From NCBI GenBank assembly GCA_963824385.1, contig CAWGPD010000001.1:1-64000 (forward strand): DNA of 64,000 nt, read 5' to 3'. Position 1 is the first letter of the stretch. The number at the start of each line of letters is the position of its first letter. The translations under genes were made by a program, and so were the position numbers. Positions 1 to 64,000 of the stretch are shown piece after piece. The notes under the pieces were generated by a model. It saw only the letters and a program-made list of their open reading frames with translations, did no database searches and was not told where the DNA came from. Source of the DNA: an uncultured Nitrososphaerota archaeon (lineage in GTDB: Archaea > Thermoproteota > Nitrososphaeria > Nitrososphaerales > Nitrosopumilaceae).

Positions 1-64
1 GAACCATACGTTGTCTTACATTGAGTACGCCCTCGTTATATTTTCGGAAGTGCATAATGATATC

Positions 65-372
65 ATGACCACATCAGATTAAAAATAATACAAGTACACA
101 AAAATCTACAGCCATTGCTTGCATGGGTTATAGGTCTTGCAATCATAGGGGTCATGATGACAGCGGTCTGGCCTGTCTGGAACCTAATTCCACAATACGT
201 CACTTAACAAGTCAAGGTTGTTTCAGTAGATCAAAGCGGAGTTTGGGCAGACACTCAAGACAACTATTTGGTAAAGTGAACTGGTTCATACCACAATGTT
301 TCGCCAGGTGACCACATCATGGGAACTTATGACCTGAAGATAAAGTAGAGAATGCACACATTTGCACCATGA
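65..372 (+). pseudogene. Small single-TM thaumarchaeal-type membrane protein, interrupted by stops/frameshifts
   Basis: Hand translation gives ..LLAWVIGLAIIGVMMTAVWPVWNLIPQYVT*QVKVVSVDQSGVWADTQDNYLVK..NVSPGDHIMGTYDLKIK*RMHTFAP; in-frame stops could be decay or errors. Confidence 0.45.
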
Positions 373-402
373 CCAAATCTAACAAGACACTGGCTTTTTT
401 TA

Positions 403-940
403 TTATTCAGAAAACCTTAGAGCAAACATGTTCTTGTCGTATTTTACATCAATCTTTTTCTGAAACAGTTCTTCAAAAATTAGTTCCAAGATTGTTTTAT
501 TGTACAGTGACCAATTTTTCCCAAGATCATGCTTCATGACAAAAGTATGAGTGCCATCATCAATCATATGACTGACATGAACCGATGAGTTTAGCATCTG
601 CATCTCAAACCAGTCCATAAACGATTTGGCGTCAGTCTCACCTTTCATAAAGAGTGCCACATCTTTCATCTCGTCCTTGCCCATGGTACTTGCAATTTCT
701 ATTATCTCTTTTTCCTTCAAATTTTGAAAGATCTTTGACAAACACTGGCTTGTTCAGACTTACAAGTCCAACTCTTTGCTGATAAATATCCCACTCTAGA
801 AATCGCTTTAGTGCCTGGGTTGCAAGAGTATTGGTAGTTACCTGATGATTCTTTGCCTCCTTCTGAAGCTTGTCGATAATTTCAGTATCAAATCTAAATG
901 TAATAGTGGCAGTTTTTTTCTTGTCTGTTATTTCTTTCAT
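403..940 (-). CDS. Ribbon-helix-helix-like N-terminus + thaumarchaeal 'HxLGxxWS' domain protein (frameshifted; ORFs 638..940 + 403..741)
   Basis: TITFRFDTEIIDKL..A.....TTNTL....L is RHH-like; colinear paralog at 59430..60011. Confidence 0.65.
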
Positions 941-1066
941 GTAATACTCAATCTTTCATCTATTTGAAAAATGATAAACTTGTCGCATGATTTTATTATT
1001 CTCGCATATACTTTGTCTTACAATGTATACTGCCATCCTTTATTCTAGTTTCACTAATAGAAGTAC

Positions 1067-1537
1067 ATGGTAGAAATAAAAGTCAAAATACAGATTGACG
1101 CACCAATAGAAAAAGTCTGGAATGTCATCTCACAGGTTGAGAAGGATGCTGAATTTTGGAACATAACCAAAGTCCAAAGAACCATCTCAAAGAATGAAAA
1201 CGAGATTGTGAGAGAGATAGTTCTGGATAAGATCGACAAATGCAGTCAGACCATAACTTTCCTACCAAAAGAAGCAGTACATGTGAAATGGACAAAAGGA
1301 GTGATAACGGGTACAAAGATTTTATCTTTGACCATGCTTGGAAGTGCAACACTTCTTGAAGTGAAGATGGACTATGCCATTTCTGGCCCATCCCGATTCT
1401 TTCCTGGAAAGTTAAAAGAGAAACTGCAGATCGAGGCCGAGTATGCGTTAGACCTGATAAAGGAAAGATCTGAGGGCAAGACACATTTCATCCCAATGGA
1501 ACCTAGAAAATTCTGGGCCGACATGATAAAGGGATAG
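1067..1537 (+). CDS. SRPBCC/START-like (polyketide cyclase family) protein
   Basis: IQIDAPIEKVWNVIS N-terminal signature, 156 aa. Confidence 0.75.
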   Translation: MVEIKVKIQIDAPIEKVWNVISQVEKDAEFWNITKVQRTISKNENEIVREIVLDKIDKCSQTITFLPKEAVHVKWTKGVITGTKILSLTMLGSATLLEVKMDYAISGPSRFFPGKLKEKLQIEAEYALDLIKERSEGKTHFIPMEPRKFWADMIKG

Positions 1538-1555
1538 TGGCACTCACAGAACAAA

Positions 1556-1592
1556 GGAGGAATTTACTCACGCGGCGTGACGTAAAAACTCC
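1556..1592. terminator. GC-rich hairpin between convergent genes (putative terminator/structured 3' end)
   Basis: GGAG..TTTAC-TCACGC-G-GCGTGA-C-GTAAA..CTCC followed by T-run. Confidence 0.4.
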
Positions 1593-1660
1593 ACCCGATT
1601 TTTTGTAATAAAATTATTTTTAAATTTAAAAATATCAAATATGTCTAAACATTAGTGATG

Positions 1661-3888
1661 TCATTCTTTTTCTACTGACAAAACAGCTTTACGGATTTTG
1701 TTGACTGCGTCCATATTACATGAGATACTCTTTATCCCCCACTTGACAAGCTGTTTTACCATTTCGGGATTACTCCCAGCTTCGCCACATATCGAACTCT
1801 CTACATCATACTTGTTACAAATATCAATTACATGATGAAGCATATACAAAACAGATGGATGAAATTCAGAATGCAACTTTGCAATCTTTGCATTGTTTCT
1901 GTCAATTCCTAAGGTGAGCATAGTTAGATCATTTGTTCCAAAACTTGCAAAGTCAATTCCTTCCTTGCAAAACTCTTCTATTGATAACGCACAGGCCGGA
2001 GTTTCAACCATTATTCCCAAATCAAAATTGTTTCCCATTTCAATTTTATTAGCAATCTCTTTTGCCTTTCTAAATTCATCAACTGAGATTAAAAATGGAA
2101 GCATCACATGAATATTATCTAGTCCTTCTGCGCGCATTCTCTTTATTGCTTCAAATTCTGTTTTTAGTAATTCAGGTTCATCCAGACTCCTTCTGATTCC
2201 GTGCCATCCAAGCATTGGATTATCTTCATGGGGTTCTGCATCTCCACCTTCCAGATTTCTAAACTCGTCACTTCTTGCATCCAAAGTTCTAACCCATACA
2301 GGTTTTGGATAAAATTTAGTAGCTATTGGTTTTATTCCGTTTGTCAAAATCGTGATATATTCCTCAGATCTACCTTCACGAACAAGTTTTGCAGGATGTA
2401 TTCCAGATTTAGTTACCATGTGTTCTATTCGTAGCAATCCAACACCGTCTGTTCTTGAAGCAACCTCCATCTTGTCTGCAAAAACAAGATTCACCTTTAC
2501 TTTGGTTTTGGTTTTTTCAACCTGTACTGGCTCACTTGTTTTGGTCTTATTGATAGAAACTGTTCCCTCGTAAACTATACCGGCATATGCGTCCACAGTA
2601 ACAATTTGCCCATCTTTCAAAATAGTTGTTCCATTTCCAGTCCCTACGATAGCTGGCAATCCCATCTCACGTGATACAATAGCAGCATGAGATGTGGCAC
2701 CTCCAAGATCCGTTATAATTGCAGCAGACTTGCTCATCTTTGGAACAAGATCTGGCGAGGTCATGGTGGTGACAAGTATATCGCCCTCCTCAATCTTTCC
2801 AATCTCGCTAATGTTTTTTACAATCTTTACTTTGCCAGTTGCAATTCCAGGAGATGCACCCATACCCTGCAATATTTTGACTCCTGTCATCTCACCTTCA
2901 CTTGTCTTTGCCTTTGTTGTAACAGGTCTTGTCTGGACAATTCTCATGTTGTACTGTTCGATTGCAAATTCTACATCTTGTGGTTTTCCATAATACTCTT
3001 CGAGTTGTCTACCATACTTTACCAGTTTAGAAATCTCATCATCGGTTAGAACTTGAGCATTAATTTTTTCAGCAGATATTTTTACCTGAATTGATTTACC
3101 AGTGGTATGATCTCGAACCAATGCAATTGGTTTTTGACCAATTTTTTTCTCTAAAACTTTACCTGTTTTATCCACCATGTAATGATCAGGTGAGACCTCG
3201 CCCAGTACAAGATATTCTCCCAAACCCCAGATAGATTCTATTATCATGACATTTTCTCCCGAGACAGGATCTTACAGTAAACATAACACCAGACTTGTCA
3301 GAGTTTACCATTCTTTGTACAACAACTGCTATGCTTGGGTTTTTGAAATTGTTCTTTGCCCTATAAAAAATGGCACGTGGTTCATAAAGAGAAGCCCAGC
3401 ATTCCTGTACTGATTTAACAAGATTTGCTGCGTGTTTTATATTTAGAAAGCTTGCCTGTTGTCCAGCAAATGATGTTCCAGGCAAGTCTTCTGCTGTGGC
3501 AGAACTTCTAACTGCAACAAACTCATCATCATCTTCAGTCAAATTAGTCTTGGATTTATTGTCTACATGAGATAGTTTCTTGTAAGAATCTATGATTTCA
3601 TTCTTTATTTCGCTTGGAAATTCTAGTGAAATAATTAGTTTCTTAATTTTCTTGGAGGTAGACATTAACATGTTAGTATCCTCAACATTGAGCACCTCTA
3701 ACATCATCTTGATTTTATCTGAAATATTATGAAACTGGATTAATCTTTCAAATGCAGTCTGTAGTTATAACAAATCCAGATGGAACTGGCAAGCCGATTC
3801 TAATCATTTCTCCCATGTTTGCACCCTTGCCACCTGCAATTGGGATGTCATCCTTTGTTACTTCTTCAAGCCAGCGAATGTATTTCAT
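1661..3888 (-). CDS. ppsA: Phosphoenolpyruvate synthase (pyruvate,water dikinase), two frameshifts (~3750, ~3265)
   Basis: N-term [29 protein letters not shown], phospho-His [11 protein letters not shown]-terminal [18 protein letters not shown]. Confidence 0.9.
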
Positions 3889-3971
3889 CGATTACATCTG
3901 GTTCTTGTATGGACAACTATTTGGATGTACGTGGGTGGAATTTTAATTGATAGAATTATCCATCTGCCTCA

Positions 3972-3990
3972 TTGACAAATTATTTGTCAA
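3972..3990. promoter_or_regulatory. Perfect palindrome TTGACAAAT-T-ATTTGTCAA in ppsA/M50 divergent region
   Basis: Read directly from sequence. Confidence 0.5.
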
Positions 3991-4015
3991 ACTTGCTTTT
4001 AGTTGAATTGCAAAA

Positions 4016-4031
4016 TTATCATTTGTGATAA
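4016..4031. promoter_or_regulatory. TTATCA-N4-TGATAA operator (perfect copy)
   Basis: TTATCATTTGTGATAA between divergent ppsA and M50-CBS protease. Confidence 0.7.
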
Positions 4032-4083
4032 TTACACTGACAGACTAAAAGGATCATATACCCAGTAGCATCAAGGCAATATC

Positions 4084-5250
4084 ATGTCTCTTCAAATAGG
4101 CCATATCAAAGGAATCAGCATTCGTTTACATTTTACTCTAATCATAACTTTTGTCCTAATCGATTGGACATTATCAACATATTTTATGCCAGATTATGTC
4201 AAAGGTCTCAAACCTGTGAGCTACTGGCTAATGGGTTCTGCTGGAAGTGTACTTTTGTTTTTCTCAATTTTATTACACGAGTTGGCTCACTCAATGGTTG
4301 CAAGAAGGTACAACATACCTGTAAAAAGTATCACATTATTTATTTTCGGCGGAGTATCAGATATTGCAAAAGAGCCAACGGATTTTCATCAAGAGTTTAA
4401 AATGTCAATTGCTGGTCCACTTGCAAGTTTTGGACTAGGAGTAATCTTTGCTTTATTTTATTGGCTAGTCTCAAGTGAAAGTTCGAGCAGTGCCATTTCA
4501 TATCTTGTGCAAATCAAAGGAGTCTTTTTCTATGCAGCATTGGCAAACATCCTACTTGGCGCATTCAATCTAGTTCCAGCATTTCCTCTTGATGGCGGCA
4601 GGGTTTTACGAGCAGGATTGGTAAGATGGAAAAAGGATTATCATGATGCAACAAAGATTGCAACGACAATTGGTGTATTGATATCATTTGTATTCATGGG
4701 ATTTGGTTTTATGATACTCATCAACGGAGATTTTGTTGGCGGTTTATGGATATTGCTGATAGGTTGGTTTTTGCACAACGGTGCCCAGTCATACATGTCA
4801 CAATTTGAGTTAACATCTGCATTAAAAGGAGTAATTATTGGTAACATCATGAATACAGAAATAATATCTGTTAGACGTGACATGTCTCTTGATTTCATCC
4901 TAAAGAATTTTTTTATGACCAGTATGAAAAGCGAACTGCCTGTAACAGATGACCAAGGCCATCTTTTAGGAATGATCACACTAAAAAACATACTAAACAT
5001 TCCAGAAAATAAAAGAGACACTGTTACAGTCCAGGATATTATGATTCAAATAGATCATCTTGCAATAATGCAACCTAATATGGAAGTTGAAAAAGCTTTC
5101 ATACAAATGGTTCAGAAACGTGTTGGAAAGATCTTCGCATGTGACAAAGATGGAAAACTTTTAGGAGTTGTGAGTAAGACAGATATCATAGAACTTGCAA
5201 GTGAACGACAAAAATATCTTCATGTTATGAAGAAGACAAGTTTGTCATAA
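4084..5250 (+). CDS. Site-2 protease (M50) with C-terminal CBS pair
   Basis: HELAH zinc motif, NLVPAFPLDGG, TM helices, two CBS repeats. Confidence 0.92.
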   Translation: MSLQIGHIKGISIRLHFTLIITFVLIDWTLSTYFMPDYVKGLKPVSYWLMGSAGSVLLFFSILLHELAHSMVARRYNIPVKSITLFIFGGVSDIAKEPTDFHQEFKMSIAGPLASFGLGVIFALFYWLVSSESSSSAISYLVQIKGVFFYAALANILLGAFNLVPAFPLDGGRVLRAGLVRWKKDYHDATKIATTIGVLISFVFMGFGFMILINGDFVGGLWILLIGWFLHNGAQSYMSQFELTSALKGVIIGNIMNTEIISVRRDMSLDFILKNFFMTSMKSELPVTDDQGHLLGMITLKNILNIPENKRDTVTVQDIMIQIDHLAIMQPNMEVEKAFIQMVQKRVGKIFACDKDGKLLGVVSKTDIIELASERQKYLHVMKKTSLS

Positions 5251-5261
5251 AGTAGATTGGA

Positions 5262-7720
5262 ATGTCACGTCTATCTCACAAGTCTCTCACTGCTGATGAA
5301 ATCAAAAAGGCTTCAGTAGAAGATTCTTTTTTTGTCTTTGTCCACAGGAAAAACTGGAATCAATTCTCAAGAGGCAAAGAAGCGGTTAGAAGAATACGGA
5401 TACAATGAGATTGAGGAAAAAAAGATAAATCCTCTTAGAAAACTTCTGGGTTATTTCTGGGGACCAATCCCATTTATGATAGAGGCAGCTGCAATAATCT
5501 CTGCAATTATTTCCCACTGGGAGGATTTTTGGATAATAATATTTCTGCTTTGTATAAATGGAACAGTGGCATTCTTTCAGGAACACAAGGCCGACAATGC
5601 AATAAATTTACTAAAACAAAAATTATCCATTAGATCAAGAGCACTACGTGATGGCAAATGGGTTGAGCCTTCATCTCAAGAGATTGTACCAGGCGATGTC
5701 ATACGTGTTCGACTAGGGGATATCATTCCAGCAGATGCCAAACTCTTTGCTGGAGAATATCTTGATGTAGACGAGTCTGCCCTTACGGGAGAGTCACTGC
5801 CAGTGGAAAAACATGTAGAAGATGTTGCCTATTCTAGCTCCATCGTACAAAAAGGCGAGATGAACGCACTTGTTGTGTCCACAGGGATGAGGACATTCTT
5901 TGGAAAGACTGCAAAACTTGTCGGAGAGGCAAGGACAAAAAGTCATTTCCAAAAAGCATTAATGAAAATAGGAAATTATCTTATCGCACTTGCAGTAGGA
6001 CTAATCGCACTTGTTTTTCTAGTGGCAATGTTTAGACACGAGAGCCTTCTTGAAACTCTACAATTTGCATTGGTGTTAATGATTGCCTCAATACCAGCTG
6101 CGCTACCAGACTGTATTGTCAGTAACTATGGCGGTGGGTGCAACAGTTCTTGCAAAAAAACAAGCTCTTGTCAGCAAGCTGACTGCCATAGAAGAGATGG
6201 CAGGAGTCGATATTTTATGTGCAGATAAAACTGGAACGCTTACAAAAAATGATCTAAGTGTTGCAGAGCTTGTCACATTTGACAAATTTACAGACTCTGA
6301 TCTTTTGATGTTTGCTACTCTTGCATCAAGAGGTGAAGATACAGATCATATTGACAATGCAATCATTGCAAGAGCCAAGGCCTCAGATGTCTTGGAAAAA
6401 TCCAAACCTTACAAACAGCTTTCTTTCAAACCATTTGATCCAGTAATAAAAAGAGTTGAATCCAAGATAGAAGATCCTTCCGGAAAAGAATTCATGGTGT
6501 CAAAGGGCGCACCCCAATCAATACTTTCACTTGTGTTAAACAAGGATGATATCTCTGCAAAGGTAGATGAAAGTGTAAGAAGACTTGCATCTAAAGGATA
6601 TCGCTCTCTTGGAGTAGCAAGGACAAACTTGCAAGGAACATGGGAGTTTGTAGGAATTATATCATTACACAATCCACCAAGAGAAGACTCCAAGGAGACC
6701 ATCAAGACTGCCAAGACCATGGGCATTGACATCAAGATGATAACAGGAGACCATCTTGATATTGCAAAAGAGATAGCAAGAGAATTAGACCTTGGCACAA
6801 ACATACAAGATGCATCTCAAATAATTGACAAGACAGACCAGGAGATACAAAGTGTTGTTGAGCAGGCAGATGGTTTTGCACAGGTCTTTCCTGAGCACAA
6901 GTACAAGATAGTAGGAGCATTACAGGCAAAAGGTCACATTGTTGGCATGACTGGAGACGGAGTAAATGATGCCCCAGCCTTAAAGAAGGCAGATGTCGGA
7001 ATTGCAGTTTTTGGTGCAACTGATGTTGCAAAATCTGCAGCGCATATTGTTCTTACTCAACCAGGAATTTCAGTTATTATAGATGCAATCCAAGAAAGCC
7101 GCAAAATATTTCAGCGAATGAATAATTATGCCATATACAGAATCAGTGAAACTATCAGGATCCTTTTCTTTCTAGTGTTTTCCATAATTGCTTTCAGTTT
7201 TTATCCAATCACCCCTCTAATGATTGTCTTGCTTGCAATCTTGAATGATGTACCAATTATGACTATCGCTTATGACAATGTAAAGATCTCATCTAGTCCT
7301 GAGAGATGGAATATGAAAAAAGTTCTGGGAATTGCCACAGGTCTTGGTTTGATAGGCGTAGTCTCAACATTTGTTCTACTCTATATAGGAATGAATGTTT
7401 TCGAATTGAAAACAGGGCCATTACAATCATTAATTTATTTGAAATTATCCGTTGCAGGACACATGTTATTTTTTGTTGCAAGAACGCGTGGTCATTTCTG
7501 GACGGTAAAACCTGCGTTGAAGTTATTTTTGGCAATAATTACAACACAGGCTATTGCAACAATAATTACTGCCCAAGGAATTTTAGTACCAGCAATAGGG
7601 TGGCATGATGCATTATTTGTCTGGGGATATGCACTGGCATGGTTTTTGGTAGCAGACTTTGCGAAAGGTCCAATCTACAAATTGTTAGAATACAGGGGTT
7701 TGAATTTGCGCAATAGGTAG
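5262..7720 (+). CDS. Plasma-membrane proton-efflux P-type ATPase (P3A), frameshifts near 5325 and ~6105
   Basis: FWGPIPFMIE, LTGES, SIPAALP.VLSVTMAVGA, DKTGTLT, TGDGVNDAPALK, LNDVPIMTIAYDN. Confidence 0.9.
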
Positions 7721-7764
7721 GTGTTCGTGTTTGAGATTAATCACATGGTTTAAGACTCTAGAAG

Positions 7765-9105
7765 GTGGTTCTAATGACATTGTCACTTTCGTTTCCTATC
7801 ATTCCATTTAACAAGATGTTCGAGTCCAATCCATATTATGATTACATGTTAAAGGGGTTTGAATTTGCGGTAAAATACAATTCCGCACTTGTAGACGCAG
7901 ACTCAAAGGCATTTGAGACTTTTTTTAGTACAAGGAACGGAACGGCGCAGAACATAAGAAAAACTATCAGATCTTCCTTTGATGTTACGCTACGAGATGA
8001 TCTAAACGATGATGCACTGGCATCAAGTATGACAGACTATGTCGAAGCTTGGACAAAAATATGTGATCTTTTTGGATTTAGTCAATTTACTGCCAATTCC
8101 TATGACCTCTTCTCTTATGCAAACAGAATGCTTGAACCGTTAAGAGACAACGTCAACCGAACACCATCTGAGGTCATAGAGATGAAAGGTAGATTCAATC
8201 TGCTCCATTACAAATCAGACCTTCCAGTAGTACACAAAACCCCTCTGCTTGTAGTAGGCTCGCTTATCAACAGATACTACATCTTGGATTTGTTGCCTAA
8301 TGTAAGCATAATAAAAAATCTCCAAAGACAAGGCTTTGATATTTATGCAACGGATTGGGGAACCCCCAAGTCATTTGACAAGGACTTGACACTTGAAACA
8401 TATGCAGAAGAATATGTAGAAAATGCAGTAGAAAAAGTCAAGGAAGTAACAGGTTCTGACAAGGTGTCACTATTGGGATACTGTTGGGGAGGAATTTTTG
8501 CGCTAATCTATTCATCTACACATCAAGAGAATGTCAAGAATTTAATTTTGCATGCCACCCCAGTTGATATTAACAAGGAAAAGACGATAATAGAAAATTG
8601 GACTGCTCATCTCAATGCAGGCAATCTTGTTGACACATTTGGCAATATACCAGGATGGCTCATCAACCTTGCATTTCTCTTACGTGATCCAGTGCAAACA
8701 ATACTAAAGTATCCAAGATATTTCAGTGAACCCCGAAGCCGTGATGAGATTACACAGTTTTTTGCAATTGAGACGTGGCTATACGACAGTACGCCAATAA
8801 TAGGAGGAGTATATCGCGAGATAATCAATCAAGTATATAGAAAAAACCTTTTGATAAAAAATGAGATGAAAGTAGGTCCAGATATTATAAATTTAAAAAA
8901 TATTACAATACCGATTCTTGACATAGTTGGGACCAGTGATAATCTGGTGCCCCCATCAGCAAGCACGTCAGTAATTGATGCAATAGGTAGTACTGACAAA
9001 AAACTAATTGAATTTCCAACAGGGCACGTTGGTTTATGTGTAAGCACTGCCGCACATGAGAAATTATGGCCCGAAGTTGGAAAGTGGCTTGCCCAAAGAT
9101 CCTAG
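7765..9105 (+). CDS. phaC: Class III-type PHA synthase with N-terminal helical extension
   Basis: SLINRYYILDL, lipase box GYCWGG, catalytic Asp (SDNLVP) and His (TGHVG). Confidence 0.85.
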   Translation: MVLMTLSLSFPIIPFNKMFESNPYYDYMLKGFEFAVKYNSALVDADSKAFETFFSTRNGTAQNIRKTIRSSFDVTLRDDLNDDALASSMTDYVEAWTKICDLFGFSQFTANSYDLFSYANRMLEPLRDNVNRTPSEVIEMKGRFNLLHYKSDLPVVHKTPLLVVGSLINRYYILDLLPNVSIIKNLQRQGFDIYATDWGTPKSFDKDLTLETYAEEYVENAVEKVKEVTGSDKVSLLGYCWGGIFALIYSSTHQENVKNLILHATPVDINKEKTIIENWTAHLNAGNLVDTFGNIPGWLINLAFLLRDPVQTILKYPRYFSEPRSRDEITQFFAIETWLYDSTPIIGGVYREIINQVYRKNLLIKNEMKVGPDIINLKNITIPILDIVGTSDNLVPPSASTSVIDAIGSTDKKLIEFPTGHVGLCVSTAAHEKLWPEVGKWLAQRS

Positions 9106-9170
9106 ATTCTATAATTTCCAATTCAAGGTTAATGATTTTCATTCAAGAGATTAGTAGTACATCATTTACT

Positions 9171-9998
9171 TTATTGTAAAATCTGTCTTGAAAGACTCTG
9201 TAGTCTTTCTAGTCTTTGGAAGGATATTCCAGTTTTATTAGACAACAGACCCAAATTTGCTTTTACCAAGTCTCTAATTAACATCATATCATTTCTTGCA
9301 AAAGACGCAAGTTCAAATTTGTTTAATCCAAGAATTGTAATGGGATATAGACCCTTTTCTTCAATCATCATTTCAAGACTTTTCTCTGGAGGATATCGCC
9401 AAGAAATTATTTTCTGACCTATGCACTGGGCATATGTTCGCGCATCATCAGATAATTTCGTATTACATATCAACATCTCATGTTGGTATTTATCTTCAAG
9501 ATCTAAAAATCTTGCATGAGTATACAATGATTCTTTGAGTCCAGTATACAATCCAGATTGATTATGATATTTACATTCAATTAGATATTTTTCTCCGCTA
9601 GAAACAAGTTCTGTAATGAGATCAATTTCATGATGTACACATTTACCTTGCACTATGGCCCTAATTGACAAAACATCATGACCGTAGGCACCAAGAATTT
9701 CGCCCACATACGTCTCAAAGCTATACCCCGCAGGCCCCATTCTCATGATGGATTCTTTCAAACGATACTTGTGTCGAATGATAGTGCCCTCATCTTCAAT
9801 TTTTAGAGAATTTAGAACCATTTTGTAAATTTCAGATGTATTCATGTCATCGTATACCTTCTGAGATATCCTATCAGCTATTCTCTTTGCAGCCTTTCTG
9901 CTTGCACCAGCCCTGAGGCATGTCTCTCGCAGTTTGAATTTGTTAAATGGTACTCGTGCACCGTTTGCTTTTATAATCCAGACGGTTTTTTGGCTCAC
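9171..9998 (-). CDS. ATP-cone + Mrr-like PD-(D/E)xK nuclease-fold protein
   Basis: WIIKANG.RVPF...KL...RAGA ATP cone; GYSFE, HEID, IECKYH; GTG start at 9998 preferred over 10076. Confidence 0.8.
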   Translation of the reverse strand: MSQKTVWIIKANGARVPFNKFKLRETCLRAGASRKAAKRIADRISQKVYDDMNTSEIYKMVLNSLKIEDEGTIIRHKYRLKESIMRMGPAGYSFETYVGEILGAYGHDVLSIRAIVQGKCVHHEIDLITELVSSGEKYLIECKYHNQSGLYTGLKESLYTHARFLDLEDKYQHEMLICNTKLSDDARTYAQCIGQKIISWRYPPEKSLEMMIEEKGLYPITILGLNKFELASFARNDMMLIRDLVKANLGLLSNKTGISFQRLERLQSLSRQILQ

Positions 9999-10069
9999 GA
10001 TGAGAAAGTCAAACTCTAGTTGTAAAAAGTTATCTGAGTATTCCAGAATACTTGGATATCTAAGGTTTA

Positions 10070-10085
10070 CAATCAAAGATGAAAA
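10070..10085. promoter_or_regulatory. Degenerate TTATCA-N4-TGATAA site upstream of AMP phosphorylase operon
   Basis: CAATCAAAGATGAAAA ~12 nt before TATA-like GATATAT. Confidence 0.4.
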
Positions 10086-10130
10086 TTGTACTCAAATGAT
10101 ATATCCTACAGAAAATAGAAAAATCTTGAA

Positions 10131-11675
10131 ATGCAATTAAAAGTTGACATCGTAGGGATAGAATCAGGAGGAAAACCAATAGTTTTCCTAAATAAACATG
10201 ATGCCGACGAGGTCGGTGTTACTGCATTAGGAAGAATCATAATAAATTCAAAAAGAAAAGAGACAACTGCCATTGTTAATATTTCTACAACTCATGTCAA
10301 GAAAGGTTACATCGGTGTAAATGACGAGGTAAGAAAAAAACTTAATACTTAGACAAAACTCCGTAGTAGAAGTTGAAGTTGCAACATTTCCAAAATCACT
10401 CCAATTCATACATCATAAATTAACAGGAAAAAGTTTGCTCTACCATGAAATTTTAGAAATAGTAAAAGACGTGGTTGAAGGAAATCTCAATGACGGAGAG
10501 ATTGCAGCATTTGTCACTGCACTTCACATGCAAGGGCTTGATCTTGATGAAGCAGTAAGTCTATCATCTGCCATGGTGGCAACAGGAAAACAATTGAATT
10601 TACACAAAAAAATAATTGCAGACAAGCATAGCATTGGCGGAGTACCTGGAGACAAGACAACTCTATTGGTCGTGCCAATTGTGGCAGCTGCAGGAATAAC
10701 AATTCCAAAAGCATCGTCAAGGGCAATTACGTCCGCTGCTGGTACTGCAGATAGAGCAGAGGCAATAATGCCAGTAAACTTTGGAATTGAAGAAATGCAA
10801 TCCATTGTAAAAAAATGTAACGGGTGTATTGTGTGGGGAGGCTCACTAGAACTTGCTCCTGCCGATGACATTTTTGTCAGAACAGAATATTCTTTATACA
10901 TTGACCCACTTCTCTTGCCTTCGATTATGAGTAAAAAGAAATCAGTGGGTGCAACTCATCTCATAATAGACATACCTACAGGAAGAGGAGCAAAGGTCAA
11001 GACAATAGATGACGCAGATTTCTTGGCAAAGGAACTCATAGAACTTGGAAGAAAACTTGGCATACATACCCAATGTATTTTAACGCATGGAGAGATGCCA
11101 GTTGGATACACATTGGGCGCAGCTTCGAGGCAAGAGAGGCACTTTCCGTATTGATGAACAAGTCCAACGTTCCTGATTTAATAGACAAGGCATGTCACCT
11201 TGCAGGTTCATTATTTGAGATGACAGGAAAAAGTAATGGGTATCATCTAGCAAAGGAAATTCTGCGTACTGGCAAGGCAGAAAAGAAAATGAGAGAGATA
11301 ATCGATTTGCAGGGTGGAAATCCTAGAATGAATCTTGATGATTTTCAAATTGGTCAAGAGGTAAAAACTGTAAAATCTAAAAAATCAGGTCAAGTTCTAT
11401 GGATGGACAACATATCACTTGTAGAAATAGCAGAGAGCCGCAGGTTCTCCAAAAGACAAGGGGGCGGGAATCATACTTAACAAAAAAGAAGGTGACAAGG
11501 TAAAAATCGGAGACGTGTTGTTTACTATTTATGCAGAAAAATCGCGAAAGTTATCTAGTGTTGAAGAGTGCTATCAGAGTTAGAACCAATAGGCGTTGGA
11601 GAAAGAAAAGAGATGTTAATACACAAGGTAAAAGAATCACCACTTGTCAAAAGGGCTTTTGTAATAGATAGATAA
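10131..11675 (+). CDS. AMP phosphorylase (thymidine phosphorylase family), several frameshifts
   Basis: N-terminal beta domain, [39 protein letters not shown]-terminal PKDKGAGI; upstream of R15P isomerase and RuBisCO. Confidence 0.9.
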
Positions 11676-11680
11676 AAAAT

Positions 11681-12526
11681 ATGAACTCTCTTCAAAAAAC
11701 CATCAAAGATATACAAAAAATTAATATCCAAGGAGCAAATGAGATTGCAATTTACAGTCTTGGTTTTTTAAAACAATATGTCAAACAGCATGGTGTTGGA
11801 AATGATTTTGAAACTGTTGCAAAGAAATTAGAAAAAGTACGCCCAACTGCTGTAGTTTTACACAATTGTCTTGAAATTCTAAAGAAAGAGAGAAAAATAT
11901 CCACAATAGACAAGATGATAAAAAATCTCAATACTGCAAGAGAGAAAGAATCAAAATATTCAGACAGGATTATTCATTCTCAAAGTGTGATAATGACATA
12001 TTGTCATTCCGGAGAAGCCATGTCATTTATCAAACATTTTTGGAAAAAACACAAGAAAATCTCTGTAATTGCATGCCTGACTGAACCTAAACATCAAGGA
12101 GTTCGCACAGCAAAAGAGATGTCTTCAAGCGGCATACCAGTTACCCTGATAAATGATAATGCAATTGGGCATTTCATCAATGGTGTCGATATGGTCATAG
12201 TTGGTGCAGATGCACTCAGACTAGAAGGAGTTGTAAACAAGATAGGAACTAGACTTTTAGCAACTGCTGCATCAAGTGCTCACAAGCCATTTTACGTAGT
12301 TGCAAACTCTCTCAAGCTTGATACAAGAGAGAATTTCAAAATCGAAGAAAAATCTAGCCGAGAAATTTTTAGAAAAGCACTCGACAAAGGAAAAATTAAA
12401 GGAATCAGTATACGAAACCCTGCCTTTGATGTCACTCCATGGGAATTAGTAACATCGGTTATCACTGAACGCGGAATAATATTACCAGGGAAGATAAAAA
12501 AGGAATTATTATATGAAAAAAATTGA
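11681..12526 (+). CDS. Ribose-1,5-bisphosphate isomerase (eIF2B-like family)
   Basis: IQGA, RPTA, TYCHS (catalytic Cys), GAD (catalytic Asp), NKIGT, NPAFDVTP; operon context. Confidence 0.85.
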   Translation: MNSLQKTIKDIQKINIQGANEIAIYSLGFLKQYVKQHGVGNDFETVAKKLEKVRPTAVVLHNCLEILKKERKISTIDKMIKNLNTAREKESKYSDRIIHSQSVIMTYCHSGEAMSFIKHFWKKHKKISVIACLTEPKHQGVRTAKEMSSSGIPVTLINDNAIGHFINGVDMVIVGADALRLEGVVNKIGTRLLATAASSAHKPFYVVANSLKLDTRENFKIEEKSSREIFRKALDKGKIKGISIRNPAFDVTPWELVTSVITERGIILPGKIKKELLYEKN

Positions 12527-13820
12527 TTGGTATTCAGATTTTGTAGATTTAAGATTTAGACCGTCAAAGACTGATATTGTTTGCCTATTCAGATTTGAAC
12601 CTGCCAGAGGCATTTCTGTCAAGGAAGCTGCTGGCAGAATCGCATCAGAGAGTTCTGCAGGAACTTGGACTACATTAACCAGAGTTCCATCCAGACTGGA
12701 TAAAATGATGGCAAAATCTTTTGAAATAAAAGGAAATTTTGTTAAAGTTTCATATCCAATTGACTTGTGGGAGGAAGGCAATGCATCGCAACTGTTGAGC
12801 GGAATTGCAGGAAACATCTTTGGCATGAAGGCTTTGAAAAATCTAAGACTTGTTGATGTCTCTCTTCCCAAAACATATCTCAAGTATTTTAGAGGTCCAC
12901 AGTTTGGAATTGATGGCATTAGAAAACTCTTGAAAATAAAAAACAGACCAATAACAGGCGCTGTAGCAAAACCAAAGATTGGCTGGAGTGCAAGTGAGCA
13001 TGCCAAGATATCTTATGAGACATGGATGGGGGGATTTGACTTGGTCAAAGATGACGAGAATCTTACCTCAACTTCATTTAACAGATTTGAAGACAGAATT
13101 AGACTATGCGCAAAAATGCGAGACAAGGCAGAAAAAGAGACAGGTCAGAGAAAATCTGCACTAATCAACATAACTGGCGAGACAAAACTTATGGAAAAAC
13201 GAGCCAAGATGTTACACGAACTTGGATGGGAGTATGCAATGATAGACGTGGTAACTGTGGGGGTATCTGCAGTGCAGACATTACGTGAGGTGTGTCAGGA
13301 TTATGGACTAGCAATTCATGCGCATCGTGCCATGCATGCCGCTTTTGACAGAAATCCAAGACATGGAATCACAATGCTAGTTCTTGCAAAGATAATGAGG
13401 ATGATTGGAGTTGATCAGATACACATTGGAACAATAGTAGGCAAATTGGTTGGAAGTAAAGATGAAGTTCTTGACATTAAAGATGAGATTACAACCAAGA
13501 CAATATTTGAAAAAAATCTCAGAGGAAGCACCAAGATACTTTCTCAGGACTGGGCAGATTTTAAACCAGTATTGCCCATCTCGTCAGGTGGACTACATCC
13601 AGGTTTACTGCCATCTGTTATGAATATTCTTGGAGACGATATTGGCCTACTAGTAAGCGGAGGAATTCATGGTCATCCCCAAGGAACTAGATCTGGTGCA
13701 AAGGCTGCAATGCAAGCAATAGAGGCAGCCATGCAAGAAATTCCATTACAGACATATGCAAAAACTCATCTTGAATTAAAGCAATCACTTGACAAATGGG
13801 GCTTTAGAAAACCAAAATAA
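12513..13820 (+). CDS. rbcL: RuBisCO large subunit, form III-type, intact
   Basis: ASESSAGTWT, AGN, KPK, DLVKDDE, HAHRAMH, loop-6 VGKL, SSGG, SGGIHGH all present; no rbcS nearby. Confidence 0.95.
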   Translation: MKKIDWYSDFVDLRFRPSKTDIVCLFRFEPARGISVKEAAGRIASESSAGTWTTLTRVPSRLDKMMAKSFEIKGNFVKVSYPIDLWEEGNASQLLSGIAGNIFGMKALKNLRLVDVSLPKTYLKYFRGPQFGIDGIRKLLKIKNRPITGAVAKPKIGWSASEHAKISYETWMGGFDLVKDDENLTSTSFNRFEDRIRLCAKMRDKAEKETGQRKSALINITGETKLMEKRAKMLHELGWEYAMIDVVTVGVSAVQTLREVCQDYGLAIHAHRAMHAAFDRNPRHGITMLVLAKIMRMIGVDQIHIGTIVGKLVGSKDEVLDIKDEITTKTIFEKNLRGSTKILSQDWADFKPVLPISSGGLHPGLLPSVMNILGDDIGLLVSGGIHGHPQGTRSGAKAAMQAIEAAMQEIPLQTYAKTHLELKQSLDKWGFRKPK

Positions 13821-13856
13821 GATATGCCCAGTCAAATAAAAAATTGAATTGATTGA

Positions 13857-13872
13857 TTATCACATGTGATAT
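13857..13872. promoter_or_regulatory. TTATCA-N4-TGATAA operator (1 mismatch)
   Basis: TTATCACATGTGATAT upstream of CBS gene. Confidence 0.65.
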
Positions 13873-13914
13873 TTAATCGATCAAGTAAAATACCGTGAAT
13901 TATAGACAACATTC

Positions 13915-14681
13915 ATGGGATCGAAGATAGACGAACTTGTAGTTGGCAATTACATGTCAGAGTATCCCATATCTGTCAAGCCAGAAATTCCATTTGAAAC
14001 GGTTGTTGATTTTATGAATGAGAGTAAATTTTCAACATTAATTGTCATGGATGAGACAAATGCATTACCTATTGGGGTTTTTACAGAAAGAGGAATCATC
14101 AAGCATGTGGCATCTGGTAAAGCTGATGAACCAAAGCATCAAACAAGAACTAATCCAGCCATTTTTTTCAGTCACTCCAGACACTACTATAATTGAGGCT
14201 GCAAAATTGATGATATCGAAAAAGGCAAGAATTTTGGTATTTGCAGATACAGACAAACTAATTGGAACTATAACAGCATCTGACATGCTAAGAGCATTTA
14301 GCGAAACAGACAGAACCTCCTAGCCTTGAGAAAGTGATTAGTAAGACAGTTTATCATTGTCCATTTGAAACCACGATTTTAGATGCAGTAAAACTCCTCG
14401 ATGAAAAAAACATCGGCAGCATACTAGTAACACGTGATTCATTGCATGGCATATTTACACAAAGAGATCTGGTCAGAGTTCTTGCAAAGGGAGAAAAACT
14501 GGATAGTAATGTAGGGGACTATTCTTCATTTCCACTTGTTACCGCAAAAAAATATATTTTGGCAAATGAGGCTGCAAAGATAATGACATCAAAGAAGATC
14601 AAAAGATTAGGTTTGACAGAGAACAATTCTGTTGTGGGAATTGTTACTGCAAGAGATGTTGTTGACGCATATCAGATGTAG
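13915..14681 (+). CDS. Four-CBS-domain protein (frameshifted into three ORFs)
   Basis: GVFTERGI, GTITASDM, GIFTQRDL, GIVTARDV CBS motifs. Confidence 0.8.
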
Positions 14682-14777
14682 ATGTTTGTATCACACTAGA
14701 AATAATTCAATTTTTGTGCCAAAGTTAATTGGCAATGATGAGGTATCTTTAATGGCTAGGATGCCGTAATGATATAG

Positions 14778-15274
14778 ATGTCAAAGGAAACACTGGAAAG
14801 CATTGCAACAATTGAAAATGTAACAAAAAAACAAGTGGTGGATGCAATCAAGAATAACAAAAAGGAACAGGATTTGTCAGAACAAAAAACAACTACACCT
14901 AGCATCATAAAAGACAACACTTTAGAGATAATTGAAAAGATTGATTCTAAAATTCCAACATATGTTAAACTTTATTCCGACCTGTACAAAAAATACCTAC
15001 ACATGACAAGTGATTTCTGCACCGCCTCATATTCTACTCAAAAAAAGAGCTCTTTGGTAAGATGGGAGTAAATGATATGCGACTTGAAATGTTTGATGTC
15101 TATTTGGAATCTGTCAAAAAAATGATTCTACTTCAAATAGACATAAACGAAAACATGATCCAGTCCTATGTAGGTCAAAGGCTTACAGTATTGGAATTTT
15201 ATCAACAGACTATGAATAGAAACATTAACAATTTTTCAAAGATGTTCTCGTGGTTTAACGAGTACAAGAAATAG
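14778..15274 (+). CDS. Helical hypothetical protein (frameshift ~15050), possibly phasin-like
   Basis: Two abutting ORFs, amphipathic helical pattern. Confidence 0.55.
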
Positions 15275-15396
15275 TGTAAAAAAAAGATACAAAACTAGAA
15301 AATGGCTAGATGCGGTATTGCATATGATTGCGATTAGAAAATCAAATTTGAAAATCTGAACCTAATTTATAGCCCGGTAAATAGAAATCATACTAG

Positions 15397-15850
15397 TTGG
15401 CAGATTTCACCACTTCAAACATGCTAAGCCTTGCACAAACTATAGGCTATCATAGTCTCACTAGTCATGATGTATTATTTTTCAACGCGTGAAATGCGTC
15501 ATATGGGAAGAGAATTTCAAACACAGATAATTAGCAATATTACAGAAAAGTTGCACCACATAGGGGAGATAATAATTGAACATCCAGAACTGGCCAAGGT
15601 ACTAAACAAAATTGATCCTCCAGAACAAGTGTTTGCCATATACATATTATCAATATATAATCAAGCATTTCAGATGTACAAAAGAAAATTATTAACAGAC
15701 GTAATTTGGGATGGATGGACACGAATGATAAAAAATAGTTTCCGTGATGGCACAGTCAAAGATTATTGGGAAAAGATTAACCAAGATGGAAGATTTAGTC
15801 AAGAGTTTCGAGAGTTCATAAACAAAAAAATAATGAGCGATCTTATTTGA
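15397..15850 (+). CDS. Hypothetical protein with N-terminal TM helix (frameshift near 15450)
   Basis: ORF 15467..15850 plus upstream TTG-started segment; QAFQMYKRKLL..IWDGW motif. Confidence 0.55.
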
Positions 15851-15925
15851 ATCCATTAAAACAATTTGTATTTTTCATCAGATTCTGTTCTATAGATACA
15901 TATTCTTAAAAAAAAGTCTCAAGAT

Positions 15926-16939
15926 ATGGATTCTAATAACTTTGAAGTTAAAGATACAAAGGCAATAGAGACAAGGAATCTGACAAAAATCTATCAGGGA
16001 GACATCCGAGCAGTAGATGATGTGACGCTCTTAGTTAAACAGGGTGAGATATTTGGCCTGTTAGGTCCAAACGGTGCCGGTAAAACTACCATGATCAAAA
16101 TGATTGTAACTCTTGCCAGCATCACATCGGGCAGCTTGAAGGTTTTTGGAATAGATGGTTCCAAGTCTCCAGAAACTGTTAGAAACATGTTGGGATATGT
16201 GCCACAAAGTATCTCAGTTGACACGGATCTTACAGGGTATGAGAATCTGTTAATATTTTCTAAACTATCCTATGTGGACAAGAAGGAACGTAATAGCAGG
16301 ATAAAAGATGCATTAGAATACATGAGTCTAACTGATAGAGCCAAGGATCTGGTCAAGCATTACAGCGGTGGTATGATGCGTAGGCTGGAAATAGCTCAAG
16401 CCCTTGTCAATAGACCAAAAATTTTACTTTTAGATGAACCAAGCATAGGACTTGATCCAACATCTAAGATGCACGTATGGGAAAGCATAAAGCAACTCAA
16501 AGAAAAGTTTGGCACGACAGTTTTAATCACAACCCATGATATGAGTGAGGCAGACGAACTCTGTGATAGAATTGCAATCATGTCAGATGGCAAAATAGTA
16601 GCTTTAGGAAGTCCCACAGAGTTGAAGAAATCAGTTGGTGGAGACATTGTCACAGTAAATCTTACTTTGGTCCCTCCAAATATTACATTTCCAAAAGAGA
16701 TAGGAACAATAATGCATAGTGATGAAAAGTCAATTCAAATTCTGGCGGAGAATGGAGAGGCTGCAATTCCACTTGTTAGCAATTTCTTTCGAGATCAAAA
16801 AATTACAATAGATTCCATTTCAATCAACAAACCAAACTTGGATGATGTATTTGTGAAATATGCCAAAAGGAGACTGCATGAGGAAATCTCTCCCCGTGCA
16901 ACCAGTGCTCGTCGTGATTTTGTGAGGCATACAAGATGA
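15926..16939 (+). CDS. ABC exporter ATP-binding subunit (DrrA-like)
   Basis: GPNGAGKTT, YSGGMMRR, LLLDEPSIGLDP, TTH. Confidence 0.93.
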   Translation: MDSNNFEVKDTKAIETRNLTKIYQGDIRAVDDVTLLVKQGEIFGLLGPNGAGKTTMIKMIVTLASITSGSLKVFGIDGSKSPETVRNMLGYVPQSISVDTDLTGYENLLIFSKLSYVDKKERNSRIKDALEYMSLTDRAKDLVKHYSGGMMRRLEIAQALVNRPKILLLDEPSIGLDPTSKMHVWESIKQLKEKFGTTVLITTHDMSEADELCDRIAIMSDGKIVALGSPTELKKSVGGDIVTVNLTLVPPNITFPKEIGTIMHSDEKSIQILAENGEAAIPLVSNFFRDQKITIDSISINKPNLDDVFVKYAKRRLHEEISPRATSARRDFVRHTR

Positions 16940-17706
16940 ACATCGCAAGATTTCTTTCAAGTGCTGTTACAGTTGCAGAGATGGAGGCAAGAAAGATACG
17001 ACATGATACAACAGAGCTTTGGATAAGAATAGTGCAACCTGCACTGTGGTTAGTTGTTTTTGGAGTTACATTTAACAGCATCAAAGCAATGCCAACTGGT
17101 AGCTTCTCATATATTCAATTTATCACTCCCGGAATCCTGGCCCAGTCTGTTTTGTTTATAGCAATTTTCTATGGCATTACAGTTGTTTGGGAAAGAGACG
17201 TTGGAATAATTACTAAATTACTGTCAACTCCATCCCCACGAGCATCAATTGTTTTAGGCAAATCACTTTCTGCAAGTCTGAAAGGCATGTTTCAGGCAGT
17301 AATGATATTTGCTTTGGCACTTGCACTTGGAGTAAAGATACGACTTGACATACTTGACATACTAGGGGTTTTTGCAGTGGTGATTTTGTTTGCCATGTGC
17401 TTTTCAAGTCTATCTATGCTACTTGCGTCATTTATGAAAACTCGAGACAAGATGATGGGAATTGGTCAAGCACTTACCATGCCGCTCTTCTTTGCAAGCA
17501 ATGCAATATATCCAATTTCAGTAATGCCAGTCTGGCTCCAGTATGTATCTAAAGCAAATCCATTAAGCTATGTAGTAGATGCAATGAGGTCCATGTTGCT
17601 ATCTGGGAATTACGAAAATTTGCCAATTGACATATTGGCATTACTTGTTGCCACTGTAACTTTTGTAGCACTTGCTTCAATAGCAATCAAGAGATTATTA
17701 GAGTAA
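16936..17706 (+). CDS. ABC-2 type permease (DrrB-like)
   Basis: Six TM segments, PGIL, ERDVG, NPLSY.VDA.R; overlaps ATPase stop. Confidence 0.9.
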   Translation: MNIARFLSSAVTVAEMEARKIRHDTTELWIRIVQPALWLVVFGVTFNSIKAMPTGSFSYIQFITPGILAQSVLFIAIFYGITVVWERDVGIITKLLSTPSPRASIVLGKSLSASLKGMFQAVMIFALALALGVKIRLDILDILGVFAVVILFAMCFSSLSMLLASFMKTRDKMMGIGQALTMPLFFASNAIYPISVMPVWLQYVSKANPLSYVVDAMRSMLLSGNYENLPIDILALLVATVTFVALASIAIKRLLE

Positions 17707-17747
17707 TTTTTTACTCACAGTCGCTATACAACCGCTTGAACGTCTAT

Positions 17748-18238
17748 CTACTGAGGAGGAGGTTGTACAATGAGCTGGCCTGTCATAGTGGGTTGATGAA
17801 ATGTACAAATGTAATTAAATATGCCAGTGGTATTTGCATAAAATATTATTGTCTTATTCTCACCTGGGTGTAAAATAACATCAATGTTGTATGGTTTGTA
17901 GATTGTAAACGAATGATTATCTCCGCCAGGTTCTTCAGTGTTAAAAAAATGAATTACCACTTTATCACCCTGGAAGACAGCCATGACAGGATGCTGAAAG
18001 TATCATGTGGCATACCCATTTGGGTCTCATTAAAATCAGGTATTGCACTATTGAACATGTAAAATTCTTTTTTTTGTCCAGCAGCATAGAGTATTTGATT
18101 GTTGTTTGACTGCAGAGTGCTCTGATTATTTGCATGCGATGTAGTTAAGATTGGCATTGCAATAGCAAACAAGGCAATAGCAATTGCAGTTACAGACATG
18201 CCTAGTATTACTATAGTCATAGTATTTGATGCCAACAA
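17748..18238 (-). CDS. Membrane-anchored cupredoxin (type-1 Cu), frameshift ~17990
   Basis: N-terminal TM, HSF and CTFHQPTM ligand set. Confidence 0.75.
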
Positions 18239-18272
18239 AACATTTTCGTCGGCTACATGTTTTAATGATATT

Positions 18273-18298
18273 TACGATTCTCATCAATGAGAATGGAA
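18273..18298. promoter_or_regulatory. 26-bp palindromic operator copy 1
   Basis: TACGATTCTCATCAATGAGAATGGAA. Confidence 0.65.
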
Positions 18299-18309
18299 GG
18301 TAGCATATT

Positions 18310-18492
18310 ATGCAATATACAGAATTGATTACTGTGAACAAAGAAATTATCATAGGAATTGCAGTTGTTATTATTTCTACAACATTAGCATTCAACCAAT
18401 CATTTGAAATAATGAGCATGAGCCTTTCAAGTCAAAAGAATTTCTTCCATGAAAAAACATCTATTAGAGATAAACATGGTAAGACGGTGTAG
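18310..18492 (+). CDS. Small membrane hypothetical protein
   Basis: Single hydrophobic segment, ends 3 nt before next gene. Confidence 0.35.
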   Translation: MQYTELITVNKEIIIGIAVVIISTTLAFNQSFEIMSMSLSSQKNFFHEKTSIRDKHGKTV

Positions 18493-18495
18493 ACA

Positions 18496-18771
18496 ATGGT
18501 CGAATCATCACTTACCAATTATGTACTTGTTGCCGCACATGTAATAGTTGGATTGATTCTCATATTCTATGCCATTAAAGCGTTCAAGAGAACAAAATAT
18601 TTCCCAATGGCCCTTCTAGTAATAGGATTCACACTATTGGTCCTTGGAGAAACTGTAATTGAATACATATTTGCATTTGCAGGAGAGAATTTGGGAAAAA
18701 TAATTGAAGAAGGATTTGAGATATCTGGATTCATCGTACTAATCATAGCAGTCAAGAAAGCTAGGACATGA
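18496..18771 (+). CDS. Three-TM small membrane protein paired with HTH regulator
   Basis: Three hydrophobic helices; ATGA overlap with downstream wHTH. Confidence 0.7.
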   Translation: MVESSLTNYVLVAAHVIVGLILIFYAIKAFKRTKYFPMALLVIGFTLLVLGETVIEYIFAFAGENLGKIIEEGFEISGFIVLIIAVKKART

Positions 18772-19109
18772 CAAATGATGATGAGATCCTAACGGTACTA
18801 GGGGATGAATATAGTAGAAAGATTCTCTCAATACTTGCAAAAAATGAGATGAATACACAAGAAATATCTACAAAACTTGGCATTCCTTCTTCGACAACTT
18901 ATAGGAAGATAAAAAATCTAGAAACTCTTGTACTTATAAAAAAGACCAAGGTCATTCGTACACTTGAAGGTCTTGACGAAAGTTACTACAAGAGTCTAGT
19001 CTCAGGAATAGAAGTAAAGTTCCGAGATGGCGAGATGTCATGTAAAATTGAAAAATTCACCATGGATGAAAAGATACAAAGACTGTGGGAAAAATTCTCA
19101 GAAAAGTGA
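18768..19109 (+). CDS. ArsR-like winged-helix transcription regulator
   Basis: LGDEYSRKIL...EIS..LGIPSSTTYRKI..L. Confidence 0.85.
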   Translation: MTNDDEILTVLGDEYSRKILSILAKNEMNTQEISTKLGIPSSTTYRKIKNLETLVLIKKTKVIRTLEGLDESYYKSLVSGIEVKFRDGEMSCKIEKFTMDEKIQRLWEKFSEK

Positions 19110-19157
19110 GTTGATTTTATTGCAGGATTACTTTCACTAATTCAGTTTATTTGTTTT

Positions 19158-19246
19158 GGGGAAGTGTGGCAGATGAAAGATGAATAGCAAAGTCTATTGT
19201 TGCAGTGATATAAAATAAAGACATTTTCTCATTCTGCCACTTCCTC
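19158..19246 (-). ncRNA. Candidate small RNA (or micro-ORF transcript) with long terminal stem
   Basis: GGGGAAGTGTGGCAGA (19158-19173) pairs with TCTGCCACTTCCTC (19233-19246); TATA-like on minus strand ~19270. Confidence 0.35.
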
Positions 19247-19281
19247 ATTTGTATTTAGTATTTGTCATTTAATTATCTAAC

Positions 19282-19307
19282 TACCATTCTCGTCAACAGG
19301 AATGGTA
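19282..19307. promoter_or_regulatory. 26-bp palindromic operator copy 2
   Basis: TACCATTCTCGTCAACAGGAATGGTA. Confidence 0.7.
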
Positions 19308-19342
19308 ACCAGCTATTATAACTTGCAAAAGAAACAACTAAC

Positions 19343-19572
19343 ATGAATAAAAAAATTCTAGTTGGCATTACTATTGCTATCATTGCAATTGCTGTTGCAG
19401 TGGTAGGTGTCAAAAATACACTTGGAGACAAAGCTGACTGAACTTCCTGGTGAAGAAAATACGGAAAAGGCTCTGAATATTCAAGAGACTAATAAAACCA
19501 CAGTTACCTCAACAGGACCAGTCAGATCAGGATTCTGAGCCATCTGGAGAAGCTGGAGAATCTGGACCTTAG
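19343..19572 (+). CDS. Small membrane-anchored acidic protein (frameshifted)
   Basis: MNKKILVGITIAIIAIAVAVVG then E/G/S-rich tail in shifted frames. Confidence 0.5.
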
Positions 19573-19643
19573 TCTAGCACGCATCCTTTTCTATTTTTTT
19601 TAAAATTCCTCTTCATTTTTCTAAATTTTGTATTTAATTGAAA

Positions 19644-19669
19644 TACCATTCTCGTTTATGAAAATGATA
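19644..19669. promoter_or_regulatory. 26-bp palindromic operator copy 3
   Basis: TACCATTCTCGTTTATGAAAATGATA. Confidence 0.7.
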
Positions 19670-19704
19670 ACTAGACATTATAACCTGAAAAAGAAAAAGA
19701 TGTC

Positions 19705-19992
19705 ATGTCAAAACAACAATACCGTTCCGAGATGGGCATAATCTCAGATATTTTACATGTTACAAAAGACTGTGGTAGACAAGGTGAAATAATATCATCC
19801 ATAGCAAGAAAGGCAAATTTATCACATTATGCAGCGATTGATAAATGTCAAAAGTTGGTTGGTTTTGGATTAATGGAATGTGTCATCAATAAAAAAACTC
19901 AGTCTTTTATTATTACTGAAAAAGGAATCCAGTTTTTCCAGGAAATGCAGAAATTCATTGAAATGATACAGGCAGTAAAAATAAGATACTAA
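19705..19992 (+). CDS. Archaeal winged-helix transcription regulator
   Basis: YRSEMGIISDIL...I.RKANLS.....L...GL....FIITEKG. Confidence 0.85.
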   Translation: MSKQQYRSEMGIISDILHVTKDCGRQGEIISSIARKANLSHYAAIDKCQKLVGFGLMECVINKKTQSFIITEKGIQFFQEMQKFIEMIQAVKIRY

Positions 19993-20020
19993 ACTACGAT
20001 AAAGGACTTGAAAGGGCAAC

Positions 20021-20401
20021 CTAAAGGGATTTCATCATTTTAGTGATTTTATCTACAAAGACAAACGGGTCTACTGATTTGTTCAATTTTGCCAATAAAA
20101 TGCCCATATGGGTTGGAATTGAGACAAATCTTGCATTTTCTCTCTCTGTTATGGTATAATGTACAATACCAAACTCGTAATCAAAATCACTTTGCATAGA
20201 GTTTTGTAGCTGAAGACCCATCGTAAACATCTCCTTTTTGTCTTCAGTCATGTTAATCCCATTTTTGAATATGGATTGTTCTATTCTTCCTTGTTTGTTT
20301 ATCATGCAAACAAATTCCGTACCCTCTGGCGGCATGAATTCATCCAGTAAAAGTACATTTTTTGATATCACATGTTGAGCCATATCTATGCCAGGCTCCA
20401 T
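20021..20401 (-). CDS. Roadblock/longin-like thaumarchaeal protein
   Basis: FVCMINKQGRI...MQSDFD.EFG.V.Y...RE pattern. Confidence 0.6.
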   Translation of the reverse strand: MEPGIDMAQHVISKNVLLLDEFMPPEGTEFVCMINKQGRIEQSIFKNGINMTEDKKEMFTMGLQLQNSMQSDFDYEFGIVHYTITERENARFVSIPTHMGILLAKLNKSVDPFVFVDKITKMMKSL

Positions 20402-20799
20402 ACATTTTCAATCCATTTTGGTCTAATATTGTCTATTCCAGCAATCCAATTTTTACCGCAGTCAAGGCAGTGGCATTTTGGTAATGAATTGCCTTGAGAA
20501 ATTGAGATCTCAGGTGAACAACAAATTGGGCAGAGTAGCAAGTCAGGGCATTTTGGTTGGTGTAGAATGTCCGCACTAGCATTTTCCAATATGACCATTG
20601 CCTTTCTTATCTCCGCCACCTCATTTGCTAGAACTCTACTGGTGTATTCATCTTGATCATGTATCGCATCTATGATTTTGATGAAAAGTAACGAATCTCT
20701 TTGTCTCATCTTTTCTAATATTTCTTTGATTTCAGATTCTTGATCCTGTGAGTTTTTCACAGATCTATTTTGAGTTGCCATCATGGCATTACAATACAA
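20386..20799 (-). CDS. Truncated ESCRT-III/CdvB-like helical hairpin fused to a CxxC...CxxC zinc ribbon
   Basis: KMRQRDSLLF.KII.AI..QD..TSRVLANEVAEIRK resembles CdvB core; CPICC and CLDCG. Confidence 0.6.
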   Translation of the reverse strand: MYCNAMMATQNRSVKNSQDQESEIKEILEKMRQRDSLLFIKIIDAIHDQDEYTSRVLANEVAEIRKAMVILENASADILHQPKCPDLLLCPICCSPEISISQGNSLPKCHCLDCGKNWIAGIDNIRPKWIENVWSLA

Positions 20800-20820
20800 T
20801 AGATTAGATAAAATACCTAC

Positions 20821-20846
20821 TACCGTTCTCGTTGATGAAAATGATA
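20821..20846. promoter_or_regulatory. 26-bp palindromic operator copy 4
   Basis: TACCGTTCTCGTTGATGAAAATGATA, preceded by AAATACCTAC. Confidence 0.7.
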
Positions 20847-20930
20847 GTCAGATAATTAAATACACAATTCCAACTACAAATAATGAAAAAATCAAGACAA
20901 CAGTTTATCATGGAGTGTGCATAGTTCCAC

Positions 20931-21206
20931 ATGCATCTGGAAAAACTGGCACATAGTTTCACCATTGGTGGTACCATGATTGCAATTTTGTTAGTAGTCA
21001 TTGCACTCATTGAAGTTTATCATTTTAACGAACTTGTTGTAGAGTCCCAAAAGACAACTACAGGTTTGACTTTGCTCCTTGATAAAACTAATAGTTTGTT
21101 AACAGAGATGCAAAAATCTACTGCAGGAGTGAATGCTTTAGTCGACAGAACTGATCAATTAATAAAAATTGAAAAAAATACATCTAATATTCCACAACAG
21201 CCCTAA
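20931..21206 (+). CDS. Single-TM coiled-coil hypothetical protein
   Basis: TM helix then repeated QKxTxGLxxLxDxT unit. Confidence 0.6.
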   Translation: MHLEKLAHSFTIGGTMIAILLVVIALIEVYHFNELVVESQKTTTGLTLLLDKTNSLLTEMQKSTAGVNALVDRTDQLIKIEKNTSNIPQQP

Positions 21207-21243
21207 CGAAAAAATTTTTCTTGTTTGATAGTGAAATACCTAC

Positions 21244-21269
21244 TACCATTCCTATTGATGAAAATGGTA
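21244..21269. promoter_or_regulatory. 26-bp palindromic operator copy 5
   Basis: TACCATTCCTATTGATGAAAATGGTA, preceded by AAATACCTAC. Confidence 0.7.
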
Positions 21270-21305
21270 GCATCTGTTTTATTCTGATTTGTATGTTAAT
21301 TATTC

Positions 21306-21539
21306 ATGAAAACATATTCATACGTACTGATTGTACTTGTCATACTTGCTACAAGTGCACCAACACTAGCTCTTGCACAATATGAAAGAGAAGGAGGCGG
21401 TCAGCCAGATACAATGATCCTGACAATCTTTAGTTTGACACTATACATTACCATATCAGCAATATTTGGCGTAGTTGGATATTCACTTTGGAAAGTATTC
21501 AGCATTAGACGAAGAGCAGCCAAAATGAGAGTAAAGTAA
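21306..21539 (+). CDS. Small membrane protein with signal peptide
   Basis: Signal peptide + one TM + basic tail. Confidence 0.65.
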   Translation: MKTYSYVLIVLVILATSAPTLALAQYEREGGGQPDTMILTIFSLTLYITISAIFGVVGYSLWKVFSIRRRAAKMRVK

Positions 21540-21543
21540 ACTT

Positions 21544-22080
21544 ATGAAAATTTTTTCTGCCGACTCTTACTTGAAAATATCAATAATCGTTGTTCTAGCA
21601 TTTATTCCTACTTTGGCCTATGCTGATGATAATAGAGGATTTAGTACTGCTGCCACTCTTGGCTGGCTAGCCATCGGATGTGGAATAGCAGCAAATCTCT
21701 CGCTTGTCATATTCAAAATGATCAAGAAAATGCCAGTCATGAAGTTAGTTGGAGGCTCTGGCATCTCACAGAGTTTGACATCCATGTACCAGCCAGTATT
21801 GAATTTTCATATAATGTTAAATGCTGTAGGATTCTTTGCAGGCATATCGCATGGATTTATGCTAATGCGGGGCCTTGATTACATCTCACTTTCATTGGCA
21901 ACTGTAATTACCGTATCAATGGTTAGTGGCATAATACTCAAATTCACATCTGGTAAAAATATAAAATTCTTTAGCAGATTGGTTCACGGTCAAGCAGTTC
22001 TTGCAGCATTACTTGTAACACTTGTTGTTTTACATGTAATAACAAGATGGCATCATGGAATTATCATGAATTTCATATGA
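21544..22080 (+). CDS. Membrane protein with four intramembrane His, cytochrome b/ferric-reductase-like
   Basis: LNFH, SHG, LVHG, LHV in TM helices. Confidence 0.55.
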   Translation: MKIFSADSYLKISIIVVLAFIPTLAYADDNRGFSTAATLGWLAIGCGIAANLSLVIFKMIKKMPVMKLVGGSGISQSLTSMYQPVLNFHIMLNAVGFFAGISHGFMLMRGLDYISLSLATVITVSMVSGIILKFTSGKNIKFFSRLVHGQAVLAALLVTLVVLHVITRWHHGIIMNFI

Positions 22081-22241
22081 GACATATTCAACTAGAACCA
22101 AGAGATGTTGCCAGATTAAACAGTCTTGGAAATAACAAGTGCAGAAAATGTACAACCCCATTAAATGAAGGCGATATTGTGATACGGGTGGGATCAAGAC
22201 CTTCAAAATACTACCGCAGAGAATGCTTTAAACCATATTAG
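22077..22241 (+). CDS. Small zinc-finger-like protein
   Basis: CRKC...EGD.V....KYYRREC; ATGA overlap. Confidence 0.5.
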   Translation: MRHIQLEPRDVARLNSLGNNKCRKCTTPLNEGDIVIRVGSRPSKYYRRECFKPY

Positions 22242-22381
22242 AAAATAGACGAGTCTAAAATAAATTTATGATGAGCTAGTGAGATTTCTCTGTTTTTTCA
22301 TTGTTTTAGAATACATGACCTTGACTTGAAAAAGGTCATCGTGTGAAATCGTTTGGTCATGGCACTATATACTAGAAAAGG

Positions 22382-22455
22382 TGCCGCCGGCAAGACTTGA
22401 ACATGCGACAGCTCGGTCTTCAGCCGAGTGCTCTCCCGGGCTGAGCTACGGCGGC
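22382..22455 (-). tRNA. tRNA-Phe (GAA), intronless
   Basis: GCCGCCG acceptor stem, CTCGG-CTGAAGA-CCGAG anticodon arm, TTCAA T-loop. Confidence 0.95.
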
Positions 22456-22498
22456 ACGTTTGATTCTCAAAGTATTCGGGAATTAAAGTGTGTCTCCC

Positions 22499-23035
22499 CT
22501 ATTTTTTCCAAGCAACGTCGGAAATTTTTTTTCTTTTATTTATTGTTCTGGCTATCACAAAAAGAAGATCTGATAGCCTATTCATGTATACCAAACATTC
22601 GTTGTTTATCTTGTCTACCTCTGACAAGTTTACTACATTTACCTCAGCTCTTCTACAGATGGCCCTTGCTAGATGAACCTGTGAGGCAACCAAATCCCCT
22701 CCAGGCAAGATGAAAAAAGTGATTGGAGACAATTTCTCCTCTAACCTATCAATCTCTTTTTCAAGAAACAATACCATTTCAGATGTGACCCTGTTTGATT
22801 TGTTACTCAGATTTGGATTTGCAAGATCTGCACCAACTACAAACAAGTCATTTTGTATTTTTGTCAACAAATCATGAAGGTCTTTTCCTAATTTCGAAGA
22901 CAGTACAATTCCAATAGACGCATTAAGTTCATCCACCATACCATAGGATGCAATTCTAGGGTTTGATTTTTTTACACGTTTGTTTCCAATCAACCCAGTA
23001 GTTCCATCATCGCCAGTTTTAGTATAAATTTTCAC
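22499..23035 (-). CDS. pduO: ATP:cob(I)alamin adenosyltransferase (PduO type)
   Basis: KIYTKTGDDG, YG.VDELNA, FILPGG, RRAE, NRLSD. Confidence 0.93.
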   Translation of the reverse strand: MKIYTKTGDDGTTGLIGNKRVKKSNPRIASYGMVDELNASIGIVLSSKLGKDLHDLLTKIQNDLFVVGADLANPNLSNKSNRVTSEMVLFLEKEIDRLEEKLSPITFFILPGGDLVASQVHLARAICRRAEVNVVNLSEVDKINNECLVYMNRLSDLLFVIARTINKRKKISDVAWKK

Positions 23036-23128
23036 AGATACCCGTTAGTGATTCTTGTCATTTTAATCTTGTTTGGATATATGACATTTTAAAACTGCCA
23101 AATAGACTCAAAGATTAAAACAGGAATC

Positions 23129-23673
23129 ATGAGAAGAATACTTGTGTTGTTTGACTTTTTCTACCTAGTATCAGAACTCAAAAAAGTACCACGTAAGGGA
23201 TGGATAAGCAAAGTAGGCATAGAGCATCCAGAATCAGTAGCAGACCACTCTTACGGAACTGCAATCATGGCAATGGTTTTGTCAGACTCTCAAAAATTAA
23301 ACACAGAAAAGATTCTCAAAATGGCGCTTCTTCATGATTTGGCAGAATCAATTACGGGGGATTTTATGCCAGATGAGATCTCAAAGGAGAACAAAAAAAT
23401 ATCTGAAGAGGAAGTTATGAAAGAGATCTTCTCCAGCTACCAGAAAATCTTGCAGTACAATATGATAAAGTATGGCAAGAGTTCATTCAAGCAGATACCA
23501 AAGAGTCCATTTTAGTACACGAAATTGACAAGTTAGAGATGGCAATCCAAGCTGCAAAATATTCTTCAGAAGGATTCTCAAATGAAAAATTAAGTTTGTT
23601 TGTAGACTCGGCAAAAAAAGAGATAAAATCAAAAGAACTTTTGGACATACTTGATACACTATCGTATAAATAA
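23129..23673 (+). CDS. HD-domain 5'-deoxynucleotidase-like protein (frameshift ~23435)
   Basis: R.GW, ESVADHSY, LHDLAE..TGD, downstream DKLE. Confidence 0.85.
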
Positions 23674-23693
23674 CTAGAACTTGTTTTTGAATC

Positions 23694-24041
23694 ATGCAAT
23701 ATTTTGTCGCGCTAAAAATTGGTGAGAAAAGAGTCAAAGAGGCACGCGAGTATCTCAACAAGTTATGCAATGATCAAGCAATGCCTGCTCTAGCATTAAG
23801 AGATAACAAGACTGATGTGTGGGAACCAGTAGGGCAGGAGAATCTCTATGCTGTTCTAAACAATACCGGAGGATATGTGTTATCAGACTCTACTGGATAC
23901 ATGATAGTAATTTGTGATAAAAATGGAATCTCCAAAGCACTTGTTAGAAGTCTTAATGCAGAACGAAAAGATGCCATTGTTGCAAGAATGAAATCAGACA
24001 ATATTGAAGAGCACAAGGGCGATGTAGTTCTTCCAGTTTAA
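23694..24041 (+). CDS. Conserved hypothetical protein
   Basis: Clean 115-aa ORF in core-gene block. Confidence 0.7.
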   Translation: MQYFVALKIGEKRVKEAREYLNKLCNDQAMPALALRDNKTDVWEPVGQENLYAVLNNTGGYVLSDSTGYMIVICDKNGISKALVRSLNAERKDAIVARMKSDNIEEHKGDVVLPV

Positions 24042-24115
24042 TGATTTTATTTTCGAGACTGTAGTCAAATAATTGACACCAAGATTAAATTAGTACAAAT
24101 ACAGAATCTTAGGAA

Positions 24116-25352
24116 ATGGCCAAGAAATTTACTCATGAGATAGAGGTAAAAGGACATCTCATTGATTCCATGATATTAACCAAAATTTTTGATGTTATCA
24201 TGGACCTCAAGGGCGAGTTTCAAGTACAAGAGTTCAGAGTGGGAAAACACAAAAAAGATGAGAGTTATGCAAAACTTACAATTCAGGGAAAATCTCAAGA
24301 ACATCTCGATAAAATTCTAGAAGCAATATACCGTGAGGGCGCAACATCGAAGATTCAGCAACAGATCTCTCTAAAACCTGCGCAAAAAGACATGGTAATG
24401 CCAGATGATTTCTACAGTACCACTAACAATCATACCGAAATATTTCACAAAGGAAAATGGATCAAGGTAGAAAACATGATGATGGACAAATGTATTACCG
24501 TTAAAGAAAACAGAGCATTTTGTACTCCAATCCTAGATGTAAAAAAAGGAGACAAGATAATTGTAGGTGAAAAGGGAATACGTGTAACACCACCTGAAAG
24601 ACCAAGAGAAGGAGTAAACTTGTTTCAATTCATGAGCAGTGGTAGGCTCAAGTGAGAGACCAACACAACATATTGCAAGAAAAGTTGCTGAAGATATTTA
24701 CAGAATAAAAAAGCAGGGTGGAAAGATTGTTCTTGTGGGAGGACCTGCAATAGTACACACTGGTGCATCTGATTCAATTGCAATGCTGATAAGAACAGGA
24801 TTCATCAATGCAGTTCTTGCAGGTAATGCACTTGCAGTTCATGATATTGAATATTCAACTCTTGGCACATCACTTGGAATGAATGTCCAAGATGGTACAC
24901 TTGCAGTCAGAGGGCATAGAAATCACATGCAGGCAATAAACTCAGTCTTCAAAGCTGGATCAATTCCAAAAATGGTAGAAAAAAAAGCATTGACCCGAGG
25001 TATAATGTATGAATGTGTAAAAAATAAAATCCCGTTTGTACTTGCAGGATCCCTAAGAGACGATGGTCCATTACCCGATGTAATTACAGACATGACAGTG
25101 GCTCAGCGTAAATACAAGGAGATTGTAAAAGATGCAAAACTAGTCATAATGGTTTCAACAATGCTTCATTCCATTGCCACAGGAAATATGCTACCTGCTG
25201 ACGTCAAGGTAATTGTAGTAGATATCAGTCAGCCAACTGTCACAAAGCTTATGGACAGAGGCACATGGCAGGCACTTGGCATAGTAACTGACGTGGGGGC
25301 ATTTTTGCCGCTAGTGACACAAGAAATTCAGAAACTATCAAAACGTCACTAA
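24116..25352 (+). CDS. LOR/SDH-bifunctional-like (TIGR00300-type) ornithine cyclodeaminase family protein (frameshift ~24645)
   Basis: GHLIDS, PDDFYSTTN, GGPAIVHTG, GNALAVHD, LAGSLRDDGPLP, MLHSIATGN. Confidence 0.85.
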
Positions 25353-25422
25353 GATTATAATAAAAAATCAAGATACGATTCAATTTCATCAAAATCCAGT
25401 CATTGAAATGACATCTATATGA

Positions 25423-25438
25423 TTATCATATTTGATAG
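25423..25438. promoter_or_regulatory. TTATCA-N4-TGATAA operator (1 mismatch)
   Basis: TTATCATATTTGATAG just upstream of P1B ATPase. Confidence 0.6.
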
Positions 25439-25458
25439 TAATGGAGTGGTTTTAATTT

Positions 25459-27341
25459 TTGAATAAACAAAAATTACAAGTGAAATCTGAAAAAAATAGA
25501 ATACGACAATTTGTATGGTTTGCAAAGCATTACCCAGTTCCAGTTCTTGCACTCATGGGACTATTCATTGGCGCAATATTACAGGTATCACATGAAGAGC
25601 AAGCGGGAAAAATCGCATGGCTTGTTACTCTAGTAGGCGGAGGAATCCCCGTAGTTTGGCAAACTATCCGCGAAATGTTACACAGGCACTTTGTCGTGGA
25701 TATTATTGCGATGCTTGCAATCATTGTCTCCATAATACTCAATGATGCATTTCCAGGTGTGATAATTGTCTTGATGCAGTCAGGTGGAAAAGCATTAGAA
25801 GATTATGCGTACAGACGAGCTTCATCATCACTTGATAATCTACTATCAAGAGCACCAAGAGTTGCACATAGAAAAGTAGACCACGTAATAGAGGAAATTC
25901 AAGTATCTCAAATAAACATAGATGATGTTTTGGTCATCAAGCCAGGCGATTTAATCCCAGTTGATGGCAAAATATTGAGTTTGCAAGCACGTATTGATGA
26001 ATCATCATTAACTGGAGAACCATTACCAAAATCAAAAACTTGTGGAGATCAAGTATTTAGTGGAACAATAAACATTGGTGATGCGTTTGATATAATAGCT
26101 GTTAAAAAAAGTGATGAGAGTCAATATGCAAAAATTGTAAAACTTGTAAAAAAAGCACAACAAGAAAAGGCACCAATTCAAAGACTTGCAGACAAGTATG
26201 CAGTTTGGTTCACTCCACTTACACTTGTAGTAAGTGCTGCTGGATGGATGGTTACCAATAATTTTGAAACAATCTTGTCAGTTCTAGTCGTAGCAACTCC
26301 ATGCTCTCTTATCTTTGCAACACCTGTTGCAATAATTAGTGGGATAAACAGGGCTGCAAAAACTGGAATAATAGTCAAGACAGGTGCTGCCATTGAACAA
26401 GTAGCAAAAACACAAGTAGCAATATTTGATAAAACCGGGACTATTACATTTGGAACTCCAGCCGTTGAGAGAATAATCTCCTTTGATGGTAGATCTTGTG
26501 ATGAGATTTTATTAAAAGCTGCAAGCCTTGAGCAACTTTCATCTCATCCAATTGCTGCAATGATAGTTCAAAAAGGAAAGGAAAAATTTGAGAAATTACT
26601 AGTGCCAGAAAACTTTCGTGAAATATCTGGTGCTGGAGTAGAAGGAAGAATAGGCGATGATCATATAATGATAGGAGCCCCTAGCATATTTGAAAAGGCA
26701 GGTACAGATATTTTTGACGGTGTAAATTCTGCAGCAGATCAGATAAAACAAGATGGACGAATGTTTGCGTTTGTTGCATTAAATGGAAAACTAGTGGGGC
26801 AATAGTATTTGGCGATGAGATACGACCAGATGTGAAACCCATGATTCAAAGACTAAAAATCATTGGAATAAAGAAGACTGTTTTACTCACAGGTGATATA
26901 AAAAATAATGCAAGAAATATTGCAGAACAGGCAGGTATTACAGATTATGAAGCAGAACTTGTTCCTGAAGAAAAGGTAGTTGCAGTAAAAAAACTAAGGC
27001 AAGAATATGAGAATGTCATCATGGTTGGAGACGGGATTAATGATGCTCCAGCTTTGGCAGCATCAACTGTTGGAATTGCAATGGGTGCAAGAGGAACAGC
27101 AATCTCTGCAGAAGCTGCAGATATAGTATTGTTGGAAGATAGTGTTTCAAGAGTCGTAGATACAATTGAAATTGGCAAAAGAACTATTTCTGTTGCAAAA
27201 CAAAGTATCTTAGTAGGTCTTGGCGGCAGTTTTTTTTTCATGGGAATAGCAATGTTTGGACACCTCCCTCCTGCAATTGGAGCATTACTACAAGAAGGTC
27301 TCGATGTCAGTGTCATACTAAATGCATTACGTGCAAGATAG
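25459..27341 (+). CDS. Heavy-metal P1B-type ATPase (P1B-5-like, TPCS motif), frameshift ~26800
   Basis: LTGEP, ATPCSL, DKTGT, SSHP, GDGINDAP, QEGLD. Confidence 0.88.
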
Positions 27342-27389
27342 CACCTTGGATACATGACCAGTTTTTAGATTTTTTTGTTAATTGATGAA

Positions 27390-28690
27390 TTACGATTGCC
27401 ATGTTAGAAACATGACTGCCGCAGCAAATCCCATGACTGCAACAGTAATCCAGCCAACGATATTAGTTTTCTTTCCATTAGTTCTACCCTCAAGAATTTT
27501 CTTATCATTTCCAATTTTTATAATTACAACAAGAAGTGGAACAGCAATAACACCATTGATTACTGCTGTATATATCAGAGCCTTAATCGGATCAATATTT
27601 GCAAAATTTATCCAGAGTCCTACTACAGTAGATGCAGTGTATAATCAAGTAAAATCCTTTGGCATCTCTGAATTTTTTACTAAGGCCTTGCTTCCATCCA
27701 AATTGCTCGGATAATGCATATGCCGATGAACCTGCCAATACAGGTATTGCAAGCAGTCCCACCCCGATTACCCCAAAAGCAAAGATGAGTTTTGCCAATT
27801 CTCCAGAATGAGGAAATGTCTTCACTAGAGGCTCAAGTGCCTGTGCAGTCTGATTCTGCTGTAACTATATCTGTAAAACCGTGGACATGAAGTGTTCCAG
27901 CTGTTGTAACTATGATAAACCACATTACTATTTGTGAAAACGCCATCCCAAATGCAGTATCTTTTCTCATCATCCTGATTTCTTTATTGTCAATTTTTGG
28001 GATACCTTCTCCGATATTTTTTATTTTATTTTTTATTGTGATATTCTCAGCTTCTGTAGATGCCTGCCAAAAAAACAAATATGGCGATATAGTAGTGCCA
28101 AATATTGCAACAAACAACATTGCAAAAGATGGTGTAAATTCAATATGAGGAATTATACTTGCAACCAGAATTTGAGTCCAGTTTTCTCCCACAATAAATG
28201 CAGTTATCAGATAAGCAAGCAAGCTCAGGGTCAGATACTTGAGTATAGTAACATATTTCTTATAAGATACAAAAACTTCTGCACAAATAATAAGTGCAGT
28301 AAAAAGTATAGTTACAAGAACTATCGGCAAACTTGGAAAAACAAGTTTTACTGATGCAGACATTGCGCCAATATCTGCGCCAATGTTTATCGTATTTGCA
28401 ATCAAAAGAAGACTAACTATTGGGTAGACTGTTTTTTTTGAATATCTTTTTTTTACAATTCCCGCCAATCCGCTTCCCGTAACAAGTCCAATGCGTGCAC
28501 AGATCTCCTGGATCACATACATCATTGGAAACATAAACAATGCCATCCACAGAGTGGCAAAACCAAATTGTGCACCAGCTTGAGAATAGGTTGCAATTCC
28601 AGATGGGTCATCATCTGCGGCTCCCGTTATCCATCCCGGACCCAAGATCTTGAAGAATGACTTTATTTTCAATAATCGTGATTCTGACAT
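27390..28690 (-). CDS. NRAMP-family divalent metal transporter (frameshifts ~27840, ~27640)
   Basis: GPG...AADDDPSGIATYSQAGA, GTTISPY.FFWQ. Confidence 0.85.
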
Positions 28691-28747
28691 CTATTGTACA
28701 TTTGGATTAATTGTTATAATATGGTTTGAAAATATGACATTGTAGAA

Positions 28748-29395
28748 TCATTTAACACTCTTTGGCCTAAATCCATGACTACTCATGATTTCTGCCACCT
28801 GATAATCTTCAACTTGATCAAATGATTGGTAAAACTCTCCAACTGCACCAAAAGATTCAGGAGCATCCAGTACAACAACTTCTGCCATTTTGGACAACTT
28901 CTCAATTGTATCTCTTGGTCCTACTGGAATTGCCACGATAACCCGCTTTGGCTTTTGTTTTTGTATCCACTCCAATGCAACAAAGACTGTTGCACCAGTG
29001 GCAATGCCATCATCAACAAGAACAACAGTCTTGTTTTTGAGATCATAGTCAGTCCTTCCTCTAAATTTTACTAGCCTGTGCTCTATTTCTTCGAGTTGTT
29101 CAGCAATTTTTTCATCCAGATAATTTTTTGGAATACCCAACGCGTTTATCAATTCAGAGTTTGGAAAAAAACTACCATCATGTGCTACTGCCCCTATTGC
29201 AAGTTCCTGATTATACGGTGCCCCCACTTTACGTGAAACAATGATATCAAGTGAGAGTCCCAAGATTTTTGCAATCACATCTCCTGTTACTACACCCCCA
29301 CGTGGAATTGCCAAGATTATCGGATTTTCTTTTTTTATCCATTCTAGTTTCTTTGCAAGTTTTTGAGCCGCGTCAACTCTGTCTTTGAATATCAA
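28748..29395 (-). CDS. Phosphoribosyltransferase (Rv0571c/Rv2030c N-domain-like)
   Basis: FKDR..A, LAIPRGG, RKVGAP..ELAIGA, VDDGIATGAT, AVGEFY..F.QV.D. Confidence 0.9.
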   Translation of the reverse strand: MIFKDRVDAAQKLAKKLEWIKKENPIILAIPRGGVVTGDVIAKILGLSLDIIVSRKVGAPYNQELAIGAVAHDGSFFPNSELINALGIPKNYLDEKIAEQLEEIEHRLVKFRGRTDYDLKNKTVVLVDDGIATGATVFVALEWIQKQKPKRVIVAIPVGPRDTIEKLSKMAEVVVLDAPESFGAVGEFYQSFDQVEDYQVAEIMSSHGFRPKSVK

Positions 29396-30085
29396 CTAGA
29401 TTCTCCAAGATATCGTATAAACCAGTTAGTTGCATGTTGTGCCACTTGTTCTAGTTTTCCAGGTTCCTCAAAAAGATGAGTAGCTTCAGGTATGATAATT
29501 AATTTCTTTTCTGATTTTAATTTAGTCATTGCCTGTTTGTTTAATTCTATAACAACATCATCATAACCTCCCACTAGTAGTAATGTAGGACATTTTACAG
29601 AGCCAAGGCTTGATCCAGCAAGATTCTGGTCTTCCACCTCGTGATACCACTGCCTTGACTATATCCGGTCGCTCAGCTGCTGCCACCAATGCGGCTGCTG
29701 CACCTGTGCTTGCCCCAAAATATCCGACATTTAGGTCTGCCATCTTGGAATTTTTCAAAAGCCAGTCAGTGGTTTCACCCAATCTTTGTGAAAGTAATGA
29801 TATATCAAATCTCAAATGTGCAGTTTCCATGTCTACTTCTTCCTCTTCTCGAGTCAACAAGTCAAATAACAATGTGGCAATCCCCTTTTGATTTAATTCT
29901 CTTGCAACAAAACGATTTCTAGGACTTGTCCTACCACTACCACTGCCATGTGCAAAAAGTACTATACCAATAGAATTTTTTGGTATTGAAATATCTCCCT
30001 CCAATTTAACCAAATCCAATTGTATCTCTACAAATGTAGAATCATTTTCACTTTTTGTGAATCGACCCATATCCAACCATGCCAT
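29392..30085 (-). CDS. Dienelactone-hydrolase-like alpha/beta hydrolase (frameshift ~29625; start uncertain)
   Basis: FAHGSGS.R.SPRN, GASTG, VSRGGRP, ATHLFEEPG. Confidence 0.85.
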
Positions 30086-30197
30086 CTAATACCATCATAT
30101 GATCCTCTTCTTTACAACAAACGCATTTGAGTTTGATACAATCCCTAGCTATGCCATGATTACACATTTTACAGGTGCATACCACATCTCGTGGCAT
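30048..30197 (-). CDS. 49-aa Cys-rich microprotein (not in ORF track)
   Basis: MPRDVVCTCKMCNHGIARDCIKLKCVCCKEEDHMMVLDGMVGYGSIHKK. Confidence 0.6.
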   Translation of the reverse strand: MPRDVVCTCKMCNHGIARDCIKLKCVCCKEEDHMMVLDGMVGYGSIHKK

Positions 30198-30321
30198 TTG
30201 TTGTATTGTATCTTTATTCATATTTGAAAGAAATTAATGTAAAAATTCAAAGAATCTAAAATCAGTGTATATTCCATCACATTACAAATCACATTATAAA
30301 ATATTTGAAGTCACTCCCAGA

Positions 30322-30337
30322 TTATCAGAAATGATAA
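30322..30337. promoter_or_regulatory. TTATCA-N4-TGATAA operator (perfect copy); second weaker copy at 30375..30390
   Basis: TTATCAGAAATGATAA; TTATCATCAATGAAAT ~11 nt before uspA TATA. Confidence 0.7.
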
Positions 30338-30431
30338 TTAATCAAGTCGTACAAATGCATAAGAAATATTCATGTTATCATCAATGAAATTGATAAACTG
30401 ATTTAATTCCAAGCAATATCAAAAATTACTC

Positions 30432-30887
30432 GTGGGTAAATCATATAGCAATATCCTAGTGCCATACGACGGTTCGACATATTCTCAAAAGGCGCTTAAG
30501 ATGGCATTTAACATGGCAAGAGCATTTGATTCTTCGTTACATCTGGTAAATGTCATAGATGTAAGTACAGTTAGTCCTCCTGGCCAGATTCGTTCAAAAG
30601 ATACAAGAAAGACTCTAGATCAGATCAAGAGTACTGTCAAAACATCAGTCGAGTCATATCTTCAAAAAATACAAAAAGAGTATGGCGATTCAGGAGTAAT
30701 TGTAAAAGGATTTGTTCTAGAAGGAGACATAACAGGAAAACTATTGAAGTTCATTAAAGACTACAATATTGATCTAGTTATCATAGGAAGCAAGGGTCTT
30801 TCAGGAGTTTCCAAGATAATGACGCTTGGAAGTGTGAGTAGGAAAATATCTGAACTTGCAAAATGTCCCATAGTCATGGTTCGTTAA
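30432..30887 (+). CDS. Universal stress protein (UspA family)
   Basis: ILVPYDGS..S, DLVIIGSKG, LGSVS, CPIVMVR. Confidence 0.92.
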   Translation: MGKSYSNILVPYDGSTYSQKALKMAFNMARAFDSSLHLVNVIDVSTVSPPGQIRSKDTRKTLDQIKSTVKTSVESYLQKIQKEYGDSGVIVKGFVLEGDITGKLLKFIKDYNIDLVIIGSKGLSGVSKIMTLGSVSRKISELAKCPIVMVR

Positions 30888-31013
30888 CAAAACAGATCAG
30901 AGCGAAACTATTCAGGTATAATGTGTCTCTTCTCATTAATCAGATAAATTCCAAAAATAGCTAAGAAAACTAAGAACTTAATTATTCATATAGTATAATT
31001 CCAAATACAAGAT

Positions 31014-31781
31014 ATGCGACTAAACGACAAAGTTGCCATAGTTACTGGTGCATCTAGTGACATAGGATTAGAAATTTGCAAGAAGTTAGTCCAGGAAGGA
31101 GCCAATGTAGTTCTGCTAGGAAGAGACATGGTCAAACTAGAAAAGGCAAGATCCACAATCAAAGACTATACTTCAAAAACAGTTGCAATTCCATGCGATA
31201 TTACAAATGAATCACAGGTAATTCAAACAGTAAAACAGATTACTGACCATTATGGGAAAATCGATATTTTAGTTAACAATGCAGGGGCAATAAGTGATCC
31301 AATACACTTCCATGAGATGGCAGATGAAGCATGGCATTCTTTAATCAACACCAACTTGTTTGGAACATTTAGGATAACAAAATCTGTCCTAGTAAAGATG
31401 CTTGAAAATAAAAACGGAGGTTCAATAGTCAATATTGGTTCAATCTCAGCAGAAAGAGCAATACCAAAAGTTCACCTGACGGTATACTGTACAACTAAAG
31501 CCGCAATCAACATGTTCACTAAAGGATTGGCAGTAGAATACGCAAGACGAAATATTCGTTGTAATTGTGTCAATCCTGGAATTGTCAATGCCGGAATGAT
31601 AAAATCATATCTTGATTATCCAGAAGCAAGAAAGGTCCTAGAAAACCGACAGCCAATAAATAAAATAGGAGAGCCAGAAGATGTTGCAAATGCAGTTGTA
31701 TACCTTGCATCAGATGATGCAAAATGGATTTCAGGTATAATACTCAATGTTGATGGCGGAAAATCAGCTTCTGAAGGATAG
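31014..31781 (+). CDS. Short-chain dehydrogenase/reductase
   Basis: [21 protein letters not shown]. Confidence 0.9.
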
Positions 31782-31836
31782 TATTAGCGCCAACAATAAT
31801 TTCAGTTATAATAATTTTATCAAACAAATTACAATC

Positions 31837-32229
31837 ATGAGGATAATGGTGTGCGGTCCCATAGGAGGAGTCGGAACTGCTAAAATTTTGGAGATAAGGG
31901 AATTGCTAGAAAAAGAGGGCTTTGAGACAGTAAAACAGTTTTCCAGAGGTAAAGATTATTCTAGCATACGTGATTTTAGAAAAAAAACTTTGCTTGTAAA
32001 AAAGATAATCAAGCATGATCTTGACTGTATAAAAAAAGCAGACGTTCTAGTAGTATTACCAGAGCCAAGTTTTGGTGCATCAATCGAGATGTTTGTAGCA
32101 AAGAATGCAAAAAAGAAAGTCATTTTATTTTCAAGTAAACCAGTTCCCAGTCCATGGCCGGTTGGATTTTCAGATATTATAGTAACAAGCAAAAAGGAAT
32201 TGGTCAGAAAATTAAGCAAGATGATGTAA
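31837..32229 (+). CDS. Nucleoside 2-deoxyribosyltransferase-like protein
   Basis: DLDCIKKADVLVV...SFGASIEM; ATG at 31837 preferred. Confidence 0.65.
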   Translation: MRIMVCGPIGGVGTAKILEIRELLEKEGFETVKQFSRGKDYSSIRDFRKKTLLVKKIIKHDLDCIKKADVLVVLPEPSFGASIEMFVAKNAKKKVILFSSKPVPSPWPVGFSDIIVTSKKELVRKLSKMM

Positions 32230-32299
32230 AGCTTGTTGTTAAAATTATAATTGGCAACTAGGATCAGTTTTAAATAATTTAATCACGTATTAGTAATTG

Positions 32300-32370
32300 G
32301 GACGGAAACGCGGGGTAATAACCCGGACGTGACGTACAGTGGTATGGCAGGTAAAAACACGTTTCCGTCC
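32300..32370 (+). ncRNA. Candidate structured small RNA
   Basis: GC-rich island closed by 11-bp stem GGACGGAAACG/CGTTTCCGTCC, inner hairpin CGGG..CCCG, TATA-like TTTTAAAT ~25-30 nt upstream. Confidence 0.45.
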
Positions 32371-32457
32371 ATTATCATATCAAACAAATAATTTTTTAAT
32401 GAAATTTATTTTAAAAATGACTAATTTGATATGTGAGACTACATGGTTCTAAATGCA

Positions 32458-33105
32458 TCATCTAATTATCATGACAGGACATTTGGCTTCTTCTGATACT
32501 CTCCTGCTAACACTTCCAAGTGCTGCAAATTTATTCACCCCACGCAATCCTTGACTACCAATTACAATTAGATCCGTCTTTGTTTTAGTTGCAAATTTTA
32601 ATATTGAATCAGAAGGTCTTCCCATAAGAACCTCAACTTGTACTTCAACTCCATATTTTGTACACTCGTCGATTTGGTGTTGCAATTTTGTTGGAATGAT
32701 AAATTTTTTTGGCAGGATTATTTCACGTTTTAATTTGTTTAGTTTTTTATTTATCACTTCACTTAGAACTCCAGATGGAATGTCAGAGGCAACCTCAATT
32801 ACAGAAAGTATGTATATCTTTGAACGGAATGATTTTGCCATTTCAAGTGCCTCGCTTAATGCATTTTTTGAAAAGCTAGATCCATCATATGGGACAAGGA
32901 TTTTTCGGTATTTTTGTACAACAGGTGGCGCTCCAGGCATTTTTGATTGCATCCTAGAAGACATAAAATCTATCTTTGATAAATCCCTCAGGAGATTCTC
33001 ATTTGAGCCATATTTTGCATTTTTGAGTATGATCTTTATTGTTTCTCGTATGGCGGATATTTGATTTGCAAGTTCATCGTTTTCTGAATTCTTTGACAAT
33101 GACAT
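32458..33105 (-). CDS. Universal stress protein with N-terminal helical extension
   Basis: ILVPYDGS, DLIVIGSQG, LGSVS, CPVMIIR. Confidence 0.88.
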   Translation of the reverse strand: MSLSKNSENDELANQISAIRETIKIILKNAKYGSNENLLRDLSKIDFMSSRMQSKMPGAPPVVQKYRKILVPYDGSSFSKNALSEALEMAKSFRSKIYILSVIEVASDIPSGVLSEVINKKLNKLKREIILPKKFIIPTKLQHQIDECTKYGVEVQVEVLMGRPSDSILKFATKTKTDLIVIGSQGLRGVNKFAALGSVSRRVSEEAKCPVMIIR

Positions 33106-33161
33106 TATCTTTTCTTCCTACAAACCACGATTTTACTTGTTATTAGACCTAACTGATATCA

Positions 33162-34026
33162 TCATGCAAAATGTGGATCATTTTTTGCAAGTCGTTTATG
33201 AGTCTCTGCCTCAGTGTATGCTATTACAATATCAGTTGCACTGATGACACCGCTTAGATTATCACATTCATCAATTACAGGAATTCCACTCACTTTGTAT
33301 TCAACCATCAAATTAGCTGCTTGAGCAAGATCATCTTCAGAGTGTACAGTTATCAACTCGGAACCAATGACATCTCCAATTGTCATTCCCTTACCCGAGT
33401 CATCTGGAAGTAAATAGTTTCTACTGGGATTTTTGAAATAATTACTATTTCTAAGAAAAGAGTCGTATGTTATTAGCCCCATCACTTTTCCCTCACTATC
33501 AGTTACAACAAGTCTAGAAATTTTATTTTTATTTAACATGTCAAGTCCAAAGCAAAGTGAATCAGTCTTTCTACATGTCATTAGTCTTGTTGACATGTAG
33601 TCCTTTACTTTGTACATCCTAGAATATTTAATTGCAAAATTATATACTATGTCAGACTTGGTAGTCAATCCAACCAGTTTTCCATCTTCATTTGTTATTA
33701 TCACAGAACCGATTTGAAAAGTATACATCCTTACTGCGCATTGAGAAAGCATATCGGACTGGCCTGAAGATACAGTTACAAGATTTCTACTCATCATCTC
33801 GTTTAATTCAATTTGAGTCAAATTTCGAGCGGTCTTGTCAGATTCTAAGAAATTTCCAATATCCCTTTCCGTAACAATTCCAATTGGAATATCTTTTTCA
33901 ACAATTACAATTCGTTTAATGTTATTTTTTTGCATCAATTCTAATGCATCGTGTATTGTATGTTCTTTGTATAATGTTACAATAGATTCAGTATATTGTT
34001 TCAGCCTATTTCCACCAATATTCCAT
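33162..34026 (-). CDS. Multi-CBS-domain protein (frameshift near 5' end)
   Basis: GIVTERDI, GLTTKSDI, GLITYDSF, GVISATDI. Confidence 0.85.
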
Positions 34027-34102
34027 ATCTAAAAATATATTTAAAATCAAATTATGATTTTCATTCGTGATTATCAAGGATATAATAAAAATTTCACAGT
34101 TC

Positions 34103-34444
34103 CTAATTCTCTAAATCAGAATTAGGAACAATTTCGACTTCAAGAGAGCCATTTTTGAAGCATGTCATTATGGACTTTACTCTGGATTTGTAGAGAAAAT
34201 ATTTTTTCCCGTCTTGGTTAATAGAGCCTGATATTCCCAGTAATTTGTGCCCATGTAACAATTGCACTCTACGGTATGCAGTGCTAATTGGTATTCCACA
34301 CTCGTTGCTTAGGTCGATTGCAGATTTTGGCATCTCCATTGTGGCTTCCAATATACCTCGCGAGTACTTGTCTGCCAGGATTTCAAGATACGCATCTTTT
34401 GTGGATGGTTCTTGAACTGTTTTCCCTTGTAGTAAGACTTGCAT
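34103..34444 (-). CDS. ArsR-like winged-helix regulator (paralog of 18768..19109)
   Basis: LADKYSRGIL...KSA.DLS.ECGIPISTAYRRV. Confidence 0.85.
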   Translation of the reverse strand: MQVLLQGKTVQEPSTKDAYLEILADKYSRGILEATMEMPKSAIDLSNECGIPISTAYRRVQLLHGHKLLGISGSINQDGKKYFLYKSRVKSIMTCFKNGSLEVEIVPNSDLEN

Positions 34445-34483
34445 GATGTTGTGTAATGCACTTTTTCATATAATGATCAGGTA

Positions 34484-34502
34484 TGCATTGCAATACAATG
34501 CA
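34484..34502. promoter_or_regulatory. Palindrome TGCATTG-N5-CAATGCA upstream of wHTH gene
   Basis: Read directly. Confidence 0.45.
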
Positions 34503-34541
34503 AGCAATATCCATTAATTCTTCAAACATGTTTTTTATCGT

Positions 34542-34646
34542 ATGATCACAATCAGCCTATTTGGACGAGGCGGTCAAGGCATCAAAACTGCATCTCATAT
34601 TATAGGAGAGGCTGCATTTGTATCTGGAAATCAGGTTCAAGACTAG
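34542..34646 (+). pseudogene. N-terminal relic of pyruvate/2-oxoacid:ferredoxin oxidoreductase gamma subunit
   Basis: MITISLFGRGGQGIKTASHIIGEAAFVSGNQVQD* matches the GRGGQG..TA..I...AA...G..VQ start of POR gamma. Confidence 0.7.
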
Positions 34647-34664
34647 ATGATTATTGGTCATCAG

Positions 34665-36812
34665 TTACAAAGCAGCATTAGAAATTACCATTCTTGCATC
34701 AACTGCAATACAGCCTTTACCTTCTTCAAAGACAAGTAATGGATTTATGTCAATTTCCAATATATTAGAAAAGTCTGTAACTAGTTGAGACATTCTCTGC
34801 AAACAATCAATCACAGATGCAATGTCACTTGGTTTTTCCCCCCTGACTCCAGCAAGTATCTTACTTGCCTTTGTAGATTCAATCATTTCAATGGCATCTG
34901 ACTTTGTTATAGGGGCAAGCCTAAATGATACGTCGCTAAAAATATTTACATAAATTCCACCTGTTCCAAACATAAGTAACGGACCAAATTGGGGATCATG
35001 TTTTGCTCCTATGATAACTTCTTTTCCTCCACTTACAAATTTCTCAACTGTTAGTCCCAAAATTTTTGCAGTAGGTTTTTTGTTCTTGACACTCTCCATT
35101 ATTTTGCCAAATCTTTCTCTCACTTCATTTTCATTTTGAATATTTATCTCAACTCCGCCCACATCGACTTTATGTATTATATCAGGAGATGATATTTTCA
35201 AAACAACAGGAAACCCAATTCTTTTTGATACCTCAATGCATTCATCAATATTAGTAACTAGAATTGGCTCAAGCACTGGCACTCCATATGCTTTGAATAT
35301 AACCATGGCATCAAGACCAGAAATGTAATTCTTGCCTTCCTGTCTACACCTATCCATTACATCCTGGACCTTTTTTACATCTACGTCGTATCTTTCTATT
35401 TTTTCAGATGGTCTTTGAATAATAGAACGATATTTTTGCATCATTGCAAGAGCATCAGTGGCAGATTCTGGAAAGGCGTATTGTGGTATTCCGTTATCAT
35501 CAAGAATTTTCATAGCATCTTCATCCTCCATAAATCCAGTTATGCACGAAAGAATTGGCTTATCCTTGAATTTCTTGCTAGTTTCAACCATTATCTGCGC
35601 TAATGCCTTAAGATTGGCCATAAGTAGAGGAGTTGAGATAACTATAACGGAATTTACATCCTTGTCCTGCATAACACATTCAAGTGTTTTTTGATATCTT
35701 AGATGATCAGCATCACCTATCATATCAATAGGATTAATCGTCATTGCATTTGCAGGTAGAATTTTTTTCAATTCAACTAGTGTGGATTCAGATAATTTTG
35801 CAAGCCTCAAGCCATAACGTAATGACGAGTCTGCAGCTATCACTGCAGGACCCCCTGCATTTGATACAATAACAGTGCCGCCATCTAACGGAATTGGTTG
35901 GCAACTAAATGCCATCGCATAATCAAATAACTGTTCTAATGTTTCCACTTTAATTATTCCCGCCTGTTTGAAAATTGCATCATATGCTTCACGTGATCCT
36001 GCAAGTGCACCTGTATGAGATGCAATTGCTTTACCTCCCACAGGTGACTGACCGACCTTCATTGCAAGAATTGGCTTGCTCTTTGAACCATTTTTTGTAA
36101 TGCAAGATGTTGTTTTTATGAAATTCTTTGCATCGTGTAGATCCTCAATATACATGAGAATTACTCGAGTTGACGAATCATTTGCAAGATATGTTAGAAT
36201 ATCATTCTCATTTAGGTCCGCTTTGTTTCCCATGCTAAACACTTTTGAGAATCCAATTTCCTTCATCTTAGCATATTCAATCATTGCGCCGCATATTGCA
36301 CCACTTTGAGAAACAAGTGAGATATTTCCAAATGCTGGCATTCTTTTCATAAAACTTGCATTAAGAGAAATTTTTGGATCAGAGTTCAAAAACCCAACAC
36401 AATTAGGACCAATTAATCGAATTCCATATTTTTTTGCAATGTCAATAACCTGATTTTCTAATTTCTTACCTTGTTCTCCTGCTTCTTTAAAGCCTGCAGA
36501 GATTATCACTGCCCCTTTTACTCCATTTGTGCCGCACTCTTCAATTACTTGTGGAACTGCCTTACTGGGAACGATTACAATGGCAAGATCAATGGGCCCT
36601 TCAATGTCTTTTATGTTAGGATAGCATTTAATTCCAAATATTTCAGAATTTGAAGGATTTACTGGATACAAAATACCAGAATACTTGGCATCCACAAGAT
36701 TTTTTATTACGGCATTGCCAATACTATCTTTTTTATCTGATGCTCCGATAACCGCAATGCCTCTTGGAGAGACTATCGCCTCAACGTGTTCCAGAAATGA
36801 ATTATCAATCAT
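34665..36812 (-). CDS. ADP-forming acyl-CoA synthetase (fused alpha-beta ACD family)
   Basis: IAVIGAS, GPNC.G, SQSG, SHTGALAG phospho-His, C-terminal ATP-grasp HKVDVGGV, EIDINP. Confidence 0.92.
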   Translation of the reverse strand: MIDNSFLEHVEAIVSPRGIAVIGASDKKDSIGNAVIKNLVDAKYSGILYPVNPSNSEIFGIKCYPNIKDIEGPIDLAIVIVPSKAVPQVIEECGTNGVKGAVIISAGFKEAGEQGKKLENQVIDIAKKYGIRLIGPNCVGFLNSDPKISLNASFMKRMPAFGNISLVSQSGAICGAMIEYAKMKEIGFSKVFSMGNKADLNENDILTYLANDSSTRVILMYIEDLHDAKNFIKTTSCITKNGSKSKPILAMKVGQSPVGGKAIASHTGALAGSREAYDAIFKQAGIIKVETLEQLFDYAMAFSCQPIPLDGGTVIVSNAGGPAVIAADSSLRYGLRLAKLSESTLVELKKILPANAMTINPIDMIGDADHLRYQKTLECVMQDKDVNSVIVISTPLLMANLKALAQIMVETSKKFKDKPILSCITGFMEDEDAMKILDDNGIPQYAFPESATDALAMMQKYRSIIQRPSEKIERYDVDVKKVQDVMDRCRQEGKNYISGLDAMVIFKAYGVPVLEPILVTNIDECIEVSKRIGFPVVLKISSPDIIHKVDVGGVEINIQNENEVRERFGKIMESVKNKKPTAKILGLTVEKFVSGGKEVIIGAKHDPQFGPLLMFGTGGIYVNIFSDVSFRLAPITKSDAIEMIESTKASKILAGVRGEKPSDIASVIDCLQRMSQLVTDFSNILEIDINPLLVFEEGKGCIAVDARMVISNAAL

Positions 36813-37057
36813 ATGTTAAGTCAATTGTACATTTCAATCATATAAGAAATTAGGTAAAACCATCACGACTGAGAATAAAAGTTGAGAACAGAGATAATCT
36901 GTTTATTAATAGGACATCCTGCCTAAATTTAAGATTAGAATGAATTTGAGTACTGAAAAAATCATAATAAATAAACTTGAAAGTATTTTGGAAAAGTCAA
37001 AAAGTGTAAAACAAAGTTCTGATGTTAAAGAATTATCAAATTAGGCTTTAGAAGTCT

Positions 37058-37197
37058 CTTCTCATACCTCTTGCAGTTACAGCGATGGTGGGTGGTATAA
37101 TTGGCTCTAAACTTGGAGCATTCAAGTTCGATCATGATAAAGTAAGAATCATGGTTGAGGAGTTGTGGGAGAGAGCTGCGGCATTAGTCTTACAATG
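37058..37197 (+). pseudogene. Fragment resembling C-terminus of a TauE/SafE-type membrane exporter
   Basis: LLIPLAVTAMVGGIIGSKLGAFKF with no start or upstream body. Confidence 0.3.
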
Positions 37198-37284
37198 AAG
37201 CTGCTTACAGGATAAATTCTAAAACTAATTAGACATCATCAATCAAGCGAGAATCTTAAATAACAACAAATCATGTTCTAAGCA

Positions 37285-37812
37285 TTGCAGATTAAATCAC
37301 TAATTTCATTACTAGCTTTATGTAGTATTACGGTATTTTCTCCAGTCTTTGGTCAGACTAGTTCAGCTCCAATAACTGTAACAACTGACAAGGCAACATA
37401 TTCTGATGGGTCTACAATCACGATTTCTGGAACGGTAGCAGAACAACTCAGCATACCGATATCCGTAATCATCAAAGATAGTACTAACAATTTAGTCTAT
37501 GTTGCTCAAACAAGCCCCACTTCTGGCAATACCTATTCAGTCCAGGTAGTTGCAGGCGGAGATATCTGGAAGACTGCAGGTACATATGAAATTGATGTGA
37601 CATATGGAGGACCAGATAAAACTGCCAAGACGACATTTATGTTCACAGCAACTGCCCAAGCAGCACCTGCAAGTACTACAAGTACTGCAAATCAAACAAG
37701 TCCCAATCAAGCAGTTCCAGAGTTTGGTCCATTATCAATGCCAATATTTGCCATATCCATACTGGCAGTAGTAATTGCGTATGCTAGAATAAGAATGTCT
37801 TTCAAGTTCTAA
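37285..37812 (+). CDS. PEFG-CTERM sorting-domain surface protein
   Basis: Signal peptide, VTTDKATY..G, C-terminal VPEFG + TM + basic tail. Confidence 0.88.
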   Translation: MQIKSLISLLALCSITVFSPVFGQTSSAPITVTTDKATYSDGSTITISGTVAEQLSIPISVIIKDSTNNLVYVAQTSPTSGNTYSVQVVAGGDIWKTAGTYEIDVTYGGPDKTAKTTFMFTATAQAAPASTTSTANQTSPNQAVPEFGPLSMPIFAISILAVVIAYARIRMSFKF

Positions 37813-37840
37813 ACATAAAGCAAATTTTTCAATTAAATCA

Positions 37841-38311
37841 TCAATGTATAATCATAACAGGACATTTTGCAAGTTCAGATATTTTTCTACTCACACTTCC
37901 AAGTGCCTTTATTTGACCTACACCGTGTAATCCCTTACTTCCTATCACAATTAGATCAGGATGTATACCACGTTCAAATTTTAAAATTGATTCAACTGGA
38001 TTTCCCGCTACTACGTCATAGGAGGTATTCAGTGCACCTTTTGATTTGCATATGGCCACATCTGCAAGAAGTTCTTTTCTTGCAATAGACTTTGCAGCCA
38101 CAACAAATTCTCCTATTGATTTTTCCAATCGTGTATCTTTTTTCAGCAAGGAAAGCAGCATTCCAGGAGGAAAATCACTTGTATCTACTGCAGTAATTAA
38201 ATATAATTTAGATTTGAATTTCTTGGCAATTTCTATAGCATGTACAAGGGCTTTTCTAGAATATTTTGAGCCATCAATTGGTACAAGTATTTTTTTTACT
38301 GACTCTGCCAA
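37841..38311 (-). CDS. Universal stress protein
   Basis: ILVPIDGS, DLIVIGSKG, LGSVS. Confidence 0.92.
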   Translation of the reverse strand: MAESVKKILVPIDGSKYSRKALVHAIEIAKKFKSKLYLITAVDTSDFPPGMLLSLLKKDTRLEKSIGEFVVAAKSIARKELLADVAICKSKGALNTSYDVVAGNPVESILKFERGIHPDLIVIGSKGLHGVGQIKALGSVSRKISELAKCPVMIIH

Positions 38312-38443
38312 TAATGAATATCTAAAAACACTATACTTAAGTTAATTCTAAAATTTCATTTGTGGGTATACACAGACATTATAATAAAAACCAAATTTGA
38401 GAATTAGCGAAAACCTGTTAAGCAGACTTGTACAAATTGCCTC

Positions 38444-38932
38444 ATGGACAAACCCAAGAAACCAGATACTCCCAACCAGCCAATCGTACCCTCTTGGAGA
38501 CAAAATTGGGGAGATTTGGACAGAGTATTTGACAACTTTCGAAGAGACTTTGAGAGAACCATGACGTCATTTCCAGCCATGAACCTTCCATCAATGCATG
38601 TTTCATCAGTATCATGCGATGTGCTAGATGAGGGAGATCATTATGTCATAAATGCGGAATTACCAGGGATCACAAAAGAAGATGTCAAACTCAATGTCTC
38701 AGACAACAACGTGGAAATATCTGCAGAACACAAAGAAGAGACGGAAGAAAAGAAGAAAAACTATATCAGAAAGGAGCGAAGAGCGTTTTCGTATCACAGA
38801 AGTTTGCCACTACCTGAAAAAGTAGATTCTGCAAAAGCCAAGGCAAAACTAAACAATGGAGTTCTATCAGTAGAAATTCCAAAAATAACCCCTACGCCAA
38901 AGCCTAAAAGCAAAGATATTCCAGTTCAATAA
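38444..38932 (+). CDS. Hsp20/alpha-crystallin small heat-shock protein
   Basis: AELPG..KEDV, ER..F.R.L.LP, A.LNNGVL.V.IPK. Confidence 0.92.
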   Translation: MDKPKKPDTPNQPIVPSWRQNWGDLDRVFDNFRRDFERTMTSFPAMNLPSMHVSSVSCDVLDEGDHYVINAELPGITKEDVKLNVSDNNVEISAEHKEETEEKKKNYIRKERRAFSYHRSLPLPEKVDSAKAKAKLNNGVLSVEIPKITPTPKPKSKDIPVQ

Positions 38933-38975
38933 TTTTTTATAATTATAAAAATATTACAAGATAAAAATCTTGAAT

Positions 38976-39884
38976 TTATTTCATAAATGCAGATAACTTG
39001 CCGATATCATCGAAGATTTTTTCGGTAGATAGTTTCAAGAGTTTAGATTCTTTTTCGTCAAGATCTAGTTGCAATATTTCTTTTACCCCGTTTTTCCCAA
39101 AAATTATAGGAACACCCATAGAGAATCCACTAAAGCCATACTCGCCATCCAAATATACTGAAGCAGATGCAAGAAAATCCCTCTCTTCCACTATCGATTT
39201 TGCTATATCAAATGTGTTTTTTGCAGCACCAAATACAGATGCCTCTTTGTAGGCAACAAGATATTTCCAATAGTTTTTTAGTTCATAAGTTATTTCACTA
39301 GTTTTTTTTTCTGAGAGGCTAATTTTCTGACCTTGTGATTTTGCGTTTGAAAAAAGTGGAACCATTGTAGAACCATGTTCACCAATAACCAATCCATCTA
39401 TTTGTCCTTGTTTTACGCCCAGTTCTTTTGCAAGAAGGTAGCGAAATCTACTAGAGTCCAAACTAGAACCCATTCCAATAACTCGTCCTCTTGGAAACTT
39501 GGTTTGTTGCAGTATTTGATACGCCATAACATCTATAGGATTAGTTACAACAATCACCTTTGCCTCATCTGCATACTTTGTGAGATTTTTACATATTTCT
39601 GATACAATTGGAACATTAAATGGCAAAAGTTCAGCCCTGTCTTCTTTGATGACTCCACCGCTTACGGTAATTATTACAACATCAGAATTTTTCATCTTGG
39701 AATAATCATCAGTTCCCATAACAGAGATGAGTGATTTTTCAGGCAGAGCATTGCTAACATCCATGGCTTCACCAAGAGCTTTATTCTTTGATCTATTGAT
39801 AATGACCAAGTCATCTAGTCCTGATTGTCCAACTAAAAATGCAACTGCAGATCCTACACGACCTGCACCAATTATAGAAATCAT
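38976..39884 (-). CDS. Malate/lactate dehydrogenase-family 2-hydroxyacid dehydrogenase
   Basis: GAGRVG, VTNPID, LDSSR, GEHG; atypical substrate loop. Confidence 0.85.
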   Translation of the reverse strand: MISIIGAGRVGSAVAFLVGQSGLDDLVIINRSKNKALGEAMDVSNALPEKSLISVMGTDDYSKMKNSDVVIITVSGGVIKEDRAELLPFNVPIVSEICKNLTKYADEAKVIVVTNPIDVMAYQILQQTKFPRGRVIGMGSSLDSSRFRYLLAKELGVKQGQIDGLVIGEHGSTMVPLFSNAKSQGQKISLSEKKTSEITYELKNYWKYLVAYKEASVFGAAKNTFDIAKSIVEERDFLASASVYLDGEYGFSGFSMGVPIIFGKNGVKEILQLDLDEKESKLLKLSTEKIFDDIGKLSAFMK

Positions 39885-39890
39885 CAGTAG

Positions 39891-40319
39891 TTACTTTACA
39901 ACAAGGACTGGAATATGTGACTTGTGTACAATTGCATTTGAGACACTTCCCAAGAACGCTTCTTTTATTCCTCCCATCCCTCTAGATCCTATAACGACAA
40001 GATCAAATTTGTTTTGTTTCATAAAATCAATAATATCAGATGTCGAATCTCCGTAGATAATTTTATGACGAAACACAATACCATTTTGTGCCGATTTTAC
40101 TTTGGCTTGTTCCATAAATTTTTCTGCATCTTTGATAAGTTTTGCCTTTAAAGGAGTTACAAGATCACCCAGATGCTGAGGATAAACTGAGACTACGTTA
40201 ATGCCAGTTATTATTGCGCCGCATTGTCTTGCCAGAAAGATTGCCATATCAAGTCCAGTAAATGATGTCTTTGAACCATCTAGCGGTACTAGAATTTTGG
40301 CAATTTTTGTCTTGATCAT
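39891..40319 (-). CDS. Universal stress protein
   Basis: ILVPLDGS, DLVVIGSRG, FLGSVS; ATG at 40319 preferred. Confidence 0.9.
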   Translation of the reverse strand: MIKTKIAKILVPLDGSKTSFTGLDMAIFLARQCGAIITGINVVSVYPQHLGDLVTPLKAKLIKDAEKFMEQAKVKSAQNGIVFRHKIIYGDSTSDIIDFMKQNKFDLVVIGSRGMGGIKEAFLGSVSNAIVHKSHIPVLVVK

Positions 40320-40437
40320 AAAATCACTTGGAGATAGGTATGATTTATCATCACCTCTTATTATCGCAGACAAAAACCAACTGTTTTACTTTTATAGCCC
40401 TAGATTATTATTGAGGAAATAAGGAGCAAAAAGAGAA

Positions 40438-41607
40438 ATGAGTTCACCACAAGTAATCTATGGACATTTAAAAGAAGTAAGAGATCTCAAGGTAGATAAA
40501 ATATTAAAGAAGGCAACCACTATCGATTCGACTGATTCCATATCTAAAATAGTCGGAGTTTTGATAAATTCTGATTCTTATGAGGTATTCTGCATGGACG
40601 GCAAGGACGTTCTCACAATAAGCGCACGTGAGCTTTTAGGCATCAAAGACATGGGGGATGTAAAGATAAAACCATTATTACGAAAGATTCAGCCGCTGAC
40701 TAGAAATGATACTGTGGAAAAGGCAGCTGCAATTTTATCTCATTACAGAATGCGTTCAGTACCAGTAGTAGAAGGAAATGAGATAGTCGGAGCAGTCAAT
40801 GGAAAAGACATTGTTGAACTATTACAGAAACAGGATTTAAAATGGGTACCAGCTAGTAACATACTAACTGCAGACCCGATTACTATAACCAGTACTGATT
40901 CTATTGCAACTGCAAGAAAATTAATGATAACAAAAAGAATTGATCATCTTCCAGTCATCAAAGGCGGTAAAGTTTCTCAAGTGGTGACATCTATGCACTT
41001 GTTGCAAGTGATAAAACCTACAGAAAGATTAGGGATGGGGTTAAGAGGACTAGATTTACAAAAGAAATACAAAGAAAATATAGCAAACATGGGCAGTACA
41101 CGCATTCCAAATCTTAACACCAATGCGCCACTCAGTTTAGTGATAGAATCAATGCTAAAGAATGACTCATCATGTTGTTTGCTTACTCTAATGGACCATG
41201 TCCATGGAATAATTACTTACAAAGATATCATCAACTTGCTTGAATCAAGAGTACCAAGTGATGTTCCACTATACATTGTTGGCCTTCCTGAAGATTACAG
41301 TAGTGCAGAAATTGTCAAAACAAAGTTTGACAAAATTATTAGAAACCTTACGAAAGTATACCCTGAAGTAGAGCAGGCCAAGGCATCAATTAAGACAGTA
41401 CACAACCCAGATAGCAATAGACCACATTACGAAGTCAGTGTCAGAGTATTCAGTCCATACAGAACCTACAACTATACTGAAATGGGATGGGATCTCTCAA
41501 AAGTTTTCGATACTCTAGGTAGCAAATTAATCCGAAACTTGTCTCAACGCAGCAAGAAACGTTGGAAGACTAGCATTAGAAAAGTAGACAAGCATGATAT
41601 CTTCTAG
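40438..41607 (+). CDS. Four-CBS + C-terminal HPF/RaiA-like domain protein (candidate ribosome hibernation factor)
   Basis: CBS repeats then beta-alpha-beta-beta-beta-alpha pattern ending GWDL..VFD.L..KL.R.L. Confidence 0.7.
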   Translation: MSSPQVIYGHLKEVRDLKVDKILKKATTIDSTDSISKIVGVLINSDSYEVFCMDGKDVLTISARELLGIKDMGDVKIKPLLRKIQPLTRNDTVEKAAAILSHYRMRSVPVVEGNEIVGAVNGKDIVELLQKQDLKWVPASNILTADPITITSTDSIATARKLMITKRIDHLPVIKGGKVSQVVTSMHLLQVIKPTERLGMGLRGLDLQKKYKENIANMGSTRIPNLNTNAPLSLVIESMLKNDSSCCLLTLMDHVHGIITYKDIINLLESRVPSDVPLYIVGLPEDYSSAEIVKTKFDKIIRNLTKVYPEVEQAKASIKTVHNPDSNRPHYEVSVRVFSPYRTYNYTEMGWDLSKVFDTLGSKLIRNLSQRSKKRWKTSIRKVDKHDIF

Positions 41608-41684
41608 AAGATAGAATTCAAGATTAGTTCTCTAAAAGGTAGAATATCACATTATTATGTAACGATGTTCTAAACAAATGCGAT

Positions 41685-41792
41685 ATGGATGGAGATCATT
41701 TCTGGAAACAAAACGTGTGCTCTGACTGCAAGCGAGTCAAATGCCAAAAAGGATGCAATTGTGATTGCCATTGGAACAAAAATAACATCTAA
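41685..41792 (+). CDS. 35-aa metallothionein-like microprotein (not in ORF track)
   Basis: MDGDHFWKQNVCSDCKRVKCQKGCNCDCHWNKNNI. Confidence 0.5.
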   Translation: MDGDHFWKQNVCSDCKRVKCQKGCNCDCHWNKNNI

Positions 41793-41880
41793 TGCAATAT
41801 CTGAACAAAATTCAACACTCACAGGTCATTATGAATAAAAATAGATTCTCAAGTTTTAAATTATCAAACAAGTCCATAAC

Positions 41881-42795
41881 ATGCTAAACATGCAACGAGA
41901 TTTACAACTAACTTTTAGAATGATAATTAGTTTTCTAGCCCTTACTCTAATCTATCTTGTATTTTTGGGCTTTATTGCCGCATATTTTGGACTAGGCATA
42001 CTCCCCATAGCCATGATTGCAGGATTGATGATTGGCGCACAGTGGTTCTTTTCTGATAGAATCGTTTTATGGAGTACGGGAACCAAGATTGTATCCAAGG
42101 AAGAATTTCCAGTGCTACATCAAATAATAGAAAGTTTATGCCAAAAAGCAAACATTCCAAAACCAAAAGTTGGAGTGATGAAAAGTGATGTTCCAAATGC
42201 ATTTGCAACAGGAAAAGGCCCAAAAAGTTCTGTAGTAGTTGTAAGCTTGGGAATTTTGAAAATATTAGACAAGGACGAGCTTGAGGGGGTTTTATCACAT
42301 GAACTTACTCATATAAGAAACAGAGATGTTACAATCATAACACTTGCAAGTCTGTTCTCTACAATTGCATGGTTTCTCATGCAATCTTCAATGTTTAGTA
42401 CAATGTGGGGAGGAGGCTATGGAGGAAGACAGCAGCAAGGCGGAAATACAATTTTGATTCTAATAGTAGCAGGAATAGTTTGGTTCCTAAGTTTTCTAAT
42501 CATCAGAGCAATATCTCGATACAGAGAGTTTGCAGCAGATAGAGGAGGTGCATATCTTACAGGCAAGCCAATGTATCTATCACGTGCACTGATGAAGATT
42601 AGCGGAGAGGTCAAGGTTGCACCAACCCAGGAACTTAAAAAAATAGAAGGACTGAATGCGTTTTTCATAATACCAGCAATATCAGGCCAGACCATTGCAA
42701 GGTTCTTTTCTACGCACCCTCCAGTTACAGAAAGGGTAAAACGCCTGATGCGAATAGAGCAAGAACTTCGCGATTCGGATACACAAGGAATTTAA
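41881..42795 (+). CDS. htpX: Zinc metalloprotease HtpX (M48)
   Basis: PNAFATG, HELTH, SRYREFAAD, STHP. Confidence 0.93.
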   Translation: MLNMQRDLQLTFRMIISFLALTLIYLVFLGFIAAYFGLGILPIAMIAGLMIGAQWFFSDRIVLWSTGTKIVSKEEFPVLHQIIESLCQKANIPKPKVGVMKSDVPNAFATGKGPKSSVVVVSLGILKILDKDELEGVLSHELTHIRNRDVTIITLASLFSTIAWFLMQSSMFSTMWGGGYGGRQQQGGNTILILIVAGIVWFLSFLIIRAISRYREFAADRGGAYLTGKPMYLSRALMKISGEVKVAPTQELKKIEGLNAFFIIPAISGQTIARFFSTHPPVTERVKRLMRIEQELRDSDTQGI

Positions 42796-42862
42796 TATTA
42801 AATCATAGTTTTCCTTTTTTATCAAATAATCAGAAATTGCAAAAATATACTCTGACATTTGG

Positions 42863-43395
42863 CTATTTAGCCTTCATCCGTTTTATTTTTTCTTGAAGTA
42901 ACATACATCCCTGGATTAGTGTTTCTGGTCTAGGTGGACAACCTGGAACATAAACATCAACGGGAAGAACCCCATCAATTCCCGGTAGTACGTTATACGA
43001 GTCAAAGTATAATCCTCCAGTAATTGCACATGCCCCCATTGCTATGACATATTTTGGATCAGGCATCTGATCATATACCATTCTTAATCTAGGAGCCATC
43101 TTTCTGGTTATAGTTCCCATGACAACAATAAGATCACATTGTCTGAGAGAACCAAATGCTTCGATGATACCAAATCTTTCAACGTCATAACGAGGGCTAG
43201 ATGCACTCCAAATTCCACACTACAACATGCTGTCTCAAGATGGACTGGCCATAGAGAGTAAATTCTGCCCCAGTTTATTGCCATGTCAAATGGTTTTCCA
43301 ACTGCTTTGATTAGTACGTCACCAAGTTTTCCAACTAAGACATTAGTTGCATGTGGTGCAGTATCTTGATTAAATAATTCTTTTAGCATTGTCAT
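42863..43395 (-). CDS. nuoB: NADH-quinone oxidoreductase subunit B, stand-alone (frameshifted)
   Basis: [31 protein letters not shown]. Confidence 0.88.
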
Positions 43396-43532
43396 GTTTC
43401 TATACATCTCTTTCCCTATTAAACTGGTTCAGACTAAAATTCCCTAGTCCAAACTTTGGAACAAACTACAGAAAATCTGTTCCCTTTGCACTATTTCTTA
43501 ATAGTTCGGGTGTCGTATGATGATTGGGTCCT

Positions 43533-43951
43533 ATGTTTGCAAGGATACTTGTAGCAGTCGATGGTTCGGAATCTGCAAAAAAAGCATTTGAAAAATCAAT
43601 CTACCTTGCTCAGAAATGTAGATTGGAAAGCCAAATCTGGTTCACGTTGTAACATGCGAACTTGGTGGAGATAGTACCATCATTTATGATCTGTTAGATG
43701 AGGCCAAGATAAAGGCTAAAAAAATGTTGGAAGAATACAAAATGGAGGCCTCTAAAAATAACATTCCATTGGAAATCACGATAACACAAGGAGATGCAGC
43801 AAAGATCATAATTGAATTTTCAAAGAAGAACAAGTATGATCTTATAATCATGGGAACTCGTGGGAGAAATGCCTTTGAGGAATTGTTACTTGGTAGTGTC
43901 TCGTTGAAAGTTATGCATCATGCAGTTTGCCCAGTAATGGTAGTAAGATAG
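43533..43951 (+). CDS. Universal stress protein (frameshift ~43625)
   Basis: ILVAVDGS upstream; MGTRG, LLGSVS, CPVMVVR. Confidence 0.85.
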
Positions 43952-44034
43952 TGTATTTGGAATATTTACCTTTGAGAGTCATTTATTTTCTTGATCATTG
44001 TGTTCTTTTTCTTTTAATTGGAATGTATTTGGCC

Positions 44035-44178
44035 TTATGGCAAAATGTGAATTGTACCATCATCAAACCAGTTACAGTCACAGAGTTCCTGAGAATTTTT
44101 TCCAATTTGCTTCATGCATATCATGGCTACTCCCTTATGATCATCTTTTGAATGTCCGCATGTCTTACAGAAATTCAA
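44035..44178 (-). CDS. 47-aa Cys/His microprotein (not in ORF track)
   Basis: TTG start; NFCKTCGHSKDDH...C...LCDC. Confidence 0.55.
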   Translation of the reverse strand: MNFCKTCGHSKDDHKGVAMICMKQIGKNSQELCDCNWFDDGTIHILP

Positions 44179-44390
44179 ACTGATGAAATCCTATAACTGA
44201 ATTTATTATAACCAGAAGTGTTATGGACAATTTCCAGTGATTGTTTCAATGAGATAATTGATCTTCCAAGTTCTTAAAACTTTACGATAGCGGATGTATT
44301 CCCGAGCAAATCTGGGGTAAACCATTTTTACGGATTGTCAATAAACTCGTTTGGAGAATTAAAATAAAAAAAGGAAAAGGAGTTTTGTAA

Positions 44391-44870
44391 CTACTCTGAA
44401 ATGGTAATGCGAAAGATTTTAGCCTCTTGGTCAGGGTAGTCATTCTTGCCTCTAGGAAGGTGGCCGATCTTGTCAGCAACATCCATGCCGTTCTTTACCT
44501 CGCCAAACGCGGTATACTGGCCGTCAAGAAACGTGCTGTCGCCTGTTACGATGAAAAACTGTGAACCTGCACTGTTTGGGTCGTCGGACCTTGCCATGGA
44601 AACAACGCCTCTCTGGTGAGGTTTGGAATTAAATTCTGCCTTTATTGCATATCCAGGTCCTCCCATTCCCCAACTGCTTTTGTCTGGTTGTTTTGTATTT
44701 GGATCTCCGCCCTGAATCATGAATCCGGGTATTATCCTGTGGAAAAGTATGCCATCATAAAAATTGGACTTGGCCAGTTTGACAAAATTCCGTACGGTCT
44801 CAGGAGCATAATTTGGTAATAGTTCAAAAACAATGTTTCCAAAGTTGGTCTCTATTGTCATTTGGGGCAC
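44391..44870 (-). CDS. Cyclophilin-type peptidyl-prolyl isomerase
   Basis: FHRIIPGFMIQGGDP, SMAR..DPNSAGSQFFI. Confidence 0.93.
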   Translation of the reverse strand: MPQMTIETNFGNIVFELLPNYAPETVRNFVKLAKSNFYDGILFHRIIPGFMIQGGDPNTKQPDKSSWGMGGPGYAIKAEFNSKPHQRGVVSMARSDDPNSAGSQFFIVTGDSTFLDGQYTAFGEVKNGMDVADKIGHLPRGKNDYPDQEAKIFRITISE

Positions 44871-44914
44871 TTTTCACAAACAGCCATTTTATCATAAGAG
44901 TCTTTCTTCATTCC

Positions 44915-45040
44915 AAGGAGTTTTGTAGTGGAGTCTTTACAGTTTTTGAACTAACAGTTGGTACGAGTCCAAGAGATTTTGTGAGTAAAATTTGATAGAA
45001 AGTGTGTAGTAAGATTATCGAAATCACTACAAAACTCCTT
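44915..45040. mobile_element. 126-bp MITE-like element with perfect 16-bp terminal inverted repeats
   Basis: AAGGAGTTTTGTAGTG / CACTACAAAACTCCTT, TCC on both flanks; related ends at 44377 and ~48910. Confidence 0.45.
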
Positions 45041-45138
45041 TCCTTAATTTTTTATTTTATCTTATTGTTTCATGTCTTTAGAATTATAATATATTTTCAA
45101 CAATTGTTTCAGTTGAGGGAATTAAATACATGTTACAA

Positions 45139-45152
45139 TTAGGCTTGCCTAA
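45139..45152. promoter_or_regulatory. DtxR/MntR-like box upstream of multicopper oxidase
   Basis: TTAGGCTTGCCTAA between TATA and ATG. Confidence 0.65.
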
Positions 45153-45154
45153 GG

Positions 45155-46662
45155 ATGATATCAAAAACCGTTATTTTGTTTGGCATAATCATTGCACTCT
45201 CATCTGCACTAACAGGAGTTGTTGTCTATCACTTTACTTCAAATTCAAACCAGGCTACAATGGTAACCCAGACTGCAACTCCTACTATACTCCAAGGTGT
45301 TACTAGGACCTATTACATTGCAGCAAACGAGGTAAACTGGAATTATGCTCCATCAGGTACAAACCTGATAACAGGTCAGCCGTTTAATGCTACTACTTGG
45401 TCAGCGCTCTATACACAAAATGGAGTAGACAGGATTGGTACTGTATATCTAAAATGTCTCTATCAGGGATATACCGATGATTCTTTTACAACATTACAAA
45501 ACAGAACTGCCGAGTGGGAACATCTTGGCATACTGGGGCCTGTTATTCATGCAGAAGTTGGTGATACCATCAAAGTAGTATTCAAGAATAATTGTAGAAT
45601 TCCTGTCAGTATGCATCCACATGGTGTTTTGTATGACAAGGCATCAGAGGGCGCACCATACAATGACGGCGTACCTGACTCACAAAAAGGTGGTGAAGCA
45701 GTACCGCCTGGTGGCAACTTTACATATATCTGGAATGTGCCAGAGAGGGCAGGTCCTGGACCACACAATCCAAGTTCCATATTGTGGATGTATCATTCGC
45801 ATGTAAATGAGATTACAGATACCAGTGCAGGACTTGTTGGACCTATTATAATAACAAGAAATGGAGAGGCAAATCCTGACGGTACTCCGAAAGGGTGTTG
45901 ATAGGGAAATGTTATATTGTTTACAATACTTAATGAAACCAGCAGTCCATATTTGCCAATCAACATCAAGACATTACTGGGAGACATCTAGCAGGTAAAC
46001 GAAATGACCCAATTCTGGGAAAGCAATCTCAAGTATTCTATTAATGGTTACATGTTTGGAAATACACCAGGACTTGATATGCAACAAAATACTCATGTGC
46101 GTTGGTATGTGGCAGGAATGGGTAACAAGAGTGGATGCACGCACCACATTGGCATGGAAATGCATTAATGATAGCCGGCATGTCACAGACATGGTAGAAC
46201 TTCTTCCAATGAGCATGAAGGTGCTAAACATGTACCCTGACAACGTGGGCACCTGGCTTTTTCACTGCCATGTAAATGATCACATCCAAGGTGGAATGAT
46301 GGCATTATATACTGTAGAGAAAATTAATGCAACACAATCCAACAATACAACTGGGGAAAATCTCAAAATTGGATTAACAACTGATACTGCAAATCCAACT
46401 ACTGGACAACCAACTAATCTCAAGGTAGATTTTATCGATGGTCGACCAATTCAATGAGGACATGTTGATTACAAAGTTAGCATTCTCCAGGGAACAACTG
46501 AGGTCTTTCCACCTGCTTTTACACACTACTGATGGTTCTGTCACTATTCCATACAAGTTCCAAAATGCAGGAGCCTACCAGGTGGTAGTTGAGGTGGACG
46601 GGGTTTGGTTCCTGCCAGTTTCAGAGACTGCGCAATTTCCAATCAATGTTTCAAGTTCATAA
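45155..46662 (+). CDS. Two-domain multicopper oxidase (ceruloplasmin/hephaestin-like) with C-terminal Ig-like domain; multiple frameshifts
   Basis: YYIAA.E..W.YAP, LGILGP.I.AEVGD, MHPHG, WMYHSH, H.PHWHG, WLFHCHVNDH..GGM. Confidence 0.85.
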
Positions 46663-46960
46663 AATATATGTAAAATTTAGTTGAAAGAATTTTTGTATTA
46701 GCCTTTGTATTGAATTCATTTTATGAAACTAAAGTGTATTAAAAAAAATAAGATATTATCTTTTGAACTAACTGTCAGTTCAAGTCTTAGGATTCAAATC
46801 TTCGGGTTCAGACCTGTTAGATTCTGTACACAGAGTCCAAGTTACAGTTTGTAAATCATGAAGGACTTGTACTAATTTCACGTTATAATGATATTTCAAA
46901 TTGTTAGAATTAACATTTGTTTTTACAAATTGTTTCTATCATACAGTTAAAATGCTACAA

Positions 46961-46974
46961 TTAGCTTGACCTAA
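46961..46974. promoter_or_regulatory. DtxR/MntR-like box upstream of ZIP transporter
   Basis: TTAGCTTGACCTAA. Confidence 0.65.
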
Positions 46975-47052
46975 ATGTGCACGCAAATTCTATAGTTTTA
47001 TCATATGCTACAATAATAGGCTCTTTTATGGCTTCATCAGGAGGTAAAAAAG

Positions 47053-47870
47053 TTGGTTGACTTTACAACGACACTGATACTCAGTGCGGTCATGGGTCTT
47101 TCTACCTTTTTGTCTCTACCACTTGTTCTCCGCAAAAAACTGGGTAATAGAAAAATCATATTTTTCAACTCTGTTGCAGTTGGCATTCTTGTCTTTCTGA
47201 TGGCAGACATCTATTCTGATGTAGCTCCGATGTTAAGTAACGGTTCCTTGCAAGGGTATGGCACAGATCCATTTTTTGATCGGTTATGTCGCACATATGC
47301 ACTGGTGGATTTCTTGTCTTGTATTTCTTGGAACACAAATCAAAGCACGGATTATCACCTATCAAACTGGCTCTGATAATTGCCATTGCTATGGGATTCC
47401 AGAACTTAACTGAAGGATTAGTCTTGGAGTGCAAGTGTAAAGTATGGACTTGTAGGTAAGACGTTTGTAATACTGGCAGGTTTCTCAATTCAGAATTTAA
47501 CAGAAGGCTTTCCAATTGCTGCCCCGATGGCAGGCAAATTGGACAGAAAGTTGGCATATTATGTATGATGTTCCTAATAGGAAGTGTTCCAACAATACTT
47601 GGTGGTGGCATTGGATATGTTTACAATTCAAATGTCCTTGATGTACTGTTTAATGGCATTGCAATAGGTACTATACTATATGTAATACTTCCAATGTTTA
47701 GAATACTCTTCAGGGAACCACGTGAGGAACCAACACAGGTTGTTGCTATAATACCACAGGGCTCAAAAGAAAAGCACGGTCATACTCTGGTACATGCCTT
47801 AACCCAGCGAGCCATCTATCTTGGAATTTTTATTGGCTTTGCACTTGGCTGGATTGTAAATTTAGTGTAA
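47053..47870 (+). CDS. ZIP-family divalent metal transporter (frameshifted)
   Basis: VAVGILVFL, QNLTEG twice, GIAIGTILYV. Confidence 0.75.
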
Positions 47871-48065
47871 GACGAACAATATCTTGTGTAAACTAATTTT
47901 TGATACATAGTAATCAGAATGACAATGTTAGTTGTTTTTTTATCTATGTTAGAGTCTGTCTTGTTGTAGAAAATTATTTTTTTGAATTTATGATGTATTA
48001 CACGAAATTAGAATTAGAATTTATTTTAATATCTTGTTTCTTTCAAACAGGTTAAATGCTCTTGA

Positions 48066-48079
48066 TTAGCCTGACCTAA
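48066..48079. promoter_or_regulatory. DtxR/MntR-like box upstream of pentapeptide protein
   Basis: TTAGCCTGACCTAA 2 nt before ATG. Confidence 0.65.
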
Positions 48080-48081
48080 TC

Positions 48082-48825
48082 ATGCAGACAAATCCAAAAA
48101 TCATTTTATTTTTTATCACTGCAATATTGATCCTATTCCCAATGGGACAAGTAACAAAGGTTTTTGGTGACAATCAAAATCCAAATCAATATGCTGACGA
48201 AAATAATTTTGTAACACCATCAACAAAACTTTGCAAAATGCAAGTACATCCAGGTGTAGACTTGAGTAATTGTCATTGGTATGACCTTCGTATTCATAAC
48301 GCTAATTTGTATGGCGCTAATCTGTCAGGAAGTGTATTTGTAAACGCAGATTTGCTTGGTGACAACCTTCAAAATGCAGATCTACAAAATGTAAACTTGA
48401 AGGGAGTCAACCTTTCAGGTGTAAACCTTTCAGGTGCAAACCTTCGTGGCGCTGACCTTAGATATGCAGTTATTTGGTCCACAAATTTTAATGGAGCGGA
48501 TCTTAGAGGTGCCAAGTTTACTGGAACCACATTTCCGTGGTCTACCTTTCAAGATGCAAACATGCAAGATGCAATATTCACACAAGCCCAATTTGGTGGT
48601 GTTGATTTTACAAGTGCAAATATGAAAGGTGTAGATCTTTCATATTGCGTATGTCAGACTTCTACTTTTACACATGCTAATCTGGAAAATGCAAACCTTT
48701 CTGATGCATCTCTTGTAGGGGATATCTTTGCACATGCAGACCTTCATGGTGCAAACATGCAAGGAGCTGATATTTCAGGTATTGATAACTCGTGTTATGG
48801 AAATAAAATTTGCATGTATCCTTAA
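48082..48825 (+). CDS. Secreted pentapeptide-repeat protein
   Basis: Signal peptide; A(D/N)Lxx repeats. Confidence 0.9.
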   Translation: MQTNPKIILFFITAILILFPMGQVTKVFGDNQNPNQYADENNFVTPSTKLCKMQVHPGVDLSNCHWYDLRIHNANLYGANLSGSVFVNADLLGDNLQNADLQNVNLKGVNLSGVNLSGANLRGADLRYAVIWSTNFNGADLRGAKFTGTTFPWSTFQDANMQDAIFTQAQFGGVDFTSANMKGVDLSYCVCQTSTFTHANLENANLSDASLVGDIFAHADLHGANMQGADISGIDNSCYGNKICMYP

Positions 48826-49142
48826 GATGTATGTTTGATCAGGAAAAATCAGTTTTGTCATGATTCTTTCAATGAAATTACTCCCCATTCAAAATAAAAA
48901 AACTAAGGAAAAAAGTTTTGTAACAAGTCTTACAGGACTAGAGTATTCAGTGGTTTTAGGCTAGTGAGATTTGGTGACCAGCAAGAGTACAAAATATGCA
49001 CAGTGCATAATATTTACTCCAGATATCTCGCGTACAGCCACATTTACAGTCACATTTTTCTTAGTTTCAATTTTTTATCCTATATATCATAAGACTGACT
49101 GGGGTATTTGTAAGATTATCTAATTTATCAATTTGACAAGGT

Positions 49143-49590
49143 CTAGTGAACAATGGTAACAGGACAGGCAGCGTGTTCTGATACATGCCTTGCAGTACTT
49201 CCAAGTCTTTTCAGAGATGAAACACCGGTTGAGCTTTCTGCTTCCCATTACCACTAGATCAATTTTTGATCTTTTTACCTCTTTTAAAATAGCATCGGAT
49301 ACGTCATCATGGACAATTTTATAAAATGTCTTTGCGCCCTCCTCTCTGCATTTTTCTGTAATTTTTTTCATCTCCTTTTCACCCTGCTCTGTTAGAGATT
49401 TTACAACCTGTTGATAATTCATAACTGCAGTTCCTGAAAAAACAGAGTCACTTATTGGATAGTAGACAGGAATTACCATCAAGAGTTTCAGATCAGCATT
49501 AAAATTTCTTGCAATATCTTTTGCCAATTCTAATGCCTTTTTTGAAAGAGGTGAGCCATCATATGGGACCAAGATATTTTTTAGTAGCAA
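49143..49590 (-). CDS. Universal stress protein (frameshift ~49225)
   Basis: ILVPYDGS, DLVVMGSR; LGSTA..V...AACPV in shifted frame. Confidence 0.85.
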
Positions 49591-49860
49591 TTAGAACAGT
49601 TCCTTGACTTTACTTTTGTATACTTCAACAATTTGTCCAAATTCTGTATAGTCACTAGCAGATGGAATTTGCATTCGCATTGCACATTGTGATACAAAGA
49701 CTGTCAACGCGTTTCCCACCATCATGTTAAAAGTCATCTCAGAGAGGTCTTTAACCGCAGGAAAAGCCATTTTAAGAAATGGCAGGTAGATCTTTGTCTG
49801 GTTTAACATTAGTTCCATGTTCTTCTCAATTGCTGCTTTTACCTCAGGCTGGATAGTCAT
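49591..49860 (-). CDS. Conserved hypothetical protein
   Basis: Clean 89-aa ORF in operon. Confidence 0.7.
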   Translation of the reverse strand: MTIQPEVKAAIEKNMELMLNQTKIYLPFLKMAFPAVKDLSEMTFNMMVGNALTVFVSQCAMRMQIPSASDYTEFGQIVEVYKSKVKELF

Positions 49861-49861
49861 T

Positions 49862-50074
49862 CTAATTCACCGAGACTACCTGGTACGGTTTTGATTGATA
49901 GTGAGTAGAGCATAGAAACACCATTTCTCCATTTAACACCTTGGCTGTAATCGAGATTCCATTTAATTCTTTTTTGCATATATGGCATGTAAGCGGTTTG
50001 ACATCAGATTTTATGAATTTTTTTTCATGTGAAAAATACAAGTCCTGAGTATGGAGCTCTCTGCCATATTTCAT
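49862..50074 (-). CDS. Small zinc-finger protein
   Basis: CHIC...LCSTH. Confidence 0.6.
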   Translation of the reverse strand: MKYGRELHTQDLYFSHEKKFIKSDVKPLTCHICKKELNGISITAKVLNGEMVFLCSTHYQSKPYQVVSVN

Positions 50075-50132
50075 AAAAGACAGTTTCAATATTATTAAAG
50101 TGATCTTCATTATCAAGATAGAGTTCAAGTGG

Positions 50133-50148
50133 TTATCAGTTCTGATAA
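50133..50148. promoter_or_regulatory. TTATCA-N4-TGATAA operator (perfect copy)
   Basis: TTATCAGTTCTGATAA 12 nt before TTTTATA. Confidence 0.72.
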
Positions 50149-50188
50149 TCCTGACAGAAATTTTATACTAAATTAATGGATTATTGTC

Positions 50189-50638
50189 GTGACCGTGACT
50201 CGCGATATAATGTCAAGTAAAATAGTCACAATTGAATCAAATGTATCATCTACTGAAATTGCAAAGATCATGGACAAAAACAAGGTAAGCAGTATCATAA
50301 TAACAAAAGATCAAGTGCCAGTTGGCATAGTAACGGAGAGAGATATGGTATCAAAGATTGTTGCACAAAACAAGAAACCGTCTGAAGTAAAGACTGCAGA
50401 GATTACAGCCTCACCTCTTTTCATAGTAAGTTCACTTACACCCACAGATGAGGTAGCAAAGAAAATGGTAGATAAAAAAATTAGGCGAGTTGTGGTAATG
50501 GATTCTGACCAGGCACTAGGAATCATAACAGTGACAGATTTTGTAAAGCACTTGCATGAGATGCTTGCGGATTCTGAAAATTACAACAAGGTTCTATATC
50601 AGCGTCTAATAGAAGACTGGGAATACTGGATGTCCTAA
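50189..50638 (+). CDS. CBS-pair protein
   Basis: GIVTERD, GIITVTD. Confidence 0.9.
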   Translation: MTVTRDIMSSKIVTIESNVSSTEIAKIMDKNKVSSIIITKDQVPVGIVTERDMVSKIVAQNKKPSEVKTAEITASPLFIVSSLTPTDEVAKKMVDKKIRRVVVMDSDQALGIITVTDFVKHLHEMLADSENYNKVLYQRLIEDWEYWMS

Positions 50639-50703
50639 TCAGGACATGAATTTGTTAGTATAAAATTTGAAATTAATGTATGAATCCAAGGATGGTCCCG
50701 GCA

Positions 50704-50719
50704 TTACCAGATATTATAA
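50704..50719. promoter_or_regulatory. Degenerate TTATCA-N4-TGATAA site
   Basis: TTACCAGATATTATAA 12 nt before TTTTTAT. Confidence 0.5.
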
Positions 50720-50761
50720 TAGGATGTCAAGTTTTTATGTATCAATTTCATACTGGAACCA

Positions 50762-51205
50762 TTGGATAATTTTTCTGCCAAAGACATAATGAAGAACCCG
50801 GTTGTTACAGTTGATTCTGCCATGTCAGTTATGGATACAGCAAAGATAATGGATGATGCAGGCATTGGCTGTGTTGTTGTCATAGAGAACAATATTGCAG
50901 TGGGTATAGTAACAGAGCGCGATTTTGTCAAAAGGGTTGTATCTCGTGCAATTCCACTGACAACTCCAATAAAAAAAGTAATGTCGTCTCCGTTGATTGT
51001 AGTAAATCCAGAAGAGAACATTTGGGAAGTGGCAGAACTTATGAAACAGAGAAGGATTCACAAGGTTCCAGTGGTATATCAGGATCTCCTAGTTGGAATT
51101 GTAACAGCAACTGACTTGACCAAACTATGCAGCATTGGCTCTGATTCAGAGATGCGAAGGATAACAGACCAGATACTTTTGCGAATGAAGCCTGCAGACA
51201 AGTAA
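50762..51205 (+). CDS. CBS-pair protein
   Basis: GIVTERD, GIVTATD. Confidence 0.9.
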   Translation: MDNFSAKDIMKNPVVTVDSAMSVMDTAKIMDDAGIGCVVVIENNIAVGIVTERDFVKRVVSRAIPLTTPIKKVMSSPLIVVNPEENIWEVAELMKQRRIHKVPVVYQDLLVGIVTATDLTKLCSIGSDSEMRRITDQILLRMKPADK

Positions 51206-51211
51206 TTTAGT

Positions 51212-52074
51212 TTAATTTTTAACTATAGCGCGTACAATGTCAGTCTTTGTTACAATTCCTACCAATAGCTTGCCCTTGACAACTGGCAGTCCGCTGATTC
51301 CATTACTTATGCATCAAGTGGGACGACATTTGATACATCGTCTGATACATCTACAGTTATTGGGTTTGATGTCATAATATCAGTTGCAATAAATGTCAAA
51401 AGATAACTTCCAGTACGTTTTGAGCGATACTCTTTTGGATTTGTAGCCATCCTATAGTTTTCAACTTCGGTTCAATATCCAGATTGTTTTAGCCATAGAG
51501 GCATCTTGGCAGGTATGAAATCTCTGTGAGTGATAATTCCAACAGGCTGTCTGTTTCTTTCTACAACTACTCTAGATATTTTATTGTTGACAAGAACACT
51601 TTCAACATATAGTAATGAATCTGCTGGTTTTACTGTAATTACATCTCTTGTCATGATTTTAGAGACTAGTAATGGTTCTGTGGCTTGTGTTAAAAATACG
51701 GATGCCAGTACTCTACTTGTAATAATTCCAGCTAGTGTCTTGTCTTTGTGTAGTACTATAACAGAACTGATTTTATTATCAAGCATTAGTTTAGCACAGT
51801 CGTATAACGTTGCACCTTCTGGAACAGTAACAAGGTCTTTAGACATAACATCAGATACGCGTGTAGCCTCTAGTGGTTTTGCATCAATTCTATAGATTGC
51901 CTTTACCAGGTCTTTTTCTGTAAGCATGCCTACTGGCTTGTCTTTTTCTGATACCATAAGTCGGCTAATCCTGTGCTTGAGTAAAATTGCTCTTGCATCC
52001 AAGAGGCTTGTTCGTGGGGTTACTACAATTGTTTTTTTTATTACTTGATTTATGCTGTCATTTTTTAGTTTCAA
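51212..52074 (-). CDS. Multi-CBS-domain protein (frameshifted)
   Basis: GMLTEKD, GIITHRD, final GIVTKTD in shifted frame. Confidence 0.85.
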
Positions 52075-52115
52075 TAATTTTCATATATTTTGGGTGGATT
52101 ATAGGCTTTTTACAA

Positions 52116-52131
52116 ATCTCACTTGTGATAA
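52116..52131. promoter_or_regulatory. Degenerate TTATCA-N4-TGATAA site
   Basis: ATCTCACTTGTGATAA ~12 nt upstream of minus-strand TATA. Confidence 0.55.
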
Positions 52132-52278
52132 CACTGTCAATACTTTCATAATTACAATCCATCTAAATTTTTGGCGATAATTTTTAAGTCATAGGTTAGA
52201 GTTCGGGGGTTCTCTTGCTGACAGTCAGTGCTGGCATTGAGAATATAGATATTACATAGATCCACCATTAGGATCATA

Positions 52279-52861
52279 TCAAGTTTGTATTCTTTGCCAA
52301 TCTTTAACTAGTAATTCTAAACGAATTACTTCATCTTTATCCAACTCACAACTATGCGCAATAAGATTTCGAACTTTATTGAATTGAGAAAGTGTTTGTT
52401 GCATTGCCTTTTGGCTTCTAATTTTGTCACAAAATAGTTGCCAATTAGATTCTATCACAAATAAGCTCTCCAAAATTTGTATAAGTTAATTGATCTTCAT
52501 TAGATGGTATTACCAAGGTCGTTTCCTTTTCAGCCTCTTGTAACTTTTTTACATTATCCTTTATTCCTTGTGGAACTCCTTTTTCCCACCAATCAGTTCC
52601 ATATTCTTCTACAAGGGTTTCTTTTATTAATCGTCTTACAGAATTTTCAAAACAAAAATAGATCACATAAAAATCAGCCATCCTTCTGGCACTTTTTCTT
52701 ATATCTGCATCAAATAACTCAGATTCTACATTCTCGTCCTTGGTCACAGTCTGCATATGACCAATATCGATACCTTGTTTTTCTAATTTAGCCAAGTCTG
52801 TTTCCAACATAAGATTTCTCATCCCAAATAATTTTACTTCGTCAGATTTTTTTTCACTCAT
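52279..52861 (-). CDS. Swt1-like HEPN RNase domain protein (frameshift ~52465)
   Basis: FENSVR..I, WW, YT.FGEL, NW..F, RNLIAH (RxxxxH). Confidence 0.8.
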
Positions 52862-53465
52862 TCAAGATATGCTCTTTCAAACTTTTGAAGATAGCATTAA
52901 AAACTTCGATATCAGTCGTGGGTGGTAGATTAAGATTAATTGTGTAATTAAGCCCTAATTTCGTAGTGAGTTTTTCTTTTTGCTGATGCTGATACAAATC
53001 AGGCAATTGTTTCGAGGTTTCTTTTACAATAGGGTCGGATTCAAAATCTGCTAAATCACATAATACTTTAAACGTACCTGCAACATTTGGAACAGTTTTA
53101 TCATCATCACCAACCCCAAGTATTGATTTCAATTTTGCCTCAACTTGTTGCTTAGTTAGTCTGTGTGCATAGGCATTAGCGGTAAAGAGAACATTGTAAG
53201 ATTCCTTGATTCTCTTTGATAATACTTGTCTTGAAATAGAATCATCTCTAAAATCTTTATAATGTTCTGTAGGAGTATTTGCAGGATCCAAGAATCCAAG
53301 ATTTTTCAGCAATGGGATCATAGCATTGTAACTTGATGATTTTAAACCAAGCATTGTTGAAATAAAATCACGATTAAATTTAGTTGGAACATTTGCAGTT
53401 TTAATTGCCCCAAAAAGGTTTGCCACTGACTTATATGCATTAACATATGGCGGATAATTTACCAA
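52854..53465 (-). CDS. DUF5343-like protein
   Basis: I..A.VP.KF..DF, LK.LGFLD....PT..Y, TF..LC.LADF, L.Y.INL.LP.T.D.EVFNAIF. Confidence 0.7.
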   Translation of the reverse strand: MVNYPPYVNAYKSVANLFGAIKTANVPTKFNRDFISTMLGLKSSSYNAMIPLLKNLGFLDPANTPTEHYKDFRDDSISRQVLSKRIKESYNVLFTANAYAHRLTKQQVEAKLKSILGVGDDDKTVPNVAGTFKVLCDLADFESDPIVKETSKQLPDLYQHQQKEKLTTKLGLNYTINLNLPPTTDIEVFNAIFKSLKEHILNE

Positions 53466-53834
53466 CGTTGTTACTATATTTTTACTACGATAAATAGATC
53501 ATGGTAATTATACAATAATTCTTTCATTTTCCATATCAAAATGAATTACCATGTTTAGATCTAAGTATCTCATTTATTTCATAATTTTTGTAATTTTGAA
53601 CTTTCAAAATCAAACAGTACTTTATATTCCATAAAATATGATTTACTAATCAAATCAAAAATCTTCATAGGATCCTTCTTGAGGTGAACACTAGTAAAAC
53701 GATATACTTGATGCCTGAAATTATCTAGTTTAGATTGCATTTCTCTAATTTTAAGGATTTTAAGTCGCTATTGTTTGAAAATAACCAAATTCATACAAGG
53801 ATTATTATTTAATACCATATTTCCAAACCCCTAG

Positions 53835-54492
53835 ATGTATAGCGGAGAGCGTGAAGTCCAGTCAAAGAGAAAAGCCCTTGCTGTCCTACAAGACGAGATA
53901 AACAGAATTCTTAATGCTGTAAGAGACCTCTCAATTCTGCCTGGCTTGATCATCAAGGCAGACAAGTCTGAGATAAAACAGACACTTGAGCGAATAAAAA
54001 ATACCGAAGATGAAGTTGAAGCCCTCCGTAGAAAAATCACTAGAGATATTCAGACATTGGAGGGCTTATGATGCATAGGGAGAATATTTTAAACTCGGCA
54101 TATACCATGGATGAGATTGCAGGATACATCACAGGCATTGCATTTAGGCTCTCAAACATCAAGGCTGCAACACTCAAAAAAGAAAATCTTGACAAGAGCA
54201 TTACAGAACTAGTAGAACTAGCAGTAGACCAGATTCAAAAAATTAATGAAATAATCAGGGCTCTAGCAAACAACAACAGTATAGTGGCAATTGACTTGGC
54301 ACATGAAGCACAAAAAATAGAGAGACAGGTAGACAACAAGTACAGGGCATTAAGCATTAGAATACTTGATGAAATTAGCACGCCAAAAGAGGGCTGTTGC
54401 TTCTTAAAGACATAGTAGAGGGAATAGAAGAAATGTCAGACAAAGTTCTCCAGGTTTCAGACTCGTTTATTTTGCTTGCCCTAAGCCTATAA
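53835..54492 (+). CDS. DUF47/PhoU-like phosphate transport regulator (frameshifted)
   Basis: Helical repeats E.E...RR.I, ER.VD..YR. Confidence 0.8.
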
Positions 54493-54556
54493 AATATTAA
54501 AAAACATTTATTCCGTATACTATTAGACTCCACCAGATTTTTTTCTAGCCTGCTCT

Positions 54557-55228
54557 CTACATCAGATTAAATGCTTTCAACACTGAATCTACTGATGCCT
54601 GTATCACATTGTATGAAAGTTCTCCCAAAGTCGGATTTTCAGACATGCTACCTGCATACGGATCACATGTAGGTGTATTTGGAAGATGTCCAACACCGCT
54701 AAAGTATTTTTGTTGATGTGCTTGCAGTTCACAGTTGATGTTAGTCATTGGAACTAGGGGACCTGCATCATTTGGCGCTACTGCCAATTCGACTTTGTAT
54801 GTAAAGATTATTCCAGTGTGCTTGTAGACTGTAAATTTTGTTGTCTTGTCTGTGAATCTGTAATTGTTGTTAATTCCCCTGTCTATTTTTATGATATGTG
54901 CACAGTTGTAGTTCTTTGATAGCTGGTCTTTTACACTGATTGTTGTAAAACTGATTCCATGATACTGTACTTCGTTTTGTATTGTTGGTAGTATTTGTGG
55001 ATCCATGTGACTGTCCATCGGAGTAAAGATGCAAAGGTTAGACTGCGGTATTGTTGTTACTGTCTTGACTCCCCACCCAGCATATGTACTAGTTGATGGA
55101 GGGTTTGCAAATACGGATACGGTTGTGGTTGTTGGAATGAACGTGCTTACATTTAATGCAAATACTGGACTCATTCCAAGTGCTACGATGCAGATTAGTG
55201 CTAGTGAAGCGATTTCTCTTATTTTCAT
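54557..55228 (-). CDS. Secreted hypothetical protein
   Basis: Signal peptide, T-rich N-terminus, paired Cys. Confidence 0.7.
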   Translation of the reverse strand: MKIREIASLALICIVALGMSPVFALNVSTFIPTTTTVSVFANPPSTSTYAGWGVKTVTTIPQSNLCIFTPMDSHMDPQILPTIQNEVQYHGISFTTISVKDQLSKNYNCAHIIKIDRGINNNYRFTDKTTKFTVYKHTGIIFTYKVELAVAPNDAGPLVPMTNINCELQAHQQKYFSGVGHLPNTPTCDPYAGSMSENPTLGELSYNVIQASVDSVLKAFNLM

Positions 55229-55345
55229 ATTACCCGTCCCATGTGATTGAATTCTACAACCATTGTAATAATATGGTAATTAACCTGTATATAACTAGTA
55301 ATAATGAACAAAACCAAGGGTACTAGATAGTTACAAGATAACTAC

Positions 55346-55600
55346 TTGACTGATATACCATACATGACAGGATATGTACTTGCAAGCAATTACCGAAAGA
55401 AAGTGTTGTTAGCATTAAAAGAAAAGGCATTAACGCCTAACGTTATTTCTGAGAAAACTGGCATTTATCCAACACATGTTAGTACAACTTTGACACAATT
55501 ATCCAAGATGAGTATCGTAGTTTGTCTAACTCCTAAGCTAAAGAAAGGAAAGTTATATGATCTTACAAAAGAAGGTAGAGGAATATTGAATTTTATCTAA
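55346..55600 (+). CDS. Small winged-helix (MarR/ArsR-like) regulator
   Basis: S.YR.KVL..L.....TP..IS.......VS..L..L...V.C......G.LY.LT..G. Confidence 0.85.
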   Translation: MTDIPYMTGYVLASNYRKKVLLALKEKALTPNVISEKTGIYPTHVSTTLTQLSKMSIVVCLTPKLKKGKLYDLTKEGRGILNFI

Positions 55601-55715
55601 CATCACAAATGAAGACATAGTCTTTAGACATTCATTAAAAATTATCACATGCATACACGAGATTCTTGAAGTAGAATTTAATTTCTCGATATTCAAACCC
55701 ATCTTGTTCTAGCAA

Positions 55716-55871
55716 CTGTTTGAGATTTTGGGTATGACAACTATAACCTACAAGTTCCAAATCACTATACCAAAGAAGGTAAGAGAGAAACACAGTCTTC
55801 AGGAAGGAGACTCGATCATGTTCTTAGAGGAAGATGGTAAAATCTATCTTACAAAAAGTACAGATGTTTGA
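55716..55871 (+). CDS. AbrB/MazE/SpoVT-family DNA-binding protein (not in ORF track)
   Basis: LGMTTITYKFQITIPKKVREKHSLQEGDSIMFLEEDGKIYL; start codon uncertain. Confidence 0.75.
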   Translation: MFEILGMTTITYKFQITIPKKVREKHSLQEGDSIMFLEEDGKIYLTKSTDV

Positions 55872-55877
55872 TCATTC

Positions 55878-56183
55878 TCATGATTTTTTCTTCAAGTAAT
55901 CCTCAAGAAATCCCAAAAATGCACTACCATCTTTGACTCCTTTCTCATAAGATACCTTTTCCATGTTGTAAAGATGTTTCAAAAAGTCCAAGTCTGCTTT
56001 TGAAAACCATTCCACCATCTCCATAAAATACTGGATTGCCTTCTCATCACTGTTGGTGCGTTTATCATCTAAAGTAGAATCTATGTTTGGCGTTTTAGTC
56101 ACTACCAAATCACCTAAATCCTCCACTAGCAAACCGCTCTCCACCAAGATCGTGTCGTAGATACTGTTCCGTATGATTTCCAA
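55878..56183 (-). CDS. Hypothetical protein (start probably shorter)
   Basis: ORF overlapping upstream gene. Confidence 0.4.
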   Translation of the reverse strand: MEIIRNSIYDTILVESGLLVEDLGDLVVTKTPNIDSTLDDKRTNSDEKAIQYFMEMVEWFSKADLDFLKHLYNMEKVSYEKGVKDGSAFLGFLEDYLKKKS

Positions 56184-56358
56184 AATCTACTGTAACAATA
56201 AAGAACCCCTTACTTGGAACACCGTCTTTGAAAATAACTAAATCATTTTCCCAAGTATAACCAAGTACTGTTCCTTTTCTTCCATCTCTTGTTTTTACAG
56301 AATCTCCTTCCCAATATACAACTGGAAATCCTGCGATGGATGGAAAATGTTGCTTCAC
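56110..56358 (-). CDS. Small SH3/KOW-like hypothetical protein
   Basis: GD.V.T.DG..G.V....V.VDFG beta pattern. Confidence 0.5.
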   Translation of the reverse strand: MKQHFPSIAGFPVVYWEGDSVKTRDGRKGTVLGYTWENDLVIFKDGVPSKGFFIVTVDFGNHTEQYLRHDLGGERFASGGFR

Positions 56359-56478
56359 GTATTATAGCATGTTTAGTATAACTTAAAATCATCTATTATA
56401 AAGTTTAGTGATAATTAATATTTGAATTCAAATGGTAATACACATTTTCAATATGTATTAGAACGTATTTTTGATATA

Positions 56479-58054
56479 TTATCCCAAACTGCCCCCAGCC
56501 CACCTAGAGCCCTTACTTACAAGCCATGCCAAGTATGCATATCCTGCAGCGTGCAATGCATCGTCATTGGTTTCCTCTGGATGAGTATACTTAACATAGC
56601 TTTTACCAGAAGATTCCGCCGTTTCAGATTCTATGCATGTAAAATGTTCAATCATCCAGTCCATATTATTGGGATTTTTATATGGAATATGGATTCGTGG
56701 AATGCCGTCAGGGTAGTTTGCGTTATCTTCAGGGCGTTTTATTAGATCTATTATGGTCTCAATTACCCAGGTTCTATCTACATTAATTTTATGATCTGAA
56801 TTAATTATTTCATATGGAACTTCAGAATTATACCTGTAATGGCACTTGTAAATTCTAGGTCCATATTTTTTTGAAAGCTTCTCAACCTGTCTTGTACCAC
56901 CACCAGAGTCCATCACAATTTGATCAACTTCAAACTTGTCAATTAATTCAGAAACCATATCAGTCTTGGGTTTCAGTAGAACTTTCTGTAATCTTTGTTA
57001 CATACAATAACTTGAATCTTGGGACATCTTTGTTGACCAGCTGCCAAATCCAGCCTACAGTGAACGCTTGAGTACCACCACCCCAGTCTACTCCCATAAA
57101 TACTAGAAGATCATGATCAACTAATTCATGTGGAGTGAAATCAAGATTTCTGTCAAATAATGTACGAATCTCTTTTTCAAGTAATGGTTTGACATTTCCG
57201 CCATACCACAAACCCTCAACCTCATTTGCAAATCCTCGTGGCGGATAGGTTTTTCGTTTGGATTCTATATCTTCTTGTAATCTGTCTGGCGCCATCTCCT
57301 GAGAAAGATGATACGAACTTATTTTTGAGAGGGGGTTTTTTGCAATCCAAGTTTTTGTTTTTAAATCATATTCTTTTTGATCTCCCGTATGCCACAACTT
57401 CCACCAGCCATCGCCTGTTATGCTTCCAGTACCAACGTGCACACATTTCCCAAATTTTGATTTTGCAAGTGCCTCTTCTAGTACAGGTATAGATTCTACA
57501 TTTGTTGACTGGATTTCATCGACAACTGCAAAATCTGCAGGAATAGACCTAGCGGCTTCAAAGTCTTGCTGGGCAGAGTACATGAACAAGTGTGAACCAT
57601 TTTTAAAAGACAGCCATGAAACGTTGCCCTTCTTGTGCACTAGTCCTTGAAGTATCGGTGATTCACCAATGGCACGACTACGTACTCTCATTTTTGAAAA
57701 CACGGAAACGTGGCTTTTACGGTCTGAGAGGTATATTCCTACAGTATTTGGATTTTTTTCCAGATTAAAAAGCAACCAGTTTATGGTAAATTCTGTAATT
57801 TCCATTTGTCTTGGTTTTACAATCATAATTTTCTTGTTTTGATCAGAATAGATTTGCTTCAGATATTCTCGTCCCTCAAAAGAAAATTTTTTGCCCTGAA
57901 TTTTTCTAACTGTTGTTGTCCAGTCTATGAGATTGTCAGGAGTATTTGGAAGTGTTACGGGCATCACAAATTTTTTCTCGAATATTTTTTTTATTCTAGC
58001 AATTTCCCTTCTTGCAAGTAGATTATGCGCCGCCTTCCACCTAAGCTGCGACAT
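56479..58054 (-). CDS. Phage terminase large subunit (GpA-like), frameshift ~56960
   Basis: KPRQMEITE Walker-A-like, AVVDE Walker B, nuclease GVDWG, DSG, NDDALHA. Confidence 0.8.
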
Positions 58055-58520
58055 GGTCAGTCCCCATCTTTTGCTTGAAGAGATCATCGGTTTCTGTTTG
58101 TACTATAGTATCAGTAGTTGGCGTGCATTCAAGATTATTCTTCTCAAGATATAGTTTTAAGATAAGTTCCTTTGTCTTACGATATTCTGAATATAGCCAC
58201 CTTTTTTTATGAATTGGCCCTGATGATTTTATTGCTACATCTAGTTCGGCGCTTCGTTTTTTCATTTCAAGTATTTCATTGTCTAATTCTAAAATTGTTC
58301 TACCATTTGATAGTCTGCAGTTTTTAAAAAACTCAGGTCCCTGTACAGAAATGTATTTCTCATGCCAAATTCTAAAGTATCGCCTGACCGTTTTTACGTT
58401 TATTCCTGTCTCATATGCAACTCTATCAGGCTTGTACCTTTGCTCAAAATATGGCCAGAGTTGTCTTTCGATCTCACTCTGTTCAGCCAATGTTGGCCTT
58501 CCGTTTCTTTTTTCAGACAT
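58041..58520 (-). CDS. HTH + coiled-coil protein, candidate terminase small subunit
   Basis: GRPT, VA.ETGINVKTV.RYF; overlaps TerL start. Confidence 0.55.
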   Translation of the reverse strand: MSEKRNGRPTLAEQSEIERQLWPYFEQRYKPDRVAYETGINVKTVRRYFRIWHEKYISVQGPEFFKNCRLSNGRTILELDNEILEMKKRSAELDVAIKSSGPIHKKRWLYSEYRKTKELILKLYLEKNNLECTPTTDTIVQTETDDLFKQKMGTDHVAA

Positions 58521-58801
58521 ATCTCCACTCGAATCGCGATATTTGGATTCTGCTCACGGCGTTTTTGAAAGGTACTGAGATAAATGTATTAAAACTTTTT
58601 TAGGTCATTTTTTTCCAAAAAACTACTTTTATTAAAATTGACATATTCAACTTGTCATACAAATCAGTCAGCTTCTAATCGATAGTAATATCTCAGATGA
58701 CAAGCCAAGAAAAATTGGCCCTACCAGTTAAAACCAGTTTTCTGGACAAACAAAGTATGTCAATTATATAATAATGAAATCATATCATCTATCAAATCAT
58801 T

Positions 58802-58817
58802 GCATCATATCTGAAAA
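58802..58817. promoter_or_regulatory. Degenerate TTATCA-N4-TGATAA site
   Basis: GCATCATATCTGAAAA 12 nt before TTAAAT. Confidence 0.4.
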
Positions 58818-58859
58818 CTACCCATTAGATTAAATCCCAATTCCAGTTTACCATATTGC

Positions 58860-59369
58860 ATGATATCTGACATACTAAACGAGCCAGTCTCCAAGTTTAC
58901 AAATAAAAAAATGACTACAATATCAAGCAATCTTACCATTCAAGACGCAGCAAAGGCAATGGCAGAATCTAAAGTAGACAGCATCCTAGTCTTTGAAAAT
59001 GGAAAAATAATAGGAATGGTTACAGAAAAGGATATTTTACAAGATATTGTAGCAAAGGGACTAGACCCCTCAAGTACAATACTCAAACAAATAGCAAAGA
59101 GCCCATTAATTACAATAAACAAAACCGCTCCAGTAAAAGAGGCCCTAGAAATAATGAAAAAGCATGATATCAGAAGGCTGGTAGTAATGGACAAGCGCCC
59201 AATTGGACTAGTAACCCAGAAAATGGTCTGCGGAAACCTCACTGACAGAGATATAGTACTGCCAGAACTTGAGATGCCAGACAAAACAACATGTCCATAC
59301 TGTACACTACATTTCAAAGACAACTCTAGTCTTTGCAGTCATATAGACAGAATCCACATCAAAATATAA
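58860..59369 (+). CDS. CBS-pair protein with C-terminal C2H2 zinc finger
   Basis: GMVTEKD; CPYC...F....L..H...H. Confidence 0.85.
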   Translation: MISDILNEPVSKFTNKKMTTISSNLTIQDAAKAMAESKVDSILVFENGKIIGMVTEKDILQDIVAKGLDPSSTILKQIAKSPLITINKTAPVKEALEIMKKHDIRRLVVMDKRPIGLVTQKMVCGNLTDRDIVLPELEMPDKTTCPYCTLHFKDNSSLCSHIDRIHIKI

Positions 59370-59429
59370 CCACAAAAGAAACTTTTGCATAATTTTATAA
59401 CAATCATAGAACAGTACGCATGATTATAC

Positions 59430-60011
59430 ATGGCAGTAAAAAGACAGCCCCACCCTACAAAGCATGAGCAGACTAGAAGCATAAGCTATCGTTTACCAGA
59501 GCACATTATCGAAGAATTAGAAACAGAGGCCCAGCAAAAGGAGATATCTCAAAATGTTCTGGTAAAACAAATTTTAGAAAAATATGTTGGTTGGGAGAGG
59601 TTTGCAAAAAATATTGGCATGGTTCCAGTTCCCAAGGAAATTCTCGTTGTATTAGGTGAAAAAATGGATGGAGAGGTAATGAATGAGATAATACATACAA
59701 TGACTCCAATGATCAAAGACTGGGTCATGTTCATGAAAGGCGGCTATGATCTAAAACGAGTAATAGAATCACTTGAGGATTACATGAGAGCGTCTGGAAT
59801 GACATCAGACCATAGAATCGAGGGAGGCATTCATCATTTTATCATACAGCACAGTCTTGGAATACGCTGGTCGCTATTTACAGAACTTTTTTTGAAGCAA
59901 ATATTTCACGAATTTCTGCCAAATCTTGCCATGAAATCTCGCACTACGCCAAATACAGTCATAGCAAGTATTGCTCTAGGTTCTGACTTTAACGAACACA
60001 ACCATAGTTGA
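59430..60011 (+). CDS. RHH-like + 'HxLGxxWS' domain protein (paralog of 403..940)
   Basis: TRSISYRLP..I.E.L..EA....ISQN.LV.QIL. Confidence 0.7.
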   Translation: MAVKRQPHPTKHEQTRSISYRLPEHIIEELETEAQQKEISQNVLVKQILEKYVGWERFAKNIGMVPVPKEILVVLGEKMDGEVMNEIIHTMTPMIKDWVMFMKGGYDLKRVIESLEDYMRASGMTSDHRIEGGIHHFIIQHSLGIRWSLFTELFLKQIFHEFLPNLAMKSRTTPNTVIASIALGSDFNEHNHS

Positions 60012-60044
60012 TATAATTATCACATCATGTTGTAAGATGAACGT

Positions 60045-60137
60045 CTAAAAGTCTTTTATTTCTTTGCCAAGATCTTCGAAAAGCTGTTCATACTCGTTCA
60101 TGAATGCTTTTACAAATTGTGATTCGTCTCGAGTCAT
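60045..60137 (-). CDS. 30-aa acidic amphipathic peptide
   Basis: MTRDESQFVKAFMNEYEQLFEDLGKEIKDF. Confidence 0.35.
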   Translation of the reverse strand: MTRDESQFVKAFMNEYEQLFEDLGKEIKDF

Positions 60138-60249
60138 AGTGATTTGGTATTTTTTCTTGCATATAAAATTAATTTGCAAATTTCTTCAATATCTTTCATG
60201 TTATGTGATTAATAGATATTACAACCAGATGGAATGTAATTATAATTCA

Positions 60250-60325
60250 AAGGTTATACTAAAAAATCATTAAAATCTAAAATGTTCCACAAGGATTTCA
60301 TTTTGTTTCTGATACGAAACATTTC
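60250..60325 (+). repeat. ~76-bp direct repeat, copy 1
   Basis: AAGGTTATACTAAAAAATCATTAAAATCT-AAAATGTTCCACAAGGATTTCATTT...GAAACATTTC. Confidence 0.8.
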
Positions 60326-60359
60326 CCTAAATTTTACTCATAATTTTTTTGTATGAAAA

Positions 60360-60632
60360 TTAGTCCTTTTTTTTATACACATCACGTCTATGTGATACAT
60401 CGTAAACATTTGCAGTACCTAATTCACGGAAAAAAAGAATCCTGTAATCTCCAACGCGAATCCTGTAATGATTATCATATCCCTTTAGTTTCTTCATGTC
60501 AAGCCTAACCATAGGCCATGTAGTCTCAAGCTCCTTCAACGCTTCTCTGATTCTATTTTTCAGATCCGTGTGAAATCCATCAATTTTATTAGAAATTTCT
60601 TTTTTGACTAAAACCTTGATTGGTACGTCTAG
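60360..60632 (-). CDS. relE: RelE/ParE-family toxin (no canonical start; not in ORF track)
   Basis: KKLKGYDNHYRIRVGDYRILF...V.HR.DVY. Confidence 0.85.
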   Translation of the reverse strand, partial: LDVPIKVLVKKEISNKIDGFHTDLKNRIREALKELETTWPMVRLDMKKLKGYDNHYRIRVGDYRILFFRELGTANVYDVSHRRDVYKKKD

Positions 60633-60881
60633 TTATCTTAATGAATCCAAGGATACAAACTTCATACCGCCTTTTTTCTTCTTGGATTCAAAATTCTTTA
60701 TTGCCTTAATTTCATATGCATCAGGATTGTCTTCTAGTATCACACTTTTCTCTATCATTTTATGTAATTTGATAATCTGCACGCGCAAAAGTTTCATCTC
60801 TTTATCAGTGGTTTGCTTGTAACTTTTAACTTCCTTTATAATTTTTTTAATATCATGATGTGATACTGTTTTGGTTTCCAT
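60633..60881 (-). CDS. Putative antitoxin
   Basis: Immediately upstream of RelE; acidic P..YE..AI and C-terminal FVSLDSL. Confidence 0.7.
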   Translation of the reverse strand: METKTVSHHDIKKIIKEVKSYKQTTDKEMKLLRVQIIKLHKMIEKSVILEDNPDAYEIKAIKNFESKKKKGGMKFVSLDSLR

Positions 60882-60948
60882 AGAATATTTGTTATACTAT
60901 TGATTGACTAAAAAGGATTCTTATTTATAAAAATCCATTCTTAAACCC

Positions 60949-61025
60949 AAGGTTGTACTAAAAAATTATTAAAATCTGAAAATGCTCCACAAGGATTTCA
61001 TTTCGTGCCTGTTATGAAATATTTC
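60949..61025 (+). repeat. ~77-bp direct repeat, copy 2
   Basis: AAGGTTGTACTAAAAAATTATTAAAATCTGAAAATGCTCCACAAGGATTTCATTT...GAAATATTTC. Confidence 0.8.
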
Positions 61026-61034
61026 ACAAAAAAT

Positions 61035-61796
61035 CTAGCTTACAGTTACAGTTCCAATTCGCCATGGGTGAATTGTACAATAGTAATGATACACTCCCGG
61101 ATTGTCAAACTTGTAAGAAAATGTATCTCCAGTATTTAGTAGGCCGCTGTTAAACATTGGAATTATATTTCCGTTTGAATCTATACTTTGGATATCATGT
61201 TGTATAGTATCTTGATTTTGCCATGTAACAGTTGTTCCAGGAATTATCTCCAAGTTAAGTGGCAAATAGAACCCAGTACCTGCAGTTACAGAGTTTCCGT
61301 TTGGAATCAGGATTTTAGCATTGTTTGATACACTAACAGTTGGAATGGGATCACTTCCAACTAAAAGATAATTTAGAAAATATTTCTGGGCATTGTCTTG
61401 CATGTTGGCTGTTACCTTCCACATGGAATCACCTCCTGTTGCATAGAGTCTTGTTCCATCAAGAGAGACAGTAAATGTATCCTGGGAGACAGTTTGCGCA
61501 GTGCCCTGGCCATGAAATGAACCGTCGTTGTTGTATGTAAAATTCCACGAGTCGCCAGTAAATCTGGCTACAAAAATTCCATTACTTCCCTCCACTAGAA
61601 TTGCACCATTTCCTATAGTTGTTGGATTGACAAGAGAGAGTCGCATGCTTGAAGTATACAAAGCTGGATTATCGCCATTAATCATTGCAGCCCCACTGCC
61701 TTTCATGGAATAAGTAGAATCTGCAAAAGCAAAACTAGATGAGACTGCCACTAGACCTAATATGATTCCCAAAACTAGGGCTCTCATTTCTAACAT
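61035..61796 (-). CDS. Secreted protein with C-terminal plastocyanin-like cupredoxin domain
   Basis: Signal peptide; GTTVTW.N.D...H, G.Y.YYCTIHPW. Confidence 0.85.
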   Translation of the reverse strand: MLEMRALVLGIILGLVAVSSSFAFADSTYSMKGSGAAMINGDNPALYTSSMRLSLVNPTTIGNGAILVEGSNGIFVARFTGDSWNFTYNNDGSFHGQGTAQTVSQDTFTVSLDGTRLYATGGDSMWKVTANMQDNAQKYFLNYLLVGSDPIPTVSVSNNAKILIPNGNSVTAGTGFYLPLNLEIIPGTTVTWQNQDTIQHDIQSIDSNGNIIPMFNSGLLNTGDTFSYKFDNPGVYHYYCTIHPWRIGTVTVS

Positions 61797-61831
61797 ATAG
61801 TACTAAATACACTATATAATTAACATATACA

Positions 61832-61847
61832 TTATCAGACATGATAA
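61832..61847. promoter_or_regulatory. TTATCA-N4-TGATAA operator (perfect copy)
   Basis: TTATCAGACATGATAA centred between two divergent TATA boxes. Confidence 0.72.
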
Positions 61848-61890
61848 CCATTTCCAGCTATAATACACAATTCTAAAAAAGAACAGGCAG

Positions 61891-62787
61891 TTGATAGTAA
61901 ATACAATGATATCATTTCCTTATGATGTAACAGAGGATAGGTCGCGATTTCAAAAATCTGTAATAGACGGGGATCTTGGATATTATGATACAATAGCAAG
62001 AAAATTCATACCGCAAGAAACTTTGGATTCTCTTCTTGAGAATATAATTCCTGAAAAAGAACATCTCCTAGTTTCTGAGAAGGATCCAAGATTATCACAA
62101 TCAGTAAACAGAATTAGAAGAAATTTATCCATATATCAGAGAAATCCAAGTGATTCATACGCCCAGATTTTTCTTAAATATTTATCCAACAGATATTTGA
62201 GTTCAATACGAGAACAAAAGCTGGATGCTGCAATACTCTATGTTGATGTGGTAGGATCTACAAAAATTGCCACCCAGCTTTCTGCATCAGAGTTGTCATC
62301 TCTAATTCGAGTATTTTCTCAAGAGATGTCAATTATAATTTCTAGACACGGAGGTTTTGTTTTAAAATATGCAGGCGATGCGGTGATTGCGTATTTTCCA
62401 TCGTCTAGCGAGTTTGGAAATGCAACTGAGAATGCAGTAAGATGTGGAAATATAATGAATGCAATAATAGAACAATCACTTAACTTTGCTTTTCGAGATT
62501 TTGCGTTGCCACCAATTCAAGTCAGGATCTCAATTGATTTTGGCACTAACGAAGTCGTATTTTTAGGCCCGGAGCCGGATTTAATTGGACATACTATTAC
62601 AATTGCATCAAAGATGATTCGATTTGCAAAGCCCGGACATATAGTAATAGGAGAAAACGCACATAAACAATTAATCGAACCACACACAACCAGTTTTATT
62701 CCTGCAGGCAAAGAGATAGAATGGGAATACAGCGATCCAGGGACAGGAAAGATATATCCCATATACTTTTCAGGAGATAAGAAATAG
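61891..62787 (+). CDS. Class III adenylate/guanylate cyclase
   Basis: YVDVVGST, LKYAGDAV, RISIDFG, DLIG.TI.IASK. Confidence 0.88.
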   Translation: MIVNTMISFPYDVTEDRSRFQKSVIDGDLGYYDTIARKFIPQETLDSLLENIIPEKEHLLVSEKDPRLSQSVNRIRRNLSIYQRNPSDSYAQIFLKYLSNRYLSSIREQKLDAAILYVDVVGSTKIATQLSASELSSLIRVFSQEMSIIISRHGGFVLKYAGDAVIAYFPSSSEFGNATENAVRCGNIMNAIIEQSLNFAFRDFALPPIQVRISIDFGTNEVVFLGPEPDLIGHTITIASKMIRFAKPGHIVIGENAHKQLIEPHTTSFIPAGKEIEWEYSDPGTGKIYPIYFSGDKK

Positions 62788-62789
62788 AG

Positions 62790-64000
62790 ATGGAACAAAA
62801 ACCCAAGAGATATGGTCTTTCAGACCTTGAGAGATTTGTAGAGATTGGAAACAGGTCCCTTCTAGTAAAAGGAAGGTCTGGAACTGGCAAAGAGACACTT
62901 TGTTTTGAACTTGCAGGGGGCAAGGTAAAAGAGTACAATGTCATATTTATCACAAGAAACCAAACAGACAAAATACTTTACAGACGATTTCCGTGGATTA
63001 CAGATTTTATCTCTCCTTCAAATATTGTTGAAATATCACCAGAAGACGCAGTATTGACAGACCCTTCATTTGTCATATCTGCCATAGTAAATGCAATAGC
63101 AAACTCTTCTAAAAAAGTCAAAGATCCTTTTCTTGCCTTGGAGAGTGTAAGAAAGCCGTTCATCATACTTGATGTCTGGGATTCAGTTTCAAGAGAGATG
63201 AATGCGTTAGATAGAATGCGTGCAGAGAAACTTTTGACATCACTTGCAGAAAAATATGATGGATTCATAATTTTCCTAAGTGAGCAACAAGATACTGCAT
63301 CACTTGAATATCTAGTAGATGGAGTGATAGAGACATCACAACGTTACTTTAAGACATATAGAATAAGAGAAGTAAGCCTTGAAAAATTAAAAGGCGTCCC
63401 CATCAAGAGGCCAAAGATTCCATTTACACTTCAAAATGGAAGATTCCAGTCATTTTCAAATCTGCGCAGTAACATGAAAAGCATTTCAATGTTTATTCCA
63501 TCTCCAGATTCAGATGTACGATATTCTACAGGTAGCAAGGATTTTGATTTAAAATTAAACGGAGGTTTTAGGAGAGGCTCTGTAATTGGAATTGAGATTG
63601 ATAGTGATGTAGACCGTTTTGCTTTTGTGCCACTACTCTCACCTATTGCACTAAACTTTATGGTTCAAAATAACTCGGTTTTAATATCATCCTCATCAGA
63701 CCAAGATGTAAGTGCTGTAGTAAATTACCTAACACCATATGCAAACAAAGACGCATTAAATAATTTCAGGATATTTGGACACACCTTTGGTACAAAATCA
63801 GATTACATCATAGAAAGAGAGGGCTTGGATTTTGAATCATCTAACAAAGAATGGCAAAAAACATACAGTACCCTAAAAGAAAACGGCAAACCACTCTTAA
63901 TGTCAGCAGATTATAGCTTCTTGGAGCTTGCCTACCAGTCAGAAGAAAAATTAATCTTAAAATCCCTGATTGATAATTCACGCATGATAAGACATAACAA
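62790..64000 (+). CDS. KaiC/RAD55-family double-domain ATPase (GvpD-like), runs off window end
   Basis: LLVKGRSGTGKET, LDVWD, LEYLVDGVI, R.....KLKG.PI..P..PFTL.NGRF, second domain STG..DFD..L.GG. Confidence 0.8.
   Translation, partial: MEQKPKRYGLSDLERFVEIGNRSLLVKGRSGTGKETLCFELAGGKVKEYNVIFITRNQTDKILYRRFPWITDFISPSNIVEISPEDAVLTDPSFVISAIVNAIANSSKKVKDPFLALESVRKPFIILDVWDSVSREMNALDRMRAEKLLTSLAEKYDGFIIFLSEQQDTASLEYLVDGVIETSQRYFKTYRIREVSLEKLKGVPIKRPKIPFTLQNGRFQSFSNLRSNMKSISMFIPSPDSDVRYSTGSKDFDLKLNGGFRRGSVIGIEIDSDVDRFAFVPLLSPIALNFMVQNNSVLISSSSDQDVSAVVNYLTPYANKDALNNFRIFGHTFGTKSDYIIEREGLDFESSNKEWQKTYSTLKENGKPLLMSADYSFLELAYQSEEKLILKSLIDNSRMIRHN

Follow-up and report, generated by a model that had tools for sequence, protein, structure and literature searches.

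The window analysed here, a stretch of 64,000 nucleotides, comes from the genome (86% complete) of a Nitrosotalea-like ammonia oxidiser. Pfam and NCBIfam profile searches recovered the gene families listed in the first-pass annotation: six Usp genes (30432, 32458, 37841, 39891, 43533–43951 and 49143–49590), eight CBS-domain genes (4084, M50+CBS; 13915; 33162; 40438, CBS+HPF; 50189; 50762; 51215–52074; 58860), Hsp20, two P-type ATPases, a phosphoribosyltransferase (PRT) with an alpha/beta-hydrolase, and a class III PhaC-like synthase. Genes for AMP phosphorylase, ribose-1,5-bisphosphate (R15P) isomerase and type III RuBisCO are also present. The window holds 6 of the genome's 16 Usp loci and 8 of its 25 CBS loci in 3.8% of the length, where 0.6 and 1.0 were expected (binomial p 2e-5 and 3e-6, values that ignore clustering and refer to a window picked post hoc); every other 64-kb window contains at most 5 of the 41 Usp/CBS loci. 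An equal Usp/CBS density genome-wide, lacking the shared motif, had been named as the result that would speak against a regulon; what we found was a density peak together with operator sites.

Several window genes are broken by 1–2 bp indels. Since the copies in relative G171 are whole, and core genes outside the window are split as well, these breaks are probably assembly errors. Segments of 43.4–56.4 kb are duplicated on contig C5 with 85–96% identity, and the operator sites on C5 are therefore not independent. The window also carries a terminase remnant and a toxin–antitoxin-like pair.

Interspersed with the genes is a 20-bp AT-rich palindrome, GATTATCA-N4-TGATAATC, hereafter the operator, which is specific to a 4-bp spacer and mostly intergenic. 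A 19.8-bit copy (4014–4033), kept in G171, lies between the divergent genes for PEP synthase/pyruvate,water dikinase (ppsA, 1661–3888, minus strand, split in three frames) and a site-2 (M50) protease with a CBS pair (4084–5250, plus; Pfam). The latter is probably co-transcribed with the gene for a type IIIA proton-efflux P-type ATPase (5326–7720, plus, split; TIGR01647 678.8 bits, above cut-off). The class III PhaC-like synthase (7765–9105, plus; TIGR01836 324.5 bits, below the 365.3 cut-off) is a second paralogue, the other phaC/phaE lying away from it at C1:258–260 kb. No operator of its own was found for an ATP-cone + Mrr-like (AF1548-like) protein (9171–10076, minus). A weak operator (10068–10087, 5.9 bits), followed by a TATA-like stretch, is placed 46 bp before the genes for AMP phosphorylase (split), R15P isomerase and type III RuBisCO (10131–13820, plus). 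Further operators precede a CBS gene (13855–13874, 21.9 bits; gene 13915–14681, plus, split in three frames), a DUF6082-like gene (15337–15356, 14.0 bits; gene 15467–15850; sites in 2/2 relatives) and, as a variant 40 bp upstream, a cupredoxin gene (18276–18295, 18.2 bits). The same is true of the P1B heavy-metal P-type ATPase (operator 25421–25440, 15.8 bits, with sites in 4/4 relatives; gene 25459–27341, plus, split; NCBIfam).

Near the centre of the window, a 21.8-bit operator (30320–30339; 5/5 relatives) separates a predicted operon of a 57-aa Cys-rich ORF, alpha/beta-hydrolase, PRT and Nramp (27382–30221, minus) from UspA and short-chain dehydrogenase genes (30432–31781, plus; Pfam). A 17.6-bit operator (34056–34075; 34/41 orthologues) stands 42 bp before the gene for a SriC-like four-CBS protein with a short loop (33162–34016, minus; PDB chain 9zni_6, E 1.8e-32), downstream of which lies a UspA gene with no site of its own (32458–33105, minus). 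Next come a candidate regulator, a 113-aa winged-helix protein (34103–34444, minus; Pfam), and the third paralogue of an ADP-forming acyl-CoA synthetase (34665–36812, minus), which has only a weak site (36861, 7.3 bits). The divergent UspA (minus) and Hsp20 (plus) genes at 37841–38932 share a weak site (38389, 8.7 bits), and are followed by UspA and a malate/lactate dehydrogenase paralogue (38976–40373, minus; Pfam, NCBIfam). A gene for four CBS domains fused to HPF/RaiA, the HibA architecture (40438–41607, plus), has no clear site here (2.4 bits).

The rightmost part contains a split UspA gene with no site and a near-copy on C5 (43533–43951, plus), and a predicted operon of a small Cys/His ORF, an 89-aa hypothetical protein and UspA (49143–50128, minus). 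A 22.7-bit operator (50131–50150; 7/7 relatives) lies between this operon and two CBS-pair genes (50189–51205, plus), the second of which has a weak site (50705, 6.8 bits, against 16 bits for its copy on C5). A second SriC-like four-CBS gene (51215–52074, minus, split; the intact G171 orthologue matches 9zni_6, E 6.8e-24) again has its operator 42 bp upstream (52114–52133, 14.6 bits; 21/21 orthologues). The site before the gene for a CBS pair with a C-terminal zinc finger (58860–59369, plus) is weak here (3.8 bits) and present in 5/5 relatives. It is followed by the gene for a ribbon-helix-helix (RHH) protein, a candidate regulator or sensor whose C-terminal domain, unassigned to a family, has four invariant His (59430–60011, plus). 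A 20.0-bit operator (61830–61849) separates a cupredoxin gene (61035–61796, minus) from one for a class III nucleotide cyclase (61891–62787, plus).

Statistics, geometry and reach of the operator

The exact form TATCA-N4-TGATA occurs 6 times in the window, always intergenic, versus 0.17 expected, and 0 of 100 shuffles reached 6. Genome-wide, 13 of the 22 N4 matches were intergenic, as were 0–5 for each of 12 other spacers. At 12 bits or more, 33/62 sites were intergenic, although called ORFs make up 80–88% of each contig. Such a site was found within 200 bp of 10 of the 22 CBS genes examined (3 of the 10 being C5 copies), 4/16 Usp genes and 39/2069 of all ORFs. Operators also precede dispersed CBS/Usp genes on other contigs. 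The excess, spacer specificity and intergenic bias uphold the shared operator that had been noted in the window.

The operator matrix was trained on relatives that a first matrix from this genome had found. Among 430 distinct sites, 162 have a start codon at 40–44 bp, and a TATA-like hexamer begins at +13 to +15 in 171, compared with 21–44 at five other offsets. The TATA signal is sharper when aligned on the operator than on the start codon, and the TATA box lies 13 bp downstream of the operator, with no conserved BRE. A minority of sites are near the start codon, e.g. 21 bp before the P1B ATPase. Footprinting across relatives showed the operator kept, with its central bases free to vary. The position upstream of the TATA box is where archaeal activators bind, and the regulon probably works by activation.

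Cross-genome counts, in which related genomes are not independent, took in 277 kb of loci selected from other genera, with 142 operator sites versus 7 for a control with a 6-bp spacer, and a family sample of 151 genomes, with 706 versus 252 matches. A site of at least 10 bits precedes 17/17 Hsp20 orthologues; the operator is found at 9/11 HibA-type (4xCBS+HPF) orthologues, and 22/29 AMP phosphorylase orthologues have a weak site, called at a weak threshold, in the same position. The operator is kept before orthologues in many genera of the family, even where gene order is rearranged or the proteins are 40–60% identical. For genus g13, genome-wide counts of the strict pattern barely exceed the control (36 vs 31), and it takes the matrix to make the operator visible, at Usp/CBS loci. 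Operator-led genes include those for Hsp20, thermosome, PAC2, nitroreductase, cupredoxin, cyclase and transporters; PII is also operator-led or within operator-led operons. The regulon thus reaches beyond the window and beyond the source organism. The proposal of a coordinated gene set under one operator agrees with the operator statistics, geometry and conservation across genera, and we have little doubt that the predicted regulon is real.

We consider it very improbable that the palindrome serves a repressor, or that the cluster is a mobile cargo island with no common regulation. In favour of these readings, a minority of sites are close to the start codon, like that of the P1B ATPase, thaumarchaeal integrated elements carry few kinds of cargo more often than Usp and CBS genes, and the window has the terminase remnant, toxin–antitoxin-like pair and duplicated segments. 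Against them stand the fixed spacing of the operator upstream of TATA, its conservation through divergence and rearrangement, and the sites before dispersed CBS/Usp genes on other contigs.

The signal and the candidate regulators

Published expression data from relatives can be linked to the operator by gene family and gene order. In sponge Thaumarchaeota, UspA, Hsp20, CBS, LDH/MDH, TPR, PII and transcription regulators were raised in hypoxia (in situ, p<0.1), with no such induction in anoxia versus normoxia; these families, PII included, are operator-led or in operator-led operons here. In N. maritimus, the available part of a temperature and iron study describes CBS, Usp, MDH and hypothetical proteins that are switched on together from zero, as a block, at 32 °C with iron. 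The block was off at 23 °C and at 27 °C, where growth was fastest; oxygen is not reported in that part, and the authors assign the block to heat stress. Its gene strings match operator-led strings of genus g13. Two of its CBS genes were also up under copper limitation, and neither Usp nor CBS proteins are named in the main text of a proteome study of N. maritimus under oxygen depletion. From these comparisons low oxygen appears the likeliest signal, and we lean towards low oxygen or low energy as the main one. The low-oxygen part of the programme first proposed is thus favoured by the sponge transcriptomes; its "anoxia" trigger is not, as relatives respond to hypoxia.

The same regulon might answer heat or general growth-arrest stress rather than oxygen, which we think unlikely. 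The N. maritimus block is on only at the supra-optimal 32 °C, Hsp20, thermosome and PAC2 genes are operator-led, and the winged-helix model comes closest in fold to Phr, the heat-shock regulator of Pyrococcus (E 3.7e-4, 15% identity). Phr is a repressor, however, and winged helices in general give such matches. With iron absent at 32 °C, the available text reports the block off and Hsp20 Nmar_0010 higher; because this Hsp20 moves the opposite way, the block is not a plain heat-shock response. The sponge symbionts raise the gene set in hypoxia, and, in the part of the source available, ammonia starvation leaves uspA transcripts unregulated.

Alternatively, the signal could arise when ammonia is oxidised intensely, as a by-product or a redox cue (NO, nitrite, over-reduced carriers) that low oxygen only raises, or the regulon could need an iron cofactor. 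This would fit the iron requirement of the N. maritimus on state, induction in hypoxia and not anoxia, the operator-led nitroreductase and cupredoxin genes, and the four invariant His of the RHH protein, which could hold metal or haem; DosR, too, answers NO and CO, according to the accessible part of the source. Against it, no gas-sensing domain of known type was assigned to either candidate regulator, and lower activity could explain the iron effect. We rate this reading as rather improbable.

Our confidence is slightly better than even that the activator is the winged-helix protein, the RHH protein or both. Mean operator excess over control was 5.0 in 70 genomes with both candidates and 0.6 in 67 with neither, although 6 of the latter still show an excess of at least 4. 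Sites lie upstream of only 6/54 winged-helix and 2/23 RHH copies, and both could be island passengers.

In the reading that we think fairly probable, ammonia-oxidising archaea related to group I.1a share a convergent hypoxia/low-energy regulon throughout the family, with the window as its core island. A dimeric activator would bind the palindrome and bring TBP/TFB to weak, largely leaderless promoters when oxygen falls, sensed directly or via dropping energy charge, while transcription is still possible. The regulon's products would put ribosomes into storage, shield proteins, and keep pH and metals in balance; adenylate-binding Usp/CBS proteins would damp metabolism, and AMP would be drained through AMP phosphorylase (with R15P isomerase and RuBisCO in some Nitrosotalea). 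The suggested link to AMP catabolism is strengthened by the sites before AMP phosphorylase, which are weak yet constant in position. Substrate-level ATP production, also suggested, fared poorly: the synthetase site is weak, and the gene was not at the syntenic position in G171, G152 or G163.

Comparison with known systems

"Dormancy" gains a concrete basis from a HibA-type and two SriC-like homologues predicted among the operator targets. The 40438–41607 product resembles HibA/AHA (PMC13324472) in its four-CBS module and C-terminal HPF/RaiA fold (Z 11.0, rmsd 2.8, 97 aligned), with putative ribosome binding. Residues 277–375 match HPF/RaiA chains at Z 9–11 in a model of mean pLDDT 45 (55–72 for these residues). 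The CBS module matches 9sr9_H and 9l96_a; SriD chains score above HibA chains and are the best sequence matches. Genus g13 has stand-alone HPF-like genes inside operator-led Usp operons (37% identity to the C-terminal domain), and marine Nitrosopumilaceae are among lineages with few identifiable hibernation factors (PMC13324472). The same paper reports that HibA and CM-1 proteins rarely co-occur, whereas both types are present here. The 33162 and 51215 proteins have the four tandem CBS domains of SriC/CM-1, and their best solved relative is chain 9zni_6 of the SriC–SriD ribosome complex. SriC has a long basic loop that binds the small subunit; in the 33162 family this loop is shorter by about 10 residues, and in the 51215 family it keeps its length but is acidic. 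No sriABCD cluster was seen here. SriC homologues occur in Nitrososphaerales, and SriC-short proteins have possibly diverged in function (PMC13454478).

As in the archaeal AMP salvage pathway, AMP phosphorylase, R15P isomerase and type III RuBisCO genes are adjacent (RuBisCO scores 587 bits with TIGR03326, over its cut-off; the isomerase-like gene, at 193 bits, is below the TIGR00511 cut-off, and a separate MtnA-like paralogue exists), but here they are tied to a stress operator. RuBisCO beside AMP phosphorylase was already known in Ca. Nitrosotalea bavarica (PMC5767755). AMP phosphorylase occurs in 72/401 family genomes (10 genera), and type III RuBisCO in 3/151, all of the source genus.

No CRP/FNR regulator was detected in the source genome (cNMP-binding PF00027, 0 matches; controls matched 10/14). 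The operator half-sites are oriented opposite to the FNR/FixK box, TTGAT-N4-ATCAA, and no terminal oxidase genes were seen among the operator targets. The likeness to alphaproteobacterial FNR/FixK lies in the core targets, which in the available part of PMC2908626 include Hsp20, CBS, UspA, heavy-metal P-type ATPase and Zn alcohol dehydrogenase. In Nitrospira marina, too, Usps rank highest in the proteome at low oxygen (PMC8115632).

The resemblance to DosR noted at first does not extend to homology. In the 86% complete source genome, NarL/LuxR-type response regulators (PF00196; controls matched 12/14) and DosS/DosT-type kinases (HisKA_3, PF07730) gave 0 matches. PAS-HisKA kinases are present on C5. 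The DosR box, GGGAC-N6-GTCCC, had 3 matches genome-wide and 0 in the window at 1 mismatch. The one-to-one gene analogies to CtpF and Tgs1 were not supported, the window's ATPases and synthase belonging to other subfamilies: of the two ATPases, that at 5.3–7.7 kb is a proton pump of type IIIA and the second is P1B, so that neither is CtpF-like, and the storage synthase is a PhaC paralogue with phaE elsewhere. Rv2626c came up as a match of a generic CBS kind (E 7e-12). In place of CtpF and Tgs1 there are a proton pump and PhaC, the promoters are of the archaeal TATA type, and the AT-rich operator is unrelated to the OsdR/DevR consensus. Nevertheless, a Usp/CBS/Hsp20/nitroreductase target set stands under one palindrome. 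DosR/DevR (Mycobacterium) and OsdR (Streptomyces), in the available part of PMC5069765, likewise target Usps, heat-shock protein, nitroreductase and pyruvate phosphate dikinase-type genes. Core genes in those systems cluster near the regulator, with activation at a palindrome, as is proposed here. If our reading is true, these archaea would have their own equivalent of the programme by which bacteria survive low oxygen, now directly testable.

Gene content of the island

The genome (1.68 Mb, five contigs, 86% complete) encodes an archaeal AmoA, and the window's CBS protein 50189 shares 93% identity with one from the Ca. Nitrosotalea bavarica record (L024), which together identify the organism as a Nitrosotalea-like ammonia oxidiser. 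A Pfam and NCBIfam profile inventory confirmed the gene list on which the first-pass annotation had based its proposal of an archaeal dormancy or anoxia regulon resembling the mycobacterial DosR gene set. Two entries were revised. Of the two P-type ATPases, the one at 5.3–7.7 kb belongs to the type IIIA proton pumps and the other to the P1B type; the storage-polymer synthase proved to be a PhaC paralogue, the second in the genome. The window's MDH is a second copy beside a housekeeping one, and its ADP-forming acyl-CoA synthetase is a third copy beside housekeeping ones.

The window makes up 3.8% of the genome and holds 6 of 16 Usp loci and 8 of 25 CBS genes (14 of 41 together, against 1.6 expected); every other 64-kb window contains at most five. 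The same annotation had called for Usp/CBS density to be compared among relatives. Similar islands were found in several, and the number of Usp matches per genome ranged from 1 to 19 across 31 genomes of the genus, a range that is the same without the four unpublished ones.

Many ORFs, both in the window and among core genes elsewhere (IMP dehydrogenase, SRP54), are broken by 1–2 bp indels. Where compared, the window's broken genes were intact in the relatives G171 or G166, and the breaks are probably assembly errors. In a homopolymer test of the frameshifts, 4 of 51 gaps lay beside runs of at least 3, with alignment artefacts likely among the gaps. Segments within 43431–56421 have copies, 85–96% identical, on contig C5, where PAS histidine kinases lie between the blocks; these represent either a recent duplication or a strain haplotype. 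A NuoB fragment (42860–43390) is 96.6% identical to a copy on contig C3, and positions 5–182 match the start of contig C4 (its first 179 bases, reversed) at 98% identity, suggesting that the window contig and C4 adjoin.

Usp and CBS genes are reported as common cargo of thaumarchaeal mobile elements (PMC6563490). The window contains a split terminase large-subunit-like gene (55878–58520, minus strand), preceded by what may be a small-subunit gene. No further viral genes were seen, and this remnant resembles the relic described for NitKor-E1 in the same report. Also present are a ParE/RelE-like toxin–antitoxin-like pair (60360–60881) and HEPN-like and DUF5343 genes (52279–53465).

The operator and its promoter geometry

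The pattern TATCA-N4-TGATA was first spotted in intergenic DNA. The window has 6 matches where 0.17 would be expected; when one mismatch was tolerated, the plain pattern was not significant there (9 against 5.85). Genome-wide, intergenic enrichment was seen for the 4-bp spacer alone (13/22, against 0–5 for each of 12 other spacers). The first matrix contained its own seeds; the second, built from 41 sites in four relatives, gave the consensus GATTATCA-N4-TGATAATC, with a free centre. Ten strong sites lie outside real genes in the window (4017, 13858, 15340, 18279, 25424, 30323, 34059, 50134, 52117 and 61833), one lies within the P1B ATPase gene (25751), and weak ones occur at 38389, 36861, 50705 and 10071.

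Of the 22 CBS genes considered genome-wide (M50-CBS, the HibA-like gene and IMP dehydrogenase excluded), 10 have a site of at least 12 bits within 200 bp, three of these 10 being C5 copies. The same holds for 4 of 16 Usp genes, compared with 39 of 2069 ORFs. Targets beyond the window include a TPR protein, PAC2, a nitroreductase and a MASE3-type sensor with an HTH gene. Sites before CBS, Usp and other genes across the genome thus point to a genome-wide regulon with the window as its core. The TFB paralogue at C3:315699, which scored 16.4 with the first matrix and below 12 bits with the second, is a doubtful target. The two hemerythrin genes of the genome lie outside the window and have no site in the 12-bit list.

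Counted descriptively, since kin are not independent, sites of at least 10 bits precede the orthologues of Usp 30432 (5/5), Usp 37841 (6/6) and CBS 50189 (7/7) in rearranged islands of the genus, as well as those of the P1B ATPase (4/4) and CBS 58860 (5/5), against a background of 50/2068; four of the twelve orthologue sets had trained the matrix. The interspersed core genes cobO (0/4), HD (0/5) and LOR (0/5) had no such sites. When other genera were included, sites preceded Hsp20 in 17/17 cases, the four-CBS genes 33162 and 51215 in 34/41 and 21/21, and the HibA-like gene in 9/11. They were absent before orthologues of MDH (0/24) and PRT (0/10), genes that are mostly operon-internal.

Across 151 genomes of the family, the strict pattern occurred 706 times and its control, with a 6-bp spacer, 252 times; leaving out the unpublished G077, G092 and G093 gives 695 and 251. 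This control replaced the backwards-read pattern, which was judged too weak. No excess over this control was seen in genera g2, g11, g12, g14, g18 and g19. Genus g13 had little excess by the strict pattern (36 against 31), yet clear matrix sites at its Usp/CBS loci. Twenty regions of other genera, picked around winged-helix regulator or Usp genes, contained 142 sites against 7 in the control. Outside the family, the strict pattern occurred in 3 of 105 genomes of the phylum, with one match each.

Among 430 distinct sites having a start codon within 150 bp, 162 were 40–44 bp from it, and 171 had a TATA-like hexamer starting 13–15 bp past the core, against 21–44 at five other offsets. Aligning on the site gave a sharper TATA signal (1.71 bits) than aligning on the start codon (1.15 bits), and no purine-rich BRE was conserved between site and TATA. 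Known archaeal activators such as Ptr2 and TFB-RF1 bind just upstream of a weak BRE-TATA; from the equivalent position of the operator, we infer that it serves activation.

A second palindrome, TTAG(G/C)-N3-5-(G/A)CCTAA, precedes multicopper oxidase, ZIP transporter and pentapeptide-repeat genes (window 45139, 46961 and 48066; C1:76112, C1:167544 and C5:7578 elsewhere) and resembles DtxR/IdeR metal boxes.

Candidate regulators

Two DNA-binding proteins accompany the island: a 113-aa winged-helix protein (wHTH; 34103–34444, minus strand) and a ribbon-helix-helix protein (RHH; 59430–60011, plus strand). The recognition region of the wHTH is nearly invariant, and most of the loci examined have its gene ahead of the four-CBS gene; searches returned generic winged-helix matches and nothing more specific. 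A paralogue encoded at 18768 (32% identity) lies amid five variant palindromes with the same geometry (ACCATTCTC-N6-GARAATGRT at 18274, 19283, 19645, 20822 and 21245). These occur nowhere else in the genome and surround a DUF7521 membrane gene, the paralogue itself and a small HTH gene; they probably mark a local regulon of the paralogous wHTH. This arrangement favours the wHTH family as the binder. In the RHH protein, the DNA-binding strand is invariant, and the second, C-terminal domain matched no solved structure and no family; the 1320 relatives that a profile search returned were all unnamed. Four invariant histidines in that domain favour the RHH as the sensor.

With cut-offs read by eye, close orthologues were found in 75 (wHTH) and 79 (RHH) of the 151 genomes, and together in 70. 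The mean site excess was 5.0 with both, 5.6 with wHTH only (5 genomes), 4.0 with RHH only (9) and 0.6 with neither (67). Autoregulation, assessed by sites upstream of the candidates, singled out neither; the two are inseparable by the present data, and both may be passengers. Their paralogues recur as neighbouring pairs (C4:468657–469393 and, in other genomes, L155–L160), hinting at a two-protein regulator. Another RHH-domain protein of the same kind is encoded at 403–940 (minus strand); it is split, and the intact G171 copy is 98% identical.

Targets, inducing signal and relation to known systems

In the HibA-like protein (40438–41607), four CBS domains are joined to an HPF/RaiA fold at the C-terminus (Z 11.0, rmsd 2.8, 97 residues), the architecture reported for HibA (PMC13324472); HibA chains were absent among the fold matches listed for this low-confidence model. 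For both four-CBS proteins, the closest solved structure was a chain of the SriC–SriD ribosome complex. Short-loop SriC homologues have been reported in Nitrososphaerales, with a warning of possible functional divergence (PMC13454478). In g13, a stand-alone HPF-like gene lies inside an operator-led string, Usp-HPF-MDH. The proposed dormancy function thus gains a structural basis in the HibA-like and SriC-like homologues, with their predicted ribosome binding.

RuBisCO adjoining AMP phosphorylase was already reported in Ca. N. bavarica (PMC5767755); the footprint adds that the pair would be under operator control. Of 401 genomes in the family, 72 encode AMP phosphorylase, in many cases next to an ATP-cone/Mrr gene. 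The AMP phosphorylase orthologues with upstream DNA, drawn from the best 30 of the 72 genomes, have a site of at least 5 bits 38–50 bp upstream in 22 of 29 cases (compared with 27 of 2068 ORFs) and one of at least 10 bits in 14 of 29. No RuBisCO was found outside the genus with the window's query, including at the AMP phosphorylase loci L105–L124 of other genera. Substrate-level ATP production, another part of the original proposal, is poorly supported, since the acyl-CoA synthetase has a weak site alone and is absent from the syntenic position in G171, G152 and G163. A strong operator precedes the plasma-membrane-type proton pump (5326–7720), which in this lineage related to acidophiles may defend cytoplasmic pH when respiration drops.

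Published expression data bear on the signal. In sponge symbionts related to Nitrosopumilus, the available text reports only 20 and 17 genes changed between hypoxia and normoxia, nearly all raised, including UspA, Hsp20, CBS, LDH/MDH, TPR, PII, DnaJ and transcription regulators, and 3 and 0 genes changed between anoxia and normoxia (bioRxiv 2023.02.27.530229). In N. maritimus, grown in unshaken 2-L bottles with 1 mM ammonia, a block comprising CBS genes Nmar_0673, 1271 and 1304, Usp genes Nmar_0674 and 1272, MDH Nmar_0676 and several hypothetical proteins was detected solely at 32 °C with iron, rising from zero counts (PMC12974425). The N. maritimus strings CBS|Usp-small gene-MDH and CBS-Usp-cupredoxin-Usp correspond in family and order to operator-led strings of g13 genomes. 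No N. maritimus record was among the 120 matches listed for the four-CBS alignment, so the correspondence to Nmar genes is one of family and gene order.

Against oxygen as the signal, the authors favour heat, the block is off at 27 °C, where growth peaks, and two of its CBS genes also rise under copper limitation (PMC12974425); the available text on an oxygen-depletion proteome names no Usp or CBS protein (bioRxiv 2021.04.01.436977). Plain heat is opposed by the block being off at 32 °C without iron, where Hsp20 Nmar_0010 was higher (PMC12974425). The N. viennensis anoxia transcriptome, as available, comes without differential analysis (PMC13475601).

How strictly aerobic ammonia-oxidising archaea (AOA) hold out where soils, sediments and waters are low in oxygen is still to be explained, and to our knowledge few AOA regulons have been defined. 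We tentatively suggest, as a possibility on the unlikely side, that AOA independently evolved an oxygen-sensing dormancy switch like DosR/FixK. Oxygen or energy charge would be read by the RHH His-rich domain, as a metal or haem site, or by a wHTH–CBS pair, and a single activator site beside the TATA would turn on ribosome-hibernation factors, adenylate sensors and AMP-consuming RuBisCO metabolism. If true, this would explain how these aerobes persist at oxic–anoxic boundaries, and the palindrome and its transcripts would be a field marker for oxygen-limited nitrifiers. With an operator defined this precisely, a list of targets and two candidate regulators, low-oxygen persistence becomes directly testable. 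The regulon would also unify scattered expression results currently credited to heat, iron or hypoxia, and bring the newly described hibernation factors of archaea, together with type III RuBisCO metabolism, under transcriptional control.

The gene set as a kind is already known from bacteria, and its parts are known families; parallels are reported for DosR/OsdR (PMC5069765), FNR/FixK (PMC2908626) and Nitrospira marina (PMC8115632). The operator, the activator geometry, the family-wide reach and the connection with hibernation factors and AMP catabolism seem to be new, no description of the operator or regulon having been found in the literature searched, which did not cover subscription papers. 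The genome, at 86% completeness, yielded no LuxR-type HTH, HisKA_3 kinase, cNMP-binding domain or DosR-type box. The regulon works like DosR/FixK, yet by tests of membership it falls outside both, and the Usp/CBS/Hsp20/hibernation-factor module would here, in a third lineage, have come under the control of an unrelated regulator.

Follow-up and report, generated by a model that had tools for sequence, protein, structure and literature searches.

Box A in the promoters of a stress-gene island

The window analyzed here, i.e., the whole stretch of 64,000 nucleotides from an uncultured Nitrososphaerota archaeon, carries a gene island encoding CBS-domain proteins, Usp and Hsp20 proteins, a P1B-ATPase, and two small candidate regulators, the winged-helix (wHTH) protein P0002 and the predicted ribbon-helix-helix (RHH) protein P0001. 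In this genome, the form III RuBisCO AMP pathway, PhaC, PEP synthase, and a proton P-type ATPase are also part of the island. The promoters share a palindrome with the consensus GA-TTATCA-N4-TGATAA-TC, termed box A (Table 1). An earlier note on this DNA had listed four perfect copies of the core TTATCA-N4-TGATAA, two one-mismatch copies, and eight weaker ones, and had put the chance rate well below one per 64 kb. All perfect and one-mismatch copies were recovered: four perfect copies compare with 0.02 expected (at least four in 0 of 100 shuffles), and six copies with at most one mismatch compare with 0.73 expected (six in 0 of 100 shuffles). At up to two mismatches, the window holds 16 copies vs. 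11.0 expected (10 of 100 shuffles); this count alone is not significant and lies within chance, and two-mismatch counting was therefore dropped as evidence.

Table 1. Sites and candidate regulator genes in the window. Offsets (+) are counted from the end of box A; PWM, matrix score.
Feature	Position	Strand	Setting	Strong site in orthologous promoters
Box A, perfect	4016..4031		between frameshifted PEP synthase (-) and M50-CBS protease (+)	
Box A, weak	10070..10085		PWM 4.0; upstream of AMP phosphorylase-R15P isomerase-form III RuBisCO operon; doubtful	1/7
Box A, 1 mismatch	13857..13872		CBS gene ATG (13915) at +43	
Variant box A, TTCTCA-N4-TGAGAA	18278..18293		PWM 15.9; flanked by cupredoxin fragments and DUF7521/wHTH-paralog genes	
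Variant box A, weak	19649..19664		HTH_45 gene ATG (19705) at +41; TATA-like +14	
Box A, 1 mismatch	25423..25438		TATA-like +12; P1B-ATPase in-frame GTG at +42	
Box A, perfect	30322..30337		partner of 30375, on its upstream side	
Box A, 2 mismatches	30375..30390		TATA-like +12; Usp GTG (30432) at +42	
Box A, 2 mismatches	34058..34073		TATA-like +12 toward CBS gene 33162-33938	10/27 (geometry in 10/10 of those)
wHTH protein P0002, 113 aa	34103..34444	-	model pLDDT 87.5; candidate box A binder	
TATA-like TTATAT, wHTH promoter	34468..34473	-	starts 11 nt past box B	
Box B, TGCA-N-TGC-N3-GCA-N-TGCA	34484..34502		40 nt from end to wHTH ATG	
Box A, weak	36860..36875		PWM 4.6; upstream of ADP-forming acyl-CoA ligase (ACD; 34665-36812)	no ACD ortholog at ≥55% in loci compared
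Box A, degenerate	38353..38368		PWM <0; divergent Usp (TTG 38311 at +42) and Hsp20	Hsp20 7/8, Usp 10/12
Box A, perfect	50133..50148		TATA-like +13; CBS gene GTG (50189) at +41	11/11
Box A, 2 mismatches	50704..50719		CBS gene TTG (50762) at +43	14/17
Box A, 2 mismatches	52116..52131		CBS gene TTG (52074, -) at +42	11/12
Box A, degenerate	58802..58817		PWM <0; CBS-zinc-finger gene ATG (58860) at +43; this gene precedes the RHH gene	13/16
RHH protein P0001, 193 aa	59430..60011	+	predicted N-terminal ribbon-helix-helix and C-terminal domain; candidate box B binder	
Box A, perfect	61832..61847		TATA-like on both sides; divergent cupredoxin-domain and nucleotide-cyclase genes	

Genome-wide (1.68 Mb), eight perfect copies were found, four of them inside the window. 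The question raised in the earlier note, whether the motif is equally common in coding DNA, is answered in its favor by the perfect copies, which are all intergenic (8/8), but not by the one-mismatch copies (10 intergenic, 12 coding). The N4 spacing of the half-sites yielded eight copies compared to 0–2 at 12 other spacings, and TTATCA ranked first against 120 shuffled half-sites (mean 0.6). An Rfam scan of the window returned one tRNA as its sole match, which places box A outside the known RNA families.

The weaker copies fared unevenly. Those at 30375, 34058, 50704, and 52116 show a TATA-like element where one is expected, and the degenerate sites at 38353 and 58802 fit the geometry and have orthologous promoters with strong sites despite their negative scores, but the site at 10070 is poorly backed. 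Two variant sites (18278 and 19649), a second box, and the candidate regulators had been overlooked. Candidate sites at 12482 and 25750 were discarded as lying within coding DNA. Outside the window, an AsnC-domain gene near C3:179684 was left out as a target, its start being ~400 nt from the site. A TFB paralog with a perfect site 183 nt ahead of it (G000:C3:315590) seemed to tie the regulon to the "TBP stabilizer" that hypoxia induces in the sponge study discussed below; this tie was rejected because a site with PWM ≥ 10 occurs in only 1 of 18 other homologs.

Position of box A relative to promoter elements

The distance from the end of box A to the start of a TATA-like element is 12–14 nt, with the start codon at +41–43. 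TATA-like elements started at +12, +13, and +14 in 39, 63, and 73 cases, compared to 0–12 at positions outside +12..15. Altogether, 133 of 247 oriented sites had the fixed spacing (5–22 across 12 control windows), and the first in-frame ATG lay at +41–43 in 96 of the 247, forming a leaderless peak. The spacing claimed in the earlier note was borne out. Among intergenic sites scoring PWM ≥ 10, 27 of 41 are flanked on one side by a TATA-like element starting at +11..15, vs. 4 of 42 coding matches and 12% of random intergenic positions; some sites serve two divergent genes, as at 61832 and 38353. The geometry fits 123 of 180 distinct sites, spread over 14 gene families, and operon-internal genes lack box A (rbcL 0/8, R15Pi 0/6, h89 0/11).

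Most sites end about 5–7 nt upstream of the expected BRE, clear of TATA element and start. Positions −6 to −1 of the TATA element contained on average 1.36 A residues in 110 box-A promoters vs. 2.30 in 271 G000 controls, a comparison between target promoters that are related to one another and a noisy control set. Spacing, start-codon position, and A-poor BRE form an activator geometry, which supports box A as a putative shared activator site upstream of BRE/TATA.

Box B and two candidate regulators

Beyond the motif of the earlier note, a new second palindrome, box B, lies upstream of the wHTH gene, and is the sole copy in this genome at ≤1 mismatch. At ≤3 mismatches, box B was found upstream of wHTH in 37 of 39 Nitrosotalea rows (both misses being paralogs), in 9 of 11 rows from other genera of family f1, and in 0 of 18 from other families. 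G009 was set aside as a counter-example, since box B and the first wHTH codons lie at two contig ends flanking an assembly gap. Single box-B-like matches in family f9 were taken as chance because no intergenic site occurs among five f9 loci.

P0002 comprises a single wHTH with HTH_20/TrmB/IclR-like profile matches, all below cut-off. No cysteine is invariant in a 19-sequence alignment, and the sole match to FixK2 (E 0.79) covers the HTH. P0002 is likely the binder and activator of box A.

The N-terminus of P0001 matches Pfam CopG_antitoxin below cut-off (E 3.5e-5); helices were modeled at 24–37 and 41–52, and the RHH strand is unformed in the monomer model. Fold matches of the C-terminal domain were middling (Z 4.8–7.0), including VirS (Z 6.9; rmsd 3.4, 116 aligned), CdpR (6.5), H-NOX (5.3–5.5), TRAPPC3 (5.3), and DmpR (4.8). 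An alignment of 35 sequences revealed invariant residues H128, H135, H136, H141, and W147, and neither a Cys cluster nor YxSxR, the heme motif of H-NOX. A PDB sequence search gave no significant match, and a protein atlas returned unnamed Nitrososphaerota clusters only. The C-terminal domain may resemble V4R/H-NOX/Bet3 folds and is predicted to sense a small ligand; P0001 is the likely binder of box B.

Distribution of boxes and regulators among lineages

Box A is conserved across the order, and in Nitrosotalea-type relatives it stays with Usp/CBS/Hsp20 genes despite rearrangements. Together with geometry and A-poor BRE, this supports the activator site proposed in the earlier note. Its global reach does not hold: box A marks an accessory stress island and regulon, missing from some species of the genus. 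Among 63 genomes of the genus, in which kin are not independent, the 37 with a wHTH ortholog average 5.4 perfect A sites (median 5) and the 26 without average 1.2 (median 1). Both regulators occur in 33 genomes, neither in 22, and a single one in four and four. Because they travel together within the genus, the assignment of wHTH and RHH to their boxes rests on two distant lineages.

The first is family f7, whose seven genomes contain 3–21 box A matches each (0–1 in the control), again with TATA at +12..15 (46 matches in 93 oriented sites), one box B match in total, and no RHH ortholog (0/7). At 6 of 18 f7 loci, which like part of those in the genus were selected by motif match, we found seven wHTH homologs, plus one distant RHH. 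The wHTH homologs share 33–46% identity with P0002; none of the seven passes E 1e-18, making orthology weak, and in a quick tree they are sister to the P0002 clade (SH-aLRT 82–86). The second is genus g56, where nine loci, selected like those of other f1 genera by RHH position, comprise 37 B boxes, no A boxes, an RHH gene in 8/9, and no wHTH ortholog. Box B here directly precedes Usp/CBS/Hsp20 genes. The g56 RHH aligns to P0001 over its full length (47%), and the wHTH paralogs of this genus do not group with the P0002 clade in the quick tree. The 15 RHH-positive g56 genomes have a median of seven B boxes, vs. 1, 1, and 0 in three RHH-negative ones. Two cases count against the assignment. G050, a 99% complete genome in 50 contigs, combines wHTH, box B, and six perfect A boxes with the lack of an RHH ortholog (best E 2e-25). 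Genera g15 and g42 of family f15 have an RHH homolog (~40%), and the 19-bp box B is mostly missing there at ≤1 mismatch.

A putative two-box cascade and its alternatives

Thaumarchaeota account for a large share of nitrification worldwide, and their persistence at low oxygen is poorly understood; to our knowledge, little of their control has been worked out at the regulon level. We propose that an RHH sensor would bind box B upstream of the wHTH gene, leading to production of the wHTH protein, which in turn would bind box A and activate Usp, CBS, Hsp20, and related promoters. Geometry and A-poor BREs suggest activation via TFB recruitment, and lineage profiles point to wHTH on box A and RHH on box B. 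The RHH gene, often located behind an A box, could provide feedback. In g56, the middle tier is apparently absent, and box B would give RHH direct control of the targets. Gene content and literature suggest oxygen or energy limitation as the signal. We consider this model as a whole, i.e., a two-tier stress regulon probably responding to low oxygen, about evenly balanced between right and wrong.

The roles of the two proteins could be swapped, with RHH on box A and wHTH on box B as autoregulator of its own gene. This would suit the position of box B before the wHTH gene, typical of autoregulation, as well as its retention with wHTH in G050, an A site directly upstream of the RHH gene in 5 of 15 other-f1 loci, and the fact that RHH presence within the genus tracks A counts as well. 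We nevertheless regard the swap as improbable, as g56 combines RHH and many B boxes with a lack of A boxes and wHTH ortholog, f7 and G050 have A boxes in the absence of an RHH ortholog, and the RHH protein CopG recognizes TGCA motifs (PMC3413123). Similarly improbable is a third genome-wide regulator on box A, another wHTH paralog or an unrecognized factor, with wHTH and RHH as mere regulon members. In G000, five other wHTH-family matches do have a similar recognition helix, variant sites (TTCTCA, TTTTCA, TTACCA) also occur outside the island, and genus genomes devoid of both orthologs still have 0–3 perfect sites; however, site numbers fall near background without the wHTH ortholog, and homologs of the island wHTH lie beside A boxes in f7, f4, f9, f11, and f14. 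A repressor or architectural role of box A seems hardly probable at all: some sites are tandem, and the perfect sites 4016 and 30322 are off the activator spacing, with no TATA-like element at +11..15, but most sites avoid TATA and start, and the BRE is A-poor, as at TFB-RF1 promoters (PMC5937170).

Regarding the signal, hypoxia is favored by gene content and a published symbiont transcriptome. Hypoxic sponge-symbiont Thaumarchaeota are described as increasing UspA, HSP20, CBS, LDH/MDH, TPR, and transcription regulators (bioRxiv 10.1101/2023.02.27.530229), which match box-A targets by family name only, and FixK/FNR regulon tables include Hsp20, CBS, UspA, and a heavy-metal P-type ATPase (PMC2908626). 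Both observations speak against an unlikely alternative in which boxes and cascade are unchanged and the signal is heat or general energy/adenylate state, not oxygen. It would account for UspA and CBS proteins of N. maritimus, which appear or rise at 32 °C, are read by the authors as heat-stress proteins, and do not respond to ammonia starvation or Cu stress (PMC12974425). Adenylate-binding types (CBS, Usp, ATP-cone, AMP phosphorylase) are frequent among box-A targets, and P0001 lacks a heme motif, which would also fit. Warm, fast-growing cultures may, however, be oxygen-limited too.

Returning to the two-box cascade with hypoxia as signal, we tentatively suggest, as possible rather than probable, an undescribed low-oxygen (dormancy-type) regulon in ammonia-oxidizing archaea and non-nitrifying relatives, convergent with DosR and FixLJ-FixK2. 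In it, a wHTH master regulator would be activated via a TGCA array by an RHH protein serving as one-component sensor, its pocket lined by His and of V4R/H-NOX-like type; evolution would have rewired the cascade to two tiers in f1, sensor-only in g56, and wHTH-only in f7. What emerges is a pair of DNA boxes, two small candidate proteins, and a list of targets. An RHH protein as ligand-sensing activator would, if true, be unusual, and the lineage-specific rewiring offers a natural test case for the evolution of regulatory cascades.

Comparison with known systems

Box A, box B, and the cascade had no description in the literature searched, which consisted mainly of papers outside subscription. 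The Thermococcales glycolytic motif TATCAC-N5-GTGATA, bound by TrmBL1/Tgr, shares the TATCA half-site in the same orientation and an archaeal global regulon. Its spacing is off by 3 bp, whereas only N4 is enriched here; P0002 has no sugar-binding domain, and the targets differ. By site architecture, box A shows two features of the TFB-recruiting type, a palindrome at fixed distance upstream of BRE/TATA and a weak BRE. This resembles TFB-RF1 (PF1088) of Pyrococcus furiosus, whose site is likewise conserved across relatives (PMC5937170). The TFB-RF1 motif is, however, TCTGAANTTCAGA with two known target operons (PMC5937170), whereas box A is TTATCA-N4-TGATAA, serves stress targets numbering in the tens, and would have a second tier above it. 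OxsR of Haloferax volcanii, a thiol-based TrmB-like wHTH, is also a single winged-helix stress regulator activating upstream of BRE/TATA, but its motif, CGGnCGnGCG, is CG-rich, and one conserved Cys is essential to it (PMC9426492); box A is AT-rich, and the P0002 alignment has no invariant Cys, in helix 1 or elsewhere. CopG has the RHH fold predicted for P0001, and its contacted element spans two TGCA motifs, like box B; it is a small plasmid repressor (PMC3413123), whereas P0001 adds a predicted ligand domain of ~130 aa. Box B, in contrast to a repressor site, has activator geometry.

The DosR regulon of mycobacteria resembles the box-A regulon in target types, two-tier control, and clustering with the regulator. 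The FNR box, TTGAT-N4-ATCAA, has its half-sites in the opposite order to box A. FixLJ-FixK2/FNR systems of alphaproteobacteria share the targets Usp, CBS, Hsp20, and P-type ATPase, a sensor tier, as proposed here, acting through a second transcription factor on the regulon, and genes clustered with the regulator (PMC2908626). They differ in that the candidates here, a single wHTH and a predicted RHH protein, include no CRP/FNR protein with a cNMP-type sensor domain, and neither a histidine kinase nor a response regulator, and the promoters are of the archaeal TBP/TFB type. By analogy, the best reading is that of a FixLJ-FixK2-like cascade that would be built from unrelated parts.

Box A in the Window and Its Promoter Geometry

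All four perfect copies of TTATCA-N4-TGATAA that had been claimed (4016, 30322, 50133, and 61832) were present, compared to 0.02 expected in the window. Six copies were counted at ≤ 1 mismatch versus 0.73 expected, and the count at two mismatches was at chance level. Across the 1.68-Mb genome (G000), all eight perfect copies were intergenic, and four of the eight fall inside the window. Enrichment was seen for a half-site spacing of N4 only, and aligned sites of genus loci and the window widened the consensus to GA-TTATCA-N4-TGATAA-TC (box A). We consider box A almost certainly a real, order-wide promoter element.

Sites with ≤ 1 mismatch were collected from the window and from 60 loci belonging to relatives in the genus and were then oriented toward the next gene; 25 lacked a nearby gene and 7 lay within genes. 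As the loci are akin and were partly picked by motif matches, counts among the 247 oriented rows overstate independence. TATA-like starts clustered at +12, +13, and +14 after box A (39, 63, and 73 matches), and a start at +11 to +15 was found in 133 rows, compared to 5–22 in each of 12 control windows. This spacing fitted 27 of 41 intergenic sites in G000, compared to 12% of random positions, and 123 of 180 distinct box A sites, spanning 14 gene families; operon-internal genes had no site. The proposed fixed distance to TATA applies to these sites, but not to the perfect sites 4016 and 30322, which are off geometry. The first in-frame ATG lay at +41 to +43 in 96/247 rows, and the order along the promoter is box A, TATA, and then a probably leaderless start. 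Mean A content of the six bases preceding TATA was 1.36 for box A promoters versus 2.30 for 271 control promoters. Such A-poor positions are expected of weak BREs, just upstream of which TFB-RF1-type activators occupy DNA (PMC5937170). Given this activator geometry, box A very probably acts as an activator element.

Box A across Genomes and Lineages

At least one perfect copy occurred in 53 of 63 genus genomes, where copies cluster in islands; gene order is shuffled, and the box stays with its genes. At ≤ 1 mismatch, box A preceded 129/278 Usp, CBS, and Hsp20 genes in genus loci, 21/44 in family f7, 23/86 in other genera of f1, and 0/11 in f15; we infer that f1 corresponds to Nitrosopumilaceae and f15 to Nitrososphaeraceae. 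In f7 (loci with 45–49% GC), the variant TT(C/A)TCA-N4-TGA(G/T)AA lies ahead of the same gene types, with TATA at +12 to +15 (46 matches in 93 oriented sites). A perfect copy 183 nt before a TFB paralog (G000:C3:315590) was dropped, as it is not conserved in orthologs.

Gene Content of the Window

The island comprises CBS, Usp, and Hsp20 genes, ADP-forming acyl-CoA ligase, malate dehydrogenase, P1B and proton P-type ATPases, PhaC, PEP synthase, the AMP phosphorylase–R15P isomerase–form III RuBisCO set, Nramp, and a cyclase. Close homologs bear names that indicate Ca. Nitrosotalea. Frameshifts in many window genes probably reflect assembly error and not decay; intact versions of the split genes were found in several relatives. 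RuBisCO and AMP phosphorylase have been reported for one Nitrosotalea (PMC5767755), but not as belonging to a stress island. Part of the island has a diverged second copy on a separate 25-kb contig, either a duplicate or a second strain, and the terminase-like ORF is possibly a mobile-element remnant.

Features of the window and of further G000 contigs
Feature	Location	Remark
PEP synthase	window 1661-3888	frameshift-split
Proton P-type ATPase	window 5332-7720	frameshift-split
AMP phosphorylase	window 10131-11480	frameshift-split
CBS gene	window 13915-14681	frameshift-split
P1B-ATPase	window 25459-27714	frameshift-split
ATP-cone/Mrr-like/AF1548-C gene with AMP phosphorylase, R15P isomerase, and form III RuBisCO genes	window 9171-13820	first gene divergent from the other three
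DUF7521 membrane gene and wHTH paralog	window 18496-19109	behind variant box at 18278; pairing recurs in distant families (loci L066, L079, L101, L111)
tRNA gene	window 22382-22455	inside island
P0002 (wHTH)	window 34103-34444 (-)	
Box B	window 34484-34502	
ORF with weak terminase gpA-like ATPase match	window 56960-58520	amid unannotated ORFs (52445-58520)
P0001 (RHH)	window 59430-60011 (+)	
RHH-sensor paralogs	window 403-940; G000:C4:468630-469541; C1:288593-289674	two adjoin wHTH paralogs
Diverged island copy	G000:C5:9975-12950	matches window 49120-52131; own A boxes
Box A outside window	G000:C1:221258	adjoins TPR gene
Box A outside window	G000:C4:156682	adjoins nitroreductase-like gene (identified by eye)
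Box A outside window	G000:C5:103	adjoins PAC2 proteasome-chaperone gene

Box B and Candidate Regulators

A palindrome search in an f15 island without box A returned TGCA-N-TGCA arrays, the origin of box B (TGCA-N-TGC-N3-GCA-N-TGCA). G000 holds a single box B at ≤ 1 mismatch, not significant by count (29/100 shuffles); it ends 40 nt before the ATG of the winged-helix (wHTH) gene, and TTATAT begins 11 nt after it. In a tally that skipped ORFs near a locus edge or without an anchor motif, box B preceded 37/39 wHTH rows of the genus (at 39–40 nt in 32 cases; both misses are paralogs), 9/11 rows in other f1 genera, and 0/18 in other families. Locus L100 of f4, which carries both regulators, has a degenerate array ahead of wHTH.

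The 113-aa wHTH protein occurred in 9/9 genomes whose islands were compared by clustering, and the 193-aa ribbon-helix-helix (RHH) protein in 7/9. Within the genus, 33 genomes carry both regulators (median of 5 perfect sites), 22 neither (median of 1), and four plus four a single one; as the two co-occur, the genus alone cannot separate them. In the f15 genus g56, nine loci that contain or border the RHH gene hold 37 B boxes, no box A, and no wHTH. An ATG follows at +39/40 in 15 of the 28 arrays that were oriented. In genome G146, all 13 exact 14-mers are confined to 30 kb around RHH. Family f7 mirrors g56, with many A boxes, wHTH homologs within islands, no RHH ortholog (0/7), and one box B match in seven genomes. 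A quick tree placed g56 wHTH paralogs outside the P0002 clade and f7 proteins as weakly supported sisters. In two other f15 genera (g15 and g42), an RHH homolog is present and strict B boxes are few. G050 is a genuine exception, with wHTH, box B, and A boxes present and an RHH ortholog not found. G009 was discarded as an A-box genome lacking wHTH: box B and the gene's first codons sit at two contig ends. Taken together, RHH is fairly likely to be the protein for box B and wHTH that for box A, both pairings being predicted.

Adjoining RHH and wHTH paralogs suggest a repeated two-gene regulatory module with further boxes. At four loci of f9, f11, f14, and f4 (L102, L110, L112, L114), wHTH homologs from lineages that lack box B are immediately preceded by an A-like site, hinting at wHTH autoregulation there.

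Signal and Comparison with Known Systems

The modeled C-terminal domain of P0001 (pLDDT 73) showed middling-Z resemblance to the sensor-type folds of VirS, CdpR, H-NOX, TRAPPC3, and DmpR; H128, H135, H136, H141, and W147 are invariant, and the H-NOX motif YxSxR is absent from this domain. In the likely cascade, the putative RHH sensor would act on box B, and wHTH would act on box A and then the stress regulon. We put about even odds on such a cascade being driven mainly by low oxygen. The target gene types match the DosR set. They also match FixK/FNR tables (PMC2908626), and, compared by family name, UspA, HSP20, CBS, and transcription regulators increased in hypoxia in two sponge-symbiont Thaumarchaeota, one of which additionally increased LDH/MDH and a TPR protein (bioRxiv 10.1101/2023.02.27.530229). 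Against oxygen, however, counts the rise of Usp/CBS proteins in N. maritimus at 32 °C (PMC12974425).

A literature search, mostly outside subscription journals, found no description of the boxes or the cascade, and the system does not fall into the CRP/FNR, OxsR, TGM, or heme H-NOX classes. The proposed cascade resembles FixLJ-FixK2 in logic, and the box A system would resemble TFB-RF1 in mechanism. The proposed RHH–box B pairing shares TGCA reading with CopG, an RHH protein that reads TGCA motifs (PMC3413123), box B being a TGCA array.

Follow-up and report, generated by a model that had tools for sequence, protein, structure and literature searches.

The AMP pathway, or pentose-bisphosphate pathway, has its established biochemistry in Thermococcus kodakarensis, where it was reportedly described by Sato in 2007 and by Aono in 2012 and 2015. 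The pathway genes are dispersed in Thermococcus, as opposed to the single operon reported here. Closer to the present host, a type III RuBisCO gene adjoins that for AMP phosphorylase in Candidatus Nitrosotalea bavarica SbT1 (Herbold et al., 2017; PMC5767755), an observation repeated by Reji and Francis. The SbT1 paper describes an ammonia oxidizer without phosphoribulokinase, proposes a role in AMP salvage, regards the cluster as species-specific, and places an isomerase of the MJ0601 type elsewhere in the genome. The locus that we describe resembles this system in its ammonia-oxidizing host, its pairing of type III RuBisCO with AMP phosphorylase, the failure to find phosphoribulokinase, and the proposed salvage role, and belongs, by protein labels, to the same genus; it differs in that an isomerase gene of the e2b2 family is situated between the other two genes, and in that the operon recurs among genus-mates (19 of 62).

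The window analyzed here, a stretch of 64,000 nt, carries three co-directional and tightly linked genes on its forward strand, which specify AMP phosphorylase (10131-11675), an e2b2-family isomerase (11681-12526), and RuBisCO (12513-13820). The AMP phosphorylase stop codon occupies 11673-11675 and the isomerase ATG begins at 11681, while the 3′ end of the isomerase gene overlaps the start of the RuBisCO gene by 14 nt. A sequence-only reading of the window had placed the trio at these positions and assigned it to the AMP pathway, and profile matches for all three genes agree with that assignment. We consider it likely that the locus is an intact accessory AMP pathway operon of an ammonia-oxidizing Nitrosotalea, that it serves salvage rather than a Calvin cycle, that the frameshifts in its first gene are errors, and that its distribution is patchy and its origin partly lateral. 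The same three enzyme families are found in T. kodakarensis, which differs from the mesophilic, aerobic ammonia oxidizer considered here.

The RuBisCO gene encodes a form III (III-b-like) large subunit of 435 aa, as judged by profile, motifs, and phylogeny. The whole protein scores 587.4 bits against TIGR03326 (cut-off 497.45) and 496 bits against PDB 2cwx, with the alignment running through the catalytic motifs; the T. kodakarensis chains 1geh, 3a12, and 3kdn score 422-425 bits. Its motifs comprise ESSAGTW (residues 46-52), GNIFG (100-104), KPK (153-155), KDDE (179-182), HAHRAMH (269-275), IHIGTIVGK (303-311), SGG (358-360), and SGGIHGHP (382-389), and the key residues are invariant across 19 family-mate sequences. 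All of the motifs named in the earlier reading are thus present, among them those that we take to distinguish a true RuBisCO from form IV proteins: KPK, the carbamylated Lys of KDDE, HxHR, the loop-6 Lys, SGG, and GG.

Phylogenetic analysis likewise places the protein in form III and not form IV, in a tree in which other RuBisCO forms are represented only by divergent sequences of the class itself. It falls within a clade of 67 rows (support 100) that contains III-b, Aenigmarchaeota, and Methanoperedens sequences, two of them (P0073 and P0117) labeled ‘Form III-b’, and that lies apart from the basal families of Nitrososphaeria. Among the closest known systems are the form III-b RuBisCOs of the nucleoside pathway in DPANN archaea and CPR bacteria (PMC5113843 and PMC6389311). 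The nearest relatives outside the family, labeled Form III-b, Aenigmarchaeota, or Methanoperedens, are 67-70% identical. Non-ammonia-oxidizing Nitrososphaeria, which include basal families and a heterotrophic marine form III-a lineage, are members of the same class and also possess form III RuBisCO without phosphoribulokinase. However, their RuBisCOs are 33-58% identical to that of the window and belong to other clades, and an isomerase and an AMP phosphorylase lie beside RuBisCO at only one of 12 such loci (L079, family f18), and within approximately 5 kb of it at none of the other 11.

The second gene encodes a short (281 aa) protein of the e2b2/IF-2B family whose best equivalog match is TIGR00511. 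Among its solved relatives, the highest scores are those of 3a11 (128.7 bits) and 5yfj (121 bits), the two ribose-1,5-bisphosphate isomerases in the set, which lead the others (at most 96.5 bits) by a modest margin. In the alignment with the 3a11 chain, Cys108 and Asp177 are matched to residues 149 and 218, confirming that the Cys/Asp pair is kept; the roles of this pair are presumably those known from the T. kodakarensis enzyme, and the aligned Cys is the residue changed to Ser in entry 3vm6. Methylthioribose-1-phosphate isomerases share the pair. From the genomic setting, the top-scoring structures, and the conserved Cys and Asp together, we conclude that the protein is most likely a ribose-1,5-bisphosphate isomerase.

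Alternatively, the protein might act on another sugar phosphate, for example, and the cluster might have a different function. Its TIGR00511 score of 193 bits is below the cut-off of 314.1, as are those of all four relatives tested (196.9, 180.7, 176.2, and 214.4 bits); its length falls about 40 residues short of the solved isomerases, including that of T. kodakarensis; and a general eIF-2B-related model scores almost equally. We nonetheless regard this alternative as unlikely, given that the two top solved relatives are both ribose-1,5-bisphosphate isomerases and that the protein scores higher on TIGR00511 than on the methylthioribose-1-phosphate isomerase equivalog (193 versus 138 bits), the reverse of the order seen with the other paralogue in the genome (200 versus 356 bits). 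In addition, the gene is always directly upstream of RuBisCO in the relatives' lineages examined, and many relatives of approximately 277 aa bear the source label ribose 1,5-bisphosphate isomerase. We therefore retain the isomerase assignment below.

The first gene, which specifies a DeoA-like AMP phosphorylase, is interrupted in the window as assembled by four 1-base frameshifts, at 10347, 11124/5, 11433, and 11568/9, and the earlier reading had noticed frameshifts in this gene, allowing that it might be a pseudogene. Three of the resulting pieces (10131-10352, 10435-11154, and 11073-11480) correspond to positions 1-70, 103-331, and 327-439 of TIGR03327, with separate scores of 39.6, 320.8, and 100.1 bits against a whole-protein cut-off of 535; two orthologues, with identities of 88% and 72%, reach 566.1 and 568 bits, respectively. 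We compared the window with contigs from public runs X1, X2, X6, and X8, which derive from four studies. A compensating 1-base indel is present in all four runs at 10347 and at 11124, and in all three covering runs at 11433 and at 11568; X8 lacks coverage at 11412-11612, as well as in several other bins, and is therefore silent on the latter two sites. X2 is possibly the source sample and thus is not counted as independent. When these indels are applied, a single ORF of 514 aa results that includes the extra N-terminal domain, to which the first piece belongs. Moreover, of 13 loci in relatives that retain any part of the gene, 10 show a single full-length AMP phosphorylase match. Since the covering contigs of four studies restore the frame and the gene is whole in relatives, the four frameshifts are consensus errors of this assembly.

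Were the gene truly a pseudogene, the isomerase and RuBisCO might instead be fed by ribose-1,5-bisphosphate derived from PRPP, a source that is discussed in the SbT1 paper (PMC5767755). The frameshifts themselves, along with the ongoing loss of the operon in close relatives, would be compatible with such a scenario. Set against it are the restoration of the frame at all four sites by every covering contig and the repair, by the same runs, of two further breaks (14125 and 14313) in the neighboring CBS-domain gene (13915-14681, forward strand), a downstream gene outside of the pathway whose CBS matches are distributed over three ORF pieces. The window also differs from all of the runs by six substitutions, four of which are within 2-6 nt of an indel. 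A split PPDK gene elsewhere in the window, together with a completeness of 86% by marker count for a genome in five contigs, compared with 95-99% for relatives, points to indel errors throughout the assembly, and the split genes of this genome, including those for PPDK and the CBS protein, deserve distrust more generally. Decay of the AMP phosphorylase gene is thus very unlikely, and we treat the gene as intact. Methylation motifs were considered as a cause of the indels and rejected: AGCT is as frequent in the genome as expected (ratio 1.01), and GATC is depleted to the same extent in relatives (0.73 versus 0.72).

Two markers bear on the identity of the host, both on a contig (C3) other than that of the window. 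A profile search of the genome identified amoA (354.5 bits), from which we conclude, in keeping with the earlier reading, that the host is an ammonia oxidizer, and a gene resembling that for 4-hydroxybutyryl-CoA dehydratase (HpaB_N, 320.5 bits), which serves as a marker of the 3HP/4HB cycle. The RuBisCOs of genus-mates are identical to proteins labeled Candidatus Nitrosotalea sp., and by these labels the host genus is Nitrosotalea, a group of acid-soil ammonia oxidizers. If the contig were chimeric, or had been mis-binned from another archaeon such as a DPANN member, this could, in principle, account for the Aenigmarchaeota and Methanoperedens labels of the closest RuBisCO sequences outside the family. 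This explanation is scarcely credible, because the operon has the same host neighbors in independent assemblies of several genus-mates, where the arrangement reads PhaC, ATP-cone, operon, CBS, ABC. Furthermore, read depth in public runs is even over 9000-15000, this interval is spanned by a single contig of run X2, and single contigs in the runs of other studies bridge the junctions. The operon also resembles the host in GC3 and in GC content (0.381 versus 0.359 for the genome), and its AMP phosphorylase is of the ammonia-oxidizer type. We accordingly treat the contig as not chimeric.

RuBisCO is carried by the 19 genus-mates noted above, by three of 31 genomes of another genus in the same family (g17), and by two of 78 genomes of family f3, whereas a search of 307 genomes from the remaining 25 genera of the host's family detected none. 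Four of five RuBisCO-bearing genomes tested contain amoA. Restriction of RuBisCO in this phylum to basal lineages that do not oxidize ammonia, as the sequence-only reading supposed, is therefore an outdated view, given the 2017 report on N. bavarica, its presence in these genus-mates, and its occurrence in two further genera of ammonia oxidizers. Occurrence of the module is patchy, and its loss is in progress among close relatives, with a deletion remnant in one genome (G169) and an empty site in another (G290).

Horizontal acquisition, proposed earlier for the whole module, appears plausible for two of its three genes. RuBisCO and the isomerase look to have been acquired laterally from a III-b pool of the DPANN/Methanoperedens type; an Aenigmarchaeota-labeled relative of the isomerase is 58% identical, making it as close as second-group genus-mates. 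By contrast, the AMP phosphorylase appears to be indigenous to ammonia oxidizers, among which the gene alone is widespread in genomes that lack RuBisCO, and all 16 named proteins among its best 120 relatives are from Nitrososphaerota, a feature that sets this system apart from the III-b systems of DPANN and CPR. The trio would thus not have arrived as one imported block, and the differing affiliations of its members suggest modular assembly. Three gene orders of the trio are observed, which differ between lineages. The RuBisCOs of the family form one clade in the best likelihood tree with a support of only 52%, which is compatible with one or several acquisitions.

Upstream of the operon, a TATA-like ATATAT (10099-10104, forward strand) lies 27 nt upstream of the operon's ATG (10131) and is preceded, across an 11-nt spacer, by TGAAAATT at 10080-10087. 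This element is kept in six group-A loci, and a group-B counterpart, TG[A/G]AAATTA-N-ATATAT, is kept in another set of six. Its position suggests a promoter role, and the spacing would suit a transcript with a short leader or none; one promoter of this composition would drive all three genes. The earlier reading had instead regarded a site near 10070 as an operator of a stress regulon. Genome searches uncovered no such regulon: a relaxed form of the composite motif has five matches versus 2.75 expected (0-8 in shuffles), while a strict form has three, none of which precedes an ORF, and misses the site in the window itself. Searches of the genome with 16-mers of 10060-10130, allowing up to two mismatches, returned scattered matches, and those inspected are inside coding sequence or show partial likeness. 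What was taken for an operator is better described as a conserved promoter-proximal element.

The activities of the three enzymes and the role of the operon can be predicted by analogy with the biochemistry of the Thermococcus pathway. AMP phosphorylase would use phosphate to convert AMP, and probably other nucleoside monophosphates, to free base and ribose-1,5-bisphosphate, which the e2b2 isomerase would convert to ribulose-1,5-bisphosphate. Form III RuBisCO would then combine this product with CO2 and water to yield two molecules of 3-phosphoglycerate that could enter central metabolism; in an aerobe, RuBisCO would also yield 2-phosphoglycolate. The operon would thereby salvage the ribose of nucleotides, with autotrophy remaining the province of the 3HP/4HB cycle.

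RuBisCO might alternatively support autotrophic CO2 fixation through a Calvin-like or reductive hexulose-phosphate cycle, either beside or in place of the 3HP/4HB cycle. All of its catalytic residues are present, and such a cycle is reported from methanogens that combine form III-a RuBisCO with phosphoribulokinase (PMC5241800). However, the best match to phosphoribulokinase (PF00485) in the genome reaches 19.6 bits, below the 22-bit cut-off, and the enzyme is on this account scored as not found rather than absent, the genome being 86% complete. The lack of a match argues against a Calvin cycle, as do the placement of RuBisCO alongside the other two pathway genes in one operon, the absence of RuBisCO from two thirds of genus-mates, all of them ammonia oxidizers by genus, and the 3HP/4HB marker gene. 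We judge an autotrophic role to be extremely unlikely and favor nucleotide salvage.

Divergent from the operon, on the reverse strand, is a gene (9171-9998) for a protein with an ATP-cone and an AF1548-like region (Mrr_cat, PD-(D/E)xK fold), identified by matches to Pfam (ATP-cone, 35.6 bits; AF1548-like_C, 37.9 bits; Mrr_cat, 21.2 bits) and to PDB 1y88 (134 bits). Its start is probably the GTG at 9998 and not the TTG at 10076, because its relatives begin at the position equivalent to 9998. Across 11 sequences, D126, E141, and K143 do not vary. The gene is present in all 19 RuBisCO-bearing genus-mates versus 10 of 43 others, counts that come from related genomes and are thus not independent samples, and it adjoins AMP phosphorylase in five arrangements among Nitrosotalea, other Nitrosopumilaceae, Nitrososphaera-labeled genomes, and Bathyarchaeia. 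Of the 80 best ATP-cone-family loci, 65 have no member of the trio within 8 kb, and at 14 of 20 AMP phosphorylase loci in ammonia oxidizers lacking RuBisCO no ATP-cone gene was found within 4 kb. In an operon-less relative (L030), the ATP-cone gene is directly adjacent to the CBS gene. The literature search recovered no report joining the ATP-cone protein with AMP phosphorylase.

The ATP-cone gene tends to accompany the operon, to which it may be linked. Its product might sense adenylates and regulate the operon promoter or, alternatively, act as an ATP-controlled nuclease that supplies nucleoside monophosphates as energy charge falls. We advance only tentatively, as a possibility more doubtful than not, the broader proposal that at least three lineages of ammonia oxidizers bolted an acquired III-b isomerase-RuBisCO pair onto a resident AMP phosphorylase that itself frequently has the ATP-cone/nuclease-fold protein as a partner, the latter representing an unrecognized fourth component.

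The pathway itself is ordinary textbook biochemistry, and its occurrence in an acidophilic ammonia oxidizer has been in print since 2017, such that the additions made here are small. The ATP-cone neighbor represents a testable candidate for a factor tying the pathway to energy charge. Rather than a one-species oddity, the module is a recurrent accessory trait, carried by about one third of the Nitrosotalea species searched and by two other genera of ammonia oxidizers.

Profile matches confirm the three linked, co-directional genes that the sequence-only reading had placed at 10131-13820 on the forward strand. The last of these (12513-13820, +) encodes a RuBisCO of 435 aa that scores 587.4 bits against the type III model TIGR03326 (cut-off 497.45); every RuBisCO motif named in that reading is found, and the key residues are unchanged across 19 family sequences. 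The middle gene (11681-12526, +) encodes an IF-2B/e2b2-family protein of 281 aa whose best equivalog is ribose-1,5-bisphosphate isomerase (TIGR00511), at 193 bits and thus under the 314 cut-off. Its proposed Cys/Asp pair is retained, as in an alignment to the solved isomerase 3a11 the catalytic Cys and Asp correspond to Cys108 and Asp177, and the residue mutated in entry 3vm6 is the Cys matching Cys108. The AMP phosphorylase gene (+), as assembled, lies in pieces at 10131-10352, 10435-11154 and 11073-11480 plus two more frames, with a stop codon at 11673-11675; it is separated by 5 nt from the isomerase gene, which overlaps the RuBisCO gene by 14 nt.

The interrupted frame had left room for a pseudogenised AMP phosphorylase. 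Contigs of four public sequencing runs, from four studies, were compared with positions 9000-15000, revealing six single-base indels relative to the window. One base is omitted at 10347 (4/4 runs) and at 11433 (all three covering runs), whereas at 11124 a C is inserted (4/4) and at 11568 either C (runs X1 and X2) or A (X6) is inserted (3/3). These four positions coincide exactly with the frame breaks of AMP phosphorylase, and the run contigs restore the frame at every one of them; applying the four indels by script yields a single frame of 514 aa. Of the six substitutions that distinguish the window from all runs, four have an indel 2-6 nt away. Run X2 is possibly the source sample and so is not independent; run X6 represents another strain, with about 20 additional substitutions, and nonetheless shares the frame-restoring states. 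Among the 13 relatives' loci holding any of this gene, it is a full-length single match in 10, split in two and a deletion remnant in one, and two intact orthologues (566 and 568 bits) exceed the cut-off of 535. The AMP phosphorylase frameshifts are assembly errors, and the apparent pseudogene is artefactual.

The remaining two indels, at 14125 (3/3 runs) and 14313 (4/4), where the runs again omit one base, are frame breaks of the downstream CBS gene (13915-14681, +), which stands in three pieces. Because other window genes are also split, such as PPDK/PEP synthase (1661-3707, -; two overlapping frames), and marker completeness is 86% in a genome of five contigs, we read the pattern as assembly-wide indel error, and an apparent pseudogene of this genome is to be trusted only when reads support it. 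An explanation of the errors by methylated AGCT or GATC motifs failed. An HD-domain ORF (23129-23515, +) also looks truncated, stopping at profile position 98 of 165. Split matches also occur in the operon or ATP-cone gene copies of three relatives' genomes (L021 in G344, L017/L037 in G356 and L016 in G245), and may represent the same kind of error.

The proposed ammonia-oxidiser host is borne out by an archaeal amoA (354 bits) on contig C3 of the window's genome (1.68 Mb, 36% GC), which also carries a 4-hydroxybutyryl-CoA dehydratase-like gene; no phosphoribulokinase match above cut-off was found in this genome, 86% complete by markers. A chimeric contig can be set aside, since the gene order PPDK / M50 / HAD / PhaC / ATP-cone / operon / CBS / ABC is repeated in genus-mates, depth is uniform over 9000-15000 in the run contigs, and the GC and GC3 of the operon are like those of the host. 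RuBisCOs of genus-mates are identical to NCBI proteins labelled Ca. Nitrosotalea sp., and the same trio is present in a locus labelled Nitrosotalea sp. (L102). Two genes upstream of the operon lies a class III PHA synthase PhaC-like gene (7765-9105, +; TIGR01836 324.5 bits, slightly below the cut-off of 365.3). The operon is a real, intact and ordinary AMP-pathway operon of a Nitrosotalea-type ammonia oxidiser.

Such an operon is already known for this genus. Passages of Herbold et al. (2017; PMC5767755) report an archaeal type III RuBisCO adjoining AMP phosphorylase in Ca. Nitrosotalea bavarica SbT1, an ammonia oxidiser, note that phosphoribulokinase is missing, propose AMP salvage and term the trait species-specific. 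They indicate an MJ0601-type isomerase elsewhere in SbT1, whereas in the window the e2b2 gene lies inside the operon; these passages make no mention of an e2b2 gene within the SbT1 cluster. Reji and Francis (bioRxiv 2019.12.22.886556) list the SbT1 case among thaumarchaeal RuBisCOs reported earlier. Because both papers report the Nitrosotalea case, the premise that RuBisCO in this phylum belongs to basal lineages that do not oxidise ammonia is out of date. Searches of the literature library found no wider reports.

A TIGR03326 survey of the window's family (401 genomes) detects RuBisCO in 19/62 genus-mates and, outside the genus, in g17 alone (3/31 genomes); the other 25 genera, with 307 genomes searched, give no match. 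A class-wide sample, also of 401 genomes, places RuBisCO in 11/223 genomes of this family and 2/78 of family f3, as well as in the majority of genomes in several other families (f12 8/9, f13 8/14, f17 16/17). Isomerases of the RuBisCO-bearing f3 genomes have exact matches among proteins labelled Nitrososphaera sp., and amoA is present in four of five RuBisCO-bearing genomes tested, representing three genera. Gene order is AMP phosphorylase - isomerase - RuBisCO in Nitrosotalea, isomerase - RuBisCO followed by a convergent AMP phosphorylase in g17, and isomerase - RuBisCO - AMP phosphorylase - ATP-cone gene in the f3 genus g36. In the two g36 loci (L072 and L073) all four genes share one strand and both genomes hold amoA; a genus-mate (L216) has AMP phosphorylase - ATP-cone alone.

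Operon loss is in progress among the closest relatives, one of which (G344) retains the whole operon. At loci syntenic to window 10000-13920, G169 (L024/L029) holds a remnant with an internal TAG, in which AMP phosphorylase residues 1-77 are fused directly to RuBisCO residues 226-432 by a deletion spanning approximately window 10362-13179; the two sides of the joint overlap by 11 nt. In G290 (L030) the ATP-cone and CBS genes are adjacent at a clean empty site; its joint lies in an A-rich stretch that is similar on either side of the operon, and this site alone cannot separate deletion from insertion.

The three genes appear to differ in origin. The window RuBisCO is 67-76% identical to unlabelled, Form III-b, Aenigmarchaeota- and Methanoperedens-labelled proteins, versus just 33-58% to RuBisCOs of other Nitrososphaeria families. 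In a FastTree phylogeny of 137 RuBisCO rows, from which P0001 (the same sequence as the window's) and P0044 (a fragment) were omitted, all family rows fall within one 68-row clade (support 99). A quick likelihood analysis, using 85 rows hand-picked to represent clades, places the family within a 67-row III-b group (support 100), with the f3 genus as its sister (97) and f12, f13, f17 and f20 as a separate clade (97); monophyly of the family's own RuBisCOs receives a support of just 52. The isomerase follows RuBisCO, since an Aenigmarchaeota-labelled protein (58% identity) is no more distant from it than are the isomerases of the second Nitrosotalea group; AMP phosphorylase does not. Among the best 120 relatives of AMP phosphorylase, all 16 named proteins are from Nitrososphaerota, among them those of Ca. 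Nitrosotenuis sp. DW1 and of Nitrosopumilus sp. b3, and TIGR03327 matches occur in 37/223 family genomes, including genera without RuBisCO; in the genus sample the gene and a whole RuBisCO are confined to the same 10 genomes. These patterns suggest that a native AMP phosphorylase was combined with an imported isomerase-RuBisCO pair. The earlier proposal of a horizontally acquired module would therefore hold for the pair and not for the first gene. The acquisition is old rather than recent, given host-like composition and a difference of about 30% between the two Nitrosotalea groups. AMP phosphorylases above the equivalog cut-off are widespread in RuBisCO-less ammonia oxidisers (L197-L216, some with proteins labelled Ca. 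Nitrosotenuis sp. DW1 or Nitrosopumilus sp. b3); none of 20 such loci has an isomerase or RuBisCO gene within 4 kb.

GTG 9998 is the most likely start of the ATP-cone gene, which leaves a divergent intergenic region of 132 bp ahead of the operon. Here, near the operator-like site noted at 10070, AATCAAAGATGAAAATTGTACTCAAATGATATATCC is conserved in six close loci, and in six loci of the second group TG[A/G]AAATTA is conserved, separated by a spacer from an ATATAT at the same distance. The common core, TGAAAATT-N11-ATATAT (10080-10104, +), lies 27 nt ahead of the ATG and probably comprises a TATA box and an upstream element. The composite motif has five matches genome-wide versus 2.75 expected, no excess over chance, and looser matches are scattered over the genome, several within coding sequence; the suggestion that the operon is wired into a host stress regulon is unsupported.

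The ATP-cone gene itself (9171-9998, -), divergent from the operon, encodes an ATP-cone and an AF1548-like PD-(D/E)xK nuclease fold (134 bits to 1y88, with an Mrr_cat match), whose D, E and K are unchanged in 11 sequences. It is present in 19/19 RuBisCO-bearing genus-mates versus 10/43 others, although related genomes are non-independent samples for these association counts. Of the Nitrosotalea loci, those of the first group have the gene next to AMP phosphorylase and those of the second have it about 5 kb downstream; in f3 it is immediately 3′ of AMP phosphorylase. Among the best 80 loci of its family in public genomes, 15 have a trio member within 8 kb, including Bathyarchaeia with isomerase - AMP phosphorylase - ATP-cone, and 65 have none. 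In RuBisCO-less ammonia oxidisers, only 6 of the 20 AMP phosphorylase loci have it within 4 kb (adjacent in three), and it lies within 1.5 kb in none of 30 loci of basal families. Adjacency to AMP phosphorylase is seen across lineages and arrangements in the window, L072, L073, L154, L158, L204, L208 and L216. A search of the literature library found no paper combining "ATP-cone" with "AMP phosphorylase". A functional link of this protein with the AMP pathway is possible. For a genus already known to carry the pathway, the additions are modest: the placement of an e2b2 gene within the operon, how broadly yet patchily the trait is distributed, indications of modular assembly, and, in the ATP-cone protein, a candidate nucleotide-sensing partner of the pathway.
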